Source: Flectonema sp. DT1601
Taxonomy: Eukaryota
Assembly: GCA_964019425.1 (NCBI GenBank)
Contig: OZ025790.1
Span: 1,240,001 to 1,304,000 of the forward strand
Direction: 5' to 3'
Length of the DNA stretch: 64,000 nucleotides
Shown: positions 1 through 64,000 of the stretch, piece after piece
How the letters are laid out: every line of letters begins with the position of its first letter
How positions within the stretch are numbered: the stretch's first letter is position 1
Notes under the pieces: generated by a model
What the model was told of the DNA's origin: nothing
The model's input: only the letters and a program-made list of their open reading frames with translations
Database searches by the model: none
Program-made: the position numbers and the translations under genes

Positions 1-651
1 GTTTGGAATCATCACCAACAGCGGGTGTCTTATTTAGTTGACGTCGATTCACAGCCATTTCCTGATTCAGAAACAGAGAGCTTAATTAGTATAATTCCGA
101 TTTTGTTATCCAGTGCGGAGGTCATTATTGAGGAGTGGGATGCTGCAGTCGCAAGTCAAAGGCTAAAATTGAAATCAGAAGCTGAACATCAAAGGCTTAG
201 TACTGGTTGGGGTGAGTTCTCTTATGTTGTTGGAGGAGTTAAGTCTGACAGTAGTGGAGAGTTTGAGTTGTTGTTTCCAAAGACCGCAAATATTTTATCA
301 AATGTTGAGTTACTACCAAAAGGTTTCATTGGATTCAGTTCTCTCCAACCTCAAACATCTATCGCCTCTCACTGCGGAGCAACAAACCACAAGTTGAGAT
401 TACATTTGGGTGTTACAGTTCCTTCTGTTTGCCAACCTCAGTCTGTAGAACCTCTTTGTGCTATTAAAGTAGGAAATGAAACACGTGGATGGTTACCCGG
501 TGGTGTTCTAACTTTGGATGATAGTTTCCTTCACTCTGTTTGGAATAACGGAACTGAAACTCGAGTCGTTCTGATTATTGACGTCTGGCACCCGAACTTA
601 AGTAAACAACAGAGGAAACAGATTACCGCTGATTTTGGATACTCTTCGTGA
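1..651 (+). CDS. Aspartyl/asparaginyl beta-hydroxylase-domain (2OG/Fe cupin) protein, 5'-truncated by the window edge
   Basis: Frame is open from base 1. Motifs FSSLQPQTSIASHCG, KLRLHLG, DDSFLHSVWN and RVVLIIDVWHP are typical of the Asp_Arg_Hydrox family. Confidence 0.85.
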   Translation, partial: VWNHHQQRVSYLVDVDSQPFPDSETESLISIIPILLSSAEVIIEEWDAAVASQRLKLKSEAEHQRLSTGWGEFSYVVGGVKSDSSGEFELLFPKTANILSNVELLPKGFIGFSSLQPQTSIASHCGATNHKLRLHLGVTVPSVCQPQSVEPLCAIKVGNETRGWLPGGVLTLDDSFLHSVWNNGTETRVVLIIDVWHPNLSKQQRKQITADFGYSS

Positions 652-984
652 GAGTTATGGTAATGAGGAACACCTGACATTCTGAGTGGATTCCATTCCT
701 GTAAGTCACCTACAGCGCTGGCTTCCTTTAGGAAATATAACGATGCGAAAACTCTTCAGGTGATTATCTAATCTAGTTGTGACGACTTCGCGGCGTTGTA
801 ATCTTAAAGACTTTCTTACTAAGCATTTTTACATTTATTCAAATCCGTTCGTATTGTAACTGTTATTATTATTATTCCCACTTTAGTCTACCTGCTATGG
901 TTACTTACCATGTGGGGATAAACATCGGTAACTATTTGTAATTACCAACCTATTTGCCAGTCCGATAAGAAAAAAAAATAAACA

Positions 985-2391
985 ATGTTGGTCGGGGTAG
1001 CTGTAGTTGCAGCATTGATGAGTGGGGTGACTCAGATTGATCCTGTGTCGGTATTTAGAACATGTTTTACTCCTGGGGATTGCGAGATCTTTCAAGCAGA
1101 GCAATCATCATGTAGTGATAAGCAGTTGTGCACATGCGCAACGCAAACCTTTGATTTGAAGCAGTGTTTCGCAAGGAATCAAGCTGGAGTCACAGAGCCT
1201 TCAGTGCATGACAGGCTTAATATTGTGTGGGCAATGTCCCACGGGACTTTCATTCCACCAGCGACGTCATCTTTTACAACTAAAAGAATTGTCAACTGTG
1301 GTTCGTTAGCTGCATTCGAAAGAGCGTATCTACCACAAGTCCAGTCACTACTCCCTAGAGAAATAACTAACTTAGAAATTAAAATCATCTGCTACACTTC
1401 AGGCAGCGATTCTTTTATGAAATCAATGGTCAAGTTCGATGCCCCAGCGAGTCTACTATTCACCTCTGGTAGCAGTGATAGTAATATGATAAGAAGATTA
1501 GCAACAAACTTAAACAGCATCGTTCTTAAGGAATCACAAACTAATACAGACCTGTACGCTGGAGGTCATATAACTCATGCACATGCTGCGACTGTTCAGG
1601 CGTTAGCGAAGTGCGCTCCGGATGATTCTACGATCCTGTCTGTGTCGTTTTCAACAGATGCTTCATTAACGAACTACTTAGAAGGAACTCTAAGCTGCAA
1701 TCCAATGATTTGTAAAAGTACCTACAGATGGGAACAGACTGCTGATGGTGGAAGTCGATGCATTGCAGTTCCAACAGCTGTTCCTACGACTGTCCCAACT
1801 ACTAATGCGCCATCACCAGATGATGTTACTCGTTCTGTTACTGTTGAAGTAACAGTCACTGGTGAACTTACTGAACTTCAAGCTGGTCTTTCAGTTATAA
1901 AACAGACAATTGGAACAGGACTTGGTAACTCAGAACCTGCTGAATGTGTTAGTGTATGTCGTAGGTCACTAAGAATCAGTGCGTTCTATGACTCTGAATG
2001 CTTTACGAACTGTGCGACTGCTTCGATTACAACCAACCGAGGAATTCAGCAACTTGCTGCCAGGAGATGGAGGTTTAGATTTACAGGTTCTACATCATAC
2101 ACTCACGAACTTGTACTTAAAAGAATTAATAATGGTTTAGGTGGTGTTCTCGGATCATCAACACTTAACCTCTTGGAAGTCGTTGAGCCAAAGGGATACA
2201 GAGACTTCAGTGACGATGAGCTGTCAGGTGGTGCCATTGCTGGAATCGTCATAGGAGGAACCTTATTTTTATGCTTTGTTACTTTTATAGTTTACAAGAT
2301 CGCAACTGCACCGCCAAGAGAAGAATTAAATCCAACTGCACCGCCAAGCGAAGAAACCAAACCACTTGACGAATCAGTGGAGAAACCGTAG
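985..2391 (+). CDS. Type I membrane/surface protein of unknown function
   Basis: N-terminal signal peptide, Cys-rich modules, a P/T-rich linker (VPTAVPTTVPTT), a C-terminal TM helix (LSGGAIAGIVIGGTLFLCFVTFIVY) and a short tail. Confidence 0.8.
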   Translation: MLVGVAVVAALMSGVTQIDPVSVFRTCFTPGDCEIFQAEQSSCSDKQLCTCATQTFDLKQCFARNQAGVTEPSVHDRLNIVWAMSHGTFIPPATSSFTTKRIVNCGSLAAFERAYLPQVQSLLPREITNLEIKIICYTSGSDSFMKSMVKFDAPASLLFTSGSSDSNMIRRLATNLNSIVLKESQTNTDLYAGGHITHAHAATVQALAKCAPDDSTILSVSFSTDASLTNYLEGTLSCNPMICKSTYRWEQTADGGSRCIAVPTAVPTTVPTTNAPSPDDVTRSVTVEVTVTGELTELQAGLSVIKQTIGTGLGNSEPAECVSVCRRSLRISAFYDSECFTNCATASITTNRGIQQLAARRWRFRFTGSTSYTHELVLKRINNGLGGVLGSSTLNLLEVVEPKGYRDFSDDELSGGAIAGIVIGGTLFLCFVTFIVYKIATAPPREELNPTAPPSEETKPLDESVEKP

Positions 2392-3964
2392 GATATTCTC
2401 TTTCTTCACGGTTAATTTTTAGTTTTTTTCATTTTGGCCTTTCAACAGTTGTACGCGTGGTTGCCGCGCTGGTCTTTCGTTTTTTTTCCTTTATTCGTCT
2501 GCAAATACCCGTTGATCGCAAGTTGTCACTAAAGTTCCGCTGAAGTCAATTTTTTCCTTTCTTTTATTCGGTTCCTTTTTTTCTTTTTTTTGTTTGTTTG
2601 TTATTATTTTAGTCCTTCATAAGTCTTAGGGAAAAAAAAGGTTGGGCAACATACCTATAGTCTTGCATCTTCTCTCCCTGCCCATTGTATTTTTTTCAGC
2701 GGACGAAGACTTGGGGGTGTGTGGCTTCTGGGGTTCGGTACTATTTCTGTTTAATACTAGATACTAAGTTGTGGTAATTGTGAAATGAGAGAAAGGAAAA
2801 AATAAAGTTGCGTACTTTGCAGGCGGTAAAAAAAGCAAAGGGCGAAAACTGAAAAAAAAAAAAAAAAAAAAAAAAAACTAAATTTAGCTAAACTGGTTTT
2901 ATGTCTGAATGTAGGTATTGCTCAGCAACTGTAACTCTCCATCAACGAGCAGTTCTGTGAGTAGGGGACAAATGAAAAAGAGGAAAATTTTGCATCCCCA
3001 GGCCCGCTCCCCATTTTACCGTTGTATACGCGTACGGTCGCTGACTGAATATCTTCAGCTGTGTTGACCGTAAAAAACAACAATATCAACATCGTCGCCT
3101 TTTTTTTTTTTTTTAAAAAAAAAAAAGGGGGAATGAAGAAAACAAAACACCGTTATCGGAAATAAGAAACAATTATTGCTTTATTATAACCCCCGAGCTT
3201 GATAATAAGGTATCTATTTACCCCCTTGGTGGTCGCTGATTATTCAAATATAATTAAAAGCCTCTCCTCCTTTTTATTATAAATTATGTACCAGCCAACT
3301 AATTATTTTTTAAGGAGGTTGAAACATCACGGAGTCACTGTTATCTGCTAACTGATTTTTCAAGGTTTTATGTTTATTATGATGCAGCACAGCTGTTTGT
3401 ATATCAAAAATGAACATAAAAAAACACTTGTCGATACTGTCCTTACTTTCGTGTATTTCGAGGTTTATCAAAACCCTGAAAGACACGAAGGAGATTGACT
3501 GCTGTTTTTCACAGTCAGCAAGTCTTTGTAACCCCACAGCCGTCTTTTATTAAAATACGGATATAAATATTTGTATATTTAAGTAATTAGATGCTCCACT
3601 ACTGTGTGGTACTTCGACACCTGTGAGGAAGACATAAAAGACGGTTGAAACTCGTCTGTTACACAGCTGTTTTTCCCCTCTTTTTTTTTCTTTTTCCTCT
3701 AGTGTCTTCCTCTGTTGTTTAGTCACAGCCCCGTCTTTTCGGTTATTCTGTTTTTCATGAAGTATTTCTTCTTTTTCCTGTTTTTTTTTAATAAAATTAT
3801 ATTTTATTTTTATTTTTGGTATTCTTAACAGCAACTCAAGCGATGTTCACGAGTACCTTAACGAAGAGATGGTGGAGCAAATTTAAAAGCATTTTGGGTC
3901 GTTGCACGCTTCGAATAATATTATGTTTTGTGATTCATAAGTTAATTTCTTCATCAGTATTACA

Positions 3965-5164
3965 ATGAGTGTGTTGTGGGGAACGGTAGTCTCCCTGCGA
4001 AACTTAAGAAATGAGGATTTGAACGGTAAGTTTGGTAGGATTGTTGGAGTGCAACAAGAACGTGTCGTAGTCGAAATTGAAGGAGTTGGAAGGAAAGCAT
4101 TCCGACGAGAGAATTTAAGAATACCATCAGCTGTGAGGGCTTTGTGTTATAGATGTGAAAGGGAAAGTATGAGCACGACGAATGAAGAAGGTCAATTGGA
4201 ATGCAGGTGGTGTCGGGGAACTTTTGTCGAACGAGTAGATGATGTGGAGACACACAATACAATATTATCTTTAACAGCTGCAAGAAGACAACCGCCGATA
4301 TTACGGCATACTTACCAACCGTACGGCGCTAGGACGCAACGCAGTCAACGAACGCTTATTGAACGAGTCTTTAGAACTTCAACAAGCTTACCAGCAACTG
4401 CATCAAGACAAACAATATCACCAACTACTACAAGACAAACGGCAACAACAACAGCAACAACAACTGCACCAACTCCTTCAACAGCTACTAATAATAACGG
4501 ACCTGCTATTTCTTTACTCTCTCAACTTGCAGGAATCCGACCGCAAGCGGGATCTGTTTCACCCGCCCAGTTGTCGGGAATTGAAATTCGAGCGATTCCA
4601 ACTTCGACATCTTCAAACCGAAGTAATGCGAACAGGTCATCAGGTAGTGAGAATCGTCCTTCTGTATCGGTAGTAGTGTCTGGGGAAGGTGAGGCTGGGG
4701 GATCTGGAGCACCGCCACAAGCAGCTGTTGACATCGTTGAAAATATTATGTCAGAAATCCTATCGGGTATTAATAGGAATCTACCACCTCCAACATTTCT
4801 TGAAGTTTGGGTTGATGCTCTAGGTACTTATGAGCAGGACTTAGAAGCTTTGCTACATCACCTCCATCAAACTCAAGAACCACGAGGACCACCTCCGGCG
4901 TCTGAAGAAGCTATTGCCAGACTGGCAGTCGACGACGTTACTTCTCAGACATCAGAAATCTGTTCTATTTGTCAGGATCCTTTCAAACCAGGTGATCGTT
5001 CATGTGAAATGCCCTGCAAACACAAATACCATTGTGACTGTTTAATGCCTTGGCTGAAAGAAAGAAATTCCTGTCCAACATGTCGATACGAACTGCCAAC
5101 CGACGACGAGGAATATGAGCGGAACAAGAGAGAACGACAGCAACAATCCCAAGCAAATAATTAA
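3965..5164 (+). CDS. RING-H2 E3 ubiquitin ligase, RNF115/RNF126-like
   Basis: Zn-ribbon CYRCE...CRWCRGTFVE, then GPPPASEEAI, then RING-H2 CSIC...MPCKHKYHCDCLMPWL..RNSCPTCRYEL. Confidence 0.92.
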   Translation: MSVLWGTVVSLRNLRNEDLNGKFGRIVGVQQERVVVEIEGVGRKAFRRENLRIPSAVRALCYRCERESMSTTNEEGQLECRWCRGTFVERVDDVETHNTILSLTAARRQPPILRHTYQPYGARTQRSQRTLIERVFRTSTSLPATASRQTISPTTTRQTATTTATTTAPTPSTATNNNGPAISLLSQLAGIRPQAGSVSPAQLSGIEIRAIPTSTSSNRSNANRSSGSENRPSVSVVVSGEGEAGGSGAPPQAAVDIVENIMSEILSGINRNLPPPTFLEVWVDALGTYEQDLEALLHHLHQTQEPRGPPPASEEAIARLAVDDVTSQTSEICSICQDPFKPGDRSCEMPCKHKYHCDCLMPWLKERNSCPTCRYELPTDDEEYERNKRERQQQSQANN

Positions 5165-6203
5165 ACTAAAGAAACTAGATAATATTTATAACACATTGTG
5201 GTTGTTTCTCCTGTCTCTTTGAATGCATTCAACTGTCAACGGTATTCATATAAACAGGGTCTCCTTTTCAGATATTTATTTGTTATTATTATTTTCTTTT
5301 TTTTTTTTTTTTTTTTTAATTGTTTCATAAATTACGTAACGAGGCGAAATAACCTGAAATGGAAAAAAAAAAAAAAACTTTTTTTTGACACACTTAAGGG
5401 AAAAAAAAAAATTAATTAAAAAAAAAAATAACACCTGATTGGTTGTAGCTTCCATAACAATGGTGGGCTCTTTTTTTTTCTTTTAAAAATGCCTTAAAAA
5501 GGGCTACAAAAAAACATGCACCTTCTTAAATTTATGAGGAAAAAAAAATTGAGATTAATATCTTTTTACTATTAGCAGCAAATCTTCTCTTTCTGAGCAA
5601 AACTATCTCTTGCGAATAGTTTTGTTCGGGGAAGGGAGGGGGGAAAAAAAAAGAGGGAAAAAAAAAAAAAAAAGGTTTCCTACTCGACTACTGGTGTTAT
5701 TTATCATAACCAGATTACTCTGCGTTGCTATATTGATTGATACGGGAAACCGTTTTATTATTAGTAGCACGATCTGCTTATTTTAGATCCAAAAAAAAAA
5801 AAAAAAAAAAAAGGGGTCTGCTGACCTTCTCCATGCCACATTTCTTTACGCCTTTGTGGCATAATAGATTTAGTATGCAGTGTCAGGGTTTACCCTGATT
5901 TTAAGCTTTTATGTGTTAGAAGATTTTTAATTTTTTTTTTTTTTTATTTCAAAAAAAAAAAAAAAAAGTATGTCTCTGCTCTGCTACAGGTGACAAAATT
6001 GGGGATGGTGGTGCACAAACAAATTTAAGTACGAGGCGCCTCTTGATCCCTTACAGTGATCAATAGAATGAAAAATTCTACTCCTCCGTGAGGGATTCTT
6101 TATTTATTTTCGAAGTCTGGTTGTGTCGCAAAACAAAAGCAAGATTGAAAAGTCAGCTGATACCGTTATTTTCGAGTACTACTTTACCCCCTCAGATCAA
6201 AAC

Positions 6204-9200
6204 ATGGGGCAAAAAGCATCCTCCCAAACGGACAGCAAGTGGTTGTACGATAGTGGAGAGGATGAAGGAGATAATCACCCAGAGTTGACTAAAACTTTTA
6301 AGCAATACTTAAAAAATAACAGTTGTACATTCCTAGATTGCTTAGTGGGTGACAACCCGACAGACTCTCGATACAGAATAACATACAAGCAGTGGACCAT
6401 AGCGTTTGCGAAATTGTTAGAAAAAAACAAAGACATCGACGAAACATATAGAAAAGAACAACAAAAACTACGAGACAAAGAATACGCTTGGTGGTTTGGT
6501 GATAAACGCTGTCTCTTCCTACTTAATGAAACAGATCACAAGGAAACTTTTATGAATATCCGGGAAGCAGTTGTAAGACAACTCTGGGTTAATATGTTAA
6601 ACCTCGAACCTGTAGTCATAGGCCCAGTTGATGGCCAACAGCCAGATGATCGGATTATCGTATTCCCTACCGAATCTGATGAACCCTGTGTTTACAGAGA
6701 GGCCATCATCAGCTATGCAAAACTAAAAGACTACGTCTCCGTAACAGAGGGAGGCACGAAAGTTGCTGAGCGACTAGCTGTCGGACTTCCACACAACCAA
6801 TCAGTTGAAATTATGAGAAAGCTTTTGACCAAGCACATAAAGAGAGGTGGTAACCGTGAATTGATAGACGAATATAGTAATGTCCTCAAAAACAAAGGGT
6901 TTCTATCCCCAAAACAGTTGATAGAAGTTATTCCTGGATCCAAAGGCAGCATTTACGATAATGAAATCCAAAGTAAATTGAAGATCGTCCCCGGTAATAC
7001 GGAACTCCCTGAAAAAGATGTATTCTACATCACTGAGTATGACTTTAAAGATGCCTATTCTCAAGTAGTCGGTATTAACGTTTTCAAAGATAGTAAAGTA
7101 GGTATCTGTGCCAATAGTAACGCTTACAGTGGGTTCAACGACTCAATAGCAGGTGTTAGTGTATCTGATTTATTTAAAACTATGATACGCGATCCTCAAA
7201 TCGCCCAAAGCAGACAATATGACTACCAGTTGGAGTTTGCGCGTAACCAAAATTTAATTTCCGGAAAATCGTGGAACATGGTTACTTTTGTTTTCTTCTT
7301 AGTGGCGGTTATGTATACTTTTCAAGCAGACCGTGACATCGGTCGTTCATTCTATGCTAACTTGTCAATATTCGAAGGAATAGCTAATGACGAAGTTCAA
7401 AATGACGCAGAGCCTCGTTGGTTTCCTCAAACATACTTTGACACGGCCAACACGGAAGACTACTGGGTCTGGTTTGATAGTAAAATTGTAAATACATTTT
7501 GGGGTGAAGAAAATGAAACAACAGGCATTGATGTAACATACAGTACATCACAACAACTACTTGGTAGTGTAAAAGTTAGACAAGTTCGTCAGGCTTCTGA
7601 AAAGTGTAAAGGTCTTGGAGAAATGATGTTAAATTCAAGAGACTCTTGTAACAATCCTGGAGACACCAGAGCGTCTACTAACTTCCTTCCTTGGCAAGGT
7701 GTTAGAAATCCACCGACATCAGCAGAAGTTGACCTCCAACAAAGCGTCGACGGAAGTATCGCTGCCAGACGTTGCGGTGCCCTGGGTAAGTTCCGCGCTC
7801 AGAGTCCTGGATTAGACAAAGCTCGTACGATAACTATTGGATACTACTCAGATGATGGCCAGACAGGAAGAATCTTATCTCTGATTTTTAGAATTCTTGC
7901 AGAAGAACGAATGTACTCCAGCCCAGTGGAAGATCGCATTTTTGCGAAATGGGAAAGAGTTGATCCCAACAACATCAGAGCCTACGATGTGATAATTAAC
8001 TTGAAGGATGATGATCTTAAGGAACTCAAAAGACAACAACCAGATATCGATTATGAATCAAGAGAGCTTTACAGCGGTACTCGTTCATCGTGGTACATAA
8101 CTGATAATACTTGTTCTGATTGTGATAGTCTAAGGGATCTCGATATTAAAGAGAATTGGGATTCTGTTGTTGCTGAGTACCCTTTCAACATTAGAAGTGA
8201 ATACGGAAGACATTACATGTTCATGACAAGTAATCCTCCTCCTGATGAGGATGTCTACAGGAGGACTTTTATGAACCATCCAAAGGATATGTCGTCAGAA
8301 GAATCTATGTTTAGCACTCTAGACTCCTTTAGAATTAATAAATGGGGTGCTGTCTATTACGCATCGTTCCCTTCGCGTATTGTGGCTGCTACAAGAGGTC
8401 GTGAACTGGTTGGATCTGGAAGTAGCGTCACGAGTAAGAGATACATCGCAACTAAGTTAACTAAAGACAGTAAATTACTTGCTGACGTTTACCAACTTTA
8501 CAAGTCAATCTACTTCAGAGACTCTGCTATCAATGAAATTACCAAGTTTCACGCTGATAATGATTTTTATTTCGGTATGTTGTCGTTCCAAAACCTTTTT
8601 TCATCTGTTTCCATTTTTCTAAAATAAATATAAACAGCTGCCTGTAACTGGGTGAAGGAAAACGAGTACAAAGGTCACATCTGGCAATCTTGGATGAGAA
8701 GATCTGTTGAGTTCGACATGACCAGAAAAGAAGGAACCTACACTCGTAATTGTTACGATTCATGGGACGGTGGATTTAATTTTGAAGAGAAGATTTTCAA
8801 TGATCCAAAAACTGACACCCTCAAGGTTATTAAGTTTGGTAATCAAGATGCTGAATTAGTATTTGACAGACCTAGGTACCTGTTATCACTAGAGGCCGCT
8901 AGTCTTGGATCGCTCCCAGCAGCTGAACTCACCCGATACATGGAGCCTTGGGTATATCGTACTTGTGATGAGCTTGATGGAAGAGGATATGAGCTTATGG
9001 GAAAAGTTATTGACAACAGTCAACAGACAAGAACGCTTTATGGATGTAGTGGTTTTGGTACTCTTCTAAAGGTCGACGAAACTAAATTACAGGTCCTCGA
9101 AATTACTAAAATGTTGAGAACCAATAATTGGATAGACGCAGCCACTAGAGCTGTCATCGTTGAATTCTTTATGTTTGAACAGAATTCAGGTATCGTTACT

Positions 9201-11054
9201 CACGTCAAGTACCTCGTTGAAACAGCGTCGACCGGTGGTCTCGACGTTACTCAAACTGTCAACAGTTTTAAACAGTTCAAATTTAAGAATTTAGAAAGCC
9301 CTGTCGCATTCATCTTTTCAATTTGTATCATGTTGTTCTGTGCTGCAATTCTTTTAATGGAGTTCTGGACTGATTTTTATGGTCACGTTGTCGCAGAGAG
9401 TAGTACTTGGTATATGGAAGCATCAGCTTACCATGGAAACTTCTGTCCTCTTGTATCATGCTGTGGTTGTTGTCATAAAGAAGAACAAGCACCATGGGTT
9501 AGAGTAATGGGATGTAGAAAGGTTGCTAGATTCGTAGATATCCTTCTCAATCCAATTTTTATTTTCCGACTGTTGAAGTGGCTAATGTTCATCGCATGTC
9601 TACTATTCCGTAGTTACAATATGATCCTCGGTCGTTCTGCCACTACATGTACTGGAGCATGGCCGGAAGAGTTGGAATTAATATCGCATCTCACTCAAAT
9701 CGGTGACATAATTGAAGGATTCTTCGTTCTGATGCTATTCTGTTACCTCCTCGTTTACATGCAATTCTTCTCTGAGTCCTTTAAGCGTTTGGGTGACACC
9801 CTCGCACACGCCGTGTCGAACATCTTCGCGACTCTTGTCATTGTTCTTGTTTGCATCTTTGGATTTGCCTTATCGGCTTGGGTTGTTTACGGATCGCTAG
9901 TTGAAGAACATAAGGTGTGTAATAGAATGGTTATTATTGATAACGTTGTGAGTGAGTAAAAAAACAAATAAAACAAAACAAAACAAAACAGGGTCTTGTA
10001 AAGAGTGTTGGAACAACCATTCTTATGATGCTTGGCGATTTCGGAACTTACGAACAGATGGAAGAGGTTTGTAACAAATTTGGGGTTTTCATGATCAAGG
10101 GCGATTTTCTTTTTCTTCTAGCAGAGGTTTCCTTTGCGAAGAAGTACGAATATTTCTTTTCAGTCCAAGTTCAGGATGATAAATCCTTTACCGTAGTGTG
10201 AGCAAGTCATCCGACTACAACCGAAATTTTGTGTAAATTATATAAGCATTATAAATGGGGAAAAAAAATAAAAAAATAAATAACAGGTTCGACCTGAGTT
10301 CACGATGCCTTTCTTCTTGTTATTCTTCGTCGTAGCTACTTTGATCCTTTTCAACTTATTGATTGGTATCTTAACCACTGCGTATGGAATAGTAACAAGT
10401 GAGCAGTTCCGAACAGTGAAATACATCGATATCCTCAACCACGATTCTTCAGTTACTTCTTGGGGGGGATTCGAAGCGTTTACTTTAAAAACAAAAATAA
10501 TAAGGAAATTGTTAGTGATGGGTACAAGATTCTTAGACTTGGTTTGCTGTTGCAAAGAGAGAGAAGGTTTGGAGAACAATTATGCGAAATTCTGGAGACA
10601 GTACATTAAGCTACTGAACTACATGAACAGCGATGACTTAGCTACTGCGATTATTGGATTGGCTTCTTTCATTAATGAGTTTGAAAAAACTGGAAAGAAC
10701 TACTACGACGATGAGGATTCACCAAACCCGTCGATTATCGATTCTCATGACACTGTCAGAATCAGTACGATGGCCTTTCTCGATGAAGAACTTGGTTGCG
10801 CAGAACGTAGACGTCATTTTGAAAAGACTCTAGTTGAGCTGCCAGTTCATCATATTAACAGCTACAGAGCGAGTGCCTGGTATGATGTTCTCGTCCACCA
10901 CAATGAGTATAAACACAAGGTAAGCCTTTGGGCACAAATTGAGGAAGAACCAGTAGGTGGATTCGCGCGGATTAAACAAGCTCTCAAACAAAGGGAAGCA
11001 TCGATTGCGGCTGCTGCGGCGGCATCGTCAGGAACACTAAAAGAAAATGCGTAA
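6204..11054 (+). CDS. Polycystin-2 (PKD2/TRPP)-like cation channel, ~1496 aa; exons 6204-8574, 8638-9914, 9992-10066, 10287-11054
   Basis: PKD2-like motifs LLGSVKVRQVRQ, WIDAATRAVIVEF, pore MMLGDF (in the 75-nt exon absent from the ORF track) and S6 LILFNLLIGIL. Three GT-AG introns join the ORFs in frame. The first ATG (6204) gives MGQKAS, a myristoylation-like start, 9 nt after a pyrimidine-rich AG. Confidence 0.85.
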
Positions 11055-12521
11055 AAAGAGAATCTCAGTGTCGATACCGTATATAATTTTTTCAGTTAGT
11101 TTTTTTTTTTTTAAACACCAACATTATGTCGATAAAGCAAAAAAAATAAAAAAGCGACATCTCTTCCCCTTATTTATTTATTATTATTATTTATTCCACC
11201 CCTTTTTTTTTTTTTTTCCCAGTGACAAATTGCTGTTATATTATACCAGTTGGTTACTTTTAGAGGGCAAAACCGATTTTTTTACGTTGACATATTTATC
11301 CCGTCCCCGGACTTCACTTTTTTATTTTTTTCCCCCTCTTTTACTAATGTTAAATTATCGTTATGTTGTTTATGATACAATACATTTGTATTTTACGTAC
11401 AAACTCGAACAGTTAACCCCCCCTTTTTTTTTAAAAATTAAAAAAAAAAAAATTTATATTCACGACATAAATGATAACTTATCGCATTCTACGACCAGAT
11501 TATTGGACCCGTCGTAGTCGTCGTCGCAACACACTTAAAAAAAAAATTGTGGAAAAAAAAATAATAATAATAAAAATTCACTTTACCATTCTCCTTACTA
11601 CTAACTGATACTTGTATATATTCTTTTTATTACATTTTTGTAAATGGAGAATGTGGCAGAAAAAGAGTAACCTTGTTAGCCTGCCTACTGTTACCAGAGA
11701 GATTAAAGCATTTTTGCCAACGTTGTCACGTTGATCAAAAAAATGTTGTCTCTCTCTCTCGTCTTGCTGTTAATGCAAGGAAAAATAGTAAAGGGGGGGG
11801 AAAAAAAAAAAAAAAAACACATTTCTTATGATGAATAAGAAGTGTTTAGCACGATCTTAAGAAAGATGTAAAAAAAACCCCGATAACGTTTTTTTAATGT
11901 TGTACTGCACTACTGCACTGAACAAAAAAAAAATAAAATAAAAAATAAGTGAACCTGATTTGATAGCGAGGTTCCTGACTGCTTGTGAATAATTCAATGT
12001 CTGTTTTTTTTTTTTTTTTTTTTTTTTTTTTTGTTTGTCTTTTTGAAAGTTTAATAATGATGCGCAAACATTGCGGGTTTATTAGTTTCGTTCGTAACTG
12101 TAGTTCCCTTTTTTTTCTTTTCTTCATGTATGAGATTTATCGATGCCAACTGTCAGTCTTTTCAAATAGTAGGTTTGGCCGAACTCCATTTTATTTTCTT
12201 AACCAATTGGTTCAAAGTTTTGCTTTATATTTAATTACAGTATCGAGTTACCCCTGTTTTGCCTGGTTTTATCTCTTTCGTGATTTCTAGATTGGTATGT
12301 ATGTAGGTCTTTCTTACTCGCAGCTTATAGCTGTATTCTATTCATGATTTTCTGTTCCACATGTTTTTTTTTTTTCAAATAGCTGAAGCTCCGATGTTGT
12401 CTTGTCGATCTTTGTCTTCTCCCCCCCATTTTTTTTATTTTCCCCTCTTCCTTTTTTTTTATTTAGTTTTGTTCATTCCCCTACACTCGCTTGAAAAGAA
12501 TATTTTCTTACAAGAGGAGAG

Positions 12522-12552
<31 letters not shown>

Positions 12553-13584
12553 GTGAGAAGCACACCGCGGCTGGAGAGGGTGAGGGGGAAAGTGTGATTT
12601 TATTGTTGTCTTCGTTTTTATGCAACAGGTAAATTCTTTTGAACACTAACTAGCTTGGGGGTAAGTGGTTCAGCCGCTTAGTCCTTTCGGTCTTGTTAGT
12701 TGAGGGAAAAATAAAAAAGAAGGGAAAAAAAAATAATTGTCGCTGTAACTCAACGACTTTGCATTAACCAGCATAATCCACTGTTTTTACAATGTCAACC
12801 TATCACCTTCCTATTCTTAATGATGTTGTCGAAAGTAAAAAAAAATTAAAAAATTAAAAAAAAAACACTAAGCAGAATATAAGATACTTATTTCCGTTCT
12901 TGGCTCATTACGATTTGTTTGGTTTTCTATTTTCTTCTTATTCTTCTTTTTTTTCCCCCATTTTTTTTCTTTCTTTTTTTTTTTCGAGCAACAAAATGAG
13001 CATAACTTCTTCTTTTCTGTCTTAGCTGCTTTTTTAAATGTGGTTTTGGTATCTCTCATAGTCGAGAGTGCCCAGGTAAAATGCTTTTTTTATGAGCTCC
13101 TCAGGTGTTGAACATCTTCAGTTATACTGAGCGCTGTTTACCAGCTTTACCCTTACAACGATTTTGCATCCCTTCTTTTATGTTTTTTTGTTTCTTTGTT
13201 TGTTCTTTTCCCAGGTCTTCCTCACCCCTCTCTCTGGCAGTTGTTCTTTTTTCCTTGCAATTCAAAATAATGGAAATGGGGAAGAACAAAAAAAAAAAAA
13301 AAAAAAAAAAAAACGCAAGTGCCTGTAAAAAAATAGCATCACCCCCGCCCGATTCCCGCTAGTTTTTTCGAAGATGTGAGAGGAAACGTACGCACGAAGG
13401 CAGATGCACTTCGGCCATTAGGCTCAGTGAGCAGGCAAGAAAAGAAATATGAGTGGACCACTCGCTTTCTAATTAGTTGTATATGGCTTTGTTGGTATTT
13501 CTCCCCTACGCAGGGGTTCTATTCAGGAGTAAATATTTAAACCTCTTTGTTTACACTATTCTCATCACTACAGTTGTTTACCGG

Positions 13585-14526
13585 ATGGCTAACATGCAGC
13601 TGACTCGGATAATTGGTGCGAATTACAACACCTCTCTAAATGCTACTGAGATATGGAACTACGTAATTGACCGAAAGCCACGTTCTATTTTAATGGAGAG
13701 CTTCTGCACCCCTGAAAGTGACATACAAACAGGTGGGATCATCGACTATGAAGAAGAGTATGGAAGAGACATCATGAAGCAACTCCTCGACTTAGGTGCC
13801 GAATCGCATAGGAAATGGAGTGGTGAATTGGCAGCGGTTGTAGCCGGAGTCGGTGTCGGTGCAGAGATTCGTTTTTGTGACAGAATGCACAGCATCTCAT
13901 TTAATAGATTTATTAATAAATATGATAAAGCAGAAGTAGTTCTACAGTTGTTGAATACTCTAGACAGCCTCCAAGATGCAGACGACAATGCACAGCAATT
14001 ATCAAAATCCATACCTGAACTGTGGACAGAGCGACATGAAATAATGTCACACGTTGTGCTAACTCAAAAACAGCGTTTTCCAGATGAAGAAATCCTCGCA
14101 ATCATTGGGTCAGCACACACAGAAGAAGTTCAGTCGCTTCTCACTTCTAATAAAACAACTTCATTAGATGACTTACTTACTGACTACCCCGCTACTTATG
14201 AAAATGATGATCTCGACAAACGCCTTGCAGTAGCTGCTTTGTTGTCAACTACTATGGCGTTTCATCCGAATACAGTCGTCAGTCCTGAAGATATACCTGA
14301 GTCGTTAAAGTCACAGGCTGATAAAGTTTATAATAATTATCGTTCCATATTTAGAAGACGTCTAGAAGATAACATCCCGGGATCACAGTCGAGAGATATT
14401 GCTCCGTCACAAGAAGAGTTGATGAAGAGAATGACTGCAAGATTCGGAGCGAGGTCAGTCGGACTACTACAGCTCCCCCGTCTGAGTAGTGAACTGAAAA
14501 TGGTTAGCAATGCCAGGTCTGCGTGA
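13585..14526 (+). CDS. TraB/PrgY-domain protein (divergent)
   Basis: IIGANY...KPRSILMESFC, GELAAVV...AEIRFCDR, LWTERHEIM and ILAIIGSAH resemble TraB-family motifs. ATG 13585 follows an AG at 13573. The start is uncertain. Confidence 0.65.
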   Translation: MANMQLTRIIGANYNTSLNATEIWNYVIDRKPRSILMESFCTPESDIQTGGIIDYEEEYGRDIMKQLLDLGAESHRKWSGELAAVVAGVGVGAEIRFCDRMHSISFNRFINKYDKAEVVLQLLNTLDSLQDADDNAQQLSKSIPELWTERHEIMSHVVLTQKQRFPDEEILAIIGSAHTEEVQSLLTSNKTTSLDDLLTDYPATYENDDLDKRLAVAALLSTTMAFHPNTVVSPEDIPESLKSQADKVYNNYRSIFRRRLEDNIPGSQSRDIAPSQEELMKRMTARFGARSVGLLQLPRLSSELKMVSNARSA

Positions 14527-14739
14527 ATAGAGACGATTACCGTTATCTTTTAATTTTGTAAAATATTACGTGTCGTGTACATGTGCCATTTCTTTTTCAC
14601 GAACGCCTTTTTTCCCCTTTCTACTTTCTTACCCACATCTACATACACGATACCGTAGTGATTAGTTTTATTTAGTGAAATAGAATGATGGACATGTATT
14701 GTCTTTTTTAGTTATTACTATCAACCAGAAACAGAAAAC

Positions 14740-17280
14740 ATGGCTGCTCAGCGCTCCGAACAGAATTGGAGGGAACAACTAGGGTGGAGCAGTGACCCAG
14801 CATCTTTGGTTCAATATGAGACTAGTCAGTTGATCAATACTCTTCTTGGTAATAAACCATTAGATACAGCAACTGTTCATCATGTTCAACTTGTTGGGGG
14901 ATTGTTAGATATTGTGTTGTTGGAGAGAGATGGGTTTCATGATGCTGCAACTATTCAAGCAGCTGTAAAGACATTTGGATTCTTTATGAAGTTCCTTGTC
15001 AGATGTCACAACAGTAGACAAACACATCTCTTGAATGAAGTAGAGAGAGCAGTTGTTACAATGATGTACAACATATCATCAAATATTCAGGGGCAAGGTT
15101 CTGCCACTCATGAACAAATCGCACCGTACGCACCATTTCTTCTCCACGCGGCGTTTGTCCAGTTGAAAGCTCAGAAACACCCGAATTCTACGAAGGTATG
15201 TTCTCAAAGTATTTTCCCCATCAGGCGGAATAATTTTTTAGCAATTTTGAGATTAAGGAAGAGAGAGGTTTAAAAAAAATAAAAAACCCACAACAGGTAT
15301 TTAGCGCACCTCCGAAGAGACTCGGCAATGGCTGCAGCTTGGCGATTGAGGACCAGTACATTTGGTTGTGTTCTGCAATGCTGCCGCTGGTTGCTCCGGA
15401 ATACTTTGCACAGCTGCTGCGATTTAAGGAACAGGATGCTGACACGCGACTGCAGACTGCGTATGCCTACGAATTGTTGGAATATTCATTATTTTATTTG
15501 ATAAGGAGTTTTGAAAAACTTTATGCGGCTCCCCTAAATTTAAAAAGCCCAGCTAAACAAGGTTGTGCAGAACCAAAAGTTTCCCCGAAAAAAGTACTTT
15601 CCTTTCTGTCCATAATGGAACAAGATCCACCACCAAGCCCATCAGACTTTGCAGGAAACGACCACTGCGGTGTTTGGAAGTTCGAGGCTGCAACAGCGGA
15701 AATGCATGCAAAGAAAATGCTTCATTCGCTACAAATATTAAATAGAACTTTTCCGAGGGTGCTTGACAGCAGTCCGGGACGTTCGATGGTGGCGTTAACA
15801 AAAGTAATGACAATTAGAGTGAAGTATATTTGTGGAGTCCTTCATTGGATTTTAACAACCTTAGTATCTTGTATTCACACTTTATCGCCATTTGACGAAG
15901 ACTCTCTTGTGGTACTTGTCTGGCGCAATACAGTTGAATGTCTGACCAGCTGTATAATTGATTACGCAAAAGTCTGGAAAAACTTTTCAGCTAATTCAAA
16001 TATCGATTTTATGCTTCAACTTTTAAAAGGGTGTCTCACTGCTATCGCTGTTGAGGAAGCTTTTACTTCGTATCATCCACAGGGATCTCTTCGGGTTAAT
16101 CCTTTACCTAATTATTTAAGTCACGTCAGCATTCGAGATTCTGGATTCCATTTTGATGAAGTATGTCATTACATAGAACTGATAAGTTTATTTATTTTTG
16201 GAAGGATATAACAAAAAAAAAAAAAAAAAAAAACAGACCACCCAACGCGAGCTTGCCCCGTCAGCCTTTCCCATGTTAATGTTATTCACGCTAGCCCACA
16301 ACGAAACACTTTACAAGGCTTTTGCTGGTTTGGGTGATGAACCAATGACTTCTGTGGCTGTGAGGCCACCATTGGAGTTGTGCTTGGCAAACTTCTTGCA
16401 TGGATTATTTATGACTCATACAGATGTAGCGCATCATTTAGGAAGGGAACAGGACTTAAAAACTGCTACCGTTGTACCTATTCAGAATATCTTCAGAGGT
16501 ATTCACACAGTCTTACAGCAAATCAGTACCACTACGCAGTGGTCTGAAGTTTTTTGCTCTGGATTTGGATGCGATGGCAATACGTTGGCACCGAATTGGA
16601 AAAAAGCCTCCGACATCGCAAAGGGATTTGCGGCACTTCCGTTTTCAAGGAAAGTTGATGCTTCCCAAGTAGAAATGGTTAGTCAGAATGCCTGGTCGTT
16701 AGTGAGGTATTACTTTCAGTTGTCAATTCCGTGTGCTCCTACTGCTCCTCCAAGTCAAATTAGTTATTTAAAACCGAAGTCAGGATGGGATGATTACGAC
16801 GAATACTTTAGAGAGTTAGAAAGATCATCTGAACACTTACAAGGAAGGTCTCGTGGTAGAAGTGGTGATGATGGTCTTGATGGTATCCCTCTGCTTCCTA
16901 CTGACTTTGGGCTAAACGACGGTCCTGGTGATCGAGGCTATCGTCTGCATCAGCTACTGTCTTCTCATTTGAGAGGAATCTTAACCGTCATTCCGTACTT
17001 CCGACTTCTATTCGTAATCCTTAAAAGAGAATGTTTACTCAAGCAGTGCGCTCACTATTGCTCTTCTCTCGCAGACTTAATTCTCGTGTCGTCTCACAGC
17101 CACGGTGTAGCAATTCCGTTTCTTCGAACCAGTCTTGCTTGTTATGAACACACAGAAAGTTATGACCTGGCACTTGCGACTGTTGATCGTATCGGAAAAA
17201 TATTCCTTTCATTAATGGACCTTCCCAGTGCTGCTTTTGTTCAAGCTCATGGAAAGAAATTAGCCATGAGTGGCAGCTAG
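14740..17280 (+). CDS. Hypothetical alpha-helical protein, ~787 aa; exons 14740-15195, 15297-16160, 16237-17280
   Basis: Two GTATGT...AACAG introns (15196-15296, 16161-16236) join three ORFs in phase 0. No domain recognised. Confidence 0.75.
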
Positions 17281-17611
17281 AAATTCTTATTATTCACTTG
17301 TGATTGTATCGGTTCCTTTTATTAGAGATTTTAATAGAATTTATAGATTTACGAGAGAGTTAGTTCACTGCGGTGCTCAAGTATTTCTTTTTTTACAGGA
17401 ATTAAAATGCAACTGTGACTCAACCCTACAAGTAACCCAAGACTGTCTACTGAAACTGGAAGCTTCTTGCAGAGTACTGGAATATTGGTAAAACTCTCTT
17501 TTTACCCAAGTTGTTGATTTCTTCGGTTCTTTTCATAACTTCGGTGCACTTTTTTTTTATAAGAAACACATATTCCAACTAACTTCACTACCTACAGCAT
17601 AATACGCAAGC

Positions 17612-20281
17612 ATGCCACTGCAAAAACGGCCACAGCGAAAGGCTCCATTCGGAAAGGAGACCAGAGTACTGAAGCCTTTAGTCAAGGCAACGAGTACTAA
17701 AATAGCTGTGAAAGCAGCAGATGATAATCACCGAGTAGAAGACGTTGGATTACCTTGGGGAGCTAGTCTTGGATGTCGTACCTACGTCAGAGGTATAGAG
17801 TGTATAATTCGATATAAGGGTCCGGTCTTTTTTGCAGATGGAGAATGGATAGGAGTTCAGTTCTCCCTATCACAGTCGTGGGATGATTCCAATAACGGAA
17901 CTGTTCAGGGAACGAAATACTTCGCAGCTGAAAAGGGATGCGGGCTCTTCATAAAAGAAGAAGAACTTGAGGGAGCGTCACCTGAAAACTTAATTATCGC
18001 AAGTGATGGAATGGTACCAGTTGGTTCAGTAGTTTCCCTCCTCCAGGCGAAGCGTTCATCTGAAAGTATTGCAGTTGATGCTGATGGGTTGTCTGGTTGG
18101 CCTTCTCCATCACCTACTGTGTTAGTTGGTAACAGGTTTAAACAATTTCCGTCTGAGAATATCCAACCACAGGAATCAATAACTGCAAAGCCATCCACCG
18201 ACGCAGTAGAATTGAAAGAATCTACGGCTACGATGTTTATCACTCCGACTACTGTTGGATGTCCACTTTGTTGTAATGGAACATTGTTATTAAAACAAGA
18301 ACAAGAACAGCAACAGCAATCCGACAGTAGCATTCCACTGGAGCAGCAGCTACGAAAGTTACAAATAATGATCGAAGCTGCCAACTGCAGTTCTCAACAA
18401 AATGATATCAACAACTCGAATACCATTTCATCTCATCAGAAAGCAACAAGACTGCTATTAGAATCTGAGAACTCCAACAGCCCAGTTTGGGAGAGCCCAC
18501 TTGACAAAATCGATCATTCGGCTGCTTTGAGATTTCCAGGAAAGCATAAGTCATTATTTAATACTACCGTGAATCACATTCCTGATGAGAGTATTCGACC
18601 TGTACTGCAAGACTTAATATCAACGTCAGACGTTGAAGGAATACTCTACGAATGTAAGAAGATTCTAGGTGATACTACAGCACCCATGAAGACCGTTTCA
18701 GAGGAGCTTCAGCATCTCAGCAACGACGTCAAAAATGAGATCGAAGATCTGCTGGGAGACCAGCTGAATGATTGCCTAGCAGTCTCCGCAATTAATAATA
18801 AAAATGGTGATATTTCAGAATGTGATCTAACTTCTCCTCTTATGTCCGCTATCAATGAATTACTTGATGACACCACAGTGACAACTTCGGCAGTAGCGAC
18901 AACACAAAAGACAGCTTCGTCTTTGTGGAAAGATTTCTGTCTGCAGGAATCGAACATGAGCCAATGCCCAACCACCGTACAGATTACAAGGAAATTAGAA
19001 GAACGAGCGAATCACATTTTATCACAGCATCCTCCAACACTCTCTGAGATAATATCCCTCACAGAGTACGAACCAATGAACCTTTTAAAGTTCATAAAAG
19101 AACTCCCAGAGGTAGGTTATACAACTATCCATTCAGGTGAAGCAATTAAGCGATTGAGATTCGAAATATTGACATTAACCCAACGTAGAGATCAACTACT
19201 ACGAGACGGGTTAATCACTGAAGGAGAACAGCAATACGACGCTTGCATTGCAAATACCGAACATCTAATGTCATTGTGTGTTGATCAGGTACATTACGTG
19301 GAGTCTGAAGCCGACACGGACATTCAATTTCTGGAAAACCGACTCAAAGAGTGCAAGTCTGAGATTAAAGAATCTCATGAAAGAATAAAAAAAATGATAT
19401 TAAAATCTATCGAAGATCACTCAAAGTGGACTACTGTTACTACCAACAGCCTCTCTCTCAAGGAAGAAAAACTTCATAAAGTAAGAAGAGAAATTACAGA
19501 AGTAATAAATAAGTTTACAACACAACAAGAAACCATATCAGCGGAGAAAACTGCTGCATGGATGACGCTTGAACAAACCCTTACAACCATCGCAGACTTG
19601 GCAAAGCGAGAATCCTACTTGCAGCCGAAGTTGTTGCAGAAGCTCTCATCGTTAGCTGAAATAGACTCGAATATCAATTCAACGAGTAGTAGTCTGGTCG
19701 GTATTGACAAACATAAAGTTACAATACAAAAGAAGCTCTCTTCATATGAATCACTTCTACGTAACATCTCAGAACAAACAACAACCTCACTGGATGGGTG
19801 TGAAGGTCTCATCAGAGAAAGGTCAGCTCGATTATTCTCAAAAAGAATGGAATGCCACACTGAGAACTACAACACATTTAAATCGTTATACTTGTTGCTT
19901 GGTGATTATCAACAGAAGAAGCAACTGACCTTAGCGTGTGTTGAGAAACAATTAAAAGACGTTTCATGTGAGCTTGCACTCCACCAAGACTCATTAAATC
20001 CAAACGCGAAGCAGTTCGCAGTAAAACGAGATCTCCTCATTCAAAGATGTGAATCACTGAGATCTAACACAGAGCAGATAGAATCGAAGATGCTTTCACA
20101 CACAAACACTTTTGGTATTGTCAGTGAGCAGCATCTTAAAGCAGCAGGAAGAGAACTTATTGCTGCACCAGAAATGCTAAAATCAATAAAGACATCCAGC
20201 GACGCAAAGCTAATCGCGTTTAGCAATGATAAAAAAGAAAGGGAAGTTAAAACTAAGGAAGACAAAAACCAAACTGACTAA
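17612..20281 (+). CDS. CAP-Gly + paraflagellar rod (PFR) domain protein
   Basis: CAP-Gly IRYKGPVFFADGEWIGV...NNGTVQGTKYF...GLFI. The C-terminal FKSLYLLLGDYQQKK...SLNPNAKQFAVKRDLL...SEQHLKAAG resembles PFR1/PFR2 (FRxLYxTLGxLxYKK...FDPNAK...ExALxxAG). Confidence 0.8.
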   Translation: MPLQKRPQRKAPFGKETRVLKPLVKATSTKIAVKAADDNHRVEDVGLPWGASLGCRTYVRGIECIIRYKGPVFFADGEWIGVQFSLSQSWDDSNNGTVQGTKYFAAEKGCGLFIKEEELEGASPENLIIASDGMVPVGSVVSLLQAKRSSESIAVDADGLSGWPSPSPTVLVGNRFKQFPSENIQPQESITAKPSTDAVELKESTATMFITPTTVGCPLCCNGTLLLKQEQEQQQQSDSSIPLEQQLRKLQIMIEAANCSSQQNDINNSNTISSHQKATRLLLESENSNSPVWESPLDKIDHSAALRFPGKHKSLFNTTVNHIPDESIRPVLQDLISTSDVEGILYECKKILGDTTAPMKTVSEELQHLSNDVKNEIEDLLGDQLNDCLAVSAINNKNGDISECDLTSPLMSAINELLDDTTVTTSAVATTQKTASSLWKDFCLQESNMSQCPTTVQITRKLEERANHILSQHPPTLSEIISLTEYEPMNLLKFIKELPEVGYTTIHSGEAIKRLRFEILTLTQRRDQLLRDGLITEGEQQYDACIANTEHLMSLCVDQVHYVESEADTDIQFLENRLKECKSEIKESHERIKKMILKSIEDHSKWTTVTTNSLSLKEEKLHKVRREITEVINKFTTQQETISAEKTAAWMTLEQTLTTIADLAKRESYLQPKLLQKLSSLAEIDSNINSTSSSLVGIDKHKVTIQKKLSSYESLLRNISEQTTTSLDGCEGLIRERSARLFSKRMECHTENYNTFKSLYLLLGDYQQKKQLTLACVEKQLKDVSCELALHQDSLNPNAKQFAVKRDLLIQRCESLRSNTEQIESKMLSHTNTFGIVSEQHLKAAGRELIAAPEMLKSIKTSSDAKLIAFSNDKKEREVKTKEDKNQTD

Positions 20282-20450
20282 TTATTCATAATAACTTTTT
20301 TTTTTTTTTCCACTTACACTTTTTTTTTGTTACGTTTTCAGAAAAAATTAATCTGCCTGTTATATGTTTTGGTTTTTTTTTATAACAAAATTTAAAACAT
20401 AATAATCTGTTCTGAGCTCAACACCATCACTTCTTCCCCCCCAACAGTTT

Positions 20451-20548
20451 GATTAACAACTACAAATATTTTTCAGTCAAAGAACTTGATATTAATTTTG
20501 TTTTTAATACCTAAAGTTGTTACTGTTTTTACATTGTTAAAGTTTCAT
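20451..20548. repeat. Short dispersed repeat family B, copy 1, flanked by a 13-bp direct repeat
   Basis: Shares aacaactacaaatatt..ttcagtc, aatacctaaa.gttgttactgtt and tttacattgt with 46033-46127. The sequence cccccaacagttt occurs at 20438-20450 and 20549-20561. Confidence 0.65.
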
Positions 20549-20649
20549 CCCCCAACAGTTTACCCTTAGTCAATTATATCATAGTTAACTCTGGTCTAAC
20601 ATGAATGTATTCACACCTTTTAATCTCCCTCCAGACATTTTAATAAAAA

Positions 20650-22688
20650 ATGAGCGATTCGAGTGAATCCGAAGACAGTCCTCTGTTTTGTGAACGTCCT
20701 GAATGGAATGATGTAACACCAATGCCACTTCCTGAGTCTGAGAATCCCGTTGTGAGTATTGATTACTCGGATGATTTTAAAGACGCTCACAACTATCTGA
20801 GAGCGGTAATGGCAACAGGTGAGAAAAGTGAAAGAGTATTAGAGTTGACAGGAGCAGCAATTAAGTATAACCCTGCTAACTACACTGCCTGGCAATACAG
20901 AAGAGAAACAATCGCTGCGATTGATAGCAGCGTCGAACAGGAACTTGATGCGGTTGCGATGCAACTTTCATATTTTCCAAAAAATTTTCAAATATGGCAT
21001 CACCGTCGAGAGTTATTGAGCAGATTAGAGAGTCCCGGAAATGAGCTGACCGTAATTGAAATAGTGTTGTCGAAAGATGCGAAAAATTATCATGCGTGGG
21101 CTCATAGAAAATGGGTCGTTTCTAAATTTGATATCGTCGGAGAGAAGGAAGAACAGGTATGGGTGTATTGTTCTACAACTGAAAAAAAAACCAAATGTTA
21201 GGTGGAACGTAAAATTAATTTTAAAAAAATCAAACAGTACGCTATGTCACTCATCGAGGAAGACGTGAGAAATAATTCAGCTTGGAACTACTTAAACTTC
21301 GTCGTGGAGAGAAGAGATTTATGTATTGGAACTAAGGTATGATTATGAGAATACACCACCCCCACTGGGACCAAGGAACACTCACTCTTAGTGTATCCTA
21401 TTTAGGAACTGTGGGGTAGACAACAGACAGATACAACAACCTGATATTTTGATACCGGAATTAACTCCACGGTTGCTCTCCTACTTGTCGTGGAGATGGT
21501 TACCACCAGACCCCCGGGAGAGTTACTTTTCACGATACACAACACCCCCACTGGGACCAAGGAACACTCACTCTTAGTGTATCCTATTTAGGAACTGTGG
21601 GGTAGACAACAGACAGATACAACAACCTGATATTTTGATACCGGAATTAACTCCACGGTTGCTCTCCTACTTGTCGTGGAGATGGTTACCACCAGACCCC
21701 CGGGAGAGTTACTTTTCACGATACACAACACCCCCACTGGGACCAAGGAACACTCACTCTTAGTGGATCCTATTTAGGAACTGTGGGGTAGACAACAGAC
21801 AGACACAACAACCTGATATTTTGATACCGGAATTAACTCCACGGTTGCTCTCCTACTTGTCGTGGAGATGGTTACCACCAGACCCCCGGGAGAGTTACTT
21901 TTCACGATACACAACACCCCCACTGGGACCAAGGAACACTCACTCTTAGTGTATCCTATTTAGGAACTGTGGGGTAGACAACAGACAGATACAACAACCT
22001 GATATTTTGATACCGGAATTAACTCCACGGTTGCTCTCCTACTTGTCATGGAGATGGTTACCACCAGACCCCCGGGAGAATGCTTTTTACGTTAGACAAC
22101 AACCCCACTGGGAACAAGGAACTCACTCTTGTATTCAATTTGGAGGCCCCGGAGAATACTTTTTTACGTTATCGTCGATTACTTTTTCTATTATAAATAT
22201 TTATCATTAATGTGGTGTTATTTCTGTTTAATAATTTTTTCATTTTTAATAACAAAAAAAAAAAAAAAAAATACCAACAGGACGAAAAAGACGTAACTGA
22301 AGAAAAGTACGTAAATGTACGCCACAGGGAAGTCGAGAGAGCATTTGAAAAAATGACATGCGCTCCTGGTAATGAATCTGTTCATAATTATTTGATAGGA
22401 AACTTAAATCCGAAATCGAAATACGCAGAGGCGGTATTCTTAAAATCGGCACCAATTGCTACAGAGAAACTACTTGCCATGCACAGTGACACTACCTGTT
22501 GGGTCAAAGCATCCCTTGTGGACATCTTTGAGGCTGCTGAAGACTTTAAAATGTCACCGACTGCCCTTCCAGATATCTGTGAAGGTGAATCCCGACCTTT
22601 CCGTGACCGTATTATTAGTTTGTGTTCAGACCTATCTAGAATTGATCCAGTACGTAGTAAATATTGGAATACTGTGATGAGTAGTTAG
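20650..22688 (+). CDS. FNTA: Protein farnesyltransferase/geranylgeranyltransferase-I alpha subunit, ~337 aa; exons 20650-21156, 21238-21336, 22281-22688
   Basis: PPTA repeats NPANYTAWQYRR, PKNFQIWHHRR, DAKNYHAWAHR, DVRNNSAWNY (middle exon) and PGNESVHNYL, plus C-terminal IDPVRSKYW. Confidence 0.92.
21351..22170. repeat. Intronic tandem array: four near-identical 186-bp units plus a degenerate, internally deleted fifth
   Basis: cccactggga recurs at 21361, 21547, 21733, 21919 and 22104. Only a few substitutions separate the four full copies. The array lies in FNTA intron 2 (21337-22280). Confidence 0.97.
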
Positions 22689-23186
22689 ATAGTTGTCTGA
22701 CTGCTTGATTGCTTTGTAGCTCAACAAGTCAACTCCTTAGATAGGTTTTATCTACCAAAATTAATTAATTTAGCTGTAGTAAGTACTACGTGGAAGGAAG
22801 ACTCGCCATCTGCCGTGGTTTTTTTTTTACTTCGACGCCATTTCTTAGGTCAGGTCTGGCCGTTCTGGCTGAATGGCAGGGGGAAAAAAAAAAAAAAAAA
22901 AAATTAACTGAACTCACTTAAGCTTAATATAAAAAAAAATAAATAAAAAAAAAACCGGACAGAAGAAAATAAGATAAAATAGTGGGAAAAGGTGATAGCA
23001 AGCTTTTTATTGTAGAAGTTCTATTGTTGTCGTTTAGAAGTTTTTTTTTCTTTTTTTTCTTCTGATTTTATTTATCTCACGCAGTCATATAAAAAAATAT
23101 GTCAAAATCTCTTTCTACTTATTTAAGTACCACCACGTGATTTCTAATTAACCTTTTTTTTTATGTTTTTATAGTCTTATATAATA

Positions 23187-25217
23187 ATGTCTGGAAAAAT
23201 AAAAAGAGGTCGACCAAGAATGTGGTGGAAAAAGTGGATTCGTATGAGTAAAATGTGGATGCCTCCAGAGGTTGTTTCAGCACAGAGAGCGGCACTGACG
23301 GAGTGTACTGCTCAGTTTGATTTTGGAATGAGGCATCGCTTACAATCGAAATCACCTCGAATCTTATGTGAGTCTACAAAAAGAGGAGAGTTCGATATGA
23401 GTATACCGATCTTTAAAGGTAAACCTCTCTATGATATAAATCAATCTACCTCTGACAAGGAATTCATTAAAAAGGGTGGCTTCACATTCTTTGGTGTCGA
23501 AAGCAGCGAGCGTTTCAACAAAGTCTACAGAAGAATAATTGCATCTTTATGCCCGCACATGACTACTTCAGACCTACTAAGAGAACCACCACAACTTATT
23601 ACGGCTCAAGTATCAGGTAAATATGCGAATAATTGGGGAGCCATATTCATGATAAATACTAACAGTGGACTTGGCAGCAAACTTACTTTATCAGCCGCCC
23701 ATTCTTTATGTCATATCTCAACTGTCGATACTCGAATCATTGAGTTGAGGAGGAGTTCCACGAATCCACTCTTCCCAACTAATTCTACGTGGCACCAGTC
23801 TGTTTTAGATGTGTATAGGATGCCTTATAAGGGTAAGCTGTTAACTTTATTTAATAACCTAAAGAAATATGGTTTTATCAACTACTACGGCATCGAACAA
23901 CAACATTATAATAACGTTCCTGCTATACTGCCAGCTGCTGCTATGCTTGCGAGGGATTTTAAAAGGTGTAGCGAACTGTATGCGTTGAATGGTGCACTTG
24001 CAGGTCGTAGACCTCGAGACATACACGCGGCTTGGAAACGAGGAAGATTAGAAATGGATAACGACGCATTCCGTAAACTATGTACTTCTGGTTCTAATGA
24101 TGGACGACCTCATTACTTTTTTTATTCACTGATGTCAACAATTGGAGAGAAACCAAACTGGAAACATTGCGCTTCCGATAGACCACCTGAAGTGTGCGCT
24201 CAAGGTCTCCGTATGTTTCAAGAAATGATATATAACTACATGACATCAGTTAGAATAGCCTCAGGATTGAGAGTTATTGTTGGAGACCTCGTTCGTCAAG
24301 AAGGAACTGATTTGGTGGAATACGTAACAACTGAAAATATAAATTCCTATTCGGTCTACGACGTCGTCCTTCCGGTTCTAACTTTTCCATACATTCGAGA
24401 GAAAGTTAAGTTTCCTAAACATGATATCAACGAATCATTCGTGTCTGAGCTTCTTAGCGATTACGGTATCCATCTTGAAGCTGTATGTGTTGTTTTTTTT
24501 TTTTATTTTGAACGTATAAATTTACCCTTTTTTTTTTTTGCATTTAACAAGTATTGTAAGAACGAAAAAGAATGTTGGCAGCACACGTAAACCTCCTTTA
24601 GCTTTATCAGTTTAAGTCGGTTCACGGTTTCGTGCACAAACAAAAAATCACAGTGTTATATCATTATTTTCTGTATAGTTGAAGTTAAAGCCAATTCTTT
24701 TTCCACAAATGTATAATAATAAAAACAGCTACTGAACGATAGATTCCTCGCCCACCATTGGAAGAATTCATTTGGAATATCCAGAGTTGAGGAACGCTAT
24801 AGAAATATTGTAGTCAGACCACTAAATTTATCCTACACCCTATCCGACAGTAACTTAACTGGCATCTTGACTACAGGCAGTTGGAAGGACACAATTGGTG
24901 TTACAGCATCACTACTTCAAAAGAGAAAGCGACTTGTGGTTAAGGCAGTCTTACCTTCTGAAAGTTGTATGTCGTCGATGATGAGAGAGGTTGCAATGTC
25001 TAGGTTTGGTCATGGTGTTCCAAAAATGTGGCAATTCATGAACTTACGTCCTGGTACTCAAGTTGAAGCTGACACAGAAATTGAAGGAAACTTATCCATT
25101 GAACAGATTGACGACTATCTCAAAGAGTTTAGCAAGACTGATCCTGAACTCGCAGAACAAATTCAACGAATGCAAACAGGTGACGCGTTGCCTTCTAATT
25201 CAGCCTCTGCAGCATAA
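23187..25217 (+). CDS. TruD/Pus7-fold pseudouridine-synthase-like protein, probably catalytically inactive, ~594 aa; exons 23187-24482, 24729-25217
   Basis: LKKYGFINYYG, FQEMIYNYMTSVRI, VIVGDLV, YSVYDVVLPV, YRNIVVRP and LPSESCMSSMMRE match the TruD C-terminal motifs. No GxKD motif was found. The intron is 24483-24728. Confidence 0.75.
24566..24702. mobile_element. MITE-like dispersed repeat family A, copy 1 (intronic)
   Basis: Highly similar to 31646-31783 (ttggcag.acacgtaaacctcc, tcagtttaagtcggttcacg, cacaaacaaaaa, agtgttatat, agccaatt), with short imperfect terminal inverted repeats. Confidence 0.6.
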
Positions 25218-25438
25218 CTGTGAATTTTTTCATTTTAGTAAGTTGGGTATTTCCATCTCCCACCGACCGACATCAATAATCATATTATTCGGAATTATGT
25301 TAAAAGATAATTATAACTCATCCAAAGAAAATAATGTTTTTTTTTTTTTAAATTTCCCCCCTCGACAATACACTATATGTTGAAGCGATCATAAGGTCAG
25401 GTAAATTCATTCTAAAATTTGCCCCCTTTAAAGGGGTA

Positions 25439-25647
25439 CAAGTACCAAATAGAGTAACTGAACACTTCTCACAGAACACAATACAACATGGATCCCTCCA
25501 TTACAGCTGCTATGGAGAGAGGAGGTAGTGAATGGAGTCAAGTACCAAATAGAGTAACTGAACACCTCTCACAGAACACAATACAACATGGATCCCTCCA
25601 TTACAGCTGCTATGGAGAGAGGAGGTAGTGAATGGAGTCAAGTACCA
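25439..25647 (+). repeat. 100-bp tandem duplication spanning the acceptor AG, ATG and first 20 codons of the downstream gene
   Basis: 25441-25547 matches 25541-25647 with one mismatch (25466 t, 25566 c). The 9-mer caagtacca occurs at 25439, 25539 and 25639. Confidence 0.97.
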
Positions 25648-27069
25648 GACTGCATTAGAGATGCTTTACTCTCCTTAAATGATTGTTTAAGTGACATTCA
25701 GAGAAGTGGACGAACACCAAAACAAGATCGTCATTCCAGAGGAAGTCGAATATTTTCTCCTAATGACCCTCACAGTGCTGCGAGAACTGCAGCTCACAAC
25801 AGAAGCAGAGTGAGAACAGCCAGTGAGAAGAAAATGAGACAATCAAAGATTACACAGCAGCTATTGGACATGCATCGATCAGCTAAACAATTAGCAAACA
25901 CTACAAAAACTCTTTATAATGATGATACTGGAGAGAGTTCTCGTGTACATGATATCTACATTGACATGTTGGGTTCCTTATTCAATCATTTCTTAAGTGC
26001 TACTGTGTTGTTGCAGTGGACGGTGTCTAATTTTTCATCGAGGCAAGACTTTTTGCATCTGGGAATACCAAAACACTTTTACCAAACAACTGAAGAGAAG
26101 AAGAGTTTCTTTCAATTCTCTCCTTCAGAGACACCGGAAGCTGTGGACCCAAAAACTGATCAACTGATTCAGGAATTCGACAGGCGATTAGCAGAAGCGC
26201 GGAGAGGATCTCCTCAAAGAGGACCACCTCCTCGAAGGCCATCCCCTGATTTTGATGAAGTCACACCAGTGAGGTCATCCAGACGTTCATTCACATCTGA
26301 GAAGGGTGCGTCAAATAATTACACTCAGAGACGGCCACCAACACCTACAAGATCTCCCTCTCCATCTGTTGCTTCTTCTAGAAATGAACGCCCTGTGAGT
26401 AGAAAGAGTTCCTGCTCTTCGATATCGTCAAAAACCCGTCATGCTGAGGAACAGCGTCGGCAAGAAGCAGCTGCGAAAGAACGGCGTCGGAAGGAAGCAG
26501 CAAAAGAACAGCGTCGGCAAGAAGCGGCTGCTGAAGAACAGCGAGAGAGAGACTTTCAGCATGAAATCGATCTGGAGAATGAACGAATCCGAGCAGAGGA
26601 AGAAAGACAAGCAAAGATTCAGGCGGAACTTGAACAACAACAAGCAGATGAGATAGAAGAATTGATTCAGGCTTCTCGAAAGTTAAGTAGACAAAGCCGT
26701 ACTGATTCTTCCACAGTAGAGATGATGAATAAGTCCCCCTCACCACCAGCAAGCTCTTCTTCAAGTTCCTCAAATATAAATATAGTTGACGGTGGTATAT
26801 CTCCTCATTCCGAGAAGGAATCAATTAGACGAGAGAAGGTTGACCCTGACGACACTGTTGATGATACCGTAGAAGATGATCCTTTTGGAGAAGACACAAG
26901 CGAGGAGAAGTTAGATGACAGCATCTCTAGAAATGATGTAAATGTTAAAAGTACTGACGAATCAAATAGCTCTTCAGAATCAGAGTCAACAAGCATCGCC
27001 ATGGCTACCAAAAACCGACTTAACGACAGTGAGAGTGATGAGGACGACGGAGGTCTTAAATGGGGTTAA
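25588..27069 (+). CDS. Hypothetical protein with S/R/P-rich region, charged helical repeats and acidic tail
   Basis: 493-aa ORF with a good ATG context and (E/K)EQRRQEAAA-type repeats at ~26443-26545. Confidence 0.75.
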   Translation: MDPSITAAMERGGSEWSQVPDCIRDALLSLNDCLSDIQRSGRTPKQDRHSRGSRIFSPNDPHSAARTAAHNRSRVRTASEKKMRQSKITQQLLDMHRSAKQLANTTKTLYNDDTGESSRVHDIYIDMLGSLFNHFLSATVLLQWTVSNFSSRQDFLHLGIPKHFYQTTEEKKSFFQFSPSETPEAVDPKTDQLIQEFDRRLAEARRGSPQRGPPPRRPSPDFDEVTPVRSSRRSFTSEKGASNNYTQRRPPTPTRSPSPSVASSRNERPVSRKSSCSSISSKTRHAEEQRRQEAAAKERRRKEAAKEQRRQEAAAEEQRERDFQHEIDLENERIRAEEERQAKIQAELEQQQADEIEELIQASRKLSRQSRTDSSTVEMMNKSPSPPASSSSSSSNINIVDGGISPHSEKESIRREKVDPDDTVDDTVEDDPFGEDTSEEKLDDSISRNDVNVKSTDESNSSSESESTSIAMATKNRLNDSESDEDDGGLKWG

Positions 27070-27309
27070 AAGCTTTTCTGTAATTGTATTTAAGGTTAAA
27101 AAAAAGTAAAACACCCAGCTATCCACTAACTTGACTCAGTCTTCCCTACTGCCTCTAAAATAAAAAAAGGACTGAAAACGTTTTATTCAACCTTTCCCGT
27201 AGATGATTTGTAGCAATTACCAAACTAGTGGTATTTATATGTTAAAAAGTATGTTGGTGTGGTGTTTGTTATTTATTACAAAAACAGGTTAGCTACAACA
27301 ACATGATTG

Positions 27310-29235
27310 ATGAACGGAGTATTTGTGTTATCCGGTTCAAGGATTACTCATACGGCTACTTCCATTCCTTTTAATTTGGTAAAAAAATGCATCGCATCGA
27401 CAGAATCGACGATGAGAGAGATTGCGACTGGTATCTTGTTCGGCGGTGAAATACTCAACTCGTTTAATTTTATCTCGGTATCGCAATCAGCTTCAGGCGA
27501 GTACTTCCAACACGAATACTCTCTCTTATTAACCTGCCCTCTTAATAATCCAATCAACGAGCCACTCATTCAAAATCCAATACCACTTGGACCGCTGAAG
27601 CATTGCTGCACTTGGTTATGTCTGTACCTCGTAAAATGTAAGTATCCCGCAATCTCAATTGGAAGAGTGATTGCGACTCCATTTGTTCATCGAACTGGAG
27701 TCTGGTCGGTTGTATTTGAATTATATTGTGTTCCGCAACTTGATATTAATATCTCAACTTTGATTGAGGGAAATGATATGTTGGAACTCAAATCACCAGT
27801 CGTTCAGAAGGTCAACAGTGATCCTATTCAATTAGAATCAGAGACGCTAGTGGTTGATGATGCGTCACTACCCCTAGAGGAACAAGTAGTTAGTGAACAG
27901 AGTGATCTTTCTCTACAAAAGGATAATATCAAAGACAAGAGACTCTCATCAGATGACACATCTAAGAAGCGATTTAAAGAATCCGACAGTGAGACTTCTT
28001 CTTATAAATCAGATATCCCAACAGGCATTGACAACGTTGTAGGGATGCAACCTCGAAAAACTCTTAAGGACTTCAGAGGATATTCGTTTGTTGATTTACA
28101 TTCGAATATTCATAACTACAACAATGAAATGATACTAAGTACTCGAAGGATGAAGTCGAGAGATTGTCTTAGGAACTCATATAATCTAACTGAGACGACT
28201 TGTATTCCAACAGCAGATGACGTAAATGATGATGACAACAAGTCAGAACAAGACTTATCTGATTGTGATCAAATAAACGATTCTGAAGAAGTAATTAGTT
28301 GGGATTTACTTCCCGTCTTAACCGTGTTTAACGAGCTGGCCACTTCAGAAGATGTGGACACCTGTCAGGTATTGAACCCTTCAGCTGCTAGTTCTCTCAA
28401 ATCTATTTTCGAAAGCAACTTTAATTCAACGCGTAAAGAGTCTAACACATGCGACCCAATTCAATTCTGTGTTGCAATCCACGAGAATGCTAAGAGAAAT
28501 GCTTTAATTATATTGTCGTCGTCAGGTTGTCTTGAAGAAGGCAGCGATGTTATTTCACAAATATCATTTTTTCAAAGTTACTACAGCAGATTAAATCTCG
28601 GAAGCATTACTTTCTTAGATGAGGTACCCAAGTGGTTAATATCTCAACACGGCAGCACAACGAATACAATTCGATATATGAACCATGAAAGTGTGAAGTC
28701 ATCCGGACGAAGGGTTATCCAAATAGAAATTCCTACTCTGTTGGAACCATTTCAGATAAAGCAACGTTCAAGTTTGGATATTCGGCAGCCATCGATTAGC
28801 TTTCTCTGTCTTAAGACTTGGATTAAATCACCTCCTTCTAATCGTTTATCAGGAGATTGCGTTATATTTAGTAGTCACCATCAACATATAAAAGTTTGGT
28901 TTAGAATTGAAAATCAAAACTACAAAATTGTAAACATCTACATGAGTGACTCCACGTGTACTAAAGAAGAAGGAGCTCTTGTCGTCGTTCGATCAAACTC
29001 CTGTAATTGTGTTAGGATGACGACTGTTGGATCTGACATAACAATTACCACATCAAGCTACTTCTCTGTTAGATCTCACTCTGTAACATCAATTCACGTT
29101 ACTGTAGATGAGTATTTAATTGTTCTGACATCACCTGAATTTAATAATTGTGAGAGTAAGTCTGTTGGTTGTATTGCTGCTGCTGTTGCGTTCTTCGTAA
29201 AACATGATGTGAGATTACCCATTGAAGTTCAGTGA
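27310..29235 (+). CDS. Hypothetical protein (~641 aa)
   Basis: Long open frame. No domain recognised and the start is uncertain. Confidence 0.65.
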   Translation: MNGVFVLSGSRITHTATSIPFNLVKKCIASTESTMREIATGILFGGEILNSFNFISVSQSASGEYFQHEYSLLLTCPLNNPINEPLIQNPIPLGPLKHCCTWLCLYLVKCKYPAISIGRVIATPFVHRTGVWSVVFELYCVPQLDINISTLIEGNDMLELKSPVVQKVNSDPIQLESETLVVDDASLPLEEQVVSEQSDLSLQKDNIKDKRLSSDDTSKKRFKESDSETSSYKSDIPTGIDNVVGMQPRKTLKDFRGYSFVDLHSNIHNYNNEMILSTRRMKSRDCLRNSYNLTETTCIPTADDVNDDDNKSEQDLSDCDQINDSEEVISWDLLPVLTVFNELATSEDVDTCQVLNPSAASSLKSIFESNFNSTRKESNTCDPIQFCVAIHENAKRNALIILSSSGCLEEGSDVISQISFFQSYYSRLNLGSITFLDEVPKWLISQHGSTTNTIRYMNHESVKSSGRRVIQIEIPTLLEPFQIKQRSSLDIRQPSISFLCLKTWIKSPPSNRLSGDCVIFSSHHQHIKVWFRIENQNYKIVNIYMSDSTCTKEEGALVVVRSNSCNCVRMTTVGSDITITTSSYFSVRSHSVTSIHVTVDEYLIVLTSPEFNNCESKSVGCIAAAVAFFVKHDVRLPIEVQ

Positions 29236-29333
29236 TAGACGAACTACCATAACTCTGTAGTTTGATTAGTTGAGTATTCTCAATTGTGTTAAATATATTT
29301 TATTGTCAGACGTTGCTTCCTTACAACACAAAA

Positions 29334-30635
29334 ATGCAGCCGCCTTCGATCTCTCAAAATGATGTGTCGGGTTCTGATGAAGAGCCACCTGTGAAACTGC
29401 AAGCCGGGATTGAAGTTGAGATTGAGATGGGTGGGAAGGCACAACTTCCTTTTTTATTGAGATTTCCGAGTGTGATGTTTGGTGTTCCGCTTGGTATCTT
29501 ATCGCAAGCTACACTTTACAAAACATTATCCAGTTGGAGAGATAACGAAAAATACACAGACTTCTTAATTGGATTGAATTGGGGTTTTTGGTGTATGGGT
29601 ATAGTGGTAATGTTAATGATATTTTCTGTATACTTGGCAAAGCTTTTCTTTTATCCTTGGGCTGTTGTTGTTGAATGGAGGCATAATGTCAGATCTAATT
29701 TCTTTTTCGCGCCGATAATCGCATGTGTATTAGTTGGGTTGGGAATACCTGATGAATTACGCAATGATACTATGATGGAAGTTATTTTTTGGGGATCTAT
29801 TGCGTGGTATCTACTGCTGGCACTACCTCTTTATCAAACATGGTTCATGAAAGGAACGAGAACAATTCATCATGGAAACCCAACATATCAGATTGCCGTT
29901 GTTGCTAATTTTCTAATTGCATTTCACGGTTTTCAACTCGGATACAACGATGTCCCTCTGGCATTCTTTGCCATAGGAACCGTATTTCAGAGTGTTGTAT
30001 TCACTGGATTGTTTACATCAACACCCAGACATGGTATGCCTTCAAGCATTGATACTTCAAGTCTTAAAAAAGAAGCTAAAATGACTTGTCTCGGATGGTT
30101 TATAACTCACCAAAGACACATTTGGACGATCGAATCGAACTACTTAAATCCAACAATGTTCTTATTCATCGCTCCTCCGTCATTCGCTTCTATTACTGCC
30201 TCTGCTTTCAATGGGACGTTTGATAATACGTTTTCTCTGGGGGCATTCTTTGTCGGATTATTCTTGTATGCTATGCAGTTGGTTAATCTAAATATATTCA
30301 TTTCACTTCCATTTTCACCTACTTGGTGGGCGTACACTTTTCCGATGACAGCATCTGCAACAGCCTCAATAAAATACGCACAAGTGAGAGGTGGGGTGGC
30401 ACCAAATGTTCTTTGTGTGTTCTTAACATGTATGTCAACATTTTGGGTATTGACAGTCTTTGTGAAAACTGTTCTCGCGATTAGTCGCGGGAAATTATTT
30501 GGAAATGATCCACTGATTACTATCTACGAGAAGATTGTCAGCCCGTCTCCGTCAGTGTCTCCGAAATCTGATTATGGTACAGAGCAGTCACCCGAAGGAC
30601 AGATTGAAGAGATGACTCCAACTGAGAATTGCTGA
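29334..30635 (+). CDS. SLAC1/SLAH-like S-type anion channel (TDT family)
   Basis: FLLRFPSVMFGVPLGILSQA, HNVRSNFFFAP, NPTYQIAVVANF, MFLFIAPPS and FSPTWWAYTFPMTASATASIKYA, with ~10 TM segments. Confidence 0.9.
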   Translation: MQPPSISQNDVSGSDEEPPVKLQAGIEVEIEMGGKAQLPFLLRFPSVMFGVPLGILSQATLYKTLSSWRDNEKYTDFLIGLNWGFWCMGIVVMLMIFSVYLAKLFFYPWAVVVEWRHNVRSNFFFAPIIACVLVGLGIPDELRNDTMMEVIFWGSIAWYLLLALPLYQTWFMKGTRTIHHGNPTYQIAVVANFLIAFHGFQLGYNDVPLAFFAIGTVFQSVVFTGLFTSTPRHGMPSSIDTSSLKKEAKMTCLGWFITHQRHIWTIESNYLNPTMFLFIAPPSFASITASAFNGTFDNTFSLGAFFVGLFLYAMQLVNLNIFISLPFSPTWWAYTFPMTASATASIKYAQVRGGVAPNVLCVFLTCMSTFWVLTVFVKTVLAISRGKLFGNDPLITIYEKIVSPSPSVSPKSDYGTEQSPEGQIEEMTPTENC

Positions 30636-31645
30636 TAACTTATACAACTAAAGTAGACAGCCTTCTTACAGTGAGAGTCTCTTGACTGACATCCATGACC
30701 ACAGATCTAAGTTAGTCTTGTTAGGACGTTGTTACTCAGGAAGTGGTTCTTTTTGTTTTTTTAAAACATTTCCCGTCACATGAAGTCGAGACAAATAGAG
30801 TTTTCCGTTCTTTGTCTTTAACTGTGAACTACGGCAATGCGTGTATTTTTATTGTTTCTTGCCCTCTCCCCAAATGTCATTTCGTAGGATTTTTTTTATA
30901 ATGACCTTGGTGTGCCTTTTTGGGATAATGTTATCGAAAAACCTTTTATTCTATTCTCTTATTAAATATATCATCACTGCTGAGCTGTTTTTTTTTTTTT
31001 TTTTTTTTTTTTTTTCGCAATAAAAAACGGAATCGGGTGAACTACTTTTTTCAATAGTAGAGAAAACGTCTGGACATATGCGAAAAAAGAAAATTTTCCC
31101 ACAGTTTGTTGTGACGATATGCTAGCATTTTTGTTGTTGTTGTTATTGTTGTGTTGCATTACGGTAACAGGTATTTGGGTGAGAAGAGTATCAACGGCGT
31201 TCATTAACTGGTTGATTGGTTGGGTTCGTGGTTCATTTTTCTTTTGCAGCCTTTATAAAAAAAAAAAAATTTACTAAAATTCTGACTTGTGAATGAGCAT
31301 TCATTTTTGTTTTGTTACGTTTTTTCCTCAATCAAAAAAAAAAAAAAAAAAAGTGTTTTTTTTTGCTCGTGTATTAATAATGCTCAACAGTTTTTTCATT
31401 ATCTATAATCGATCTCTGTGGCATTTTCTTTTTTCTTCGGAGTAAATCAACGCTTTGATTATTATTATTATTTCTTATTTTTTTTTTCTTTCCCTTTTTA
31501 AATGCAAACACCCAAGTGTTGTACTTAACCTAGGAAGGATTCGGCAAAAAGAAAGCCGAACCTTTTTTTTTTTTTTTTTTTGCTTGATCTTTGTACTTGT
31601 CCATTTTTTTTTTTTAAAATCTGTTTTTCTTGTTGTAATTCAACC

Positions 31646-31783
31646 AGAAAATTGGCAGGACACGTAAACCTCCATTAGCTTTTCTCAGTTTAAGTCGGTT
31701 CACGAGTTTGGTGACACAAACAAAAACATGAACAAGTGTTATATTACTGTTTTCTGTTGTTTAAGTCACAGCCAATTTATTCT
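31646..31783. mobile_element. MITE-like dispersed repeat family A, copy 2 (intergenic)
   Basis: Homologous to 24566-24702. The ends aaattggc and gccaattt are perfect 8-bp inverted repeats. Confidence 0.6.
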
Positions 31784-33144
31784 ATTTTCTTATCTTTTTT
31801 ATCACGAATTTAAAAAAAAAGAGAACGTTTTTTTTTTTTAGAATGCTTATTTTATCCCGGGATTTTTTCTTCTTTTTTAATTGTTGAAAACAAAAGAGAA
31901 AAAAAGAATGAAAATATGTCCTTGCGGGTTGCGTGCATTCGTAATCGCAGTCTCTCTTTATTTTTTTTGTGATTCTGAGATAGTCTTCTTTTATAACTAA
32001 TTGATTGCAATAACAGTCGTCTCTCTTAAGACGACTAAATTTTTAGTATCCGCTTTAGCTACATGTAGGAGTATCCAGCGATAAGAGTGAATGCCTCGTG
32101 CGGTTCCTCTTATCTGTTGTGGGCAACCTCGCTCCATTGAACAAGCCTACGCATTGCAAAAGTGTTTTTTTTTTTTTTTGCCTGTGGGTGAATGATTGTG
32201 CATTTCGTTCCGAGTGTCCCGTCTTATGGGAAATCATTCTTAGGCCCTACTGTGCTTGTCCTTCTTGAAGATTATGTTTTTTTTTTAATTTTTTTATTTA
32301 AGCGAAACTGATCTCATTTGTGAGTAGTGAGGAATCGGGGAAAGAGTTCGTACTGCATTTTTTTTTTCTTTTTTTTTTTTTTCTGTTAGGGATTTTCTTT
32401 CTTTTTTTGTTGTATTCTTTTTTATTATTTTTTTTTTCCCCTTACAACTTAACAATAATAAACAACAAATGAAAAAAAAAACAAGAAAACAAAAAAAAAA
32501 ACGTAAAGTTGTAAGAGATCACCAGTCAAGCAGCGTATTAATAAAAGGTTTTGTTGCGTGCCTTCGTACAAAGTGAAGACTGTTGACGATCTCTTTTTAG
32601 AAACGGAAATCGAAGATTGCGTTTACAACCAGTTATTATTAGATTTAGGCTATTTTTTTTTTTTTTTTTAGAACCACCCAGCGAACGAGTGTGACTGAGA
32701 AGGAAACTATATTGTATGCGGACGTTCTTGCATCGAGATGAACAGGAAAATTGTAACCTTTCTTATTAGTCTTTAACTGTTTTATTTTTAAGAGGTGTGC
32801 ATCAAAGAGGGTAAATGAACTGCGTATTCGGCCTGTCGCTTGAGATCGCCTTTTTTTTTTTTTCCCCTCTCTCTGCCTCATTTTGTTTATTATTAATTAT
32901 TATTTTTTTTTTCTTTTTTGTGGTTGTGACATTCCCTGCGTCATTTCCCAATTTGTTATTTTTCATTCAAATTCCTGCTGAGGGAGCCCAGCTTGTTGTA
33001 CTCACTACGAAGACGTGGACTTAGGGACGTGCAAAGTCTCTTTCCAATAACTTCTTTGATATTACTACTTATGGGTTGAGATTATCATGGTGGACCTTTA
33101 GAACTAACGTCTTTAGGGATTGCGATTCAATACGACTCAAAAAG

Positions 33145-33945
33145 TTATATTTTCTCACGCCTTGCCTCATTCTCTTAATAAGAGTGCAGCTGAAGGGGCT
33201 GCACAATGAGCAGCTCCCCGTCTGGCTCTGTTCTGTTTGTTGTCGGATTCGTGTTTTGGATTGAAGGACGTGTAAAGAAGTTCCTATTCATAATCATGCT
33301 ATCAAATACAGAGTGAAGGTACTCACTTTACACGTTTTCCTTCAAGGATAGACACCTCGTGACACTCGTTGACGGATCTCACGGTGATGTTCTTGTCACT
33401 GAGGAGTTTAATTGAAATGCTATCTTCACACCAAGGCTGATATCTTGGTGTGAATAATGTGTTGTACAGCTGAATTGTGTTTTCATATTCTCTCGCCTCA
33501 TTCTCTTAATAAGAGTGCAGCTGAAGGGGCTGCACAATGAGCAGCTCCCCGTCTGGCTCTGTTCTGTTTGGATTCAGGGACGTGTAAAGAAGTTCCTGTC
33601 CATGTTAATACTGATGAATAAAGAGTGAGAGGGTTTCATTTTGGTGCCTACTCTTCCACTCTTCCTGGATGAATGGTAATGTTCTAATTACTGAGGAGTT
33701 GAAGTGAATTGTTAACTTCGCACCGAAGTGTGAAGATAACAATAAGGAGTTGTATTATCCAACTGAATTGTGTTTTCATATTCTCTCGCCTCATTCTTAA
33801 TAAGAGTGCAGCTGAAGGGGCTGCACAATGTACGCAGCTCCCGTCTGGCTCGTTCTGTTTGTTGTTTGGATTCAGGAACGTGTAAAGAAGTTCCTGTCCA
33901 CAATAATACTAATGAATAAAGCAGTGAGGGTACTCACTTTGCCTG
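33145..33945. repeat. Degenerate tandem array of ~3 units (periods 331 and 291 bp) with a conserved core
   Basis: gtgcagctgaaggggctgcac occurs identically at 33184, 33515 and 33806. The units also share gcctcattc and acgtgtaaagaagttcct. A possible older partial copy lies at ~32975-33050. Confidence 0.92.
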
Positions 33946-34923
33946 TTCTCAAGGGAACTTTCGTAACTGACCACCTAATAATGAGGTTTAACAAAGTTGG
34001 ATTAAATATTGTGCAAATTCCTGTCCACCTGAGGACTCGTCAAATTTAGGAAGGCGACTGAAGGAGTACTTCTAGATTCACGGGACTTGTTTGTTTATGG
34101 AAAAGGACAACTGACTTTCGCTTAATCAAAAGTTGTTTTTTTTTACGCGATTTTTCGTGCTATTTTTTTTTTTTTTTTTTTTTTACCTCGAGGCCCTAAC
34201 GTCCTAGCTCCGAAAGAATTTAAATTCTTACAAAAGAAATGTCTAACTACTTTTATACTAAGATAATATTATATAAAAAAGAAGAGAAAAGAGAACAAAA
34301 TTCGCTGAAGTAACTGCATTTTGTTTTAATCTGGAATCCTTCGAAGGGTTTCTGTCATGTGTTTTCTTTTCTGCAGCTACTCAACGTGAAAAAAAAAAAA
34401 GAACAAAACAGCAGAAGAAAAAGAAAAAAAAAAAAAAGCAGCAAAAAAACGACTACTGATTCGTTCAATGATAGATTTCAGAGATCACCGGCACTCTAAA
34501 TAAAAATAAAAAAAAAAAAACGAGACGAATGGGAGAAGGAATCCGTGTAACTTTAGCCACCTTCAGATTGACATATCTCTTGTGTGAAATAACTACATGT
34601 ACTGCCTCTGCTTTTCCGAGTCTTATGGAGGAAGTGATAACTGTGTCTGAACAATGAAAATAAGAACATAAAATCCGAACACATTTTTTTTTTTTTTTTT
34701 TTTTTTTTCCTTCTTCCCCTTTCGAACAGTTGAGGACGCCTGGAAGTCTATCCGACGAAAAAAGAGAAATTTCACTGTTGAAAAAAAAAAAAAAAAGTTT
34801 TAAAAAAAAAAAACAGAGGGATTTCTAGTTCCGATTGTAGTTCGAATATTATTTGAATGATGTAGCAGGTGAGATGATTTTAATTTAAATTATTTCACAT
34901 ACAAGGTAAGTAGTCTTCCCAAC

Positions 34924-35610
34924 ATGTACAATCAATCATACTGTGCTCCTCCACCAGAATATCCTGTAGGGTATTGTAATGTAAATGATAGTGAAGGATA
35001 CTATCAACAATGTGAATATGAAGCCTGTTATGATTCGTGTGATCCTTGCGGTGATATATACGACGCTGGTTGTCAAGTCAGTGTTGAAGAGAGAAATATG
35101 AGGGAAATGGCGATACTGAGATCGAAATTAGGATTACCCCAAATGACTTGTGTAGCTGGGAGGAGTCATTCAGAATATGATAAAGTTAGTCCAGAGAATG
35201 CTGCGAGAATCAGAGAAATAAGAGATAGATTAGGAATCCCGATGATGAAATCAATGGACGGTCAGTTAGACACTCGTGGTGATGGTGGTGACGATTTCGC
35301 AATGCCATCTCCAGAAGACTTGGGAGCAGCGATGTTCAACAAGCATGGTGCCCCGCATGCTGAAAAACCCTTCTTGCAGCCGATTCCTCAGCCAATAGTT
35401 TATACCCAGCCAGTAGTTCAGAGACCACGTCAAGTATCACAACCGGCTTTGTATTATCAACCCGCTACCCGTCCAAACACAGAGTGGGAAAAGTGGGATG
35501 CTCGTGAAGCTCAAGCTCCAGGGACAGTCACTGCCGAGCAATTGGGAGCGACAAGTGCTTACAACACATCCCTCAAGAAACAGCATCAACATGCTGCAGT
35601 TCAGTGGTGA
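34924..35610 (+). CDS. Hypothetical protein (228 aa) with a Cys/Tyr-rich N-terminus and a two-fold internal motif
   Basis: Clean ORF in coding-like sequence. Internal similarity between ILRSKLGLPQM and EIRDRLGIPMM. Confidence 0.75.
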   Translation: MYNQSYCAPPPEYPVGYCNVNDSEGYYQQCEYEACYDSCDPCGDIYDAGCQVSVEERNMREMAILRSKLGLPQMTCVAGRSHSEYDKVSPENAARIREIRDRLGIPMMKSMDGQLDTRGDGGDDFAMPSPEDLGAAMFNKHGAPHAEKPFLQPIPQPIVYTQPVVQRPRQVSQPALYYQPATRPNTEWEKWDAREAQAPGTVTAEQLGATSAYNTSLKKQHQHAAVQW

Positions 35611-36246
35611 GCTTGTCTGTGGCGGGTACGCTGCTTTAATTGTATATTTCTGTTCCTTTATTTTGTTCCCTTTTATTTTTTTTTGCACAGGTAGCATTCT
35701 CTTAGTTACAAGTTTTGTGTCCAAAAGATCATCAACAATATTTTAACTGTTTTGATTATCGGGTAAGTCTTACTTGTTTCCCCCACGCGGGGTTTACTCT
35801 TTGAAATTGCACTGTTGCACACGCTCTTTTTAAATAAAGAATCGAATAGCACACTTCCTTGTTCGTTGTTTTATTAGAAGTTTAACCATGGTTTCCCTAA
35901 GTTTGTCGGTGGGCACTAGACTTTGGTTTTTTCTCCTTCTTTTCTCTTTTTTTTTTTTCTCGATCAGCCGATCAATAGCTACTATGTATATTTGTATTGT
36001 GTGAGCGTAAAAGAGGTGTGGAAAGAAAAAAAAAAAAAAAAAAATCCTGAATGGAGGAAGAATGAAATTTGAAAAAAACAAAAAAAAAAGAACAAAAACA
36101 ACAACAACAACAACATCAACAACCCTGTTTTGTACCAGCAGTAATATTTTATGTTATTATTTTTTTTTTTTTTTAATTTTATAAATCTTGATATTGCTAT
36201 TTTTTTTGTTGAATTCATATCATTTTTCTCATTTAAAAAGTACACC

Positions 36247-38887
36247 ATGTCTAATGACGGGCTGAGCACGACAGATTCATCACAGCCCGCCGGTTCATTA
36301 AAAAAATCTGAAAGTGATGTCGATGATAACAAAATGTGTTGTCACTGCAGCATCCCATTCAGAGATGATGATGATGAGAAAGAGAGACAGAGAAAGAGAT
36401 CCATCGTTTTACCGTTTTCGTTAATTGCAGCAGCTGAACTCTGTTTTGGTATACTTTGGATTTTTGGAAACGTTTTACACCCAACGACTATTGCTATATT
36501 AATCGGAGGTGGGGTCACTGCTTCTTCATTACTTTATATGTACGCTTCAAGAAGTGCGCCGTTAAATTTGATCGAAGGAACATTCGTCTTTCAACTCATA
36601 GTAGTTGCAATGTTAGACTGGTCGACAGCTTCACGTGGATCTCAAGCTCATTGGCCCCTTGCGATACTCGTACTTGATGGGTTGTTGACTAGTGGTGCCA
36701 GAGCACCGGTAATTAAATCATCCGTCGTAAGTCTGTTTATCTGGTTGTTTGTTAGAGCGTCAGAAGATACTTTTAGATGGGGTCTGTGGGACATATTACC
36801 ACAAGACGGAGAAACTGAACGCGGGTGTCCAGTTCCACCATCTCGAATCGGGATAGCAACAGCGCTGGGAGACATCGTTAGTTCGACAATAGTTTTTTAT
36901 TTAGACTTTTACATGACTCAAGGATTCGCCAACGGCATGCGAGCAGAAAAAGAAAAAATGTCCCAAGCAGTTAAGCTTTCAAACAGCATTGCTCGATCAT
37001 TGGCTCTCTTTGATTTGGTTGAGGCAGAAAAGTTGTTAAAAAAGGCTATTGTCATAGAAGGAGAGGAGTCAGACTTGACTGAAGCCTTCGAATTACTTCT
37101 GAGTAACCTCCATAAATATGAACCTTACTTACCGAGAGCACTATTTGAACAGAAAAAGAAGGGTAAATCGCCTTCCATATCAAACGCTGTTATTCCATTT
37201 CACGATGATCATTCTGGGAAGGACGTAACCGTATTGTCGAATTCAGGAGTCTACAATCCTACAGCTCCTTCAGGAACTGTCGCAATGGTATTCACTGATG
37301 TACAGAGTAGCACAGAGCTTTGGGAGGCTTCAGCCTACGCGATGTCAGAAGCATTGCAGCTCCACAATGCTGTCATTCGATCAGTGATTTCTCTGCATTT
37401 TGGTTATGAGGTAAAGACCATCGGAGACGCATTCATGATTGCGTTTTCAACGGCAAGGTTCGCTTTAAGATTCTGTATTGAAGCTCAGGAACAACTAGTC
37501 ATTCAGCACTGGCCTTCAGAACTATTAGAAGTTTCGTCTTATCAGAGACTCATAGAAGGTAATACTCAGGTATGGAATGGACTTCGTGTTCGGATGGGAG
37601 CTCACTATGGACCAGTTCGAGTTGAAGAGAATCCAATAATAAAACGAACGGATTATTTCGGACCGACAGTCAACCGCGCAGCTCGCGTTGAATCAGTTTC
37701 TGTGGGAGGATTGATAGCTGTCACTACTGAGTTCTTAGCTGAAATCTTAATTTCAGAATTCGAAATCGTCAAACAAGCTCCTGTCAGTGTTGACTTAAAA
37801 GGAATAGGGATAACATTAATCCACGGTATCTTACCAAAGAGTTTATCAATCAGATTAGTTGGGATTATTGAAAAAGGGGGTGGTCGGAAACTGACTCTCG
37901 ATACCATGTCACATCGATCTAGTAAAAGATCAGTTATTCGTGGGATAAGACAAGACCAAGTCCACACAGTAGGTACAGTGATGCATTGTAGAACTGGAAA
38001 GAACAGTTCTGGTGATCTGGTATCGGAATTAGAATTCATGCAAGATACCTGCGACCTATCTGATGGTTTGATTATGGGTGTACTCGGATCTCTTATAATG
38101 ATATGTTGGAATGGTGTTGGTAATCCATGTCCTGCACACACCACTCACGCTTGTCGCTTTGGAGCTAAAGTATCACAAGCAGGTAGGTCATCGTGTGGAA
38201 TAGTTACGGGACCTCTGACACACTTAACAGTTGGTAAGACTCAAAAGTTCGTAACGTCAACAGGTTGGTGTGAAGAACTTTCAAATAAACTCTGCACCCT
38301 CGCATTTGAAAATGACACGATGATCTTAGTATCAGGCGTACCTGAGTACCCATCATCACAACAAGACCCAATAGTGTCGGCTTACCTCCGCCCAGTTGGG
38401 ATTTGGACAGTAAAAGGTACCAACAAAACTATATCAATATGTGAACTTCATAAGTCCTTCGTATCTGTGGACAGGGTGTGTGATGATTATTATTTTATGA
38501 ATAAGCAAACTTTCTTTGTAACCAACAACAATAACCACCACAACAACACAGTGGGGCTTTACAGATGAAGACGCTCGTGACAATCACCAATTGTGGAGTA
38601 CGGAATTTCGTGACGCTTTTGAGAAGTCAGGAGAGAACAGTAGTTGTCTTTTACGATTCATGGACGATGTTAGCAGTTGTCCACTTACTAAGGAATATAT
38701 AACTGCACTTCAGAGTGGTAGGAGACCTTTGTATAACAGAGGTTGTTCTATTTCTGAGAGTCATATTTTACCATCTCACCTCTCACCTTGTTATGATGCT
38801 CCTGATAGCACGTCAGTTGTTAGTTTGCTTCAACACACTGTTTCAGTTAATGAAACGTGTTTAGTTGATAATAATAATTTGTTCTAA
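36247..38887 (+). CDS. Multi-TM class III adenylate cyclase with a second degenerate cyclase-like domain, ~854 aa; exons 36247-38475, 38552-38887
   Basis: VFTDVQSST, YEVKTIGDAFMIAF, GLRVRMGAHYG and DYFGPTVNRAARVES (Lys/Asp adenine-specifying residues). The phase-0 intron 38476-38551 joins the 38591 ORF. Confidence 0.9.
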
Positions 38888-39435
38888 GATGTGGGAGATG
38901 AATAATTAGTTTACTTTTCGATAATTATTACTCCCCTATCCAATCTTGTTTCTGTTGGTTTCCAGATTTCAGGTTATAATTTATGTTTTTGTAGGTTCTA
39001 TTCTCATCGCATTCTTGCATGTTGCTTATTGGATTTTCCTTTTTGTTATTTACCATCTTTACTGATTTTATGTCCTCTGTGTGTATTTACACTACCTTTT
39101 GTGGTTTCTTTTGGACCTATGTGGTCGGAGAAAAACAACTCAGATCAGTATTTCATCTTGATCCGTGGTGATTCTCTATTTCCCATGAACCGAATTGGAT
39201 TATTTCATTTTATAATTTTCTACTACTTGTAGGAACAGAGTACTCTTAGTAGGTTTACGCTACCCCACAAGTGTGTAATACACCTTGTTGACGGTGGTAG
39301 CTACTTTTACTATTAATTTTACAAAGTGATTGCCGTATCCTTTTTCAAGGTTTAAGGACTTCACAAGTCTCCGTAACAACATGTGTATTGACAATTATTT
39401 ATTAACTATTTCTATTCAGACTGTACCCGATATGG

Positions 39436-40788
39436 ATGGCTCCCCGCGGGAAGCAGCCGCCTTTGAAGTTCCCGCTGCTTATCCTGCTGCTGATTACTTT
39501 TAGTTTGGTATTATTAGTGGGGTATGCAGCCCAACTATCGTCAGCTGCGGCTGGGGGAGTTAGTGTTATGGAAATGAGGACACTGATGCCTAAAAGTGTA
39601 ACACAGTTGCCTTCACCGCCAGTTACAGTATCTGAAAACTTAGTCACATCTACATCTACATCTAAGTCTACATCACGATATTCAATGTTGTTTAATAGAG
39701 ACATAGTAAAAGACGTATCGGGTATAACACCAACACCACTCGCTTATGATCCAAATCCTACTCAAGATCCGAGGGGTTCACCTCTTTCACGATCATCACA
39801 AGAAGTTGGTGTTATTGTTAATAATGATTTTCGTTTTATTAATACAACTGACAGAAGAACTAAACGAGTCCCTCCAGTCATTCCGTCTATTCTTGAGAAT
39901 AGATTCCCTAATGAAGCAGATTATAATAAGAAATGGGGTGTTGTGATTGGTATTCCGAGTATCGATATTGAAAAAGGAGCGAGAAGACGTCAATATCAAC
40001 GGGATAGTTGGTTTAAATATTCAAGTGTGTGGAACCATCAAAAATCATCTGAATCAACAATTTTAGTTAAGTATCTGTTAGCTTACCATCCTCAGAATAA
40101 TTATACAGTTTCTGATAGTCTTTATAGTGAAGCTGCGGTTTACAAAGACGTAATCTTCTTCGATATGAAAGAAGGAGTATGGTCATCACAAAAGAAATCA
40201 TGGGCAGTTGAAGTTGGAATGTCCCGTAAAGCATTTGCTTGGTATCAATACGCAGCAGATTATTTAAAAACTGACTACGTAATGAAAGGTGATGACGATG
40301 AGTTCATAAGATGTAACATGCTCATATCTGAACTAATGTCTCTTAACTTTGACAGAGTGTACTACGGTAGAATAATGCAATGGGGTATTAAGAAAGGATC
40401 TAAGAAATCATTTCCTTTTAGTGGAGGAATGTCAATAACCTTATCGTACGATCTCATTGACTGGATTCGTGATTCATCTATAGCTGAAACTAATGTGGAT
40501 TACTATCACGAAGATGTAATGGTTGGTAGATGGTTTTATTCTTCCTCAATTCCTCTTAATGTCGTAAAAGACTGCCGTCATCACGACGTTCATCGCGGAG
40601 CTAACAAACAACAACAAACAAGTCAGTCTCTTTGTATTCATCACTTAAAAGATTCATCCGAAGAGTATTTAAATAATTTTAAAATGTATCCTGACACGTC
40701 ATTGCCATCGCTGAAACCAAAGAAGGAACCAGAAATAAAAGACTGGTTGGGAAATACAATAACGACATTGGGATCGTGTAAGAAATAA
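39436..40788 (+). CDS. Type II Golgi beta-1,3-glycosyltransferase (GT31/kinetoplastid GT67-like)
   Basis: N-terminal TM anchor, GIPSID...RRRQYQRDSW, EVGMSRK, YVMKGDDD and EDVMVG. Confidence 0.88.
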   Translation: MAPRGKQPPLKFPLLILLLITFSLVLLVGYAAQLSSAAAGGVSVMEMRTLMPKSVTQLPSPPVTVSENLVTSTSTSKSTSRYSMLFNRDIVKDVSGITPTPLAYDPNPTQDPRGSPLSRSSQEVGVIVNNDFRFINTTDRRTKRVPPVIPSILENRFPNEADYNKKWGVVIGIPSIDIEKGARRRQYQRDSWFKYSSVWNHQKSSESTILVKYLLAYHPQNNYTVSDSLYSEAAVYKDVIFFDMKEGVWSSQKKSWAVEVGMSRKAFAWYQYAADYLKTDYVMKGDDDEFIRCNMLISELMSLNFDRVYYGRIMQWGIKKGSKKSFPFSGGMSITLSYDLIDWIRDSSIAETNVDYYHEDVMVGRWFYSSSIPLNVVKDCRHHDVHRGANKQQQTSQSLCIHHLKDSSEEYLNNFKMYPDTSLPSLKPKKEPEIKDWLGNTITTLGSCKK

Positions 40789-41177
40789 TAAAATGTTTGA
40801 TACAATATAAAACCGTGTATGAAAAAAAAATATATATATAAAGTAGTTTGGGTCTAAATAAGATACTCACATCAATGATGCCTATTTTATCAAGCCCAAG
40901 CAGTGGCAAAGTCAGCCACTAATGAGATTTTTCCACCTATCCTTCAGATCAGTAACCTGGTTAATTTATTTATTAAAAAAGTTTTTTTTGGTATTGTTTT
41001 GTCGTAAAGAGTGTTTCGCTGTTTAACTGTTGGCGGGGGATTCTTATTTTTAAGATATCATTTTTTTTTTATTTTTCTCTGCAGTTGAACTAAATGTGGA
41101 GGGAGAATTGTTGAATTTGCATTTTTTTAATTTAATCCTTTCAAACCCATCCCTCATCTGCAAGAAGTGTTTTCAAT

Positions 41178-41405
41178 ATGAAGATAAACACCTTAACACA
41201 GAACAGTGATGGAGAGGATCCTACAGACTTGGAACCAATTGTTAATCTTACAAAACGATTGAACCCATGGAGTCCGTTACCTGTCACGGAGTCCGACAGG
41301 AAGAAGAGGACGAAGATAGTCGAAAAATCTACAGAAATCAGGCCCTCTTCAATACCGGATCTCCCTGATTTTATTGACATCCCGGATGAAGATTACAACA
41401 AGTGA
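41178..41405 (+). CDS. Possible small protein or gene fragment (75 aa)
   Basis: Island of coding-like composition without homopolymer runs. No recognisable motif. Confidence 0.3.
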   Translation: MKINTLTQNSDGEDPTDLEPIVNLTKRLNPWSPLPVTESDRKKRTKIVEKSTEIRPSSIPDLPDFIDIPDEDYNK

Positions 41406-41624
41406 TCTTCTACACAACAACAACCTCACAATACAATATGTCGAACGATGAGAAGGTTACAACAAAATTACCATCTTCTTTTTTTTTTTTTAAAGGGGTT
41501 TTTTGATAATAAATAAAAATAGTTGATTTTTTTTGTTATAATTGTGTAATAATCCCCGTTTCTTTATTTTTTTTTCCCCCCCTCAACCCCCCAGCTTTTA
41601 TTTCATCAAAAAAAAAAACTAAAC

Positions 41625-44600
41625 ATGACTACTCAACTTAACCCACTATCAGTGTGTACAATCCTTGTACTGTGTCTCTGTAGTACTAATGCAACAAGCG
41701 ACGCAATGCAATCATCAGGTAGAGTGTCTGGGTTTGTTGATGGGCTCGTCTCAGTACAGTTTGAGATATCCGAACCGGCGGGTGTGATGTACATGTCCAT
41801 GTCTGGACCTGCAGACCGTTGGTTTGGTGTCGGTCTAAACAACACATCTCCAGGTGAAGACGCAATGAACAATACCTATGCAATTATCGTTTTACCTGAC
41901 GGTGATAATAATGTACAGGAATGGATCCTCGGTAATACCGGTGATAAGAAGACTCAGAAAGTTCTTTCATCTTCTATCAATATAATTTCAAAAAAATCAG
42001 TTGGTGGAGTCCAAACAATATCATTTTCGAGAAATCTAATCGGAAGTACTCCCGATCACAAGAATTTTACTTCTGTGGATGGATCGTTTAATAAGATGAC
42101 AATGATTCAAGCCACGGGAGTTGGAAAGGTTTTTACGTACCACAAAGATCGTCAAATCTACTCTATGAACACATCATCTGTAACCAGAGGAAGAATTAAT
42201 ATTAACTCAGAAATCGATTTTACTCTGGACCTGTACGACTCAAACCTCACTGGTACTCCTGACGAAGTGACTGCAGTGCTGTCAGGTCCTTCCAGTGTCA
42301 GTTATTCAATCTCTTTTGGAGCACCAAATACTCATTCTTTTAAAGTCCTTGCCGACGGAACGATTCAAGAATTGTACGGCGCGTCGTCTCTTACCTCAAT
42401 CATAACCAACATCAAGATGAATGTTGTTGGTGATATTAGAACTGTTTCTTTTAATAGACCAGCTAAGGGACCTACTTCAGAATATTTATATTTTGATATT
42501 TCTAATGTTCTGATTGATTATAACATTACAACAGATGGAATGCACGCGACAGGAGGTAAAGCCGTCGTTTCAAGTGTACAACAGACTAGTGGATCGCAAA
42601 ATGATTTGAGTTTAGCTGTTGTTTTGGTTGATATTGAATTGTCTGAAATATCCAACATGATGACACTCACACTTACTGGTCCATCCGGTGACGATACGTA
42701 CTTCGCAGTCGGTTTTAACGCTACTCAGATGTCTACAGAACCTTGGACAGTTGTAGTCATTGGTGATACTGTTTCAGAATACCACACTTTTTATAACAAT
42801 ACTGGTCCAGGAGTTTCACAAATACCACAACACGACAGCACTGTTGGTATGAAACTAATCTCTTCAATAATTGTTAATGGAATGAAGACTGTAAAGATAT
42901 CCAGACCAGCTATGAATGTTATATTCAACAACAATAGCTTTGATTTCACAGCCGGCTACAACACTATCCCATACATAAGCTCTCACGGGCCTGTGACTGA
43001 TGGTAAGTTACAATACCACAGTAAACGTAAGACTGCGAGTATTACCTTGAGTCCTCTCTTGTCTTTTGCGGCAACAGCTGATTACACAACTTCAAATGGT
43101 GACTTGTTGTTGCAACTAAAGATAGATGAAAATAATAATAACGTCACAATAACGCTACAAGGACCAAGTGATAAATGGTTTGGAATTGGGTTTGGATCAC
43201 CTTCAATGAAGAATACCTATGCTGTAGTAGTACATGAAGGAATTGTTGAGGAACGTTTATTGGGCAATCACACTCCTGGAAGTGTTACTGTTTATCAGAG
43301 CATCACAATATCATCGGACGAGAGTACGAATGGAACTCGTAAAGTTACGATGTTTAGACCGTTGAAAGCTGATGGTCAACACTTTGATTTTAACATTCAA
43401 TCACCTCTTTATGGTTCTGAAAGTGGTATTGTTACAATTGCTGCAGTTGGAGACACAGTTGAATTAGCATCACACGGACCAAATGGGTTCGTCTACGGTG
43501 ACTGGTTGTCATTAACAACTGAGGATCCCTTACCTACACCGACACCATCTCCGATGACTCCAACTGTTGCTCCAGTTACTCCAACTGTTGCTCCAGTCAC
43601 GTCATCACCTTCAGGCTCAGGGTGTTTACAATCACATGTTAAGATAAATCCGAACATGGCTGAGACTTATGCTTGTCAAATGAGACTAACATCAACTGTT
43701 TCATTCCACTGGAAGTACAACAGAAACTCAAAAGTTGTAGACTTCGCTATCAGGAAACAGGCCCCAGGTTGGATGGGTGTTACTGTTGCTAAACATTGCG
43801 ACCTCATGGTTCCAGCAGAAGGAGTTATTGGAACTTATGAAACACAAAATACATATTTAGTTCAGTCAAAGGGAAATAACGCAATTGTGGTCGATCCATC
43901 ACAGATAGTCTCGAACTTAACGGGATCACTTGTGGATGGTGTCACTACAATAAGGTGGTCAAGAAAGGTATCCAACAACCCAGTCATCGACCCAAACAAC
44001 AATGTTTGTTTTAACTATGCGACACATGCAGGTAGTGTTATTGGTTATCATGGAGGGGGTCCTGAAGCAAGAGGGTCTTTTGAAGTAAACTTGGCAACTG
44101 GTTCTGCTGGTGCTTCCACGTCCAAATTAAGAAGCAAACGAGTAGCTCATGGAGTACTTATGATTATGGCCTGGTCATGGTTTATTCCTCTTGGGATCTT
44201 ACTTAAGAGGTTTGGAAAACCAGTATTTTCACTTGGGATTTCCCAATTTTACGGACACATAGCACTCGTCATGGCAGGTCTGGTCTTAACAATCGCAAGT
44301 TGTATTCTGGCAACCAGCAGTGGGTTTGGTGGTGGACGGTATTCCCACGGCACTGTCGGTGTTGCAGTGATGGTTCTCGCATGTTCGAACCCTCTGGTTG
44401 GTATTTGTGGTTATGTCTTCGTGAGAGATCCAAAACACCCTCAAAGGTGGATATTTAATATTGTTCATTGGGTCATAGGACGTTCTGTTTACATCCTCGC
44501 CACTATCCAAATCTTCTTTGGAATTGAAACTATCAATTCGGTTGAGGGTCTCAGCAGAACTCCGTATCTCTTCGCTGTTATTGCCGGTCTCGTAACGTCA

Positions 44601-44690
44601 GTTGGTACCTTTTTTATTTGTGAATCGTTGTGCAGGCGTGCGAATGAAAACAAAAATGTTCAAGAAGTTTCTTCAGAACTCCTCAAGTAA
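41625..44690 (+). CDS. Multi-DOMON (five) + cytochrome b561 ferric-reductase-like protein
   Basis: Signal peptide and repeated GPxDxWFGxGF...M...R.L...H DOMON pattern. The b561 domain has four His: HGVLM, HIAL, HGTVG and HWVIGR. Confidence 0.88.
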   Translation: MTTQLNPLSVCTILVLCLCSTNATSDAMQSSGRVSGFVDGLVSVQFEISEPAGVMYMSMSGPADRWFGVGLNNTSPGEDAMNNTYAIIVLPDGDNNVQEWILGNTGDKKTQKVLSSSINIISKKSVGGVQTISFSRNLIGSTPDHKNFTSVDGSFNKMTMIQATGVGKVFTYHKDRQIYSMNTSSVTRGRININSEIDFTLDLYDSNLTGTPDEVTAVLSGPSSVSYSISFGAPNTHSFKVLADGTIQELYGASSLTSIITNIKMNVVGDIRTVSFNRPAKGPTSEYLYFDISNVLIDYNITTDGMHATGGKAVVSSVQQTSGSQNDLSLAVVLVDIELSEISNMMTLTLTGPSGDDTYFAVGFNATQMSTEPWTVVVIGDTVSEYHTFYNNTGPGVSQIPQHDSTVGMKLISSIIVNGMKTVKISRPAMNVIFNNNSFDFTAGYNTIPYISSHGPVTDGKLQYHSKRKTASITLSPLLSFAATADYTTSNGDLLLQLKIDENNNNVTITLQGPSDKWFGIGFGSPSMKNTYAVVVHEGIVEERLLGNHTPGSVTVYQSITISSDESTNGTRKVTMFRPLKADGQHFDFNIQSPLYGSESGIVTIAAVGDTVELASHGPNGFVYGDWLSLTTEDPLPTPTPSPMTPTVAPVTPTVAPVTSSPSGSGCLQSHVKINPNMAETYACQMRLTSTVSFHWKYNRNSKVVDFAIRKQAPGWMGVTVAKHCDLMVPAEGVIGTYETQNTYLVQSKGNNAIVVDPSQIVSNLTGSLVDGVTTIRWSRKVSNNPVIDPNNNVCFNYATHAGSVIGYHGGGPEARGSFEVNLATGSAGASTSKLRSKRVAHGVLMIMAWSWFIPLGILLKRFGKPVFSLGISQFYGHIALVMAGLVLTIASCILATSSGFGGGRYSHGTVGVAVMVLACSNPLVGICGYVFVRDPKHPQRWIFNIVHWVIGRSVYILATIQIFFGIETINSVEGLSRTPYLFAVIAGLVTSVGTFFICESLCRRANENKNVQEVSSELLK

Positions 44691-46032
44691 GAAAATAGAT
44701 ACGTTTTATCTACATTACTACTGCGGATTTAACCCTACGAGTTAATTATTGACAAGCATTCAACAGCTGTAGTGATATCAGCAAACATAGTAATTAAGGA
44801 TTGTTCCGAGTACACGGGGGGCAAGAAGTATTTATAACTTTTTTTTTTCCTTTTTTAAAATTCAAAATGAGTGAAACTCTTTGAATCTACTAATGTCTGG
44901 TAGAGATGGTTCCTAACTACACTTCAACAGTAACAATCTATTATTTGCGTTCAGGTTGAAGTCAGTTAGGTATATATCTTAAAAAACAGAATAGCCTCTC
45001 ATTCGTTATTGCCGAGCAACACACACACACGTTGCAGTAGTCATGTTCACGGGTATTTACTAAAAGTGGGCGCTGTGTGTGTGTTACATTATTTTTCTCT
45101 CTTTCCTCTTCACTCGTGACCCGTTGATATTTGAACATGTGAATTCTTCTGATATAATATTCTATTAAAAAGAGAAAAAGAAATGTCGAGAGTCAGATAC
45201 TACAAATCAACATCTGCGAGGGTCAAAATTCTATTTTTTTTTTTTTTTTTTGATCTTTTGCAGGTTTGGTTTGTCAGTTGCATTCAACAACTGAATGTAA
45301 ACGTGACCTCTACCTCTTCTGTTCTTTTTTTTTTTTTTTTTTTTTTTTTTCCCTCTCTTCTTTTTTATTTTTTTTCTTGCTCTCAGAAAATTTTCTTCTC
45401 TGACGCTCCTGGTGATCCATTTCCTTTTTTATTACCGCGTGCTGAATTTATATTATTTATTTAATTTTTTTTTTTTTTTTTTTTTTTTTGCCTATGGCAC
45501 TCGGTATGATTTTCTTTAACCAAATCTCCATCTAACACTTGTTTCCATTGACGTTAGAAGCTCAGGAGATCAGGGTTCGAAATTACCAATGCCTGGCACA
45601 GAAATAAATAGTCAGATGCACTCTGCCCTTTCACCTGGATATCTGTCTGTGATACCAGGTATGGACAGTTGTGACTATTTATTTCTCTCTCGCTCTCGCT
45701 CTCTCTCTCTCTCTCTTACTTCTCTAGTGAATTTAAAAAAAAAAAAAAAATTAAAGACTTTTGTGATGAAATGTGTTCTTTGAAAAATATTACTGATAAA
45801 CTCCCTCCCACCATTGAACACACGCAAACCGGGGAAGGGCTGAGGGATTTATGCTTTTTTTTCTAAAGGCAGTATAGTATTTCATTCTGTTCTCCTTTTG
45901 AATATATTTTTATAAATTTGTCCCAACTTGTTTGCATTACATCCTCGAAGAAAAGTATTGAGTATCCAAGAGGGTGAATATTTATTTGTTTCACCTTAGC
46001 TATTTTTTTTTTTTTATATATATTTAAGCCGC

Positions 46033-46127
46033 AACAACTACAAATATTATTTTCAGTCCAATTTTTTTATTTTTAAATACCTAAAAGTTGTTACTGTTGT
46101 TTTACATTGTCAAAATTTTCCTCACCC
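46033..46127. repeat. Short dispersed repeat family B, copy 2
   Basis: Colinear similarity to 20455-20550. Confidence 0.6.
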
Positions 46128-47151
46128 TTTTTATTTATACCGCCATGTTTATTTTTTTTTTTCCAATAAAAAAAAAAAAAAACAAATTCTCTTTTTCTTT
46201 GCGTCACAGTAACTAGGGAATTTCGATGCCCTTGCTGACCAGCTTAAAAAGGGAATACTGTTTTTTTATTTTATTGGCATGGCAGAGAACCTTATTACCC
46301 CTTCCCTGTTTCCTTTACCCCTTCTTCATATAGACCTACTTTCCTTTATAGGAAGCTAAAAGAACAAAATTAATGCTTTTTTTTTTTTTTTACCGAATAC
46401 ATATATCTCTTCTTGCAACTTACAAAAAAAAAAAAATAATAATTGTCGCTGACGTAAATTATTCTTTTAGCGTTTCACGTTTTTTCGTCTTCGCGTGTTT
46501 TTTCGCTTAGAAACAAAAACACTTTCATTTTAAATTAAAATACAGTTATTTTCTTTTCTAGCTTCTTTTTTGCAGTATCCGAAATTGGTGGTAAGTCGAT
46601 TACTCGTTTTTGAGTTCAATAATAATATTACAGTAATTTCCTTATCATTGGGGCCAAAAAAAAAATCTTTTTCTTTTGTTTGTTGGTGTTGTGGGAAAAC
46701 GTATTAACTAGGTTACACCAAGACTCTCTGTTTGTGAAGTTTAGTCTCTTCGAATGGGCTTGAGGATTGGTGTTCGGTAGTGTGAATTCCTGCTTTCTTC
46801 CTTTCTTGGTTGGTTCAATTAAAGAGGTCATCCTTCAAGTTGAGTATTATCATTATACGCTGAGCAATAAAGTTTCAGATGTGTTTCATTTAAACTATCG
46901 ACTTAACAAGTATTGATTACCTTCATAACTGTTCTAACAGAGGTTCCTTCTGAGAAGGTCCTCCGATGTGATGTGCCGTGTCATGGGTTTGAATTTTTAT
47001 TAAAAAAAAAAATTATTTGTATTCTTCTCACCAGCTGAATGTCGATTGTCGTGTCAAAAATCTCAACCCAATTAACCATATTGATGTGTTAGTACCAAAC
47101 TGTTGTTATGATTTTTTATAAACAGATTCTTTTTTTTTTTTTAAATAAAAG

Positions 47152-48105
47152 ATGTCGATCAACAAGTTCGATTGGTTTACATTATCCGCTGTTACCATCT
47201 GGCTTTGGGTTGTAGGAACATTCCTATACTGGGGAGCGTTGGTAGGCAAAGAACGATGTTACTACATAACTGTTGTAAGTGTTGGTATTTTGATTACTTG
47301 GTGTTACCTAAGAACTGTATTCACCCATCCGGGAAAGGTTCCCATGGCTTGGAGAGAGAATCCTATTTCTTTATCACCATTGATATCTGGGACAAGGAGG
47401 AGATGGTGTGCGAAGTGTGCTTCTTGGAAACCTCCCAGATCACATCATTGTTCTGTGTGTCAGACTTGCATCTTAAAATACGATCATCACTGTCCCTGGA
47501 TAGCTAATTGTGTTGGATTCTTTAATCACAAATCATTCCTACTCCTTATTATATATTCAGCACTCTTAGACTGGTTCCTTGTCTTGAGCTGTTTTGATTC
47601 GGTTAACTCGTGTCTTGTTGAAGGTCAGGTTGGAGGATGGTGTTCAACAGGTATTGCTGTGACTAATTTTTATTTTGCGTACTTCACAGCTGGGACTTTG
47701 GGGATTCTGTTAACGATATTCGGATCACATCATTTGTCTTTGACGGCTAAGAATTGCACTACTGTAGAGTCACTAGATCTGTGTGGTTATAATATGTATC
47801 AAAGATCTATATTTCAAAATTATAAAGAAGCCATGGGTGAGGATGTTGTAATGTGGCTTTTACCGACTGTTCCAAAACATACTTCTAGTGGAGAGCTTGG
47901 TGTTAACTTTTCAGTCAATCCGTCACTTCAATCTTCTGTTACTCCGATCGTACCACATCCTCAACGAATCAATTTAAATAGTCAATCTCATTATGGAACG
48001 ATGGATCATTGTAGTCTTAGTGCTCACTCTTTTGAATCGACTCCTGGACCTCGAACTCCTGAGGCAAGAATTCCTCCTCCAGTTCGCGTTACAATCGATG
48101 CGTAG
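47152..48105 (+). CDS. DHHC palmitoyltransferase
   Basis: CAKCASWKPPRSHHCSVCQTCILKYDHHCPWIANCVGFFNHKSF, NCTTVE and four TM segments. Confidence 0.97.
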   Translation: MSINKFDWFTLSAVTIWLWVVGTFLYWGALVGKERCYYITVVSVGILITWCYLRTVFTHPGKVPMAWRENPISLSPLISGTRRRWCAKCASWKPPRSHHCSVCQTCILKYDHHCPWIANCVGFFNHKSFLLLIIYSALLDWFLVLSCFDSVNSCLVEGQVGGWCSTGIAVTNFYFAYFTAGTLGILLTIFGSHHLSLTAKNCTTVESLDLCGYNMYQRSIFQNYKEAMGEDVVMWLLPTVPKHTSSGELGVNFSVNPSLQSSVTPIVPHPQRINLNSQSHYGTMDHCSLSAHSFESTPGPRTPEARIPPPVRVTIDA

Positions 48106-48733
48106 TTGTTATTTCACGCAAGTTAAAATACATTCTGTGAAGATATCAACGTATCAAAGTTTGTATCTGCAAGCTGTCTTTAGGTCTCTTTATATTTACG
48201 GTACGTTCATCGTCTTCGAAATAAAACTGAAAATTAAAAACTTTTTTTATTCAGTTTTTTCTATTTAATTGTTACTTTACGTATTTTTTATTCTTTTTTC
48301 GTCGTTGTGAGCCTTGTGGAAGGCGTTGAGTCTCCTCTTCTCAGTCTGATTTTTAATAATTACACTACTTTTACACCAATTTTATGTCCCTCTCGAGTTT
48401 TTTTTTTTTTTTTGTCACTCTTCATTTATTGAACGAGAAAAATTAAAATTTAATATTTTTTTGTGTTTTTTTTATTACTACTTCCCCTTATCAATTTACC
48501 CTCCTAATAGAAATGTCTTAGTGCATTTTTTTTTTTATTTATTTCAATTAAAAAAAAAGTAAGTACTCACTACCTCGTTTGAGTAGGAATTTCATTTTAT
48601 CACATATTTTCCTTAATTGCAGACACATACGCGCTGTGATGTATTTTTTTTGTACGACGTGTTGTGTGGTATTATTATTTTCTCTGTACCAGTTCTGTAA
48701 TCAAATAGGAATTAATTTTTTTTAAAAAAAAAG

Positions 48734-49912
48734 ATGGAAAGAACCGAAGTTCTATTCAAAATTCTCGTCGTCGGAGATGTTGGAGCTGGAAAAAGTAGTT
48801 TCGTAAAGAGGTACGCAAAGGAGAAATGGGTTCACAATTGTAAGCCAACCATCGGTGTAGATTTTGTACTAAAAGAAATAACATTAGATTGTGGTGCTCT
48901 AGTTCGAGTCCAGCTCTGGGATATTGCCGGACAAGAACGCTTCAAAAGCGTCACCAGAATATATTATAAAGAAGCTGTAGGTGCCGTAATTATGTTTGAC
49001 TGCACTAACCAAGACTCACTTAATGGAGTTAAAGACTGGAAGGACGACCTTGACAACAAGGTAACAATGTCAGACGGTTCATTAATGCCTTGCCTGCTAC
49101 TCGGAAATAAATGTGATTTACCTGACGATACTCACATCATTGACCAAGATGGGTTATCGAAAAAAGCAAAAAAAGACAGCTACCACACCGGAAAATTCTG
49201 CTCTGCAAAATCTGGAGAGGGTATCGAAGGGAGCATGAGAGACTTTATACAACACATATTCGATGCGACGCAGAGAGCACCAGTCAAAGCTAAGAAGACA
49301 GTTGAGGAGAAAACGCCTATTGCGTTAGCTCCTTCAAGCGCTGGAAAACCCGTCAGGAATTATAAAATAATTGTGATGGGTACGAGAGGTTCAGGTAGGT
49401 CTTCCTTAATCAAGAAGTTTGTCCATGATACCTTCTCAGCAGTCATGAAGACAACATCATCTCTCTGGGTTGAGACCACCGAAATGGAACTGCGGGATAT
49501 GTCGAAGATAAAAATTCAACTCTGGGATTTACCAACCCAACCCAAAGCAGACAAGTTAAATACTTTATACCACAAGGATGCTGTTGGTGCTATCTTAGTA
49601 TACGACGCGTCTGATCCAAGTAGTCTCAAGAAAGTAAAATTAATGAAGCAAAGCTTATCATCAAAACAACCAACCCTTCCAGTTATACTGATCGCTAATA
49701 AGATTGACCTTCCAGAGGCTACGTTACTCGATGGGAAGGCAGCTGATGAGTTGTGTGCGCAGTTTTCATTTGTTAGTATCGTAGACACTTCTGTTCTTGG
49801 AAATCAGAATGTTTCAGAGCCATTTCACACTCTCTGTAACCACATTTCGAAAACTAATCCAAAGGCAGGCATTACTACTGAACCTGCTAAGAAGAAGTCT
49901 TCCTGTTGTTAG
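48734..49912 (+). CDS. Tandem double-Rab protein: Rab32/38/29-like domain plus degenerate Rab domain, C-terminal CC
   Basis: Domain 1 has GDVGAGKS, PTIGVDF, WDIAGQERF, NKCD and SAK. Domain 2 has GTRGSGRS, WDLPTQ and NKID. The protein ends KKKSSCC. Confidence 0.92.
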   Translation: MERTEVLFKILVVGDVGAGKSSFVKRYAKEKWVHNCKPTIGVDFVLKEITLDCGALVRVQLWDIAGQERFKSVTRIYYKEAVGAVIMFDCTNQDSLNGVKDWKDDLDNKVTMSDGSLMPCLLLGNKCDLPDDTHIIDQDGLSKKAKKDSYHTGKFCSAKSGEGIEGSMRDFIQHIFDATQRAPVKAKKTVEEKTPIALAPSSAGKPVRNYKIIVMGTRGSGRSSLIKKFVHDTFSAVMKTTSSLWVETTEMELRDMSKIKIQLWDLPTQPKADKLNTLYHKDAVGAILVYDASDPSSLKKVKLMKQSLSSKQPTLPVILIANKIDLPEATLLDGKAADELCAQFSFVSIVDTSVLGNQNVSEPFHTLCNHISKTNPKAGITTEPAKKKSSCC

Positions 49913-51254
49913 TCTCTTTCTGACTTGTCCGCTGACAACAATTAGGAGATGTCGCTGTTCATTAACCGACAACTATCTGGAAGATAATTATTTACTTAAA
50001 AAAAAGATAAATAATTACGTCATTCTGATTTTGACTTGTTGAAGATTTTTGAATAGAAATTCTTAAAGAGCCGATCACTACTTAGATGTGGTGTGCACTC
50101 CGGGGGGGTCTGAAGATGAGAAGAAAAAAAAAAGAGAAAAACCCTCTTTTTCTTGAAAGTGCAGGTACCAAATTAATTATCAACAGAACCATGAAGAGAA
50201 AAAAAAAAAAAAAAAAGACACGATCGTGTGGCATGTTTTTTTTCTTTGTGATGCGTTTTTTTTTTTTTTTTTTTTTAAATCTTTTTCCCTTCCCAAGCCG
50301 CTTTGTCCTCGATAGCTCCTTCATTCGGCCTTATGAACCACGTTGAGGGAGTTTTTATTCCACTGTTTCTATGTTCAGTTCTTGTCGGAAGTGGAAGTAA
50401 AGCCGACCACCAACTTCGTGTGAGAATGCGCTGTGTGTTTGAATTGCCAGCAACTCTTATCAGCTACCCACCTTATTGTTTTTCGTTATTGTTAAGTTCT
50501 TTTTCACTTGTGCATGTCTCGTGGTCGTATATTATGTGATTTATAATAATTCCCCCCAACCCCTTCTTCTTTGATACTTTTTTTTTTAAGACTAACTTTA
50601 TGTGTGCTGCTGTTAATAGAGAGGGAAACTGTTCTTCCGACGTCCTCTTTGTTATTTCTATTAACCTAAGGAAGAAGATGTCTGACACTAAGCAAAGTTA
50701 CTTAGTGACGGTCTGGATCGTAGTTAAAGTACGCCTCTTCTCGTCTGTGAGAGTCTCACCCTGACGTCGAAAAAAAAAAAAAAAAAAAAAAAAATGAGAC
50801 AATCGTTTTTGTCTTTGTCTTTTTTTTTTTTTTTTTTTCCCACAACATGTTTTTAATTCATGGTTGATTGATTATAATTTTTTTTGTTTTTTGTTTTTTT
50901 TGTCTGCTCTACTTTTAGTAATTATGTTGTGACAGCATGTCAAGTTAAAAACCCCTTTTGCGGCTCGAATTTGAAAAAAAAAAAGAAAAACAATGCATCG
51001 AGTGTGTTACCAAAGTAGTAGACAGACCAAATCGGGTGCTAAATTTTATCAATGTGTCCCCCCTCCGTGCTTGGGAAGGTTGTGGTCGAAATAATCGTTT
51101 AGTTTATAGTTTTTTTTTTTTTTTTTTTTTTGTGTGCAATGAAGGGTATCTTATATTTTTATCATATATATAACTCAGTTATTTACAACCAGTCAATGAA
51201 ATAGATCACAAAAACACTGTTCTTCCAATAGTATTTCCTACCATTTCAGAGGTG

Positions 51255-53551
51255 ATGCCAGTATCTGTGGATACATCCCCCCGTAGATGGTATATGTCGA
51301 TGTCATCTCCTGAAGGACAGCGTCAGTTTAACGGAGATGGTATAAGTGTCTTAGGAGCACCTGGAGGACCAGCCAGTAGATCACTGTCACCAGCCAGAAA
51401 GAATGCTGCGAAAGCCTTACAAGTAACGGGCATCACTGATATGGATTTCTTAAACGGCAGATACGATCTTCAACAAACCGGATTATTCGTTCAAAGACAA
51501 GGAACTGCTGTATTACAATTCAGAGATGGTCGATGGAGGTTTTCACCACAGTCAAACGACGGTTGGTGGGCCAGCTCACCGACTCTCCTCGGTCAGTGGT
51601 CAAGAGATACCAGTGCTGGTGATGCGATCACTGGATTATATCCTTTTGTAGCAGCCGTTGAGACAAAGGAACCACTTCTACTAATAAATACCGAAACAGA
51701 TATGCATCATCCGCAATCTGATAAGGCTTCAGAAATAAATAGTCTCATTCAGCAATTAGAAACCGCCAAACTACGATCAGAACACGCTGGACAACTCCGC
51801 CACGAACTTGACATAGCCCAACAAGAAAGACACACAGAGCGATCCTTATATCTTAAAGACATTGCTAATGAAAAGGATGCCACTCAGCATTACATAAATG
51901 CGTTGCGAAATGAACACTACTCAGAGCTGTCTCAGGTGACGTCCGAGAAGCACAAAATAACATACGAAGCCAATGAAATAATAAATGAACTACAACACAA
52001 CATCCTACAAGTCCAACAGAATGAAGGCCGTGCTGTGTTGTTGTACGAAGAGGCTGAGGCATATCTACAAATATTTTCATTCGCAATGACTCCATTGCGG
52101 AGTCAAGTAGAAGCAGGTTTGCGCGCTGCTCTATCAGAGAGACTGGCCCACGAAGAGACGGTTAAGGAAATAGCACTAAAGAGTCAACAACTACAAATAG
52201 CTGAAAACAACAGAATCACATTGGAATCTGAAATAGAAACAGAGCGGGGGGCTCATCATAAAACAGCTCTCGGAGCTGAACACTTAACTCTTGAGTTGGA
52301 GAATTGGAGGTCTGAAGTTAGGGAAACTATGTTATTGGAACAGGAAAACTATGAATCTCGTGTACGTGCAGCGGAAGATAAAATGAACTCAGCAATCGCT
52401 GCAGAACAACAAGTCATAGCAATAAACAATCTACAGAGAGAAGAGCTGAGTAAACTGACAGGTCAGCTTCACTCAGCAGATGATGAGAAAGTAATTGCTA
52501 TCAATCACCTCAGAGATCAAGTTGAGAAGCTTTCTAGAACAAGAGTAACTGAAGACAAAGTCAAAGAAGAACTCTTAAATGAAGTAACAGACCTTCGACT
52601 AAAGGCCAGGGGAATGGATGATATTCGAAGCCAGAGTATGTGACAAAATAAAATATTACAATCGTAACTATAAAACAACAACAAACCCCCCAACACAGAT
52701 ATCGGTGGTCGTGTAGAATGCATCGCCGTTGCAGCGAAGATGCCGATGAAGGAACTCAAACAGGTATTTACATAAATAGATTTCTAATACTTCCTTCTGA
52801 ATGATTCGATTTGTTAGTTGTCTCTCTTGTGGAATACTCAAAGCTCTATTATAATAAATAAAACAAAAAACAGAAACCAGCTGAGCTTGGGGAACGAATT
52901 GACGAAATCGCAGCAAACATCGTAAAGAGAATGGAAACCTTCGAAGAGGAATTGGCATCAGCGGATGTGAAACACCTCGAGTTAGAGAAAGAAATGTCAC
53001 TTTTACAGCATCGACACCAAACAGCTCAAAATCAAGCAGCAGAAGCAAGCAGGTTTGAGTCACAGGTTGAAGAGGAAAAGCAAAAACTGATTTGCAAAGA
53101 AGAGGAATTACATTTCATCAAAGAAAGTCAAGAAGCACTTCAACAACAATTGAACGAGACGCACGACGCTATGAACGAAGCGGCAGTCGAAATGGAAAGT
53201 CTTCGAGAAAAAGTTAAGAACTCAGAAGTTGAACAAGGGGTAATCAAGTCACTCGCTGATCAGGTTAAAGAATTGGAATCAAAAGGTGACATCCACAGCT
53301 CTTTACGAATAGCTGAAGATCGATTAGTTAATTTAGAACAAAATGCTCAAGTTGAAAAAGATAATTTAATGAAGAGAATTCATGACTATGAATCAGTTCT
53401 TCCTAGTGGAGTTCAACCACCTCTTGGAGATGGAGGAGGAACAACTGTTATAGTAGAGCCACTCTCAATGTTTTCACAAACTGCTCCATCCATTCCATCG
53501 ACTGTTAGTGCGATGGGTCTCAATCATCATCAGCAGCAGCAGCAACAACAA

Positions 53552-53637
<86 letters not shown>

Positions 53638-54025
53638 CTTTCAGAGACATCAATATTCTGTCGGTGGCCACTTTACTGATCAGTTAGACCCTCCCTTCTC
53701 AGCTTCAAAACATGTTTCTCCCAAGCGACTGTATGCTGCAGTTCCAAATGCGGCCCTCAGTTCTCCTCCTCCGCCTGCTTTGCCGCATCAAAATCGTCGA
53801 ATTTCTCCAACAATTCCACCAGCCGTTAGCCATCCGAGTGAGTCTCTTCAAATATCGAGAGATGTGTTGATGAGACCTCCTGCTGCTGTACCACCTCCAG
53901 CTGCTCCTCCGCCTAAACAGTCTGAAGGGATATGGGCGTCACCTGCTTCTATCGAATATTATCATCATAGAAGTGATACTCCGACTATGAGAATGTGGAT
54001 GAACAATCAACATCCCCGTTATTAA
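51255..54025 (+). CDS. Long coiled-coil protein with poly-Q and Pro-rich tail, ~865 aa; exons 51255-52635, 52699-52763, 52874-54025
   Basis: Introns 52636-52698 and 52764-52873 give a continuous frame (..IRSQ-NIGGRVECIAVAAKMPMKELKQ-KPAELGERIDEIAANIVKRMETF..). Confidence 0.8.
53531..53635 (+). repeat. Coding (CAG/CAA)35 poly-glutamine tract
   Basis: 105 nt of mixed CAG/CAA codons. Confidence 0.97.
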
Positions 54026-54373
54026 AAATAGCTGCTTGTTACTACTGCAGACAAATCTCATTTCTTATTGTAGCTTTGTCTTTTGAGCTGACTATTATAG
54101 CAGCAAACATAAAGACCGATAAAAAATGAATCCTTTTTATCATTCGTTAAGTTCCCACTTTAGAACATAAATTGTACCTGTCATTCTGATAGATAAAAAA
54201 AAAAATAGATTTTCGGTTTCTTTTTTTTTTGTTTTTACAACCTCGTTTGGCTAATTATCATTTATTCAAAAAAAAAAAACAGGTTATTAATGTGTTGGTG
54301 GGGTGTTGTTTTGTTATTTTTTCTGTAAATATTTATTTTTTATATTCTAATTATCCCTTTTAGAATTAATAAG

Positions 54374-55816
54374 ATGAAGTCAATGTTGGTTGCTGGACTC
54401 GTCGCGACTGGTTTCGCGGCGAAGGATGCTGATCTGGTTAAACAGGTCCCTGGATTCCAAGAGACATCATTCAAAGTGTACTCTGGTTATTTAACTGTGA
54501 AGGGACCATTTAAGCAGAACGACTACGATGAATTAAATATCCATTACCAGTTGGACACTTCTCAGGGAAGCAGCAACGACCCAGTTGTAACATGGCACCA
54601 GGGTGGACCAGGAGGTTCATCTTTGTACGGAGCTTACACAGAGATGGGATACTTTCAGGTTTCTGACTCTGGTCCATTCGTTAACCCACACGCATGGAAT
54701 AAGAGAGCTCACATGCTCTACTTAGAATCACCTGCTGGGTCATCTGATCCAATCGGATTCTCAACCTGCTCCAAGAATGGTCAGATTCAGCCAGTTTGCT
54801 CTTGGAATGATACTTCCCAGGCTGAGGCTTACGCACATACGTTGTTGACCTTTTACCAAAACTTCCCTGAGTACAAATCCAATGACTTGTACCTCACTGG
54901 TGAGTCTTACGCTGGACAGTACATTCCAAACATTGCTTACTACATTACTTCAAACATGGAGGCTCAGTTCAGCAACTTGAAGGGAATTGCTGTCGGAAAC
55001 GGATGCTGGGGAGGGTCTGCCAACCAAGTCTCATGCAACGGTCCACACGCTGAGCGTAATGACGTTGACTTGTTTTTTGGAAAGGGTCTCGTAGCGAAGA
55101 AGCTCAAGGAGGAGATCTATGACTCATGTGGATACACAGGAAAGGTTAAGGATCCAGTTAGATGTGGTATTGCATTTGATAAGATGGACCAAGAAGTAGG
55201 ACCTCACAACGTGTATGATATTTATGACAACTGCCCAGATGCTGCTCTCTGGATGGAAGCTTCAGGTAAGACCATGTCCTGGTTGAGAAACCATCTTCGT
55301 GAAAACATGAACACCCCAAACATCCACCAGCTTACAAAAGAACTTGGTGGAGGATACGACTGGGCCTGTGGTGGAATGCCACAAACAAAAGACTTCTTCT
55401 CAAGAAAGGAAGTCCAGGAAGCCCTCCATCTTGGAAGACCAGAGCAGTCCAGATTCAGCTATGACTCATCTGGTCCAGCTTCTATTACATTGTACCCAAC
55501 TTTGGCAAAGAAGCTTCGCGTATTGATTTACAATGGTGACTCTGACTCCTGTGTGCCATACAACGGAAACGAGGAATGGACTACTGGTTTGGCCTCAGCA
55601 GGAATCTTGAAGGAAAAGAAAGCTTGGCATCCATGGTTTATCACCCCAGGAGCACCAGTCCCAGCTGGTTACGCCACCAGCTACAATGTTACCGGAGCTC
55701 CAACTAAGGACTTCACCTTCATCACCATTCGTCTTGCTGGGCACATGGTTCCTAACTTCCAGCCTGCTGCTGCTTATGCGTTCTTCGACAGATACATGTC
55801 TGGCAAGGATTTCTAA
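54374..55816 (+). CDS. Serine carboxypeptidase, family S10
   Basis: Signal peptide, WHQGGPGGSS, GESYAG, YNGDSDSCVP and AGHMVP. Confidence 0.97.
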   Translation: MKSMLVAGLVATGFAAKDADLVKQVPGFQETSFKVYSGYLTVKGPFKQNDYDELNIHYQLDTSQGSSNDPVVTWHQGGPGGSSLYGAYTEMGYFQVSDSGPFVNPHAWNKRAHMLYLESPAGSSDPIGFSTCSKNGQIQPVCSWNDTSQAEAYAHTLLTFYQNFPEYKSNDLYLTGESYAGQYIPNIAYYITSNMEAQFSNLKGIAVGNGCWGGSANQVSCNGPHAERNDVDLFFGKGLVAKKLKEEIYDSCGYTGKVKDPVRCGIAFDKMDQEVGPHNVYDIYDNCPDAALWMEASGKTMSWLRNHLRENMNTPNIHQLTKELGGGYDWACGGMPQTKDFFSRKEVQEALHLGRPEQSRFSYDSSGPASITLYPTLAKKLRVLIYNGDSDSCVPYNGNEEWTTGLASAGILKEKKAWHPWFITPGAPVPAGYATSYNVTGAPTKDFTFITIRLAGHMVPNFQPAAAYAFFDRYMSGKDF

Positions 55817-56287
55817 GACTTCTTTAACACTTATGAAAGTGAAAGGTTAGTCACAAGAATTTAAGAGGAAAAAGAAAAAACGGCCTCACAGGTTTTCTAT
55901 TTTCTTTTTTTTTTGTTTGTTTTATTTAATCCCCGTACCTGTGAGTTTTGGAGTTGGAATTCCTTAAGGAATTTCTGATTCCAATATACCCGACCCTATT
56001 TTTTTTGCGTTGAAAACAAGTGTGTTTGTGTTCCCATTCTGTTTCCTTGTTTAAGCATCGAATTAGCGAAAAACAATTTTTTCTTCTCTCTTTTTATTTT
56101 TTTTTTATAAACATTTGTGGGTCTTTCTGAGATCCATTTTTTTGGTTTAAAAAAAAAGAAAAAGAAAAAAAACGATCGGTTTTCCCCCCGTTGTGTGGAT
56201 ATGTTTTTATGACACCCCGTCCGCTCTTCTTGGTTACCTTTACATCAAAGTGATACTATCTCCCTTTACACACACACAGTAACATAA

Positions 56288-57583
56288 ATGATGGTTACAT
56301 CATTATCCCTACAGGGAAGCATAACACCGCTGTCTGTTACGTCATTCGATGGTTGCTGTGATGATGTTTGTGTTGGTCCTAATACAACCGTCTACCACGT
56401 GAAAGAACAAATTGCTGAGATTCAAGGTATCAATCCGGCCTATTTCGTTATGACTTATGCTGGAGAAGTACTACAAGAAAGTAAATTAATAACTGGATAT
56501 GGTGTCAGTGATGGTGATCAATTCGTAATGGAGCATTCCGACTTCGCCGTTGCCTTAATCGAACTCGGTGACATAAAACCAACAGCGGAAAACCTAGTTC
56601 GAGAAGCAAGAGAAGGAGGAACAATGGTTGGATGGTTAATAAAAGCAGGCGTACCCGTAGATGCTGAAAACTCACAAGGACTAACTGCTCTGGTTGCCGC
56701 CTGCTCATCACACAAACGACGGGATGATATTGTAAGAAAACTACTTGACAGCGGAGCTCAAGTAAATAAATTAAATGACACAGGATCTACCCCTCTACGT
56801 CTTGCAGCTTGTCAAGGCCACCCCAGCATTGTTCAGCTTCTTATAAATAAAGGAGCAGATATTAATAAGTGTGGTAAGGATGGGATTTCTCCTCTTAACT
56901 TTGCCTGTAGAAACGGTCACGAAGAAGTAGTTCAGCAACTTATTTATTATAAAGCCGATGTGAACCAACCAAACAGAGATGGTTTTACACCTGTCTTCTT
57001 TGCGGCATTAAAAGGACATGATTCCATAGTTCAGCTTCTTCTTGATCATGGAGCTGAAATAAATAGTGTTAATAATAGAGGATTGACTCCACTGATAGCA
57101 GCTTGTGTAAACGGTTGGGAAAGAGTCGTTAAGGTCCTACTCCGCAGTCAGGCAAAGGTAGATCAGTGTTGCAGAAATGGCTGCTCACCTCTCTTCGCAG
57201 CAGCAAAAAATGGACACTTTGCGGTTGTCGTGTTGCTCCTTCGGTATAATGCTGAAGTTGATTTCATAACAGAGAATGGATACACACCTCTATTCGCTGC
57301 AGCAAAACATGGACACCTTCCAGTTGTAAACTTTTTAATTAGCAGGGGAGCCAGTGCCAACAGATTAAGTAAAAATAACTGTACTCCACTAGCGGCTGCT
57401 GTGGAATGTGGACACACAAGTGTTGTTGAAGAGCTTATCAAAAGAGGTGCGGATGTAAATAAGAAATACCGTGGACAAACACCTTTAAGAATAGCTACGG
57501 TTGCGGGCAATGAAACAGTTAAAAAACTATTATTGGAAAACGGAGCCGTTGAATTTTCAAATAGCTGTTGTTGCATTGCTTAG
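56288..57583 (+). CDS. Ubiquitin-like domain + ankyrin-repeat protein with C-terminal CaaX motif
   Basis: TVYHVKEQIAEIQGINPAYFVMTYAGEVLQESKLITGYGV (UBL), ~9 ankyrin repeats (GxTPLxxAA.NGH) and a terminal SCCCIA. Confidence 0.92.
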   Translation: MMVTSLSLQGSITPLSVTSFDGCCDDVCVGPNTTVYHVKEQIAEIQGINPAYFVMTYAGEVLQESKLITGYGVSDGDQFVMEHSDFAVALIELGDIKPTAENLVREAREGGTMVGWLIKAGVPVDAENSQGLTALVAACSSHKRRDDIVRKLLDSGAQVNKLNDTGSTPLRLAACQGHPSIVQLLINKGADINKCGKDGISPLNFACRNGHEEVVQQLIYYKADVNQPNRDGFTPVFFAALKGHDSIVQLLLDHGAEINSVNNRGLTPLIAACVNGWERVVKVLLRSQAKVDQCCRNGCSPLFAAAKNGHFAVVVLLLRYNAEVDFITENGYTPLFAAAKHGHLPVVNFLISRGASANRLSKNNCTPLAAAVECGHTSVVEELIKRGADVNKKYRGQTPLRIATVAGNETVKKLLLENGAVEFSNSCCCIA

Positions 57584-58180
57584 TTACTATTTTACACGTT
57601 TTTTTTGCATCTCGGCTGAAACTTTTTTTTATTCATTTATTTATTTTTTTTCTTATCGTATCGGATGATGAAGTGTTCATCTATTCAGCGTTGATTCGCA
57701 AAAGAAAACAGAAAAGATCTCATCTTTACAGAGAGATTTCACCCTTCGATGCCCTTTTCGTTATTATTTTTTTCCTCCCTCTATCTCTCTCTCTCTTTTT
57801 TAAAATAATTTGTTGCTCTTTGCTTGTTTAATTTATAACAACTGCAATACGTGACAATTACTGTATGTCTACAGTGAATTACGCAATTGCGCATTGTATC
57901 TCTGATTTGCCATTCCTCTCAACCAGGTTTGGCCTGGCCTGTTTAATCACAATATCAAGTTACCTTCTATCTATCATAATGCCCAAAACAATCATATCCA
58001 GGGTTCCCCAAGACTGGTGTGATACAGACTACTAGATTCGACAACTTCTGGATACTCATACCGACATTTATTATGTTAGGTATGAGTGTGTGTTAAATTG
58101 TAGTTTGCATTTATTTTATATGTGTCGAGGTATAAATTTAATAAAATATTTTTCACAGATAGGTATCCTACTCTCACAAC

Positions 58181-58708
58181 ATGACTTTGGCAGCGACACG
58201 TAGAATCAAACATGGCGGTATGGTTCCTGGAGGGTTGTTCTGCAACTCTGGATCGTCTTCCCCATTGGGAGGGAGTCCAAAGTCACCATTGCCACCAATG
58301 AGTATGCCTATGAGCCCACTGTCAACTAAAACATCGCACAAAACTACTTCTGCTTTTCCTGATGCAACACCACCGAGTGCTGTGCCTGCTGGATGGGAAG
58401 CATATTTTGATTTAAACCTTGGCATCACTTATTACTACAATGATTCAAATGACGAAACTCGTTGGGCTGTTGACTTCGGATGGCCTGAAGTACCACCTTG
58501 TCCTGATGTGTCTCCCTCACCAACAATATCAGAACCATCATCACCACTATCAAGTCGTATGATTCAAGGGGACAATAGATCTTTTGGTCTACTTACTGAG
58601 GAGGATGATGAAGTTGTTGATGGTTGGGCTGTAGGTGTTGACGCCACAACTGGTTCGCTCTTTAGATACCATGTACAAACAGGTGTTAGACGACCATACA
58701 TCACATAA
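58181..58708 (+). CDS. Small WW-domain protein (one canonical and one degenerate WW)
   Basis: VPAGWEAYFDLNLGITYYYNDSNDETRW and VDGWAVGVDATTGSLFRYHVQTG. Confidence 0.8.
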   Translation: MTLAATRRIKHGGMVPGGLFCNSGSSSPLGGSPKSPLPPMSMPMSPLSTKTSHKTTSAFPDATPPSAVPAGWEAYFDLNLGITYYYNDSNDETRWAVDFGWPEVPPCPDVSPSPTISEPSSPLSSRMIQGDNRSFGLLTEEDDEVVDGWAVGVDATTGSLFRYHVQTGVRRPYIT

Positions 58709-61700
58709 TTGTGTTTTATATTAACGTTAGTTCAATTTTTTTTTTTTTTTTTTTTTTCTTTGTAACTCAAAAAAAAAAAGCAATTCATCAGTTTCACGGT
58801 GAATCAATCTAATTAAGTATCTACAATTTGGGAGAATTTTTTTATTTTTCCCCTTTTCCATTTTTTTTTTCTTTTTTTTTTTTTTGGGTTATGAAGTGTT
58901 TCCTTTGTTGCCGTCTTTTAAAAGAAATTTTTATATCAATTTCCTAACCCGTAGATATATTATTATGTTTCCTTTTTTTTTATTGTGGTAAATCACCTCC
59001 AAAAAGTTTTTAATAAACTTATTGAGAGTCAGCGTGTACCCCCCAGCGCACTTCCCCCCTATTTTTTTTTTTCTTTTTTTCTTCAAGTTTTATTAGTTAT
59101 AGTGCCGCTAACGTTGCGAGCTTATTTCTGGCTTCTGTTTGATTAGTATCGCGTCCAACATCTGATAATGAGCGGAGCTATGTTTGTTTTTCCCCCCTTT
59201 GAATTAATCAAAATTAATCTCGTATTCTAACTATCTAGTATCTGGCTGCATGCTTAACTGTTAACTGCAGCATTTATTCTACTCAAAAGTAAAGACAAGG
59301 AACGACTCACTTCGTTGTTATTCTGTTCTCGTTCGAATCTAGTGATCGTTTCCGATGACAAAACGTTCACTGAAACTACAGAAATTAGTTTCTTATGACG
59401 CCAATGAAACCAACGAAGACGTTACAATGACACCAAGTGAATAGGTCCATTGATGGTCTGCAAGGAGAAATAAATCAAACGAAAAAAAAAAAAAAAAATG
59501 GATGACGACAACTTCCTTGGATGGAAGCGACGCAAAAATATAAACTCAAATCTTAGTTAAATGAGAAGACATCGAAACTAAGGGTTTTAAATTGAACAAA
59601 AAAAAAAAAGCAAAATAAGCATTGCTAGCCCTATCCTGGCGAGCTCCGATGGATTTTTATCTTAGAACGATAGCAACTTCAACATAGAATAAAGTCCCTT
59701 AGAACTTACTGATGAAGGCCTAAAAAGGGACGAGTAGTATACTATTAAGGCGAAATTACATATTCTATTACCCTTTGATGTTGGGAAACTGTAGAAATGA
59801 ATATTTTTTTTCATTTTTTCTTCATATTTCTTTATATTTTTGAGTTGGTTCTTTTTCTAAAATAATAAAATAAATAATATTAACCTGCAATGCCGATTAG
59901 GAGGGGAAAAAGAGAAAAAAAAAAAAAAAAAAAAAGTAAATCAAATCTGATGGATGAGGTAACAGTGGTGGTTTCTCTCTTTTTTTTTTTTTTTTGAGCT
60001 TGTTACTTTTGATTATTTTTAGTATAAAAAGTATGTTATATTAAGCAATTTCAAAAGTCGTTTTTTTTTTTTTTTTTTTTTTGATTTTCTTTTTTTTTCA
60101 TTATTCAGTCAACGCCCCCCTTCCCTACCACACGTTCATCTTCCCTAGTAATATTTTTCTATCTCAGTTTTTTTTTTTTTATGTTGGGAGTGTGTTGCTC
60201 GACGACAGCTGAGGGCTTCCTGTCAGGTGCCTATATTTCTGATGTAGTTTGACACATCAGCCTCGGTTGCTAAACAGTTTGAGATTTCGGTTCCCTTCAT
60301 TAGTTTCGTCTTTGTATTAGTTCGCTAAGTTAGTTTTTTTTTCTTCTTTTTTTTCCTATTCTGATTTCGGTTGTAGTTTTTCCTTCTCGTTTTGGTCTCC
60401 AAAGCGAAATGCGACCTCGTCGTTTAGTTTCAAAACGTCTTCATCTACATCCATATCCCATGTGAGATTTGATTAACTATTTATAATTTAACTGTTTTGA
60501 GTTGTGACGACGACGGCTTAAAAGAAAACTCATATTTCAACTTTTCGGGTTGTGTGGTGCTATTTAACATCTCCTTGCAGGGGAGGGAAATATTCTCTCT
60601 CAAAGGTTTCCTCTGCAATGGAAGAATCACAACTCTAAGTTCTTAGTCCCGCACAAAGGGACTCTATGGAACATTTCTTTGTAATTTATCCTGCGGGGTC
60701 GACCGGGGACACCTGTCTTGCGACTCAGTCATCCAATTTTCTTTTTTTTTTTTTGTTTGTGTAGTTTGTACTTCTTGTTCTGGAGATTGCGAGCATAGCG
60801 AGTTCTCCGCTTGCTCTCTCACTCTCTCTCTTTAATTTTTGGTCTTTTTTTTTTGTTTTTTCTTTTGTCACAATTTGTAAAAAAAAAAAAAACGGAAGTA
60901 GAAAAAAACAAAACAAAACAAAAAACAATAAAATAAATAAAGTGGACATATACTTTATCACTTCTGTTATTGATTATTTTTTTCTCCCAATCCCCATTTC
61001 TCCATCTCAATTTCAAAAAAAAAAAATAAATAAAAATAGATTTTAATATTTATCTCATGGGTTGTTTTTGATCGAAATTTATCGCTTCTTGGACAGCCTT
61101 CTCTACTTCAGTTAATATTCTCGGTACAAGCTGTAAGTTTTCCTTGTACTTAAACTACTGGTGGAATGAGTCTCGTGTAGTGGGTTGTCTGTCTCCAAAT
61201 AGAATCTTTTTTTGGTTAATAAAAAAGCCACGGCTGTCTGATACCCGTCTTAGCTCTCCTGTGAAATAATCCCTTTTCTATGCGAGCGTTTTTTTTTTTT
61301 TTTTGATAATATTATTGAATTTTAAAAGTAATTTTTTTTTCCCCCCCTTCTCTTCCCTTCAAGTACTGTGTACTAACAAGTATATCAGTGTAGTCTTATG
61401 GTTTCTTCTTCTTTGATATCGTGTGGGTGTGTTCAGTGTTGTGCATGTAAGGAAAGAAATGAAAACTTGCCGATAGAGAGTATGAGGGAACCACAATGGG
61501 AATGTCCTTTTCTACTTCCTCAAGCCATAAATTCAACTGGCTGCGACGTTGCCACTAGATGGACTATGGCATTAAAACCCAACTGTGTTATCCCAATAGA
61601 TGTAATGCTCACAGCCGCCTATCTTAGCCTGCATAAGGCCTGTGGGTTATTTTTAAAGCGTAGATCCCTGTACACTGAATAACCATTTTTTTTTCTTTTT

Positions 61701-62479
61701 TTAAAAACTTTCTATCCTGTCTGTTTTGTTTCTTATTTTCGAGTATTTTTCCCCCTTCCCTCTTTTCCCTGTGTGTTGCCCATTCTTAATTTGCCCTTGC
61801 GAAGTACAGCGGCAACAACAATGGATTGGGTCCTCTGTTGCTGTAAGTTACCCCGGTGCAAGGGGGAAAAAGAATGTTACGCAGGGGATCTTTTGAGATA
61901 TTCTCAAGGTAGTTTTTTTTTTTTTTCCCCATCTATTTTTATTTTTTCATTTTACTCGAACGTTTCAGGCTGTTGTCTCATCGCCACGTCCTCTGACTCT
62001 GATGCAGGCGAGGGTAGTATTTTGAAAATACATCGTTTTGGTGTATTGTTTTTTTTTACTGTTTTAATAGCATTGGTTCATTAATTGTATCGCACAACTT
62101 AACTTCAATGTGTGTTTTCTTTTCTTTTCTATTCTTTTTTTTTTTAAAAACTTTTCCTTTTTTATATTTTGATTTGGTACACTATCGCATAACAAACTAA
62201 TATTCTCGTTACAACAGCAATACTTAACTATGTTGATTTGTTTGAGAAAGCAAACACGATGAGTCAGGGTTGTTGTCCGAAGAAAGGTTGTCAAAGTTTC
62301 CCCACCTTTCTGATTTTACATTGCAACCAGGTTTTGTCCGAACCCTTGTTTGTCTTTACCTTCAATCTTAACATAATATTATACTTCTTTCTCAGGTGTA
62401 TATAGTGATGGAAAGCGAATTACTGGATAGCAGTATTTTATGGGAAATCACAACCACAGAATATGTTGCACTATTCAGG

Positions 62480-62730
62480 AATCGGAAGCTGCTTTTCGGG
62501 GTTTTCCTTATTACTTTACGATTGTTGCCGCCGTTCGGAACACTTCAGCAATTTTAATAAATATTTTTGTCTTTCAGTAGATTACTAAAGAAGAGAAGTT
62601 CTAGTATTGGAAATCATTTTTTGTGTAGGTGTTCAGAAATCGCTTCTCTTGACCTTTCGGGTCTTAGCAGTGTCACCAGTATTGGAAGTCGTTTTTTGTC
62701 TGAGTGTTCACAAATCACTTGGGTAACGAA
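62480..62730 (+). pseudogene. Decayed BspA/TpLRR-like leucine-rich-repeat gene fragment
   Basis: From 62603 the sequence translates SIGNHFLCRCSEIASLDLSGLSSVT-SIGSRFLSECSQIT (75-nt, 25-aa period). Upstream degenerate units carry stops and frameshifts. Confidence 0.7.
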
Positions 62731-64000
62731 ACTCGGATAGCGCGCCTCCTCGTGGTGTTGCCTGGATGCACCTTGTGTGTAACTAGAGTGCTGACGTATT
62801 GTTGTTGCTGTGTATTCTTTTACCCCCGTTTTATTTTCCGGTAGCCTAACCTTTAAAAAAAAAGGACAACATAGCAGAAGGTCAGGTGATCCGGCCCGGG
62901 ATACTCAGGCACCCAGAGCTCACAGGGGCCACCGGGTTTTTATTTTTTCCTTAGTGGCATGATTTCCCTTTACCCCCATTTCCCTCAAACTTCCCCCGTT
63001 TAGTCTTTTCACGCATGGGGGGATTATAAGTTCAGGTCGCCTGAAATGTATTAACAGTATCAGCCCCGCGAGTTACTCGGGGAGCTCCCATGCAATGTGT
63101 GGAGAAAGAGGCCATCCCTCCCCCTACCTCTCTGCTTTACTACGTCGTTTTTTGTGTGTGGCATTTCTTTTCTTATATTCTTTTCTTTTCAATCTTGTTC
63201 CTTCACACGCTTCCCAAAAGCTGCGGATTTTGTAGAGCTTGTCAGTAGGTACGGGGTTGGTGACAGTGTAAAACTTTAGATTGGTTCGAATTTAGAGGAA
63301 CCGATCTCAGGAAGCGAAGTGGGGTGTGTACGCTGGGTCTGATGTACCGTTCCTGTAATCTGAGATATTTGGTTTATCACAGAGACCCACGAGGATATTG
63401 AGTCCTAAAGAGAGTTTGAGTTCAGACTGTTCCCAGTGCAGAAAAAAAAAAGAGAACTTTTTCTCAGAAAAAGCTGGTGATTTTGCAGCACGATCTTTCC
63501 TTTTAACAGTAACTCACAGAATGATCAGAGGCTGCTTCTGTATAGTTACGAGTTCTGGGATTGCTGTAACTCGTTGTTTCCTCGGTAGCGAAAGACATCT
63601 AATGTTCGAGATATTTGCATATCCCTGATGTATGCAGCTAAGTTAGAAGCGTTAATATTGAAATGAACTACTGATGTTACTTTTTTTTGCTAATGTTTTA
63701 AGTTGGTTAACTATTTTGACACAATACAGCATTTTCCCACCCCCCATGAAGCCTTCATCCTGTAGAATGTGGTCTCCGAATCACCATATTCGACAGCACA
63801 TACCAAGAAGCTAAATGCGATGCACATATTTATGTCCTTAGTTATTTACACTCACAGTTCTTTGAATGGACCTACAGAATGAAATCAAACAACGAACAAT
63901 TAATGTTACAGTTCTTGCGGCGGTAGTTGTTTTTTACTTACTATTTGAAACTTTCCGATATGAAAATGGCTATGGGGACATTTTAATTCGTGAAAACATA

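Follow-up and report, generated by a model that had tools for sequence, protein, structure and literature searches.

On balance we favour a reading in which an A-rich, G-free tract of ~25 nt followed by ACAG replaces the polypyrimidine tract in the cis introns of a marine diplonemid protist close to Flectonema neradi, and in which leader acceptors would use different, looser, G-poor sites of mixed U, C and A. The DNA analysed is one 64-kb window, in which 21 genes were modelled, six of them containing the 11 predicted introns.

Source of the DNA and gene models

The diplonemid origin suggested in a first-pass annotation is supported by protein comparisons, which identify the window organism as close kin of F. 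neradi (85–88% protein identity, versus about 71% for the cluster holding Diplonema japonicum). All 21 modelled genes lie on the + strand, as do all ORFs with a Pfam match (only + ORFs were scanned), and the longest − ORF spans 163 aa. Start codons have homologue support in three of the 21 genes (14740, 20650 and 54374). Within the window, Rfam gave no match at gathering score and no leader RNA gene was found, a 21-nt leader-like core matching nowhere with fewer than four mismatches.

Predicted cis introns carry an A-rich tract and ACAG

Splicing out the 11 introns yields stop-free proteins for six of six genes. The introns, together with two candidates in untranslated regions that the first-pass annotation does not list, are the following.

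8575..8637, + strand, intron 1 of a polycystin/PKD-channel-like gene (6204–11054): GTATGT...AAAATAAATATAAACAG; frame restored
9915..9991, + strand, intron 2 of the PKD-like gene: GTGTGT...(AAAAC)n AG; frame restored, and a weak polycystin-2 match reaches the donor
10067..10286, + strand, intron 3 of the PKD-like gene: GTTTGT...AAATAACAG; frame restored, and a weak Ion_trans match (E 0.004) lies at the start of the next exon
15196..15296, + strand, intron 1 of gene 14740–17280: homology to F. neradi protein P0131
16161..16236, + strand, intron 2 of gene 14740–17280: pure A run + CAG; homology to P0131
21157..21237, + strand, intron 1 of a farnesyltransferase alpha gene (20650–22688): homology
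21337..22280, + strand, intron 2 of the farnesyltransferase alpha gene: 944 nt, containing a 186-nt tandem repeat; homology
24483..24728, + strand, intron of a TruD-like gene (23187–25217): frame restored; a weak TruD match (E 0.018) stops at the donor, model position 358 of 412
38476..38551, + strand, intron of an adenylate/guanylate cyclase gene: A/C-rich tract; frame restored, no homologue pinning
52636..52698, + strand, intron 1 of a coiled-coil/polyQ gene (51255–54025): A/C-rich tract; frame only
52764..52873, + strand, intron 2 of the coiled-coil/polyQ gene (51255–54025): GTATTT donor; frame only
54245..54282, + strand, candidate UTR intron of 38 nt: GTTTGG...A run-CAG; motif only
27249..27287, + strand, candidate 5′-UTR intron of 39 nt: GTATGT...ACAAAAACAG; motif only

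The terminal dinucleotides are GT..AG in all 11 predicted introns. The 3′ ends, as first proposed and as re-read here from the coordinates, are ACAG in 11 of 11 and AACAG in nine, with an invariant A at −4. The donors all fit the GTDTK pattern that had been described for them, with GTATG predominating (seven introns, followed by GTGTG in two and GTTTG and GTATT in one each), and position +6 is T in 9 of 11. A YTRAY branch-point motif occurs within the last 60 nt of 4 of 11 introns, at scattered positions. By their GT..AG ends and U1-type donors, the 11 introns are predicted to be U2-type, but they lack a polypyrimidine tract. They do not fit the non-canonical intron class of euglenids and hemistasiids, all 11 being GT–AG without specific pairing of their ends.

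Positions −23 to −4 of the 11 introns contain A 0.72, C 0.14, T 0.14 and G 0.005 (pyrimidine, Y, 0.28), in agreement with the earlier description of an A-rich, T-poor tract. In the background before 1177 intergenic + strand AGs, A is 0.31 and G is 0.18, so the A content of the introns lies clearly above that of the local non-coding sequence (Mann–Whitney p 1.3e-7), a comparison that the first-pass annotation had named as one that could refute its claim. The tract does not reflect general intron composition, because intron bodies have A 0.30 and T 0.32. The weakest tract is that of 8575..8637 (A 0.55), with a U-rich stretch just before it. A cis-type rule derived from these same introns (A at least 0.5 and at most one G in −23 to −4) is passed by all 11 introns, compared with 52 of the 1177 intergenic AGs and 7 of the 265 intergenic CAGs; the candidate at 27249..27287, with its short A tract, fails this 20-nt rule. 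Furthermore, the stretch free of AG extends at least 29 nt in all 11 introns, compared with a background median of 14.

To control for circularity, four junctions were ranked by homology alone against all open-frame GT/GC..AG alternatives. Against the F. neradi transcript protein P0131, 15196..15296 ranks first of 69, with a gap-free junction, and 16161..16236 ranks first of 19; the gene that holds them, 14740–17280, belongs to no Pfam family, and the search for homologues yielded diplonemid ones only. Intron 21157..21237 ranks first of 34 with every homologue set, including the Lacrimia, Namystynia and D. papillatum proteins, and 21337..22280 ranks first of 15 against these closest homologues and third of 15 when 20 homologues, mostly distant, are summed. 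Judged by these alignments, the four junctions are fixed by homologous proteins independently of the ACAG/A-tract motif, and their tracts have A 0.60–1.0 and no G. The remaining seven introns are based on frame restoration and weak profile continuity. Those of the PKD-like gene are unpinned because no longer homologue of its exon 1 was present among 3404 candidates. A metagenome scan with a two-intron gene confirmed none of 110 stretches.

Sequence before start codons is depleted of G

The zones before the three start codons with homologue support contain the following candidate leader acceptors.

14700..14739, + strand, zone before the homology-supported ATG 14740: candidates 14711 (U-rich), 14728 and 14734 (aaacAG), none with a cis-type tract
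20610..20649, + strand, zone before the farnesyltransferase start: candidate AG 20634, with a C/U-rich, G-free tract
54334..54373, + strand, zone before a serine carboxypeptidase start: candidate AG 54363

Before the nearest AG upstream of each of the 21 ATGs, Y is 0.64; the corresponding values are 0.51 in the AG background (p 0.001) and 0.28 for the cis introns (p 1.8e-5). G is 0.06 versus 0.18 in the background, and A is 0.30 versus 0.31. When the sequence is instead anchored on the ATG (−40 to −11), Y is 0.608 versus 0.550 (p 0.06) and G is 0.089 versus 0.168, with none of 2000 random draws equally low in G. The longest pyrimidine run before the ATG averages 10.7, no longer than the background value of 12.0 (p 0.86). 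The robust pre-start signal is thus G depletion, and the pyrimidine excess is modest, with p from 0.001 to 0.06 depending on the test. Pre-gene AGs follow short, G-poor sequence of mixed U, C and A, near the T-rich intergenic background. The first-pass annotation had placed pyrimidine-rich tracts before these AGs on the strength of seven quoted strings; all seven are present, and Y does exceed the background when anchored on AG, but the seven are a favourable pick from 21 (their mean Y is 0.73, whereas the nearest AGs of the full set average 0.64) and no clear polypyrimidine tract emerges.

Of 225 loci retrieved with the carboxypeptidase alignment, 80 were retained, none of them a clear close relative by bit score; leader-like 5′ ends were present at 4 of the 80, all hemistasiid-like. 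Three of these four leader-bearing, metatranscript-like contigs of hemistasiid-like homologues have AGs inside their 5′ UTRs (25–42 nt), so the AG closest to a start codon would often not be the acceptor.

Cis-type sites are absent upstream of most genes

When the intergenic sequence upstream of each gene is considered in full, a cis-type AG of any kind is missing for 9 of the 21 genes (one of these, 985, is truncated by the window edge) and a cis-type CAG for 16; a cis-type CAG lies within 100 nt upstream of only one gene in 21. The upstream gaps of genes lacking cis-type sites include gaps of 98–550 nt. None of the 43 AGs that lie no more than 45 nt from an ATG reaches the cis model score, which is not far from the background, where about 6% pass (73 NNAG sites; 1177 AGs).

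In D. papillatum, essentially all mRNAs bear the leader, and genes form one-strand clusters (PMC10161547). If universal leader addition can be carried over from D. papillatum to the window species, the lack of a cis-type CAG upstream of 16 of 21 genes means that most leader acceptors would not be A-tract sites. Cis and leader acceptors therefore likely differ, since the A tract is real at predicted cis sites and absent before most genes. Of the two acceptor codes put forward in the first-pass annotation, the A-rich cis tract, mostly missing before genes, stands, and the leader side is weaker than had been claimed.

Comparison with known systems

The statements in this section refer to the available text of the papers cited. 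The A-rich tract, GTATG donor and CAG acceptor are not new: they have been published, from RNA-seq, for the canonical introns of D. japonicum, which has U2AF1/2 (Thakur et al. 2025, PMC12621601). The introns described here are of the same type, with A dominant in the last 20 nt and the commonest base at the site of the pyrimidine tract, GTATG, CAG and seemingly rare YTRAY, and both organisms belong to the Diplonemidae. The available text of that paper contains no analysis of leader acceptors ('spliced leader' is mentioned 0 times and 'trans-splic' twice). It reports that S. specki has 98% canonical introns and keeps the pyrimidine tract, and that the A signal is weak in L. lanifica and R. humris. 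In Euglena gracilis, a euglenozoan that likewise combines many cis introns with leader trans-splicing, a non-standard tract and CAG, the same C-rich tract serves cis and trans sites (Gao et al. 2024, PMC11170887), whereas here the tract is A-rich and the two kinds of site appear to differ. Given the pyrimidine tract of S. specki, the weak A signal of L. lanifica and R. humris and the single C-rich tract of Euglena, we read the A tract as not required in all diplonemids.

In Schistosoma mansoni, trans acceptors are more U-rich and have longer pyrimidine tracts than cis acceptors (PMC5832876). This is a weaker precedent for the contrast, a difference of degree inside one pyrimidine code, whereas the cis sites of the window swap pyrimidines for A. 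Trypanosomatids share the one-strand gene clusters and add their leader at an AG, but have only three intron-containing genes, whose introns carry pyrimidine tracts, and branch selection in this group is believed to depend on guidance from the downstream tract (PMC11613528, PMC13601561). In contrast to trypanosomatids, the pre-gene tracts of the window are short and barely above background. The literature searched, which did not extend to one key supplement, yielded no comparison of cis and leader acceptors.

Alternative explanations

An explanation that we consider less probable, yet weighty, is that the A tract, although a genuine cis signal, is unrelated to the choice between cis and trans. 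The tract would then serve short-intron definition or branch supply, the upstream U1 donor would decide, and leader acceptors would be weakly constrained, G-poor AGs; a donor-decides rule for cis versus trans comes from nematode work. Consistent with this explanation, pre-gene sequence departs from background chiefly in its low G, and cis-type sites are not depleted on the sense strand: the raw deficit of cis-type ACAG (5 of 92 on the sense strand against 26 of 139 on the antisense strand) is gone after composition control (p 0.2–1.0). Moreover, Euglena shares one tract (PMC11170887) and kinetoplastid cis introns have pyrimidine tracts (PMC11613528), at least in the available text of these papers, so a second code would be unneeded. 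What this explanation leaves unaccounted for is that the tracts differ (A 0.72 versus 0.30) in two reactions thought to share U2AF.

It is improbable that a single code operates, with leader acceptors also being A-tract CAGs located farther upstream and the AGs near start codons being 5′ UTR sequence. Such a code would accommodate the A-tract ACAGs located 91 nt ahead of 54374 and 107 nt ahead of 34924, as well as the frequent position of nearest AGs inside the UTR in related transcripts, and the G-poor zone could itself be UTR. However, the upstream absence of cis-type CAGs from 16 genes and of any cis-type AG from nine speaks against it, and the gaps of 98–550 nt without cis-type sites must contain an acceptor if transcription is polycistronic.

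It is also improbable that the tract is mainly mutational, with A runs growing at intron ends, in the absence of any dedicated reader, because G, AG and U are weakly selected against there. The genome is indeed rich in A and T homopolymers (in 25.6 kb of intergenic + strand, 47 runs of A and 59 of T reach 10 nt or more), but all 11 intron ends are A-rich despite a T-biased sense strand (T 0.376, A 0.285), several tracts are mixed A/C rather than homopolymeric, intron bodies are not A-rich, and exclusion of U would be a signal in its own right.

Pairing of an A/C-rich 3′ end with a G/U-rich 5′ end, as in euglenid and hemistasiid non-canonical introns, is extremely improbable and was rejected: although GTATGT and ACAG ends are complementary in composition and terminal pairing is described in the available text on hemistasiid introns (PMC12621601), own ends pair no better than mismatched ones (permutation p 0.58–0.95, with energies averaging −2.5 to −3.8 kcal/mol). 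In 10 of 11 introns, predicted pairing is lower within the tract than across the intron on average.

Proposed mechanism

Under the favoured reading, with an A-tract signal at cis acceptors and looser G-poor sites for the leader, the U2 spliceosome would excise these introns, and U1 would pair with the GTATGT-type donor, defining the short intron across its length. U2AF35 would read the CAG, and the A tract would act as an AG-free, weakly structured landing zone. A diverged U2AF65 or a paralogous RRM protein would bind this zone, which would supply adenosines for branching with no YTRAY consensus. As a consequence, internal acceptors would engage the leader machinery poorly, and their poor competition would reinforce, rather than replace, a choice set by the upstream donor. 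The A tract may be a derived trait of the Flectonema/D. japonicum lineage within the Diplonemidae that reinforces this choice. A-rich intron 3′ ends may also occur in Dictyostelium.

A full split of 3′ splice-site recognition seems to us rather unlikely. Here intron ends would be committed to U1-dependent cis-splicing by a protein that reads the A tract (a neofunctionalised U2AF65 paralogue or a poly(A)-type RRM protein), canonical U2AF would handle leader acceptors, and a swap of 25 nt alone would switch the reaction. Leads to such a factor are the diplonemid-gained OG0019132 (DIPPA_35898), annotated 'U2af large subunit A' and present besides the canonical OG0001114, and an expanded PTB-like family (PMC10161547). 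OG0019132 does not track the A tract, because it is present in S. specki and Hemistasia, yet absent from R. humris (PMC10161547).

Implications for splice-site choice

Wherever a spliceosome both joins exons and adds a leader, how it chooses between these reactions of shared AG chemistry is an open question, and diplonemids are the hard case, having trypanosome-like polycistrons yet being rich in introns. Because 11 of 11 predicted introns end in an A run and ACAG and most genes have no such signal upstream, the splicing machinery likely uses separate marks for intron removal and leader attachment. With the A tract already in print for D. japonicum, the added value is limited to the cis/leader contrast and the extension of the tract to the Flectonema lineage. 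Acceptors that differ sharply within one genome would make the choice between cis and trans directly testable, and the contrast is also relevant to the way in which U2AF or a substitute could recognise an A tract.

Acceptor sites of the predicted cis introns

The first-pass annotation proposed 11 cis introns in the 64-kb window, to which every count refers. All 11 begin with GT and end with AG at the predicted coordinates, and their removal yields stop-free proteins in six genes. Because the junctions may have been picked by motif, all open-frame GT/GC..AG alternatives were ranked by similarity to homologous proteins, with the following results for four introns:

15196-15296, forward strand, cis intron, rank 1 of 69 alternatives
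16161-16236, forward strand, cis intron, rank 1 of 19
21157-21237, forward strand, first farnesyltransferase alpha intron, rank 1 of 34
21337-22280, forward strand, second farnesyltransferase alpha intron, rank 1 of 15 with the closest homologues, 3 of 15 when 20 mostly distant homologues are summed

For the remaining seven, the basis is reading frame and weak profile continuity only; a search for homologues of the polycystin-like gene (6204-11054) yielded none. As far as sequence can show, the 11 introns are real.

In the 11 cis introns, positions -23 to -4 are 72% A, with C and T at 14% each and G at 0.5%. Ahead of 1177 intergenic AGs, A stands at 31% and G at 18% (p = 1.3e-7), and intron bodies have an A content of 30%, which confirms the annotated A-richness as distinct from the local background. 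A dominates from about -26 and occupies -4 in 11 of 11 introns, and each acceptor is preceded by at least 29 nt free of AG (background median, 14). A cis-type rule derived from the 11 introns themselves (A at least 0.5, at most one G) selects all four homology-pinned introns, with zero G, and 7 of 265 intergenic CAGs. The A-rich cis tract is thus far above chance.

Several other features were observed. The farnesyltransferase alpha model P0134, derived from the D. papillatum genome, ends at residue 202, within a few residues of where the window gene has its second intron (21337), hinting that this intron position may be common to both. A 186-nt unit, repeated 4.2 times in tandem (21353-22130, 97% match), fills most of that 944-nt intron. 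Two candidate UTR introns of 38-39 nt (27249-27287 and 54245-54282) have a donor and an A-rich ACAG, and A-tract ACAG sites lie at 34411 and 34816, upstream of the gene at 34924. An element of ~125 nt, a MITE-like repeat, occurs in two diverged copies, one in the TruD-like intron (24575-24697) and one intergenic (about 31652-31780), with 109 of 157 alignment columns identical and TTGGC...GCCAA inverted ends in both. The longest intergenic gap (33161-33876) holds a dispersed unit in three diverged copies about 300 nt apart.

Sequence composition before start codons

By a fixed rule, the AG nearest to the ATG in the 21 genes follows sequence with a pyrimidine fraction (Y) of 0.64, compared with 0.51 for background AGs (p = 0.001), with G at 0.06 versus 0.18 and A at 0.30 versus 0.31; in two thirds of the genes (14 of 21) it reads YAG (p = 0.027). 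It is an unreliable guess of the leader acceptor, because among 80 fetched loci, four, all hemistasiid-like, start with leader-like sequence 25-42 nt 5′ of the ATG, and three of these have AGs within the 5′ UTR. Anchored on the ATG instead, positions -40 to -11 have Y of 0.608 versus 0.550 (p = 0.06) and G of 0.089 versus 0.168, with 0 of 2000 draws equally low; the same composition signal is absent farther upstream, and pyrimidine runs before ATGs are no longer than background. The AGs before genes had been described as following pyrimidine-rich tracts. A modest Y excess stands, but "polypyrimidine" is overstated. The seven AGs quoted are a favourable subset of the 21 genes (Y 0.73 versus 0.64). 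Pre-gene sequence is best described as a G-poor mixture of U, C and A, not a polypyrimidine code.

The start context itself is A-rich (52% A at -10 to -1 of the 21 ATGs). For the gene at 25588, a 100-nt tandem duplication (25439-25647) takes in both the pre-start zone and the first codons, similar to the gene starts bounded by repeats that are reported from D. papillatum.

Probable contrast between cis and leader acceptors

An AG with a cis-type tract is absent from the whole interval between the previous stop and the ATG in 9 of 21 genes (one cut by the window edge), while a cis-type CAG is found nowhere upstream in 16 of 21 and within 100 nt of the ATG in only one. The contrast is independent of choosing the correct AG. 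D. papillatum carries a leader on essentially all mRNAs and has its genes in one-strand clusters (PMC10161547); if the window follows this pattern, A-tract sites cannot account for most leader acceptors. The originally proposed difference between cis and putative leader classes is probably real, but "polypyrimidine" overstates the trans side. The inference reaches as far as a difference between the classes and does not extend to a function for it: sense-strand cis-type sites show no depletion once composition is controlled, and cis-like AGs make up no more than about 6% of the intergenic total in any case.

Comparison with known systems

Protein identities place the source organism in the diplonemid family Diplonemidae, near Flectonema. 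The carboxypeptidase at 54374 shares 85% identity with a protein whose 90% cluster includes Flectonema neradi transcripts, and 71% with a cluster that includes D. japonicum and D. ambulator; identity to D. papillatum is 60%. The protein of the gene at 14740 shares 689 of 787 residues with F. neradi. In the latter gene, nine F. neradi residues are missing at about 17030 and extra residues occur at another point; by sequence, this is not an intron.

For the cis introns the original observation holds, and most of it was already in the literature. In the available text of Thakur et al. 2025 (PMC12621601), RNA-seq gives A as the commonest tract base in D. japonicum, weak A in L. lanifica and R. humris and a pyrimidine tract in S. 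specki; GTATG donors, CAG acceptors and U2AF1/2 are reported, and leader acceptors lie outside the analysis described there. Euglena has a single C-rich tract common to cis and outron sites (PMC11170887), Schistosoma trans sites are richer in U than cis sites (PMC5832876), and kinetoplastids keep pyrimidine tracts in cis introns (PMC11613528). A cis-versus-leader acceptor comparison for diplonemids was not found in the open-access literature, although Additional file 1 of PMC10161547 (introns, UTRs), outside our scope, may hold one.

All 21 modelled protein genes lie on the forward strand. Two tandem Rab/Ras GTPase domains share a single ORF (48734-49912), and pieces resembling, by eye, a broken leucine-rich-repeat gene lie amid repeats close to the window end (62238-62740).

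Proposed mechanism

U2AF65 favours U-rich RNA, and the AG is read by U2AF35. Most likely, an ordinary U2 spliceosome here uses a derived 3′ signal, in which CAG and a tract rich in A and devoid of AG would act together with a strong donor of the GTATGT type; structure prediction finds the cis tract weakly paired. The tract would supply branch adenosines and may be bound by a diverged U2AF65 or related RRM protein. Candidate factors are OG0019132, a diplonemid-gained orthogroup annotated as U2AF large subunit beside the canonical one, and an expanded PTB-like family (PMC10161547, supplement file 5). OG0019132 is no more than a lead, because its distribution (D. papillatum, S. specki and Hemistasia, but not R. 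humris; same file) does not follow the A tract. A dedicated second factor is unlikely, and pairing of intron ends was rejected on testing.

Elsewhere, dedicated proteins recruit the nematode SL1 snRNP (PMC11229312), U2AF35/65 and SF1 roles in kinetoplastids are described as incompletely defined (PMC13601561), and trypanosome polyadenylation is coupled to leader addition. A role for the class difference in the choice between cis and trans splicing is possible, if doubtful; as a by-product of the derived signal, and possibly a selected one, the leader machinery would use internal acceptors poorly.
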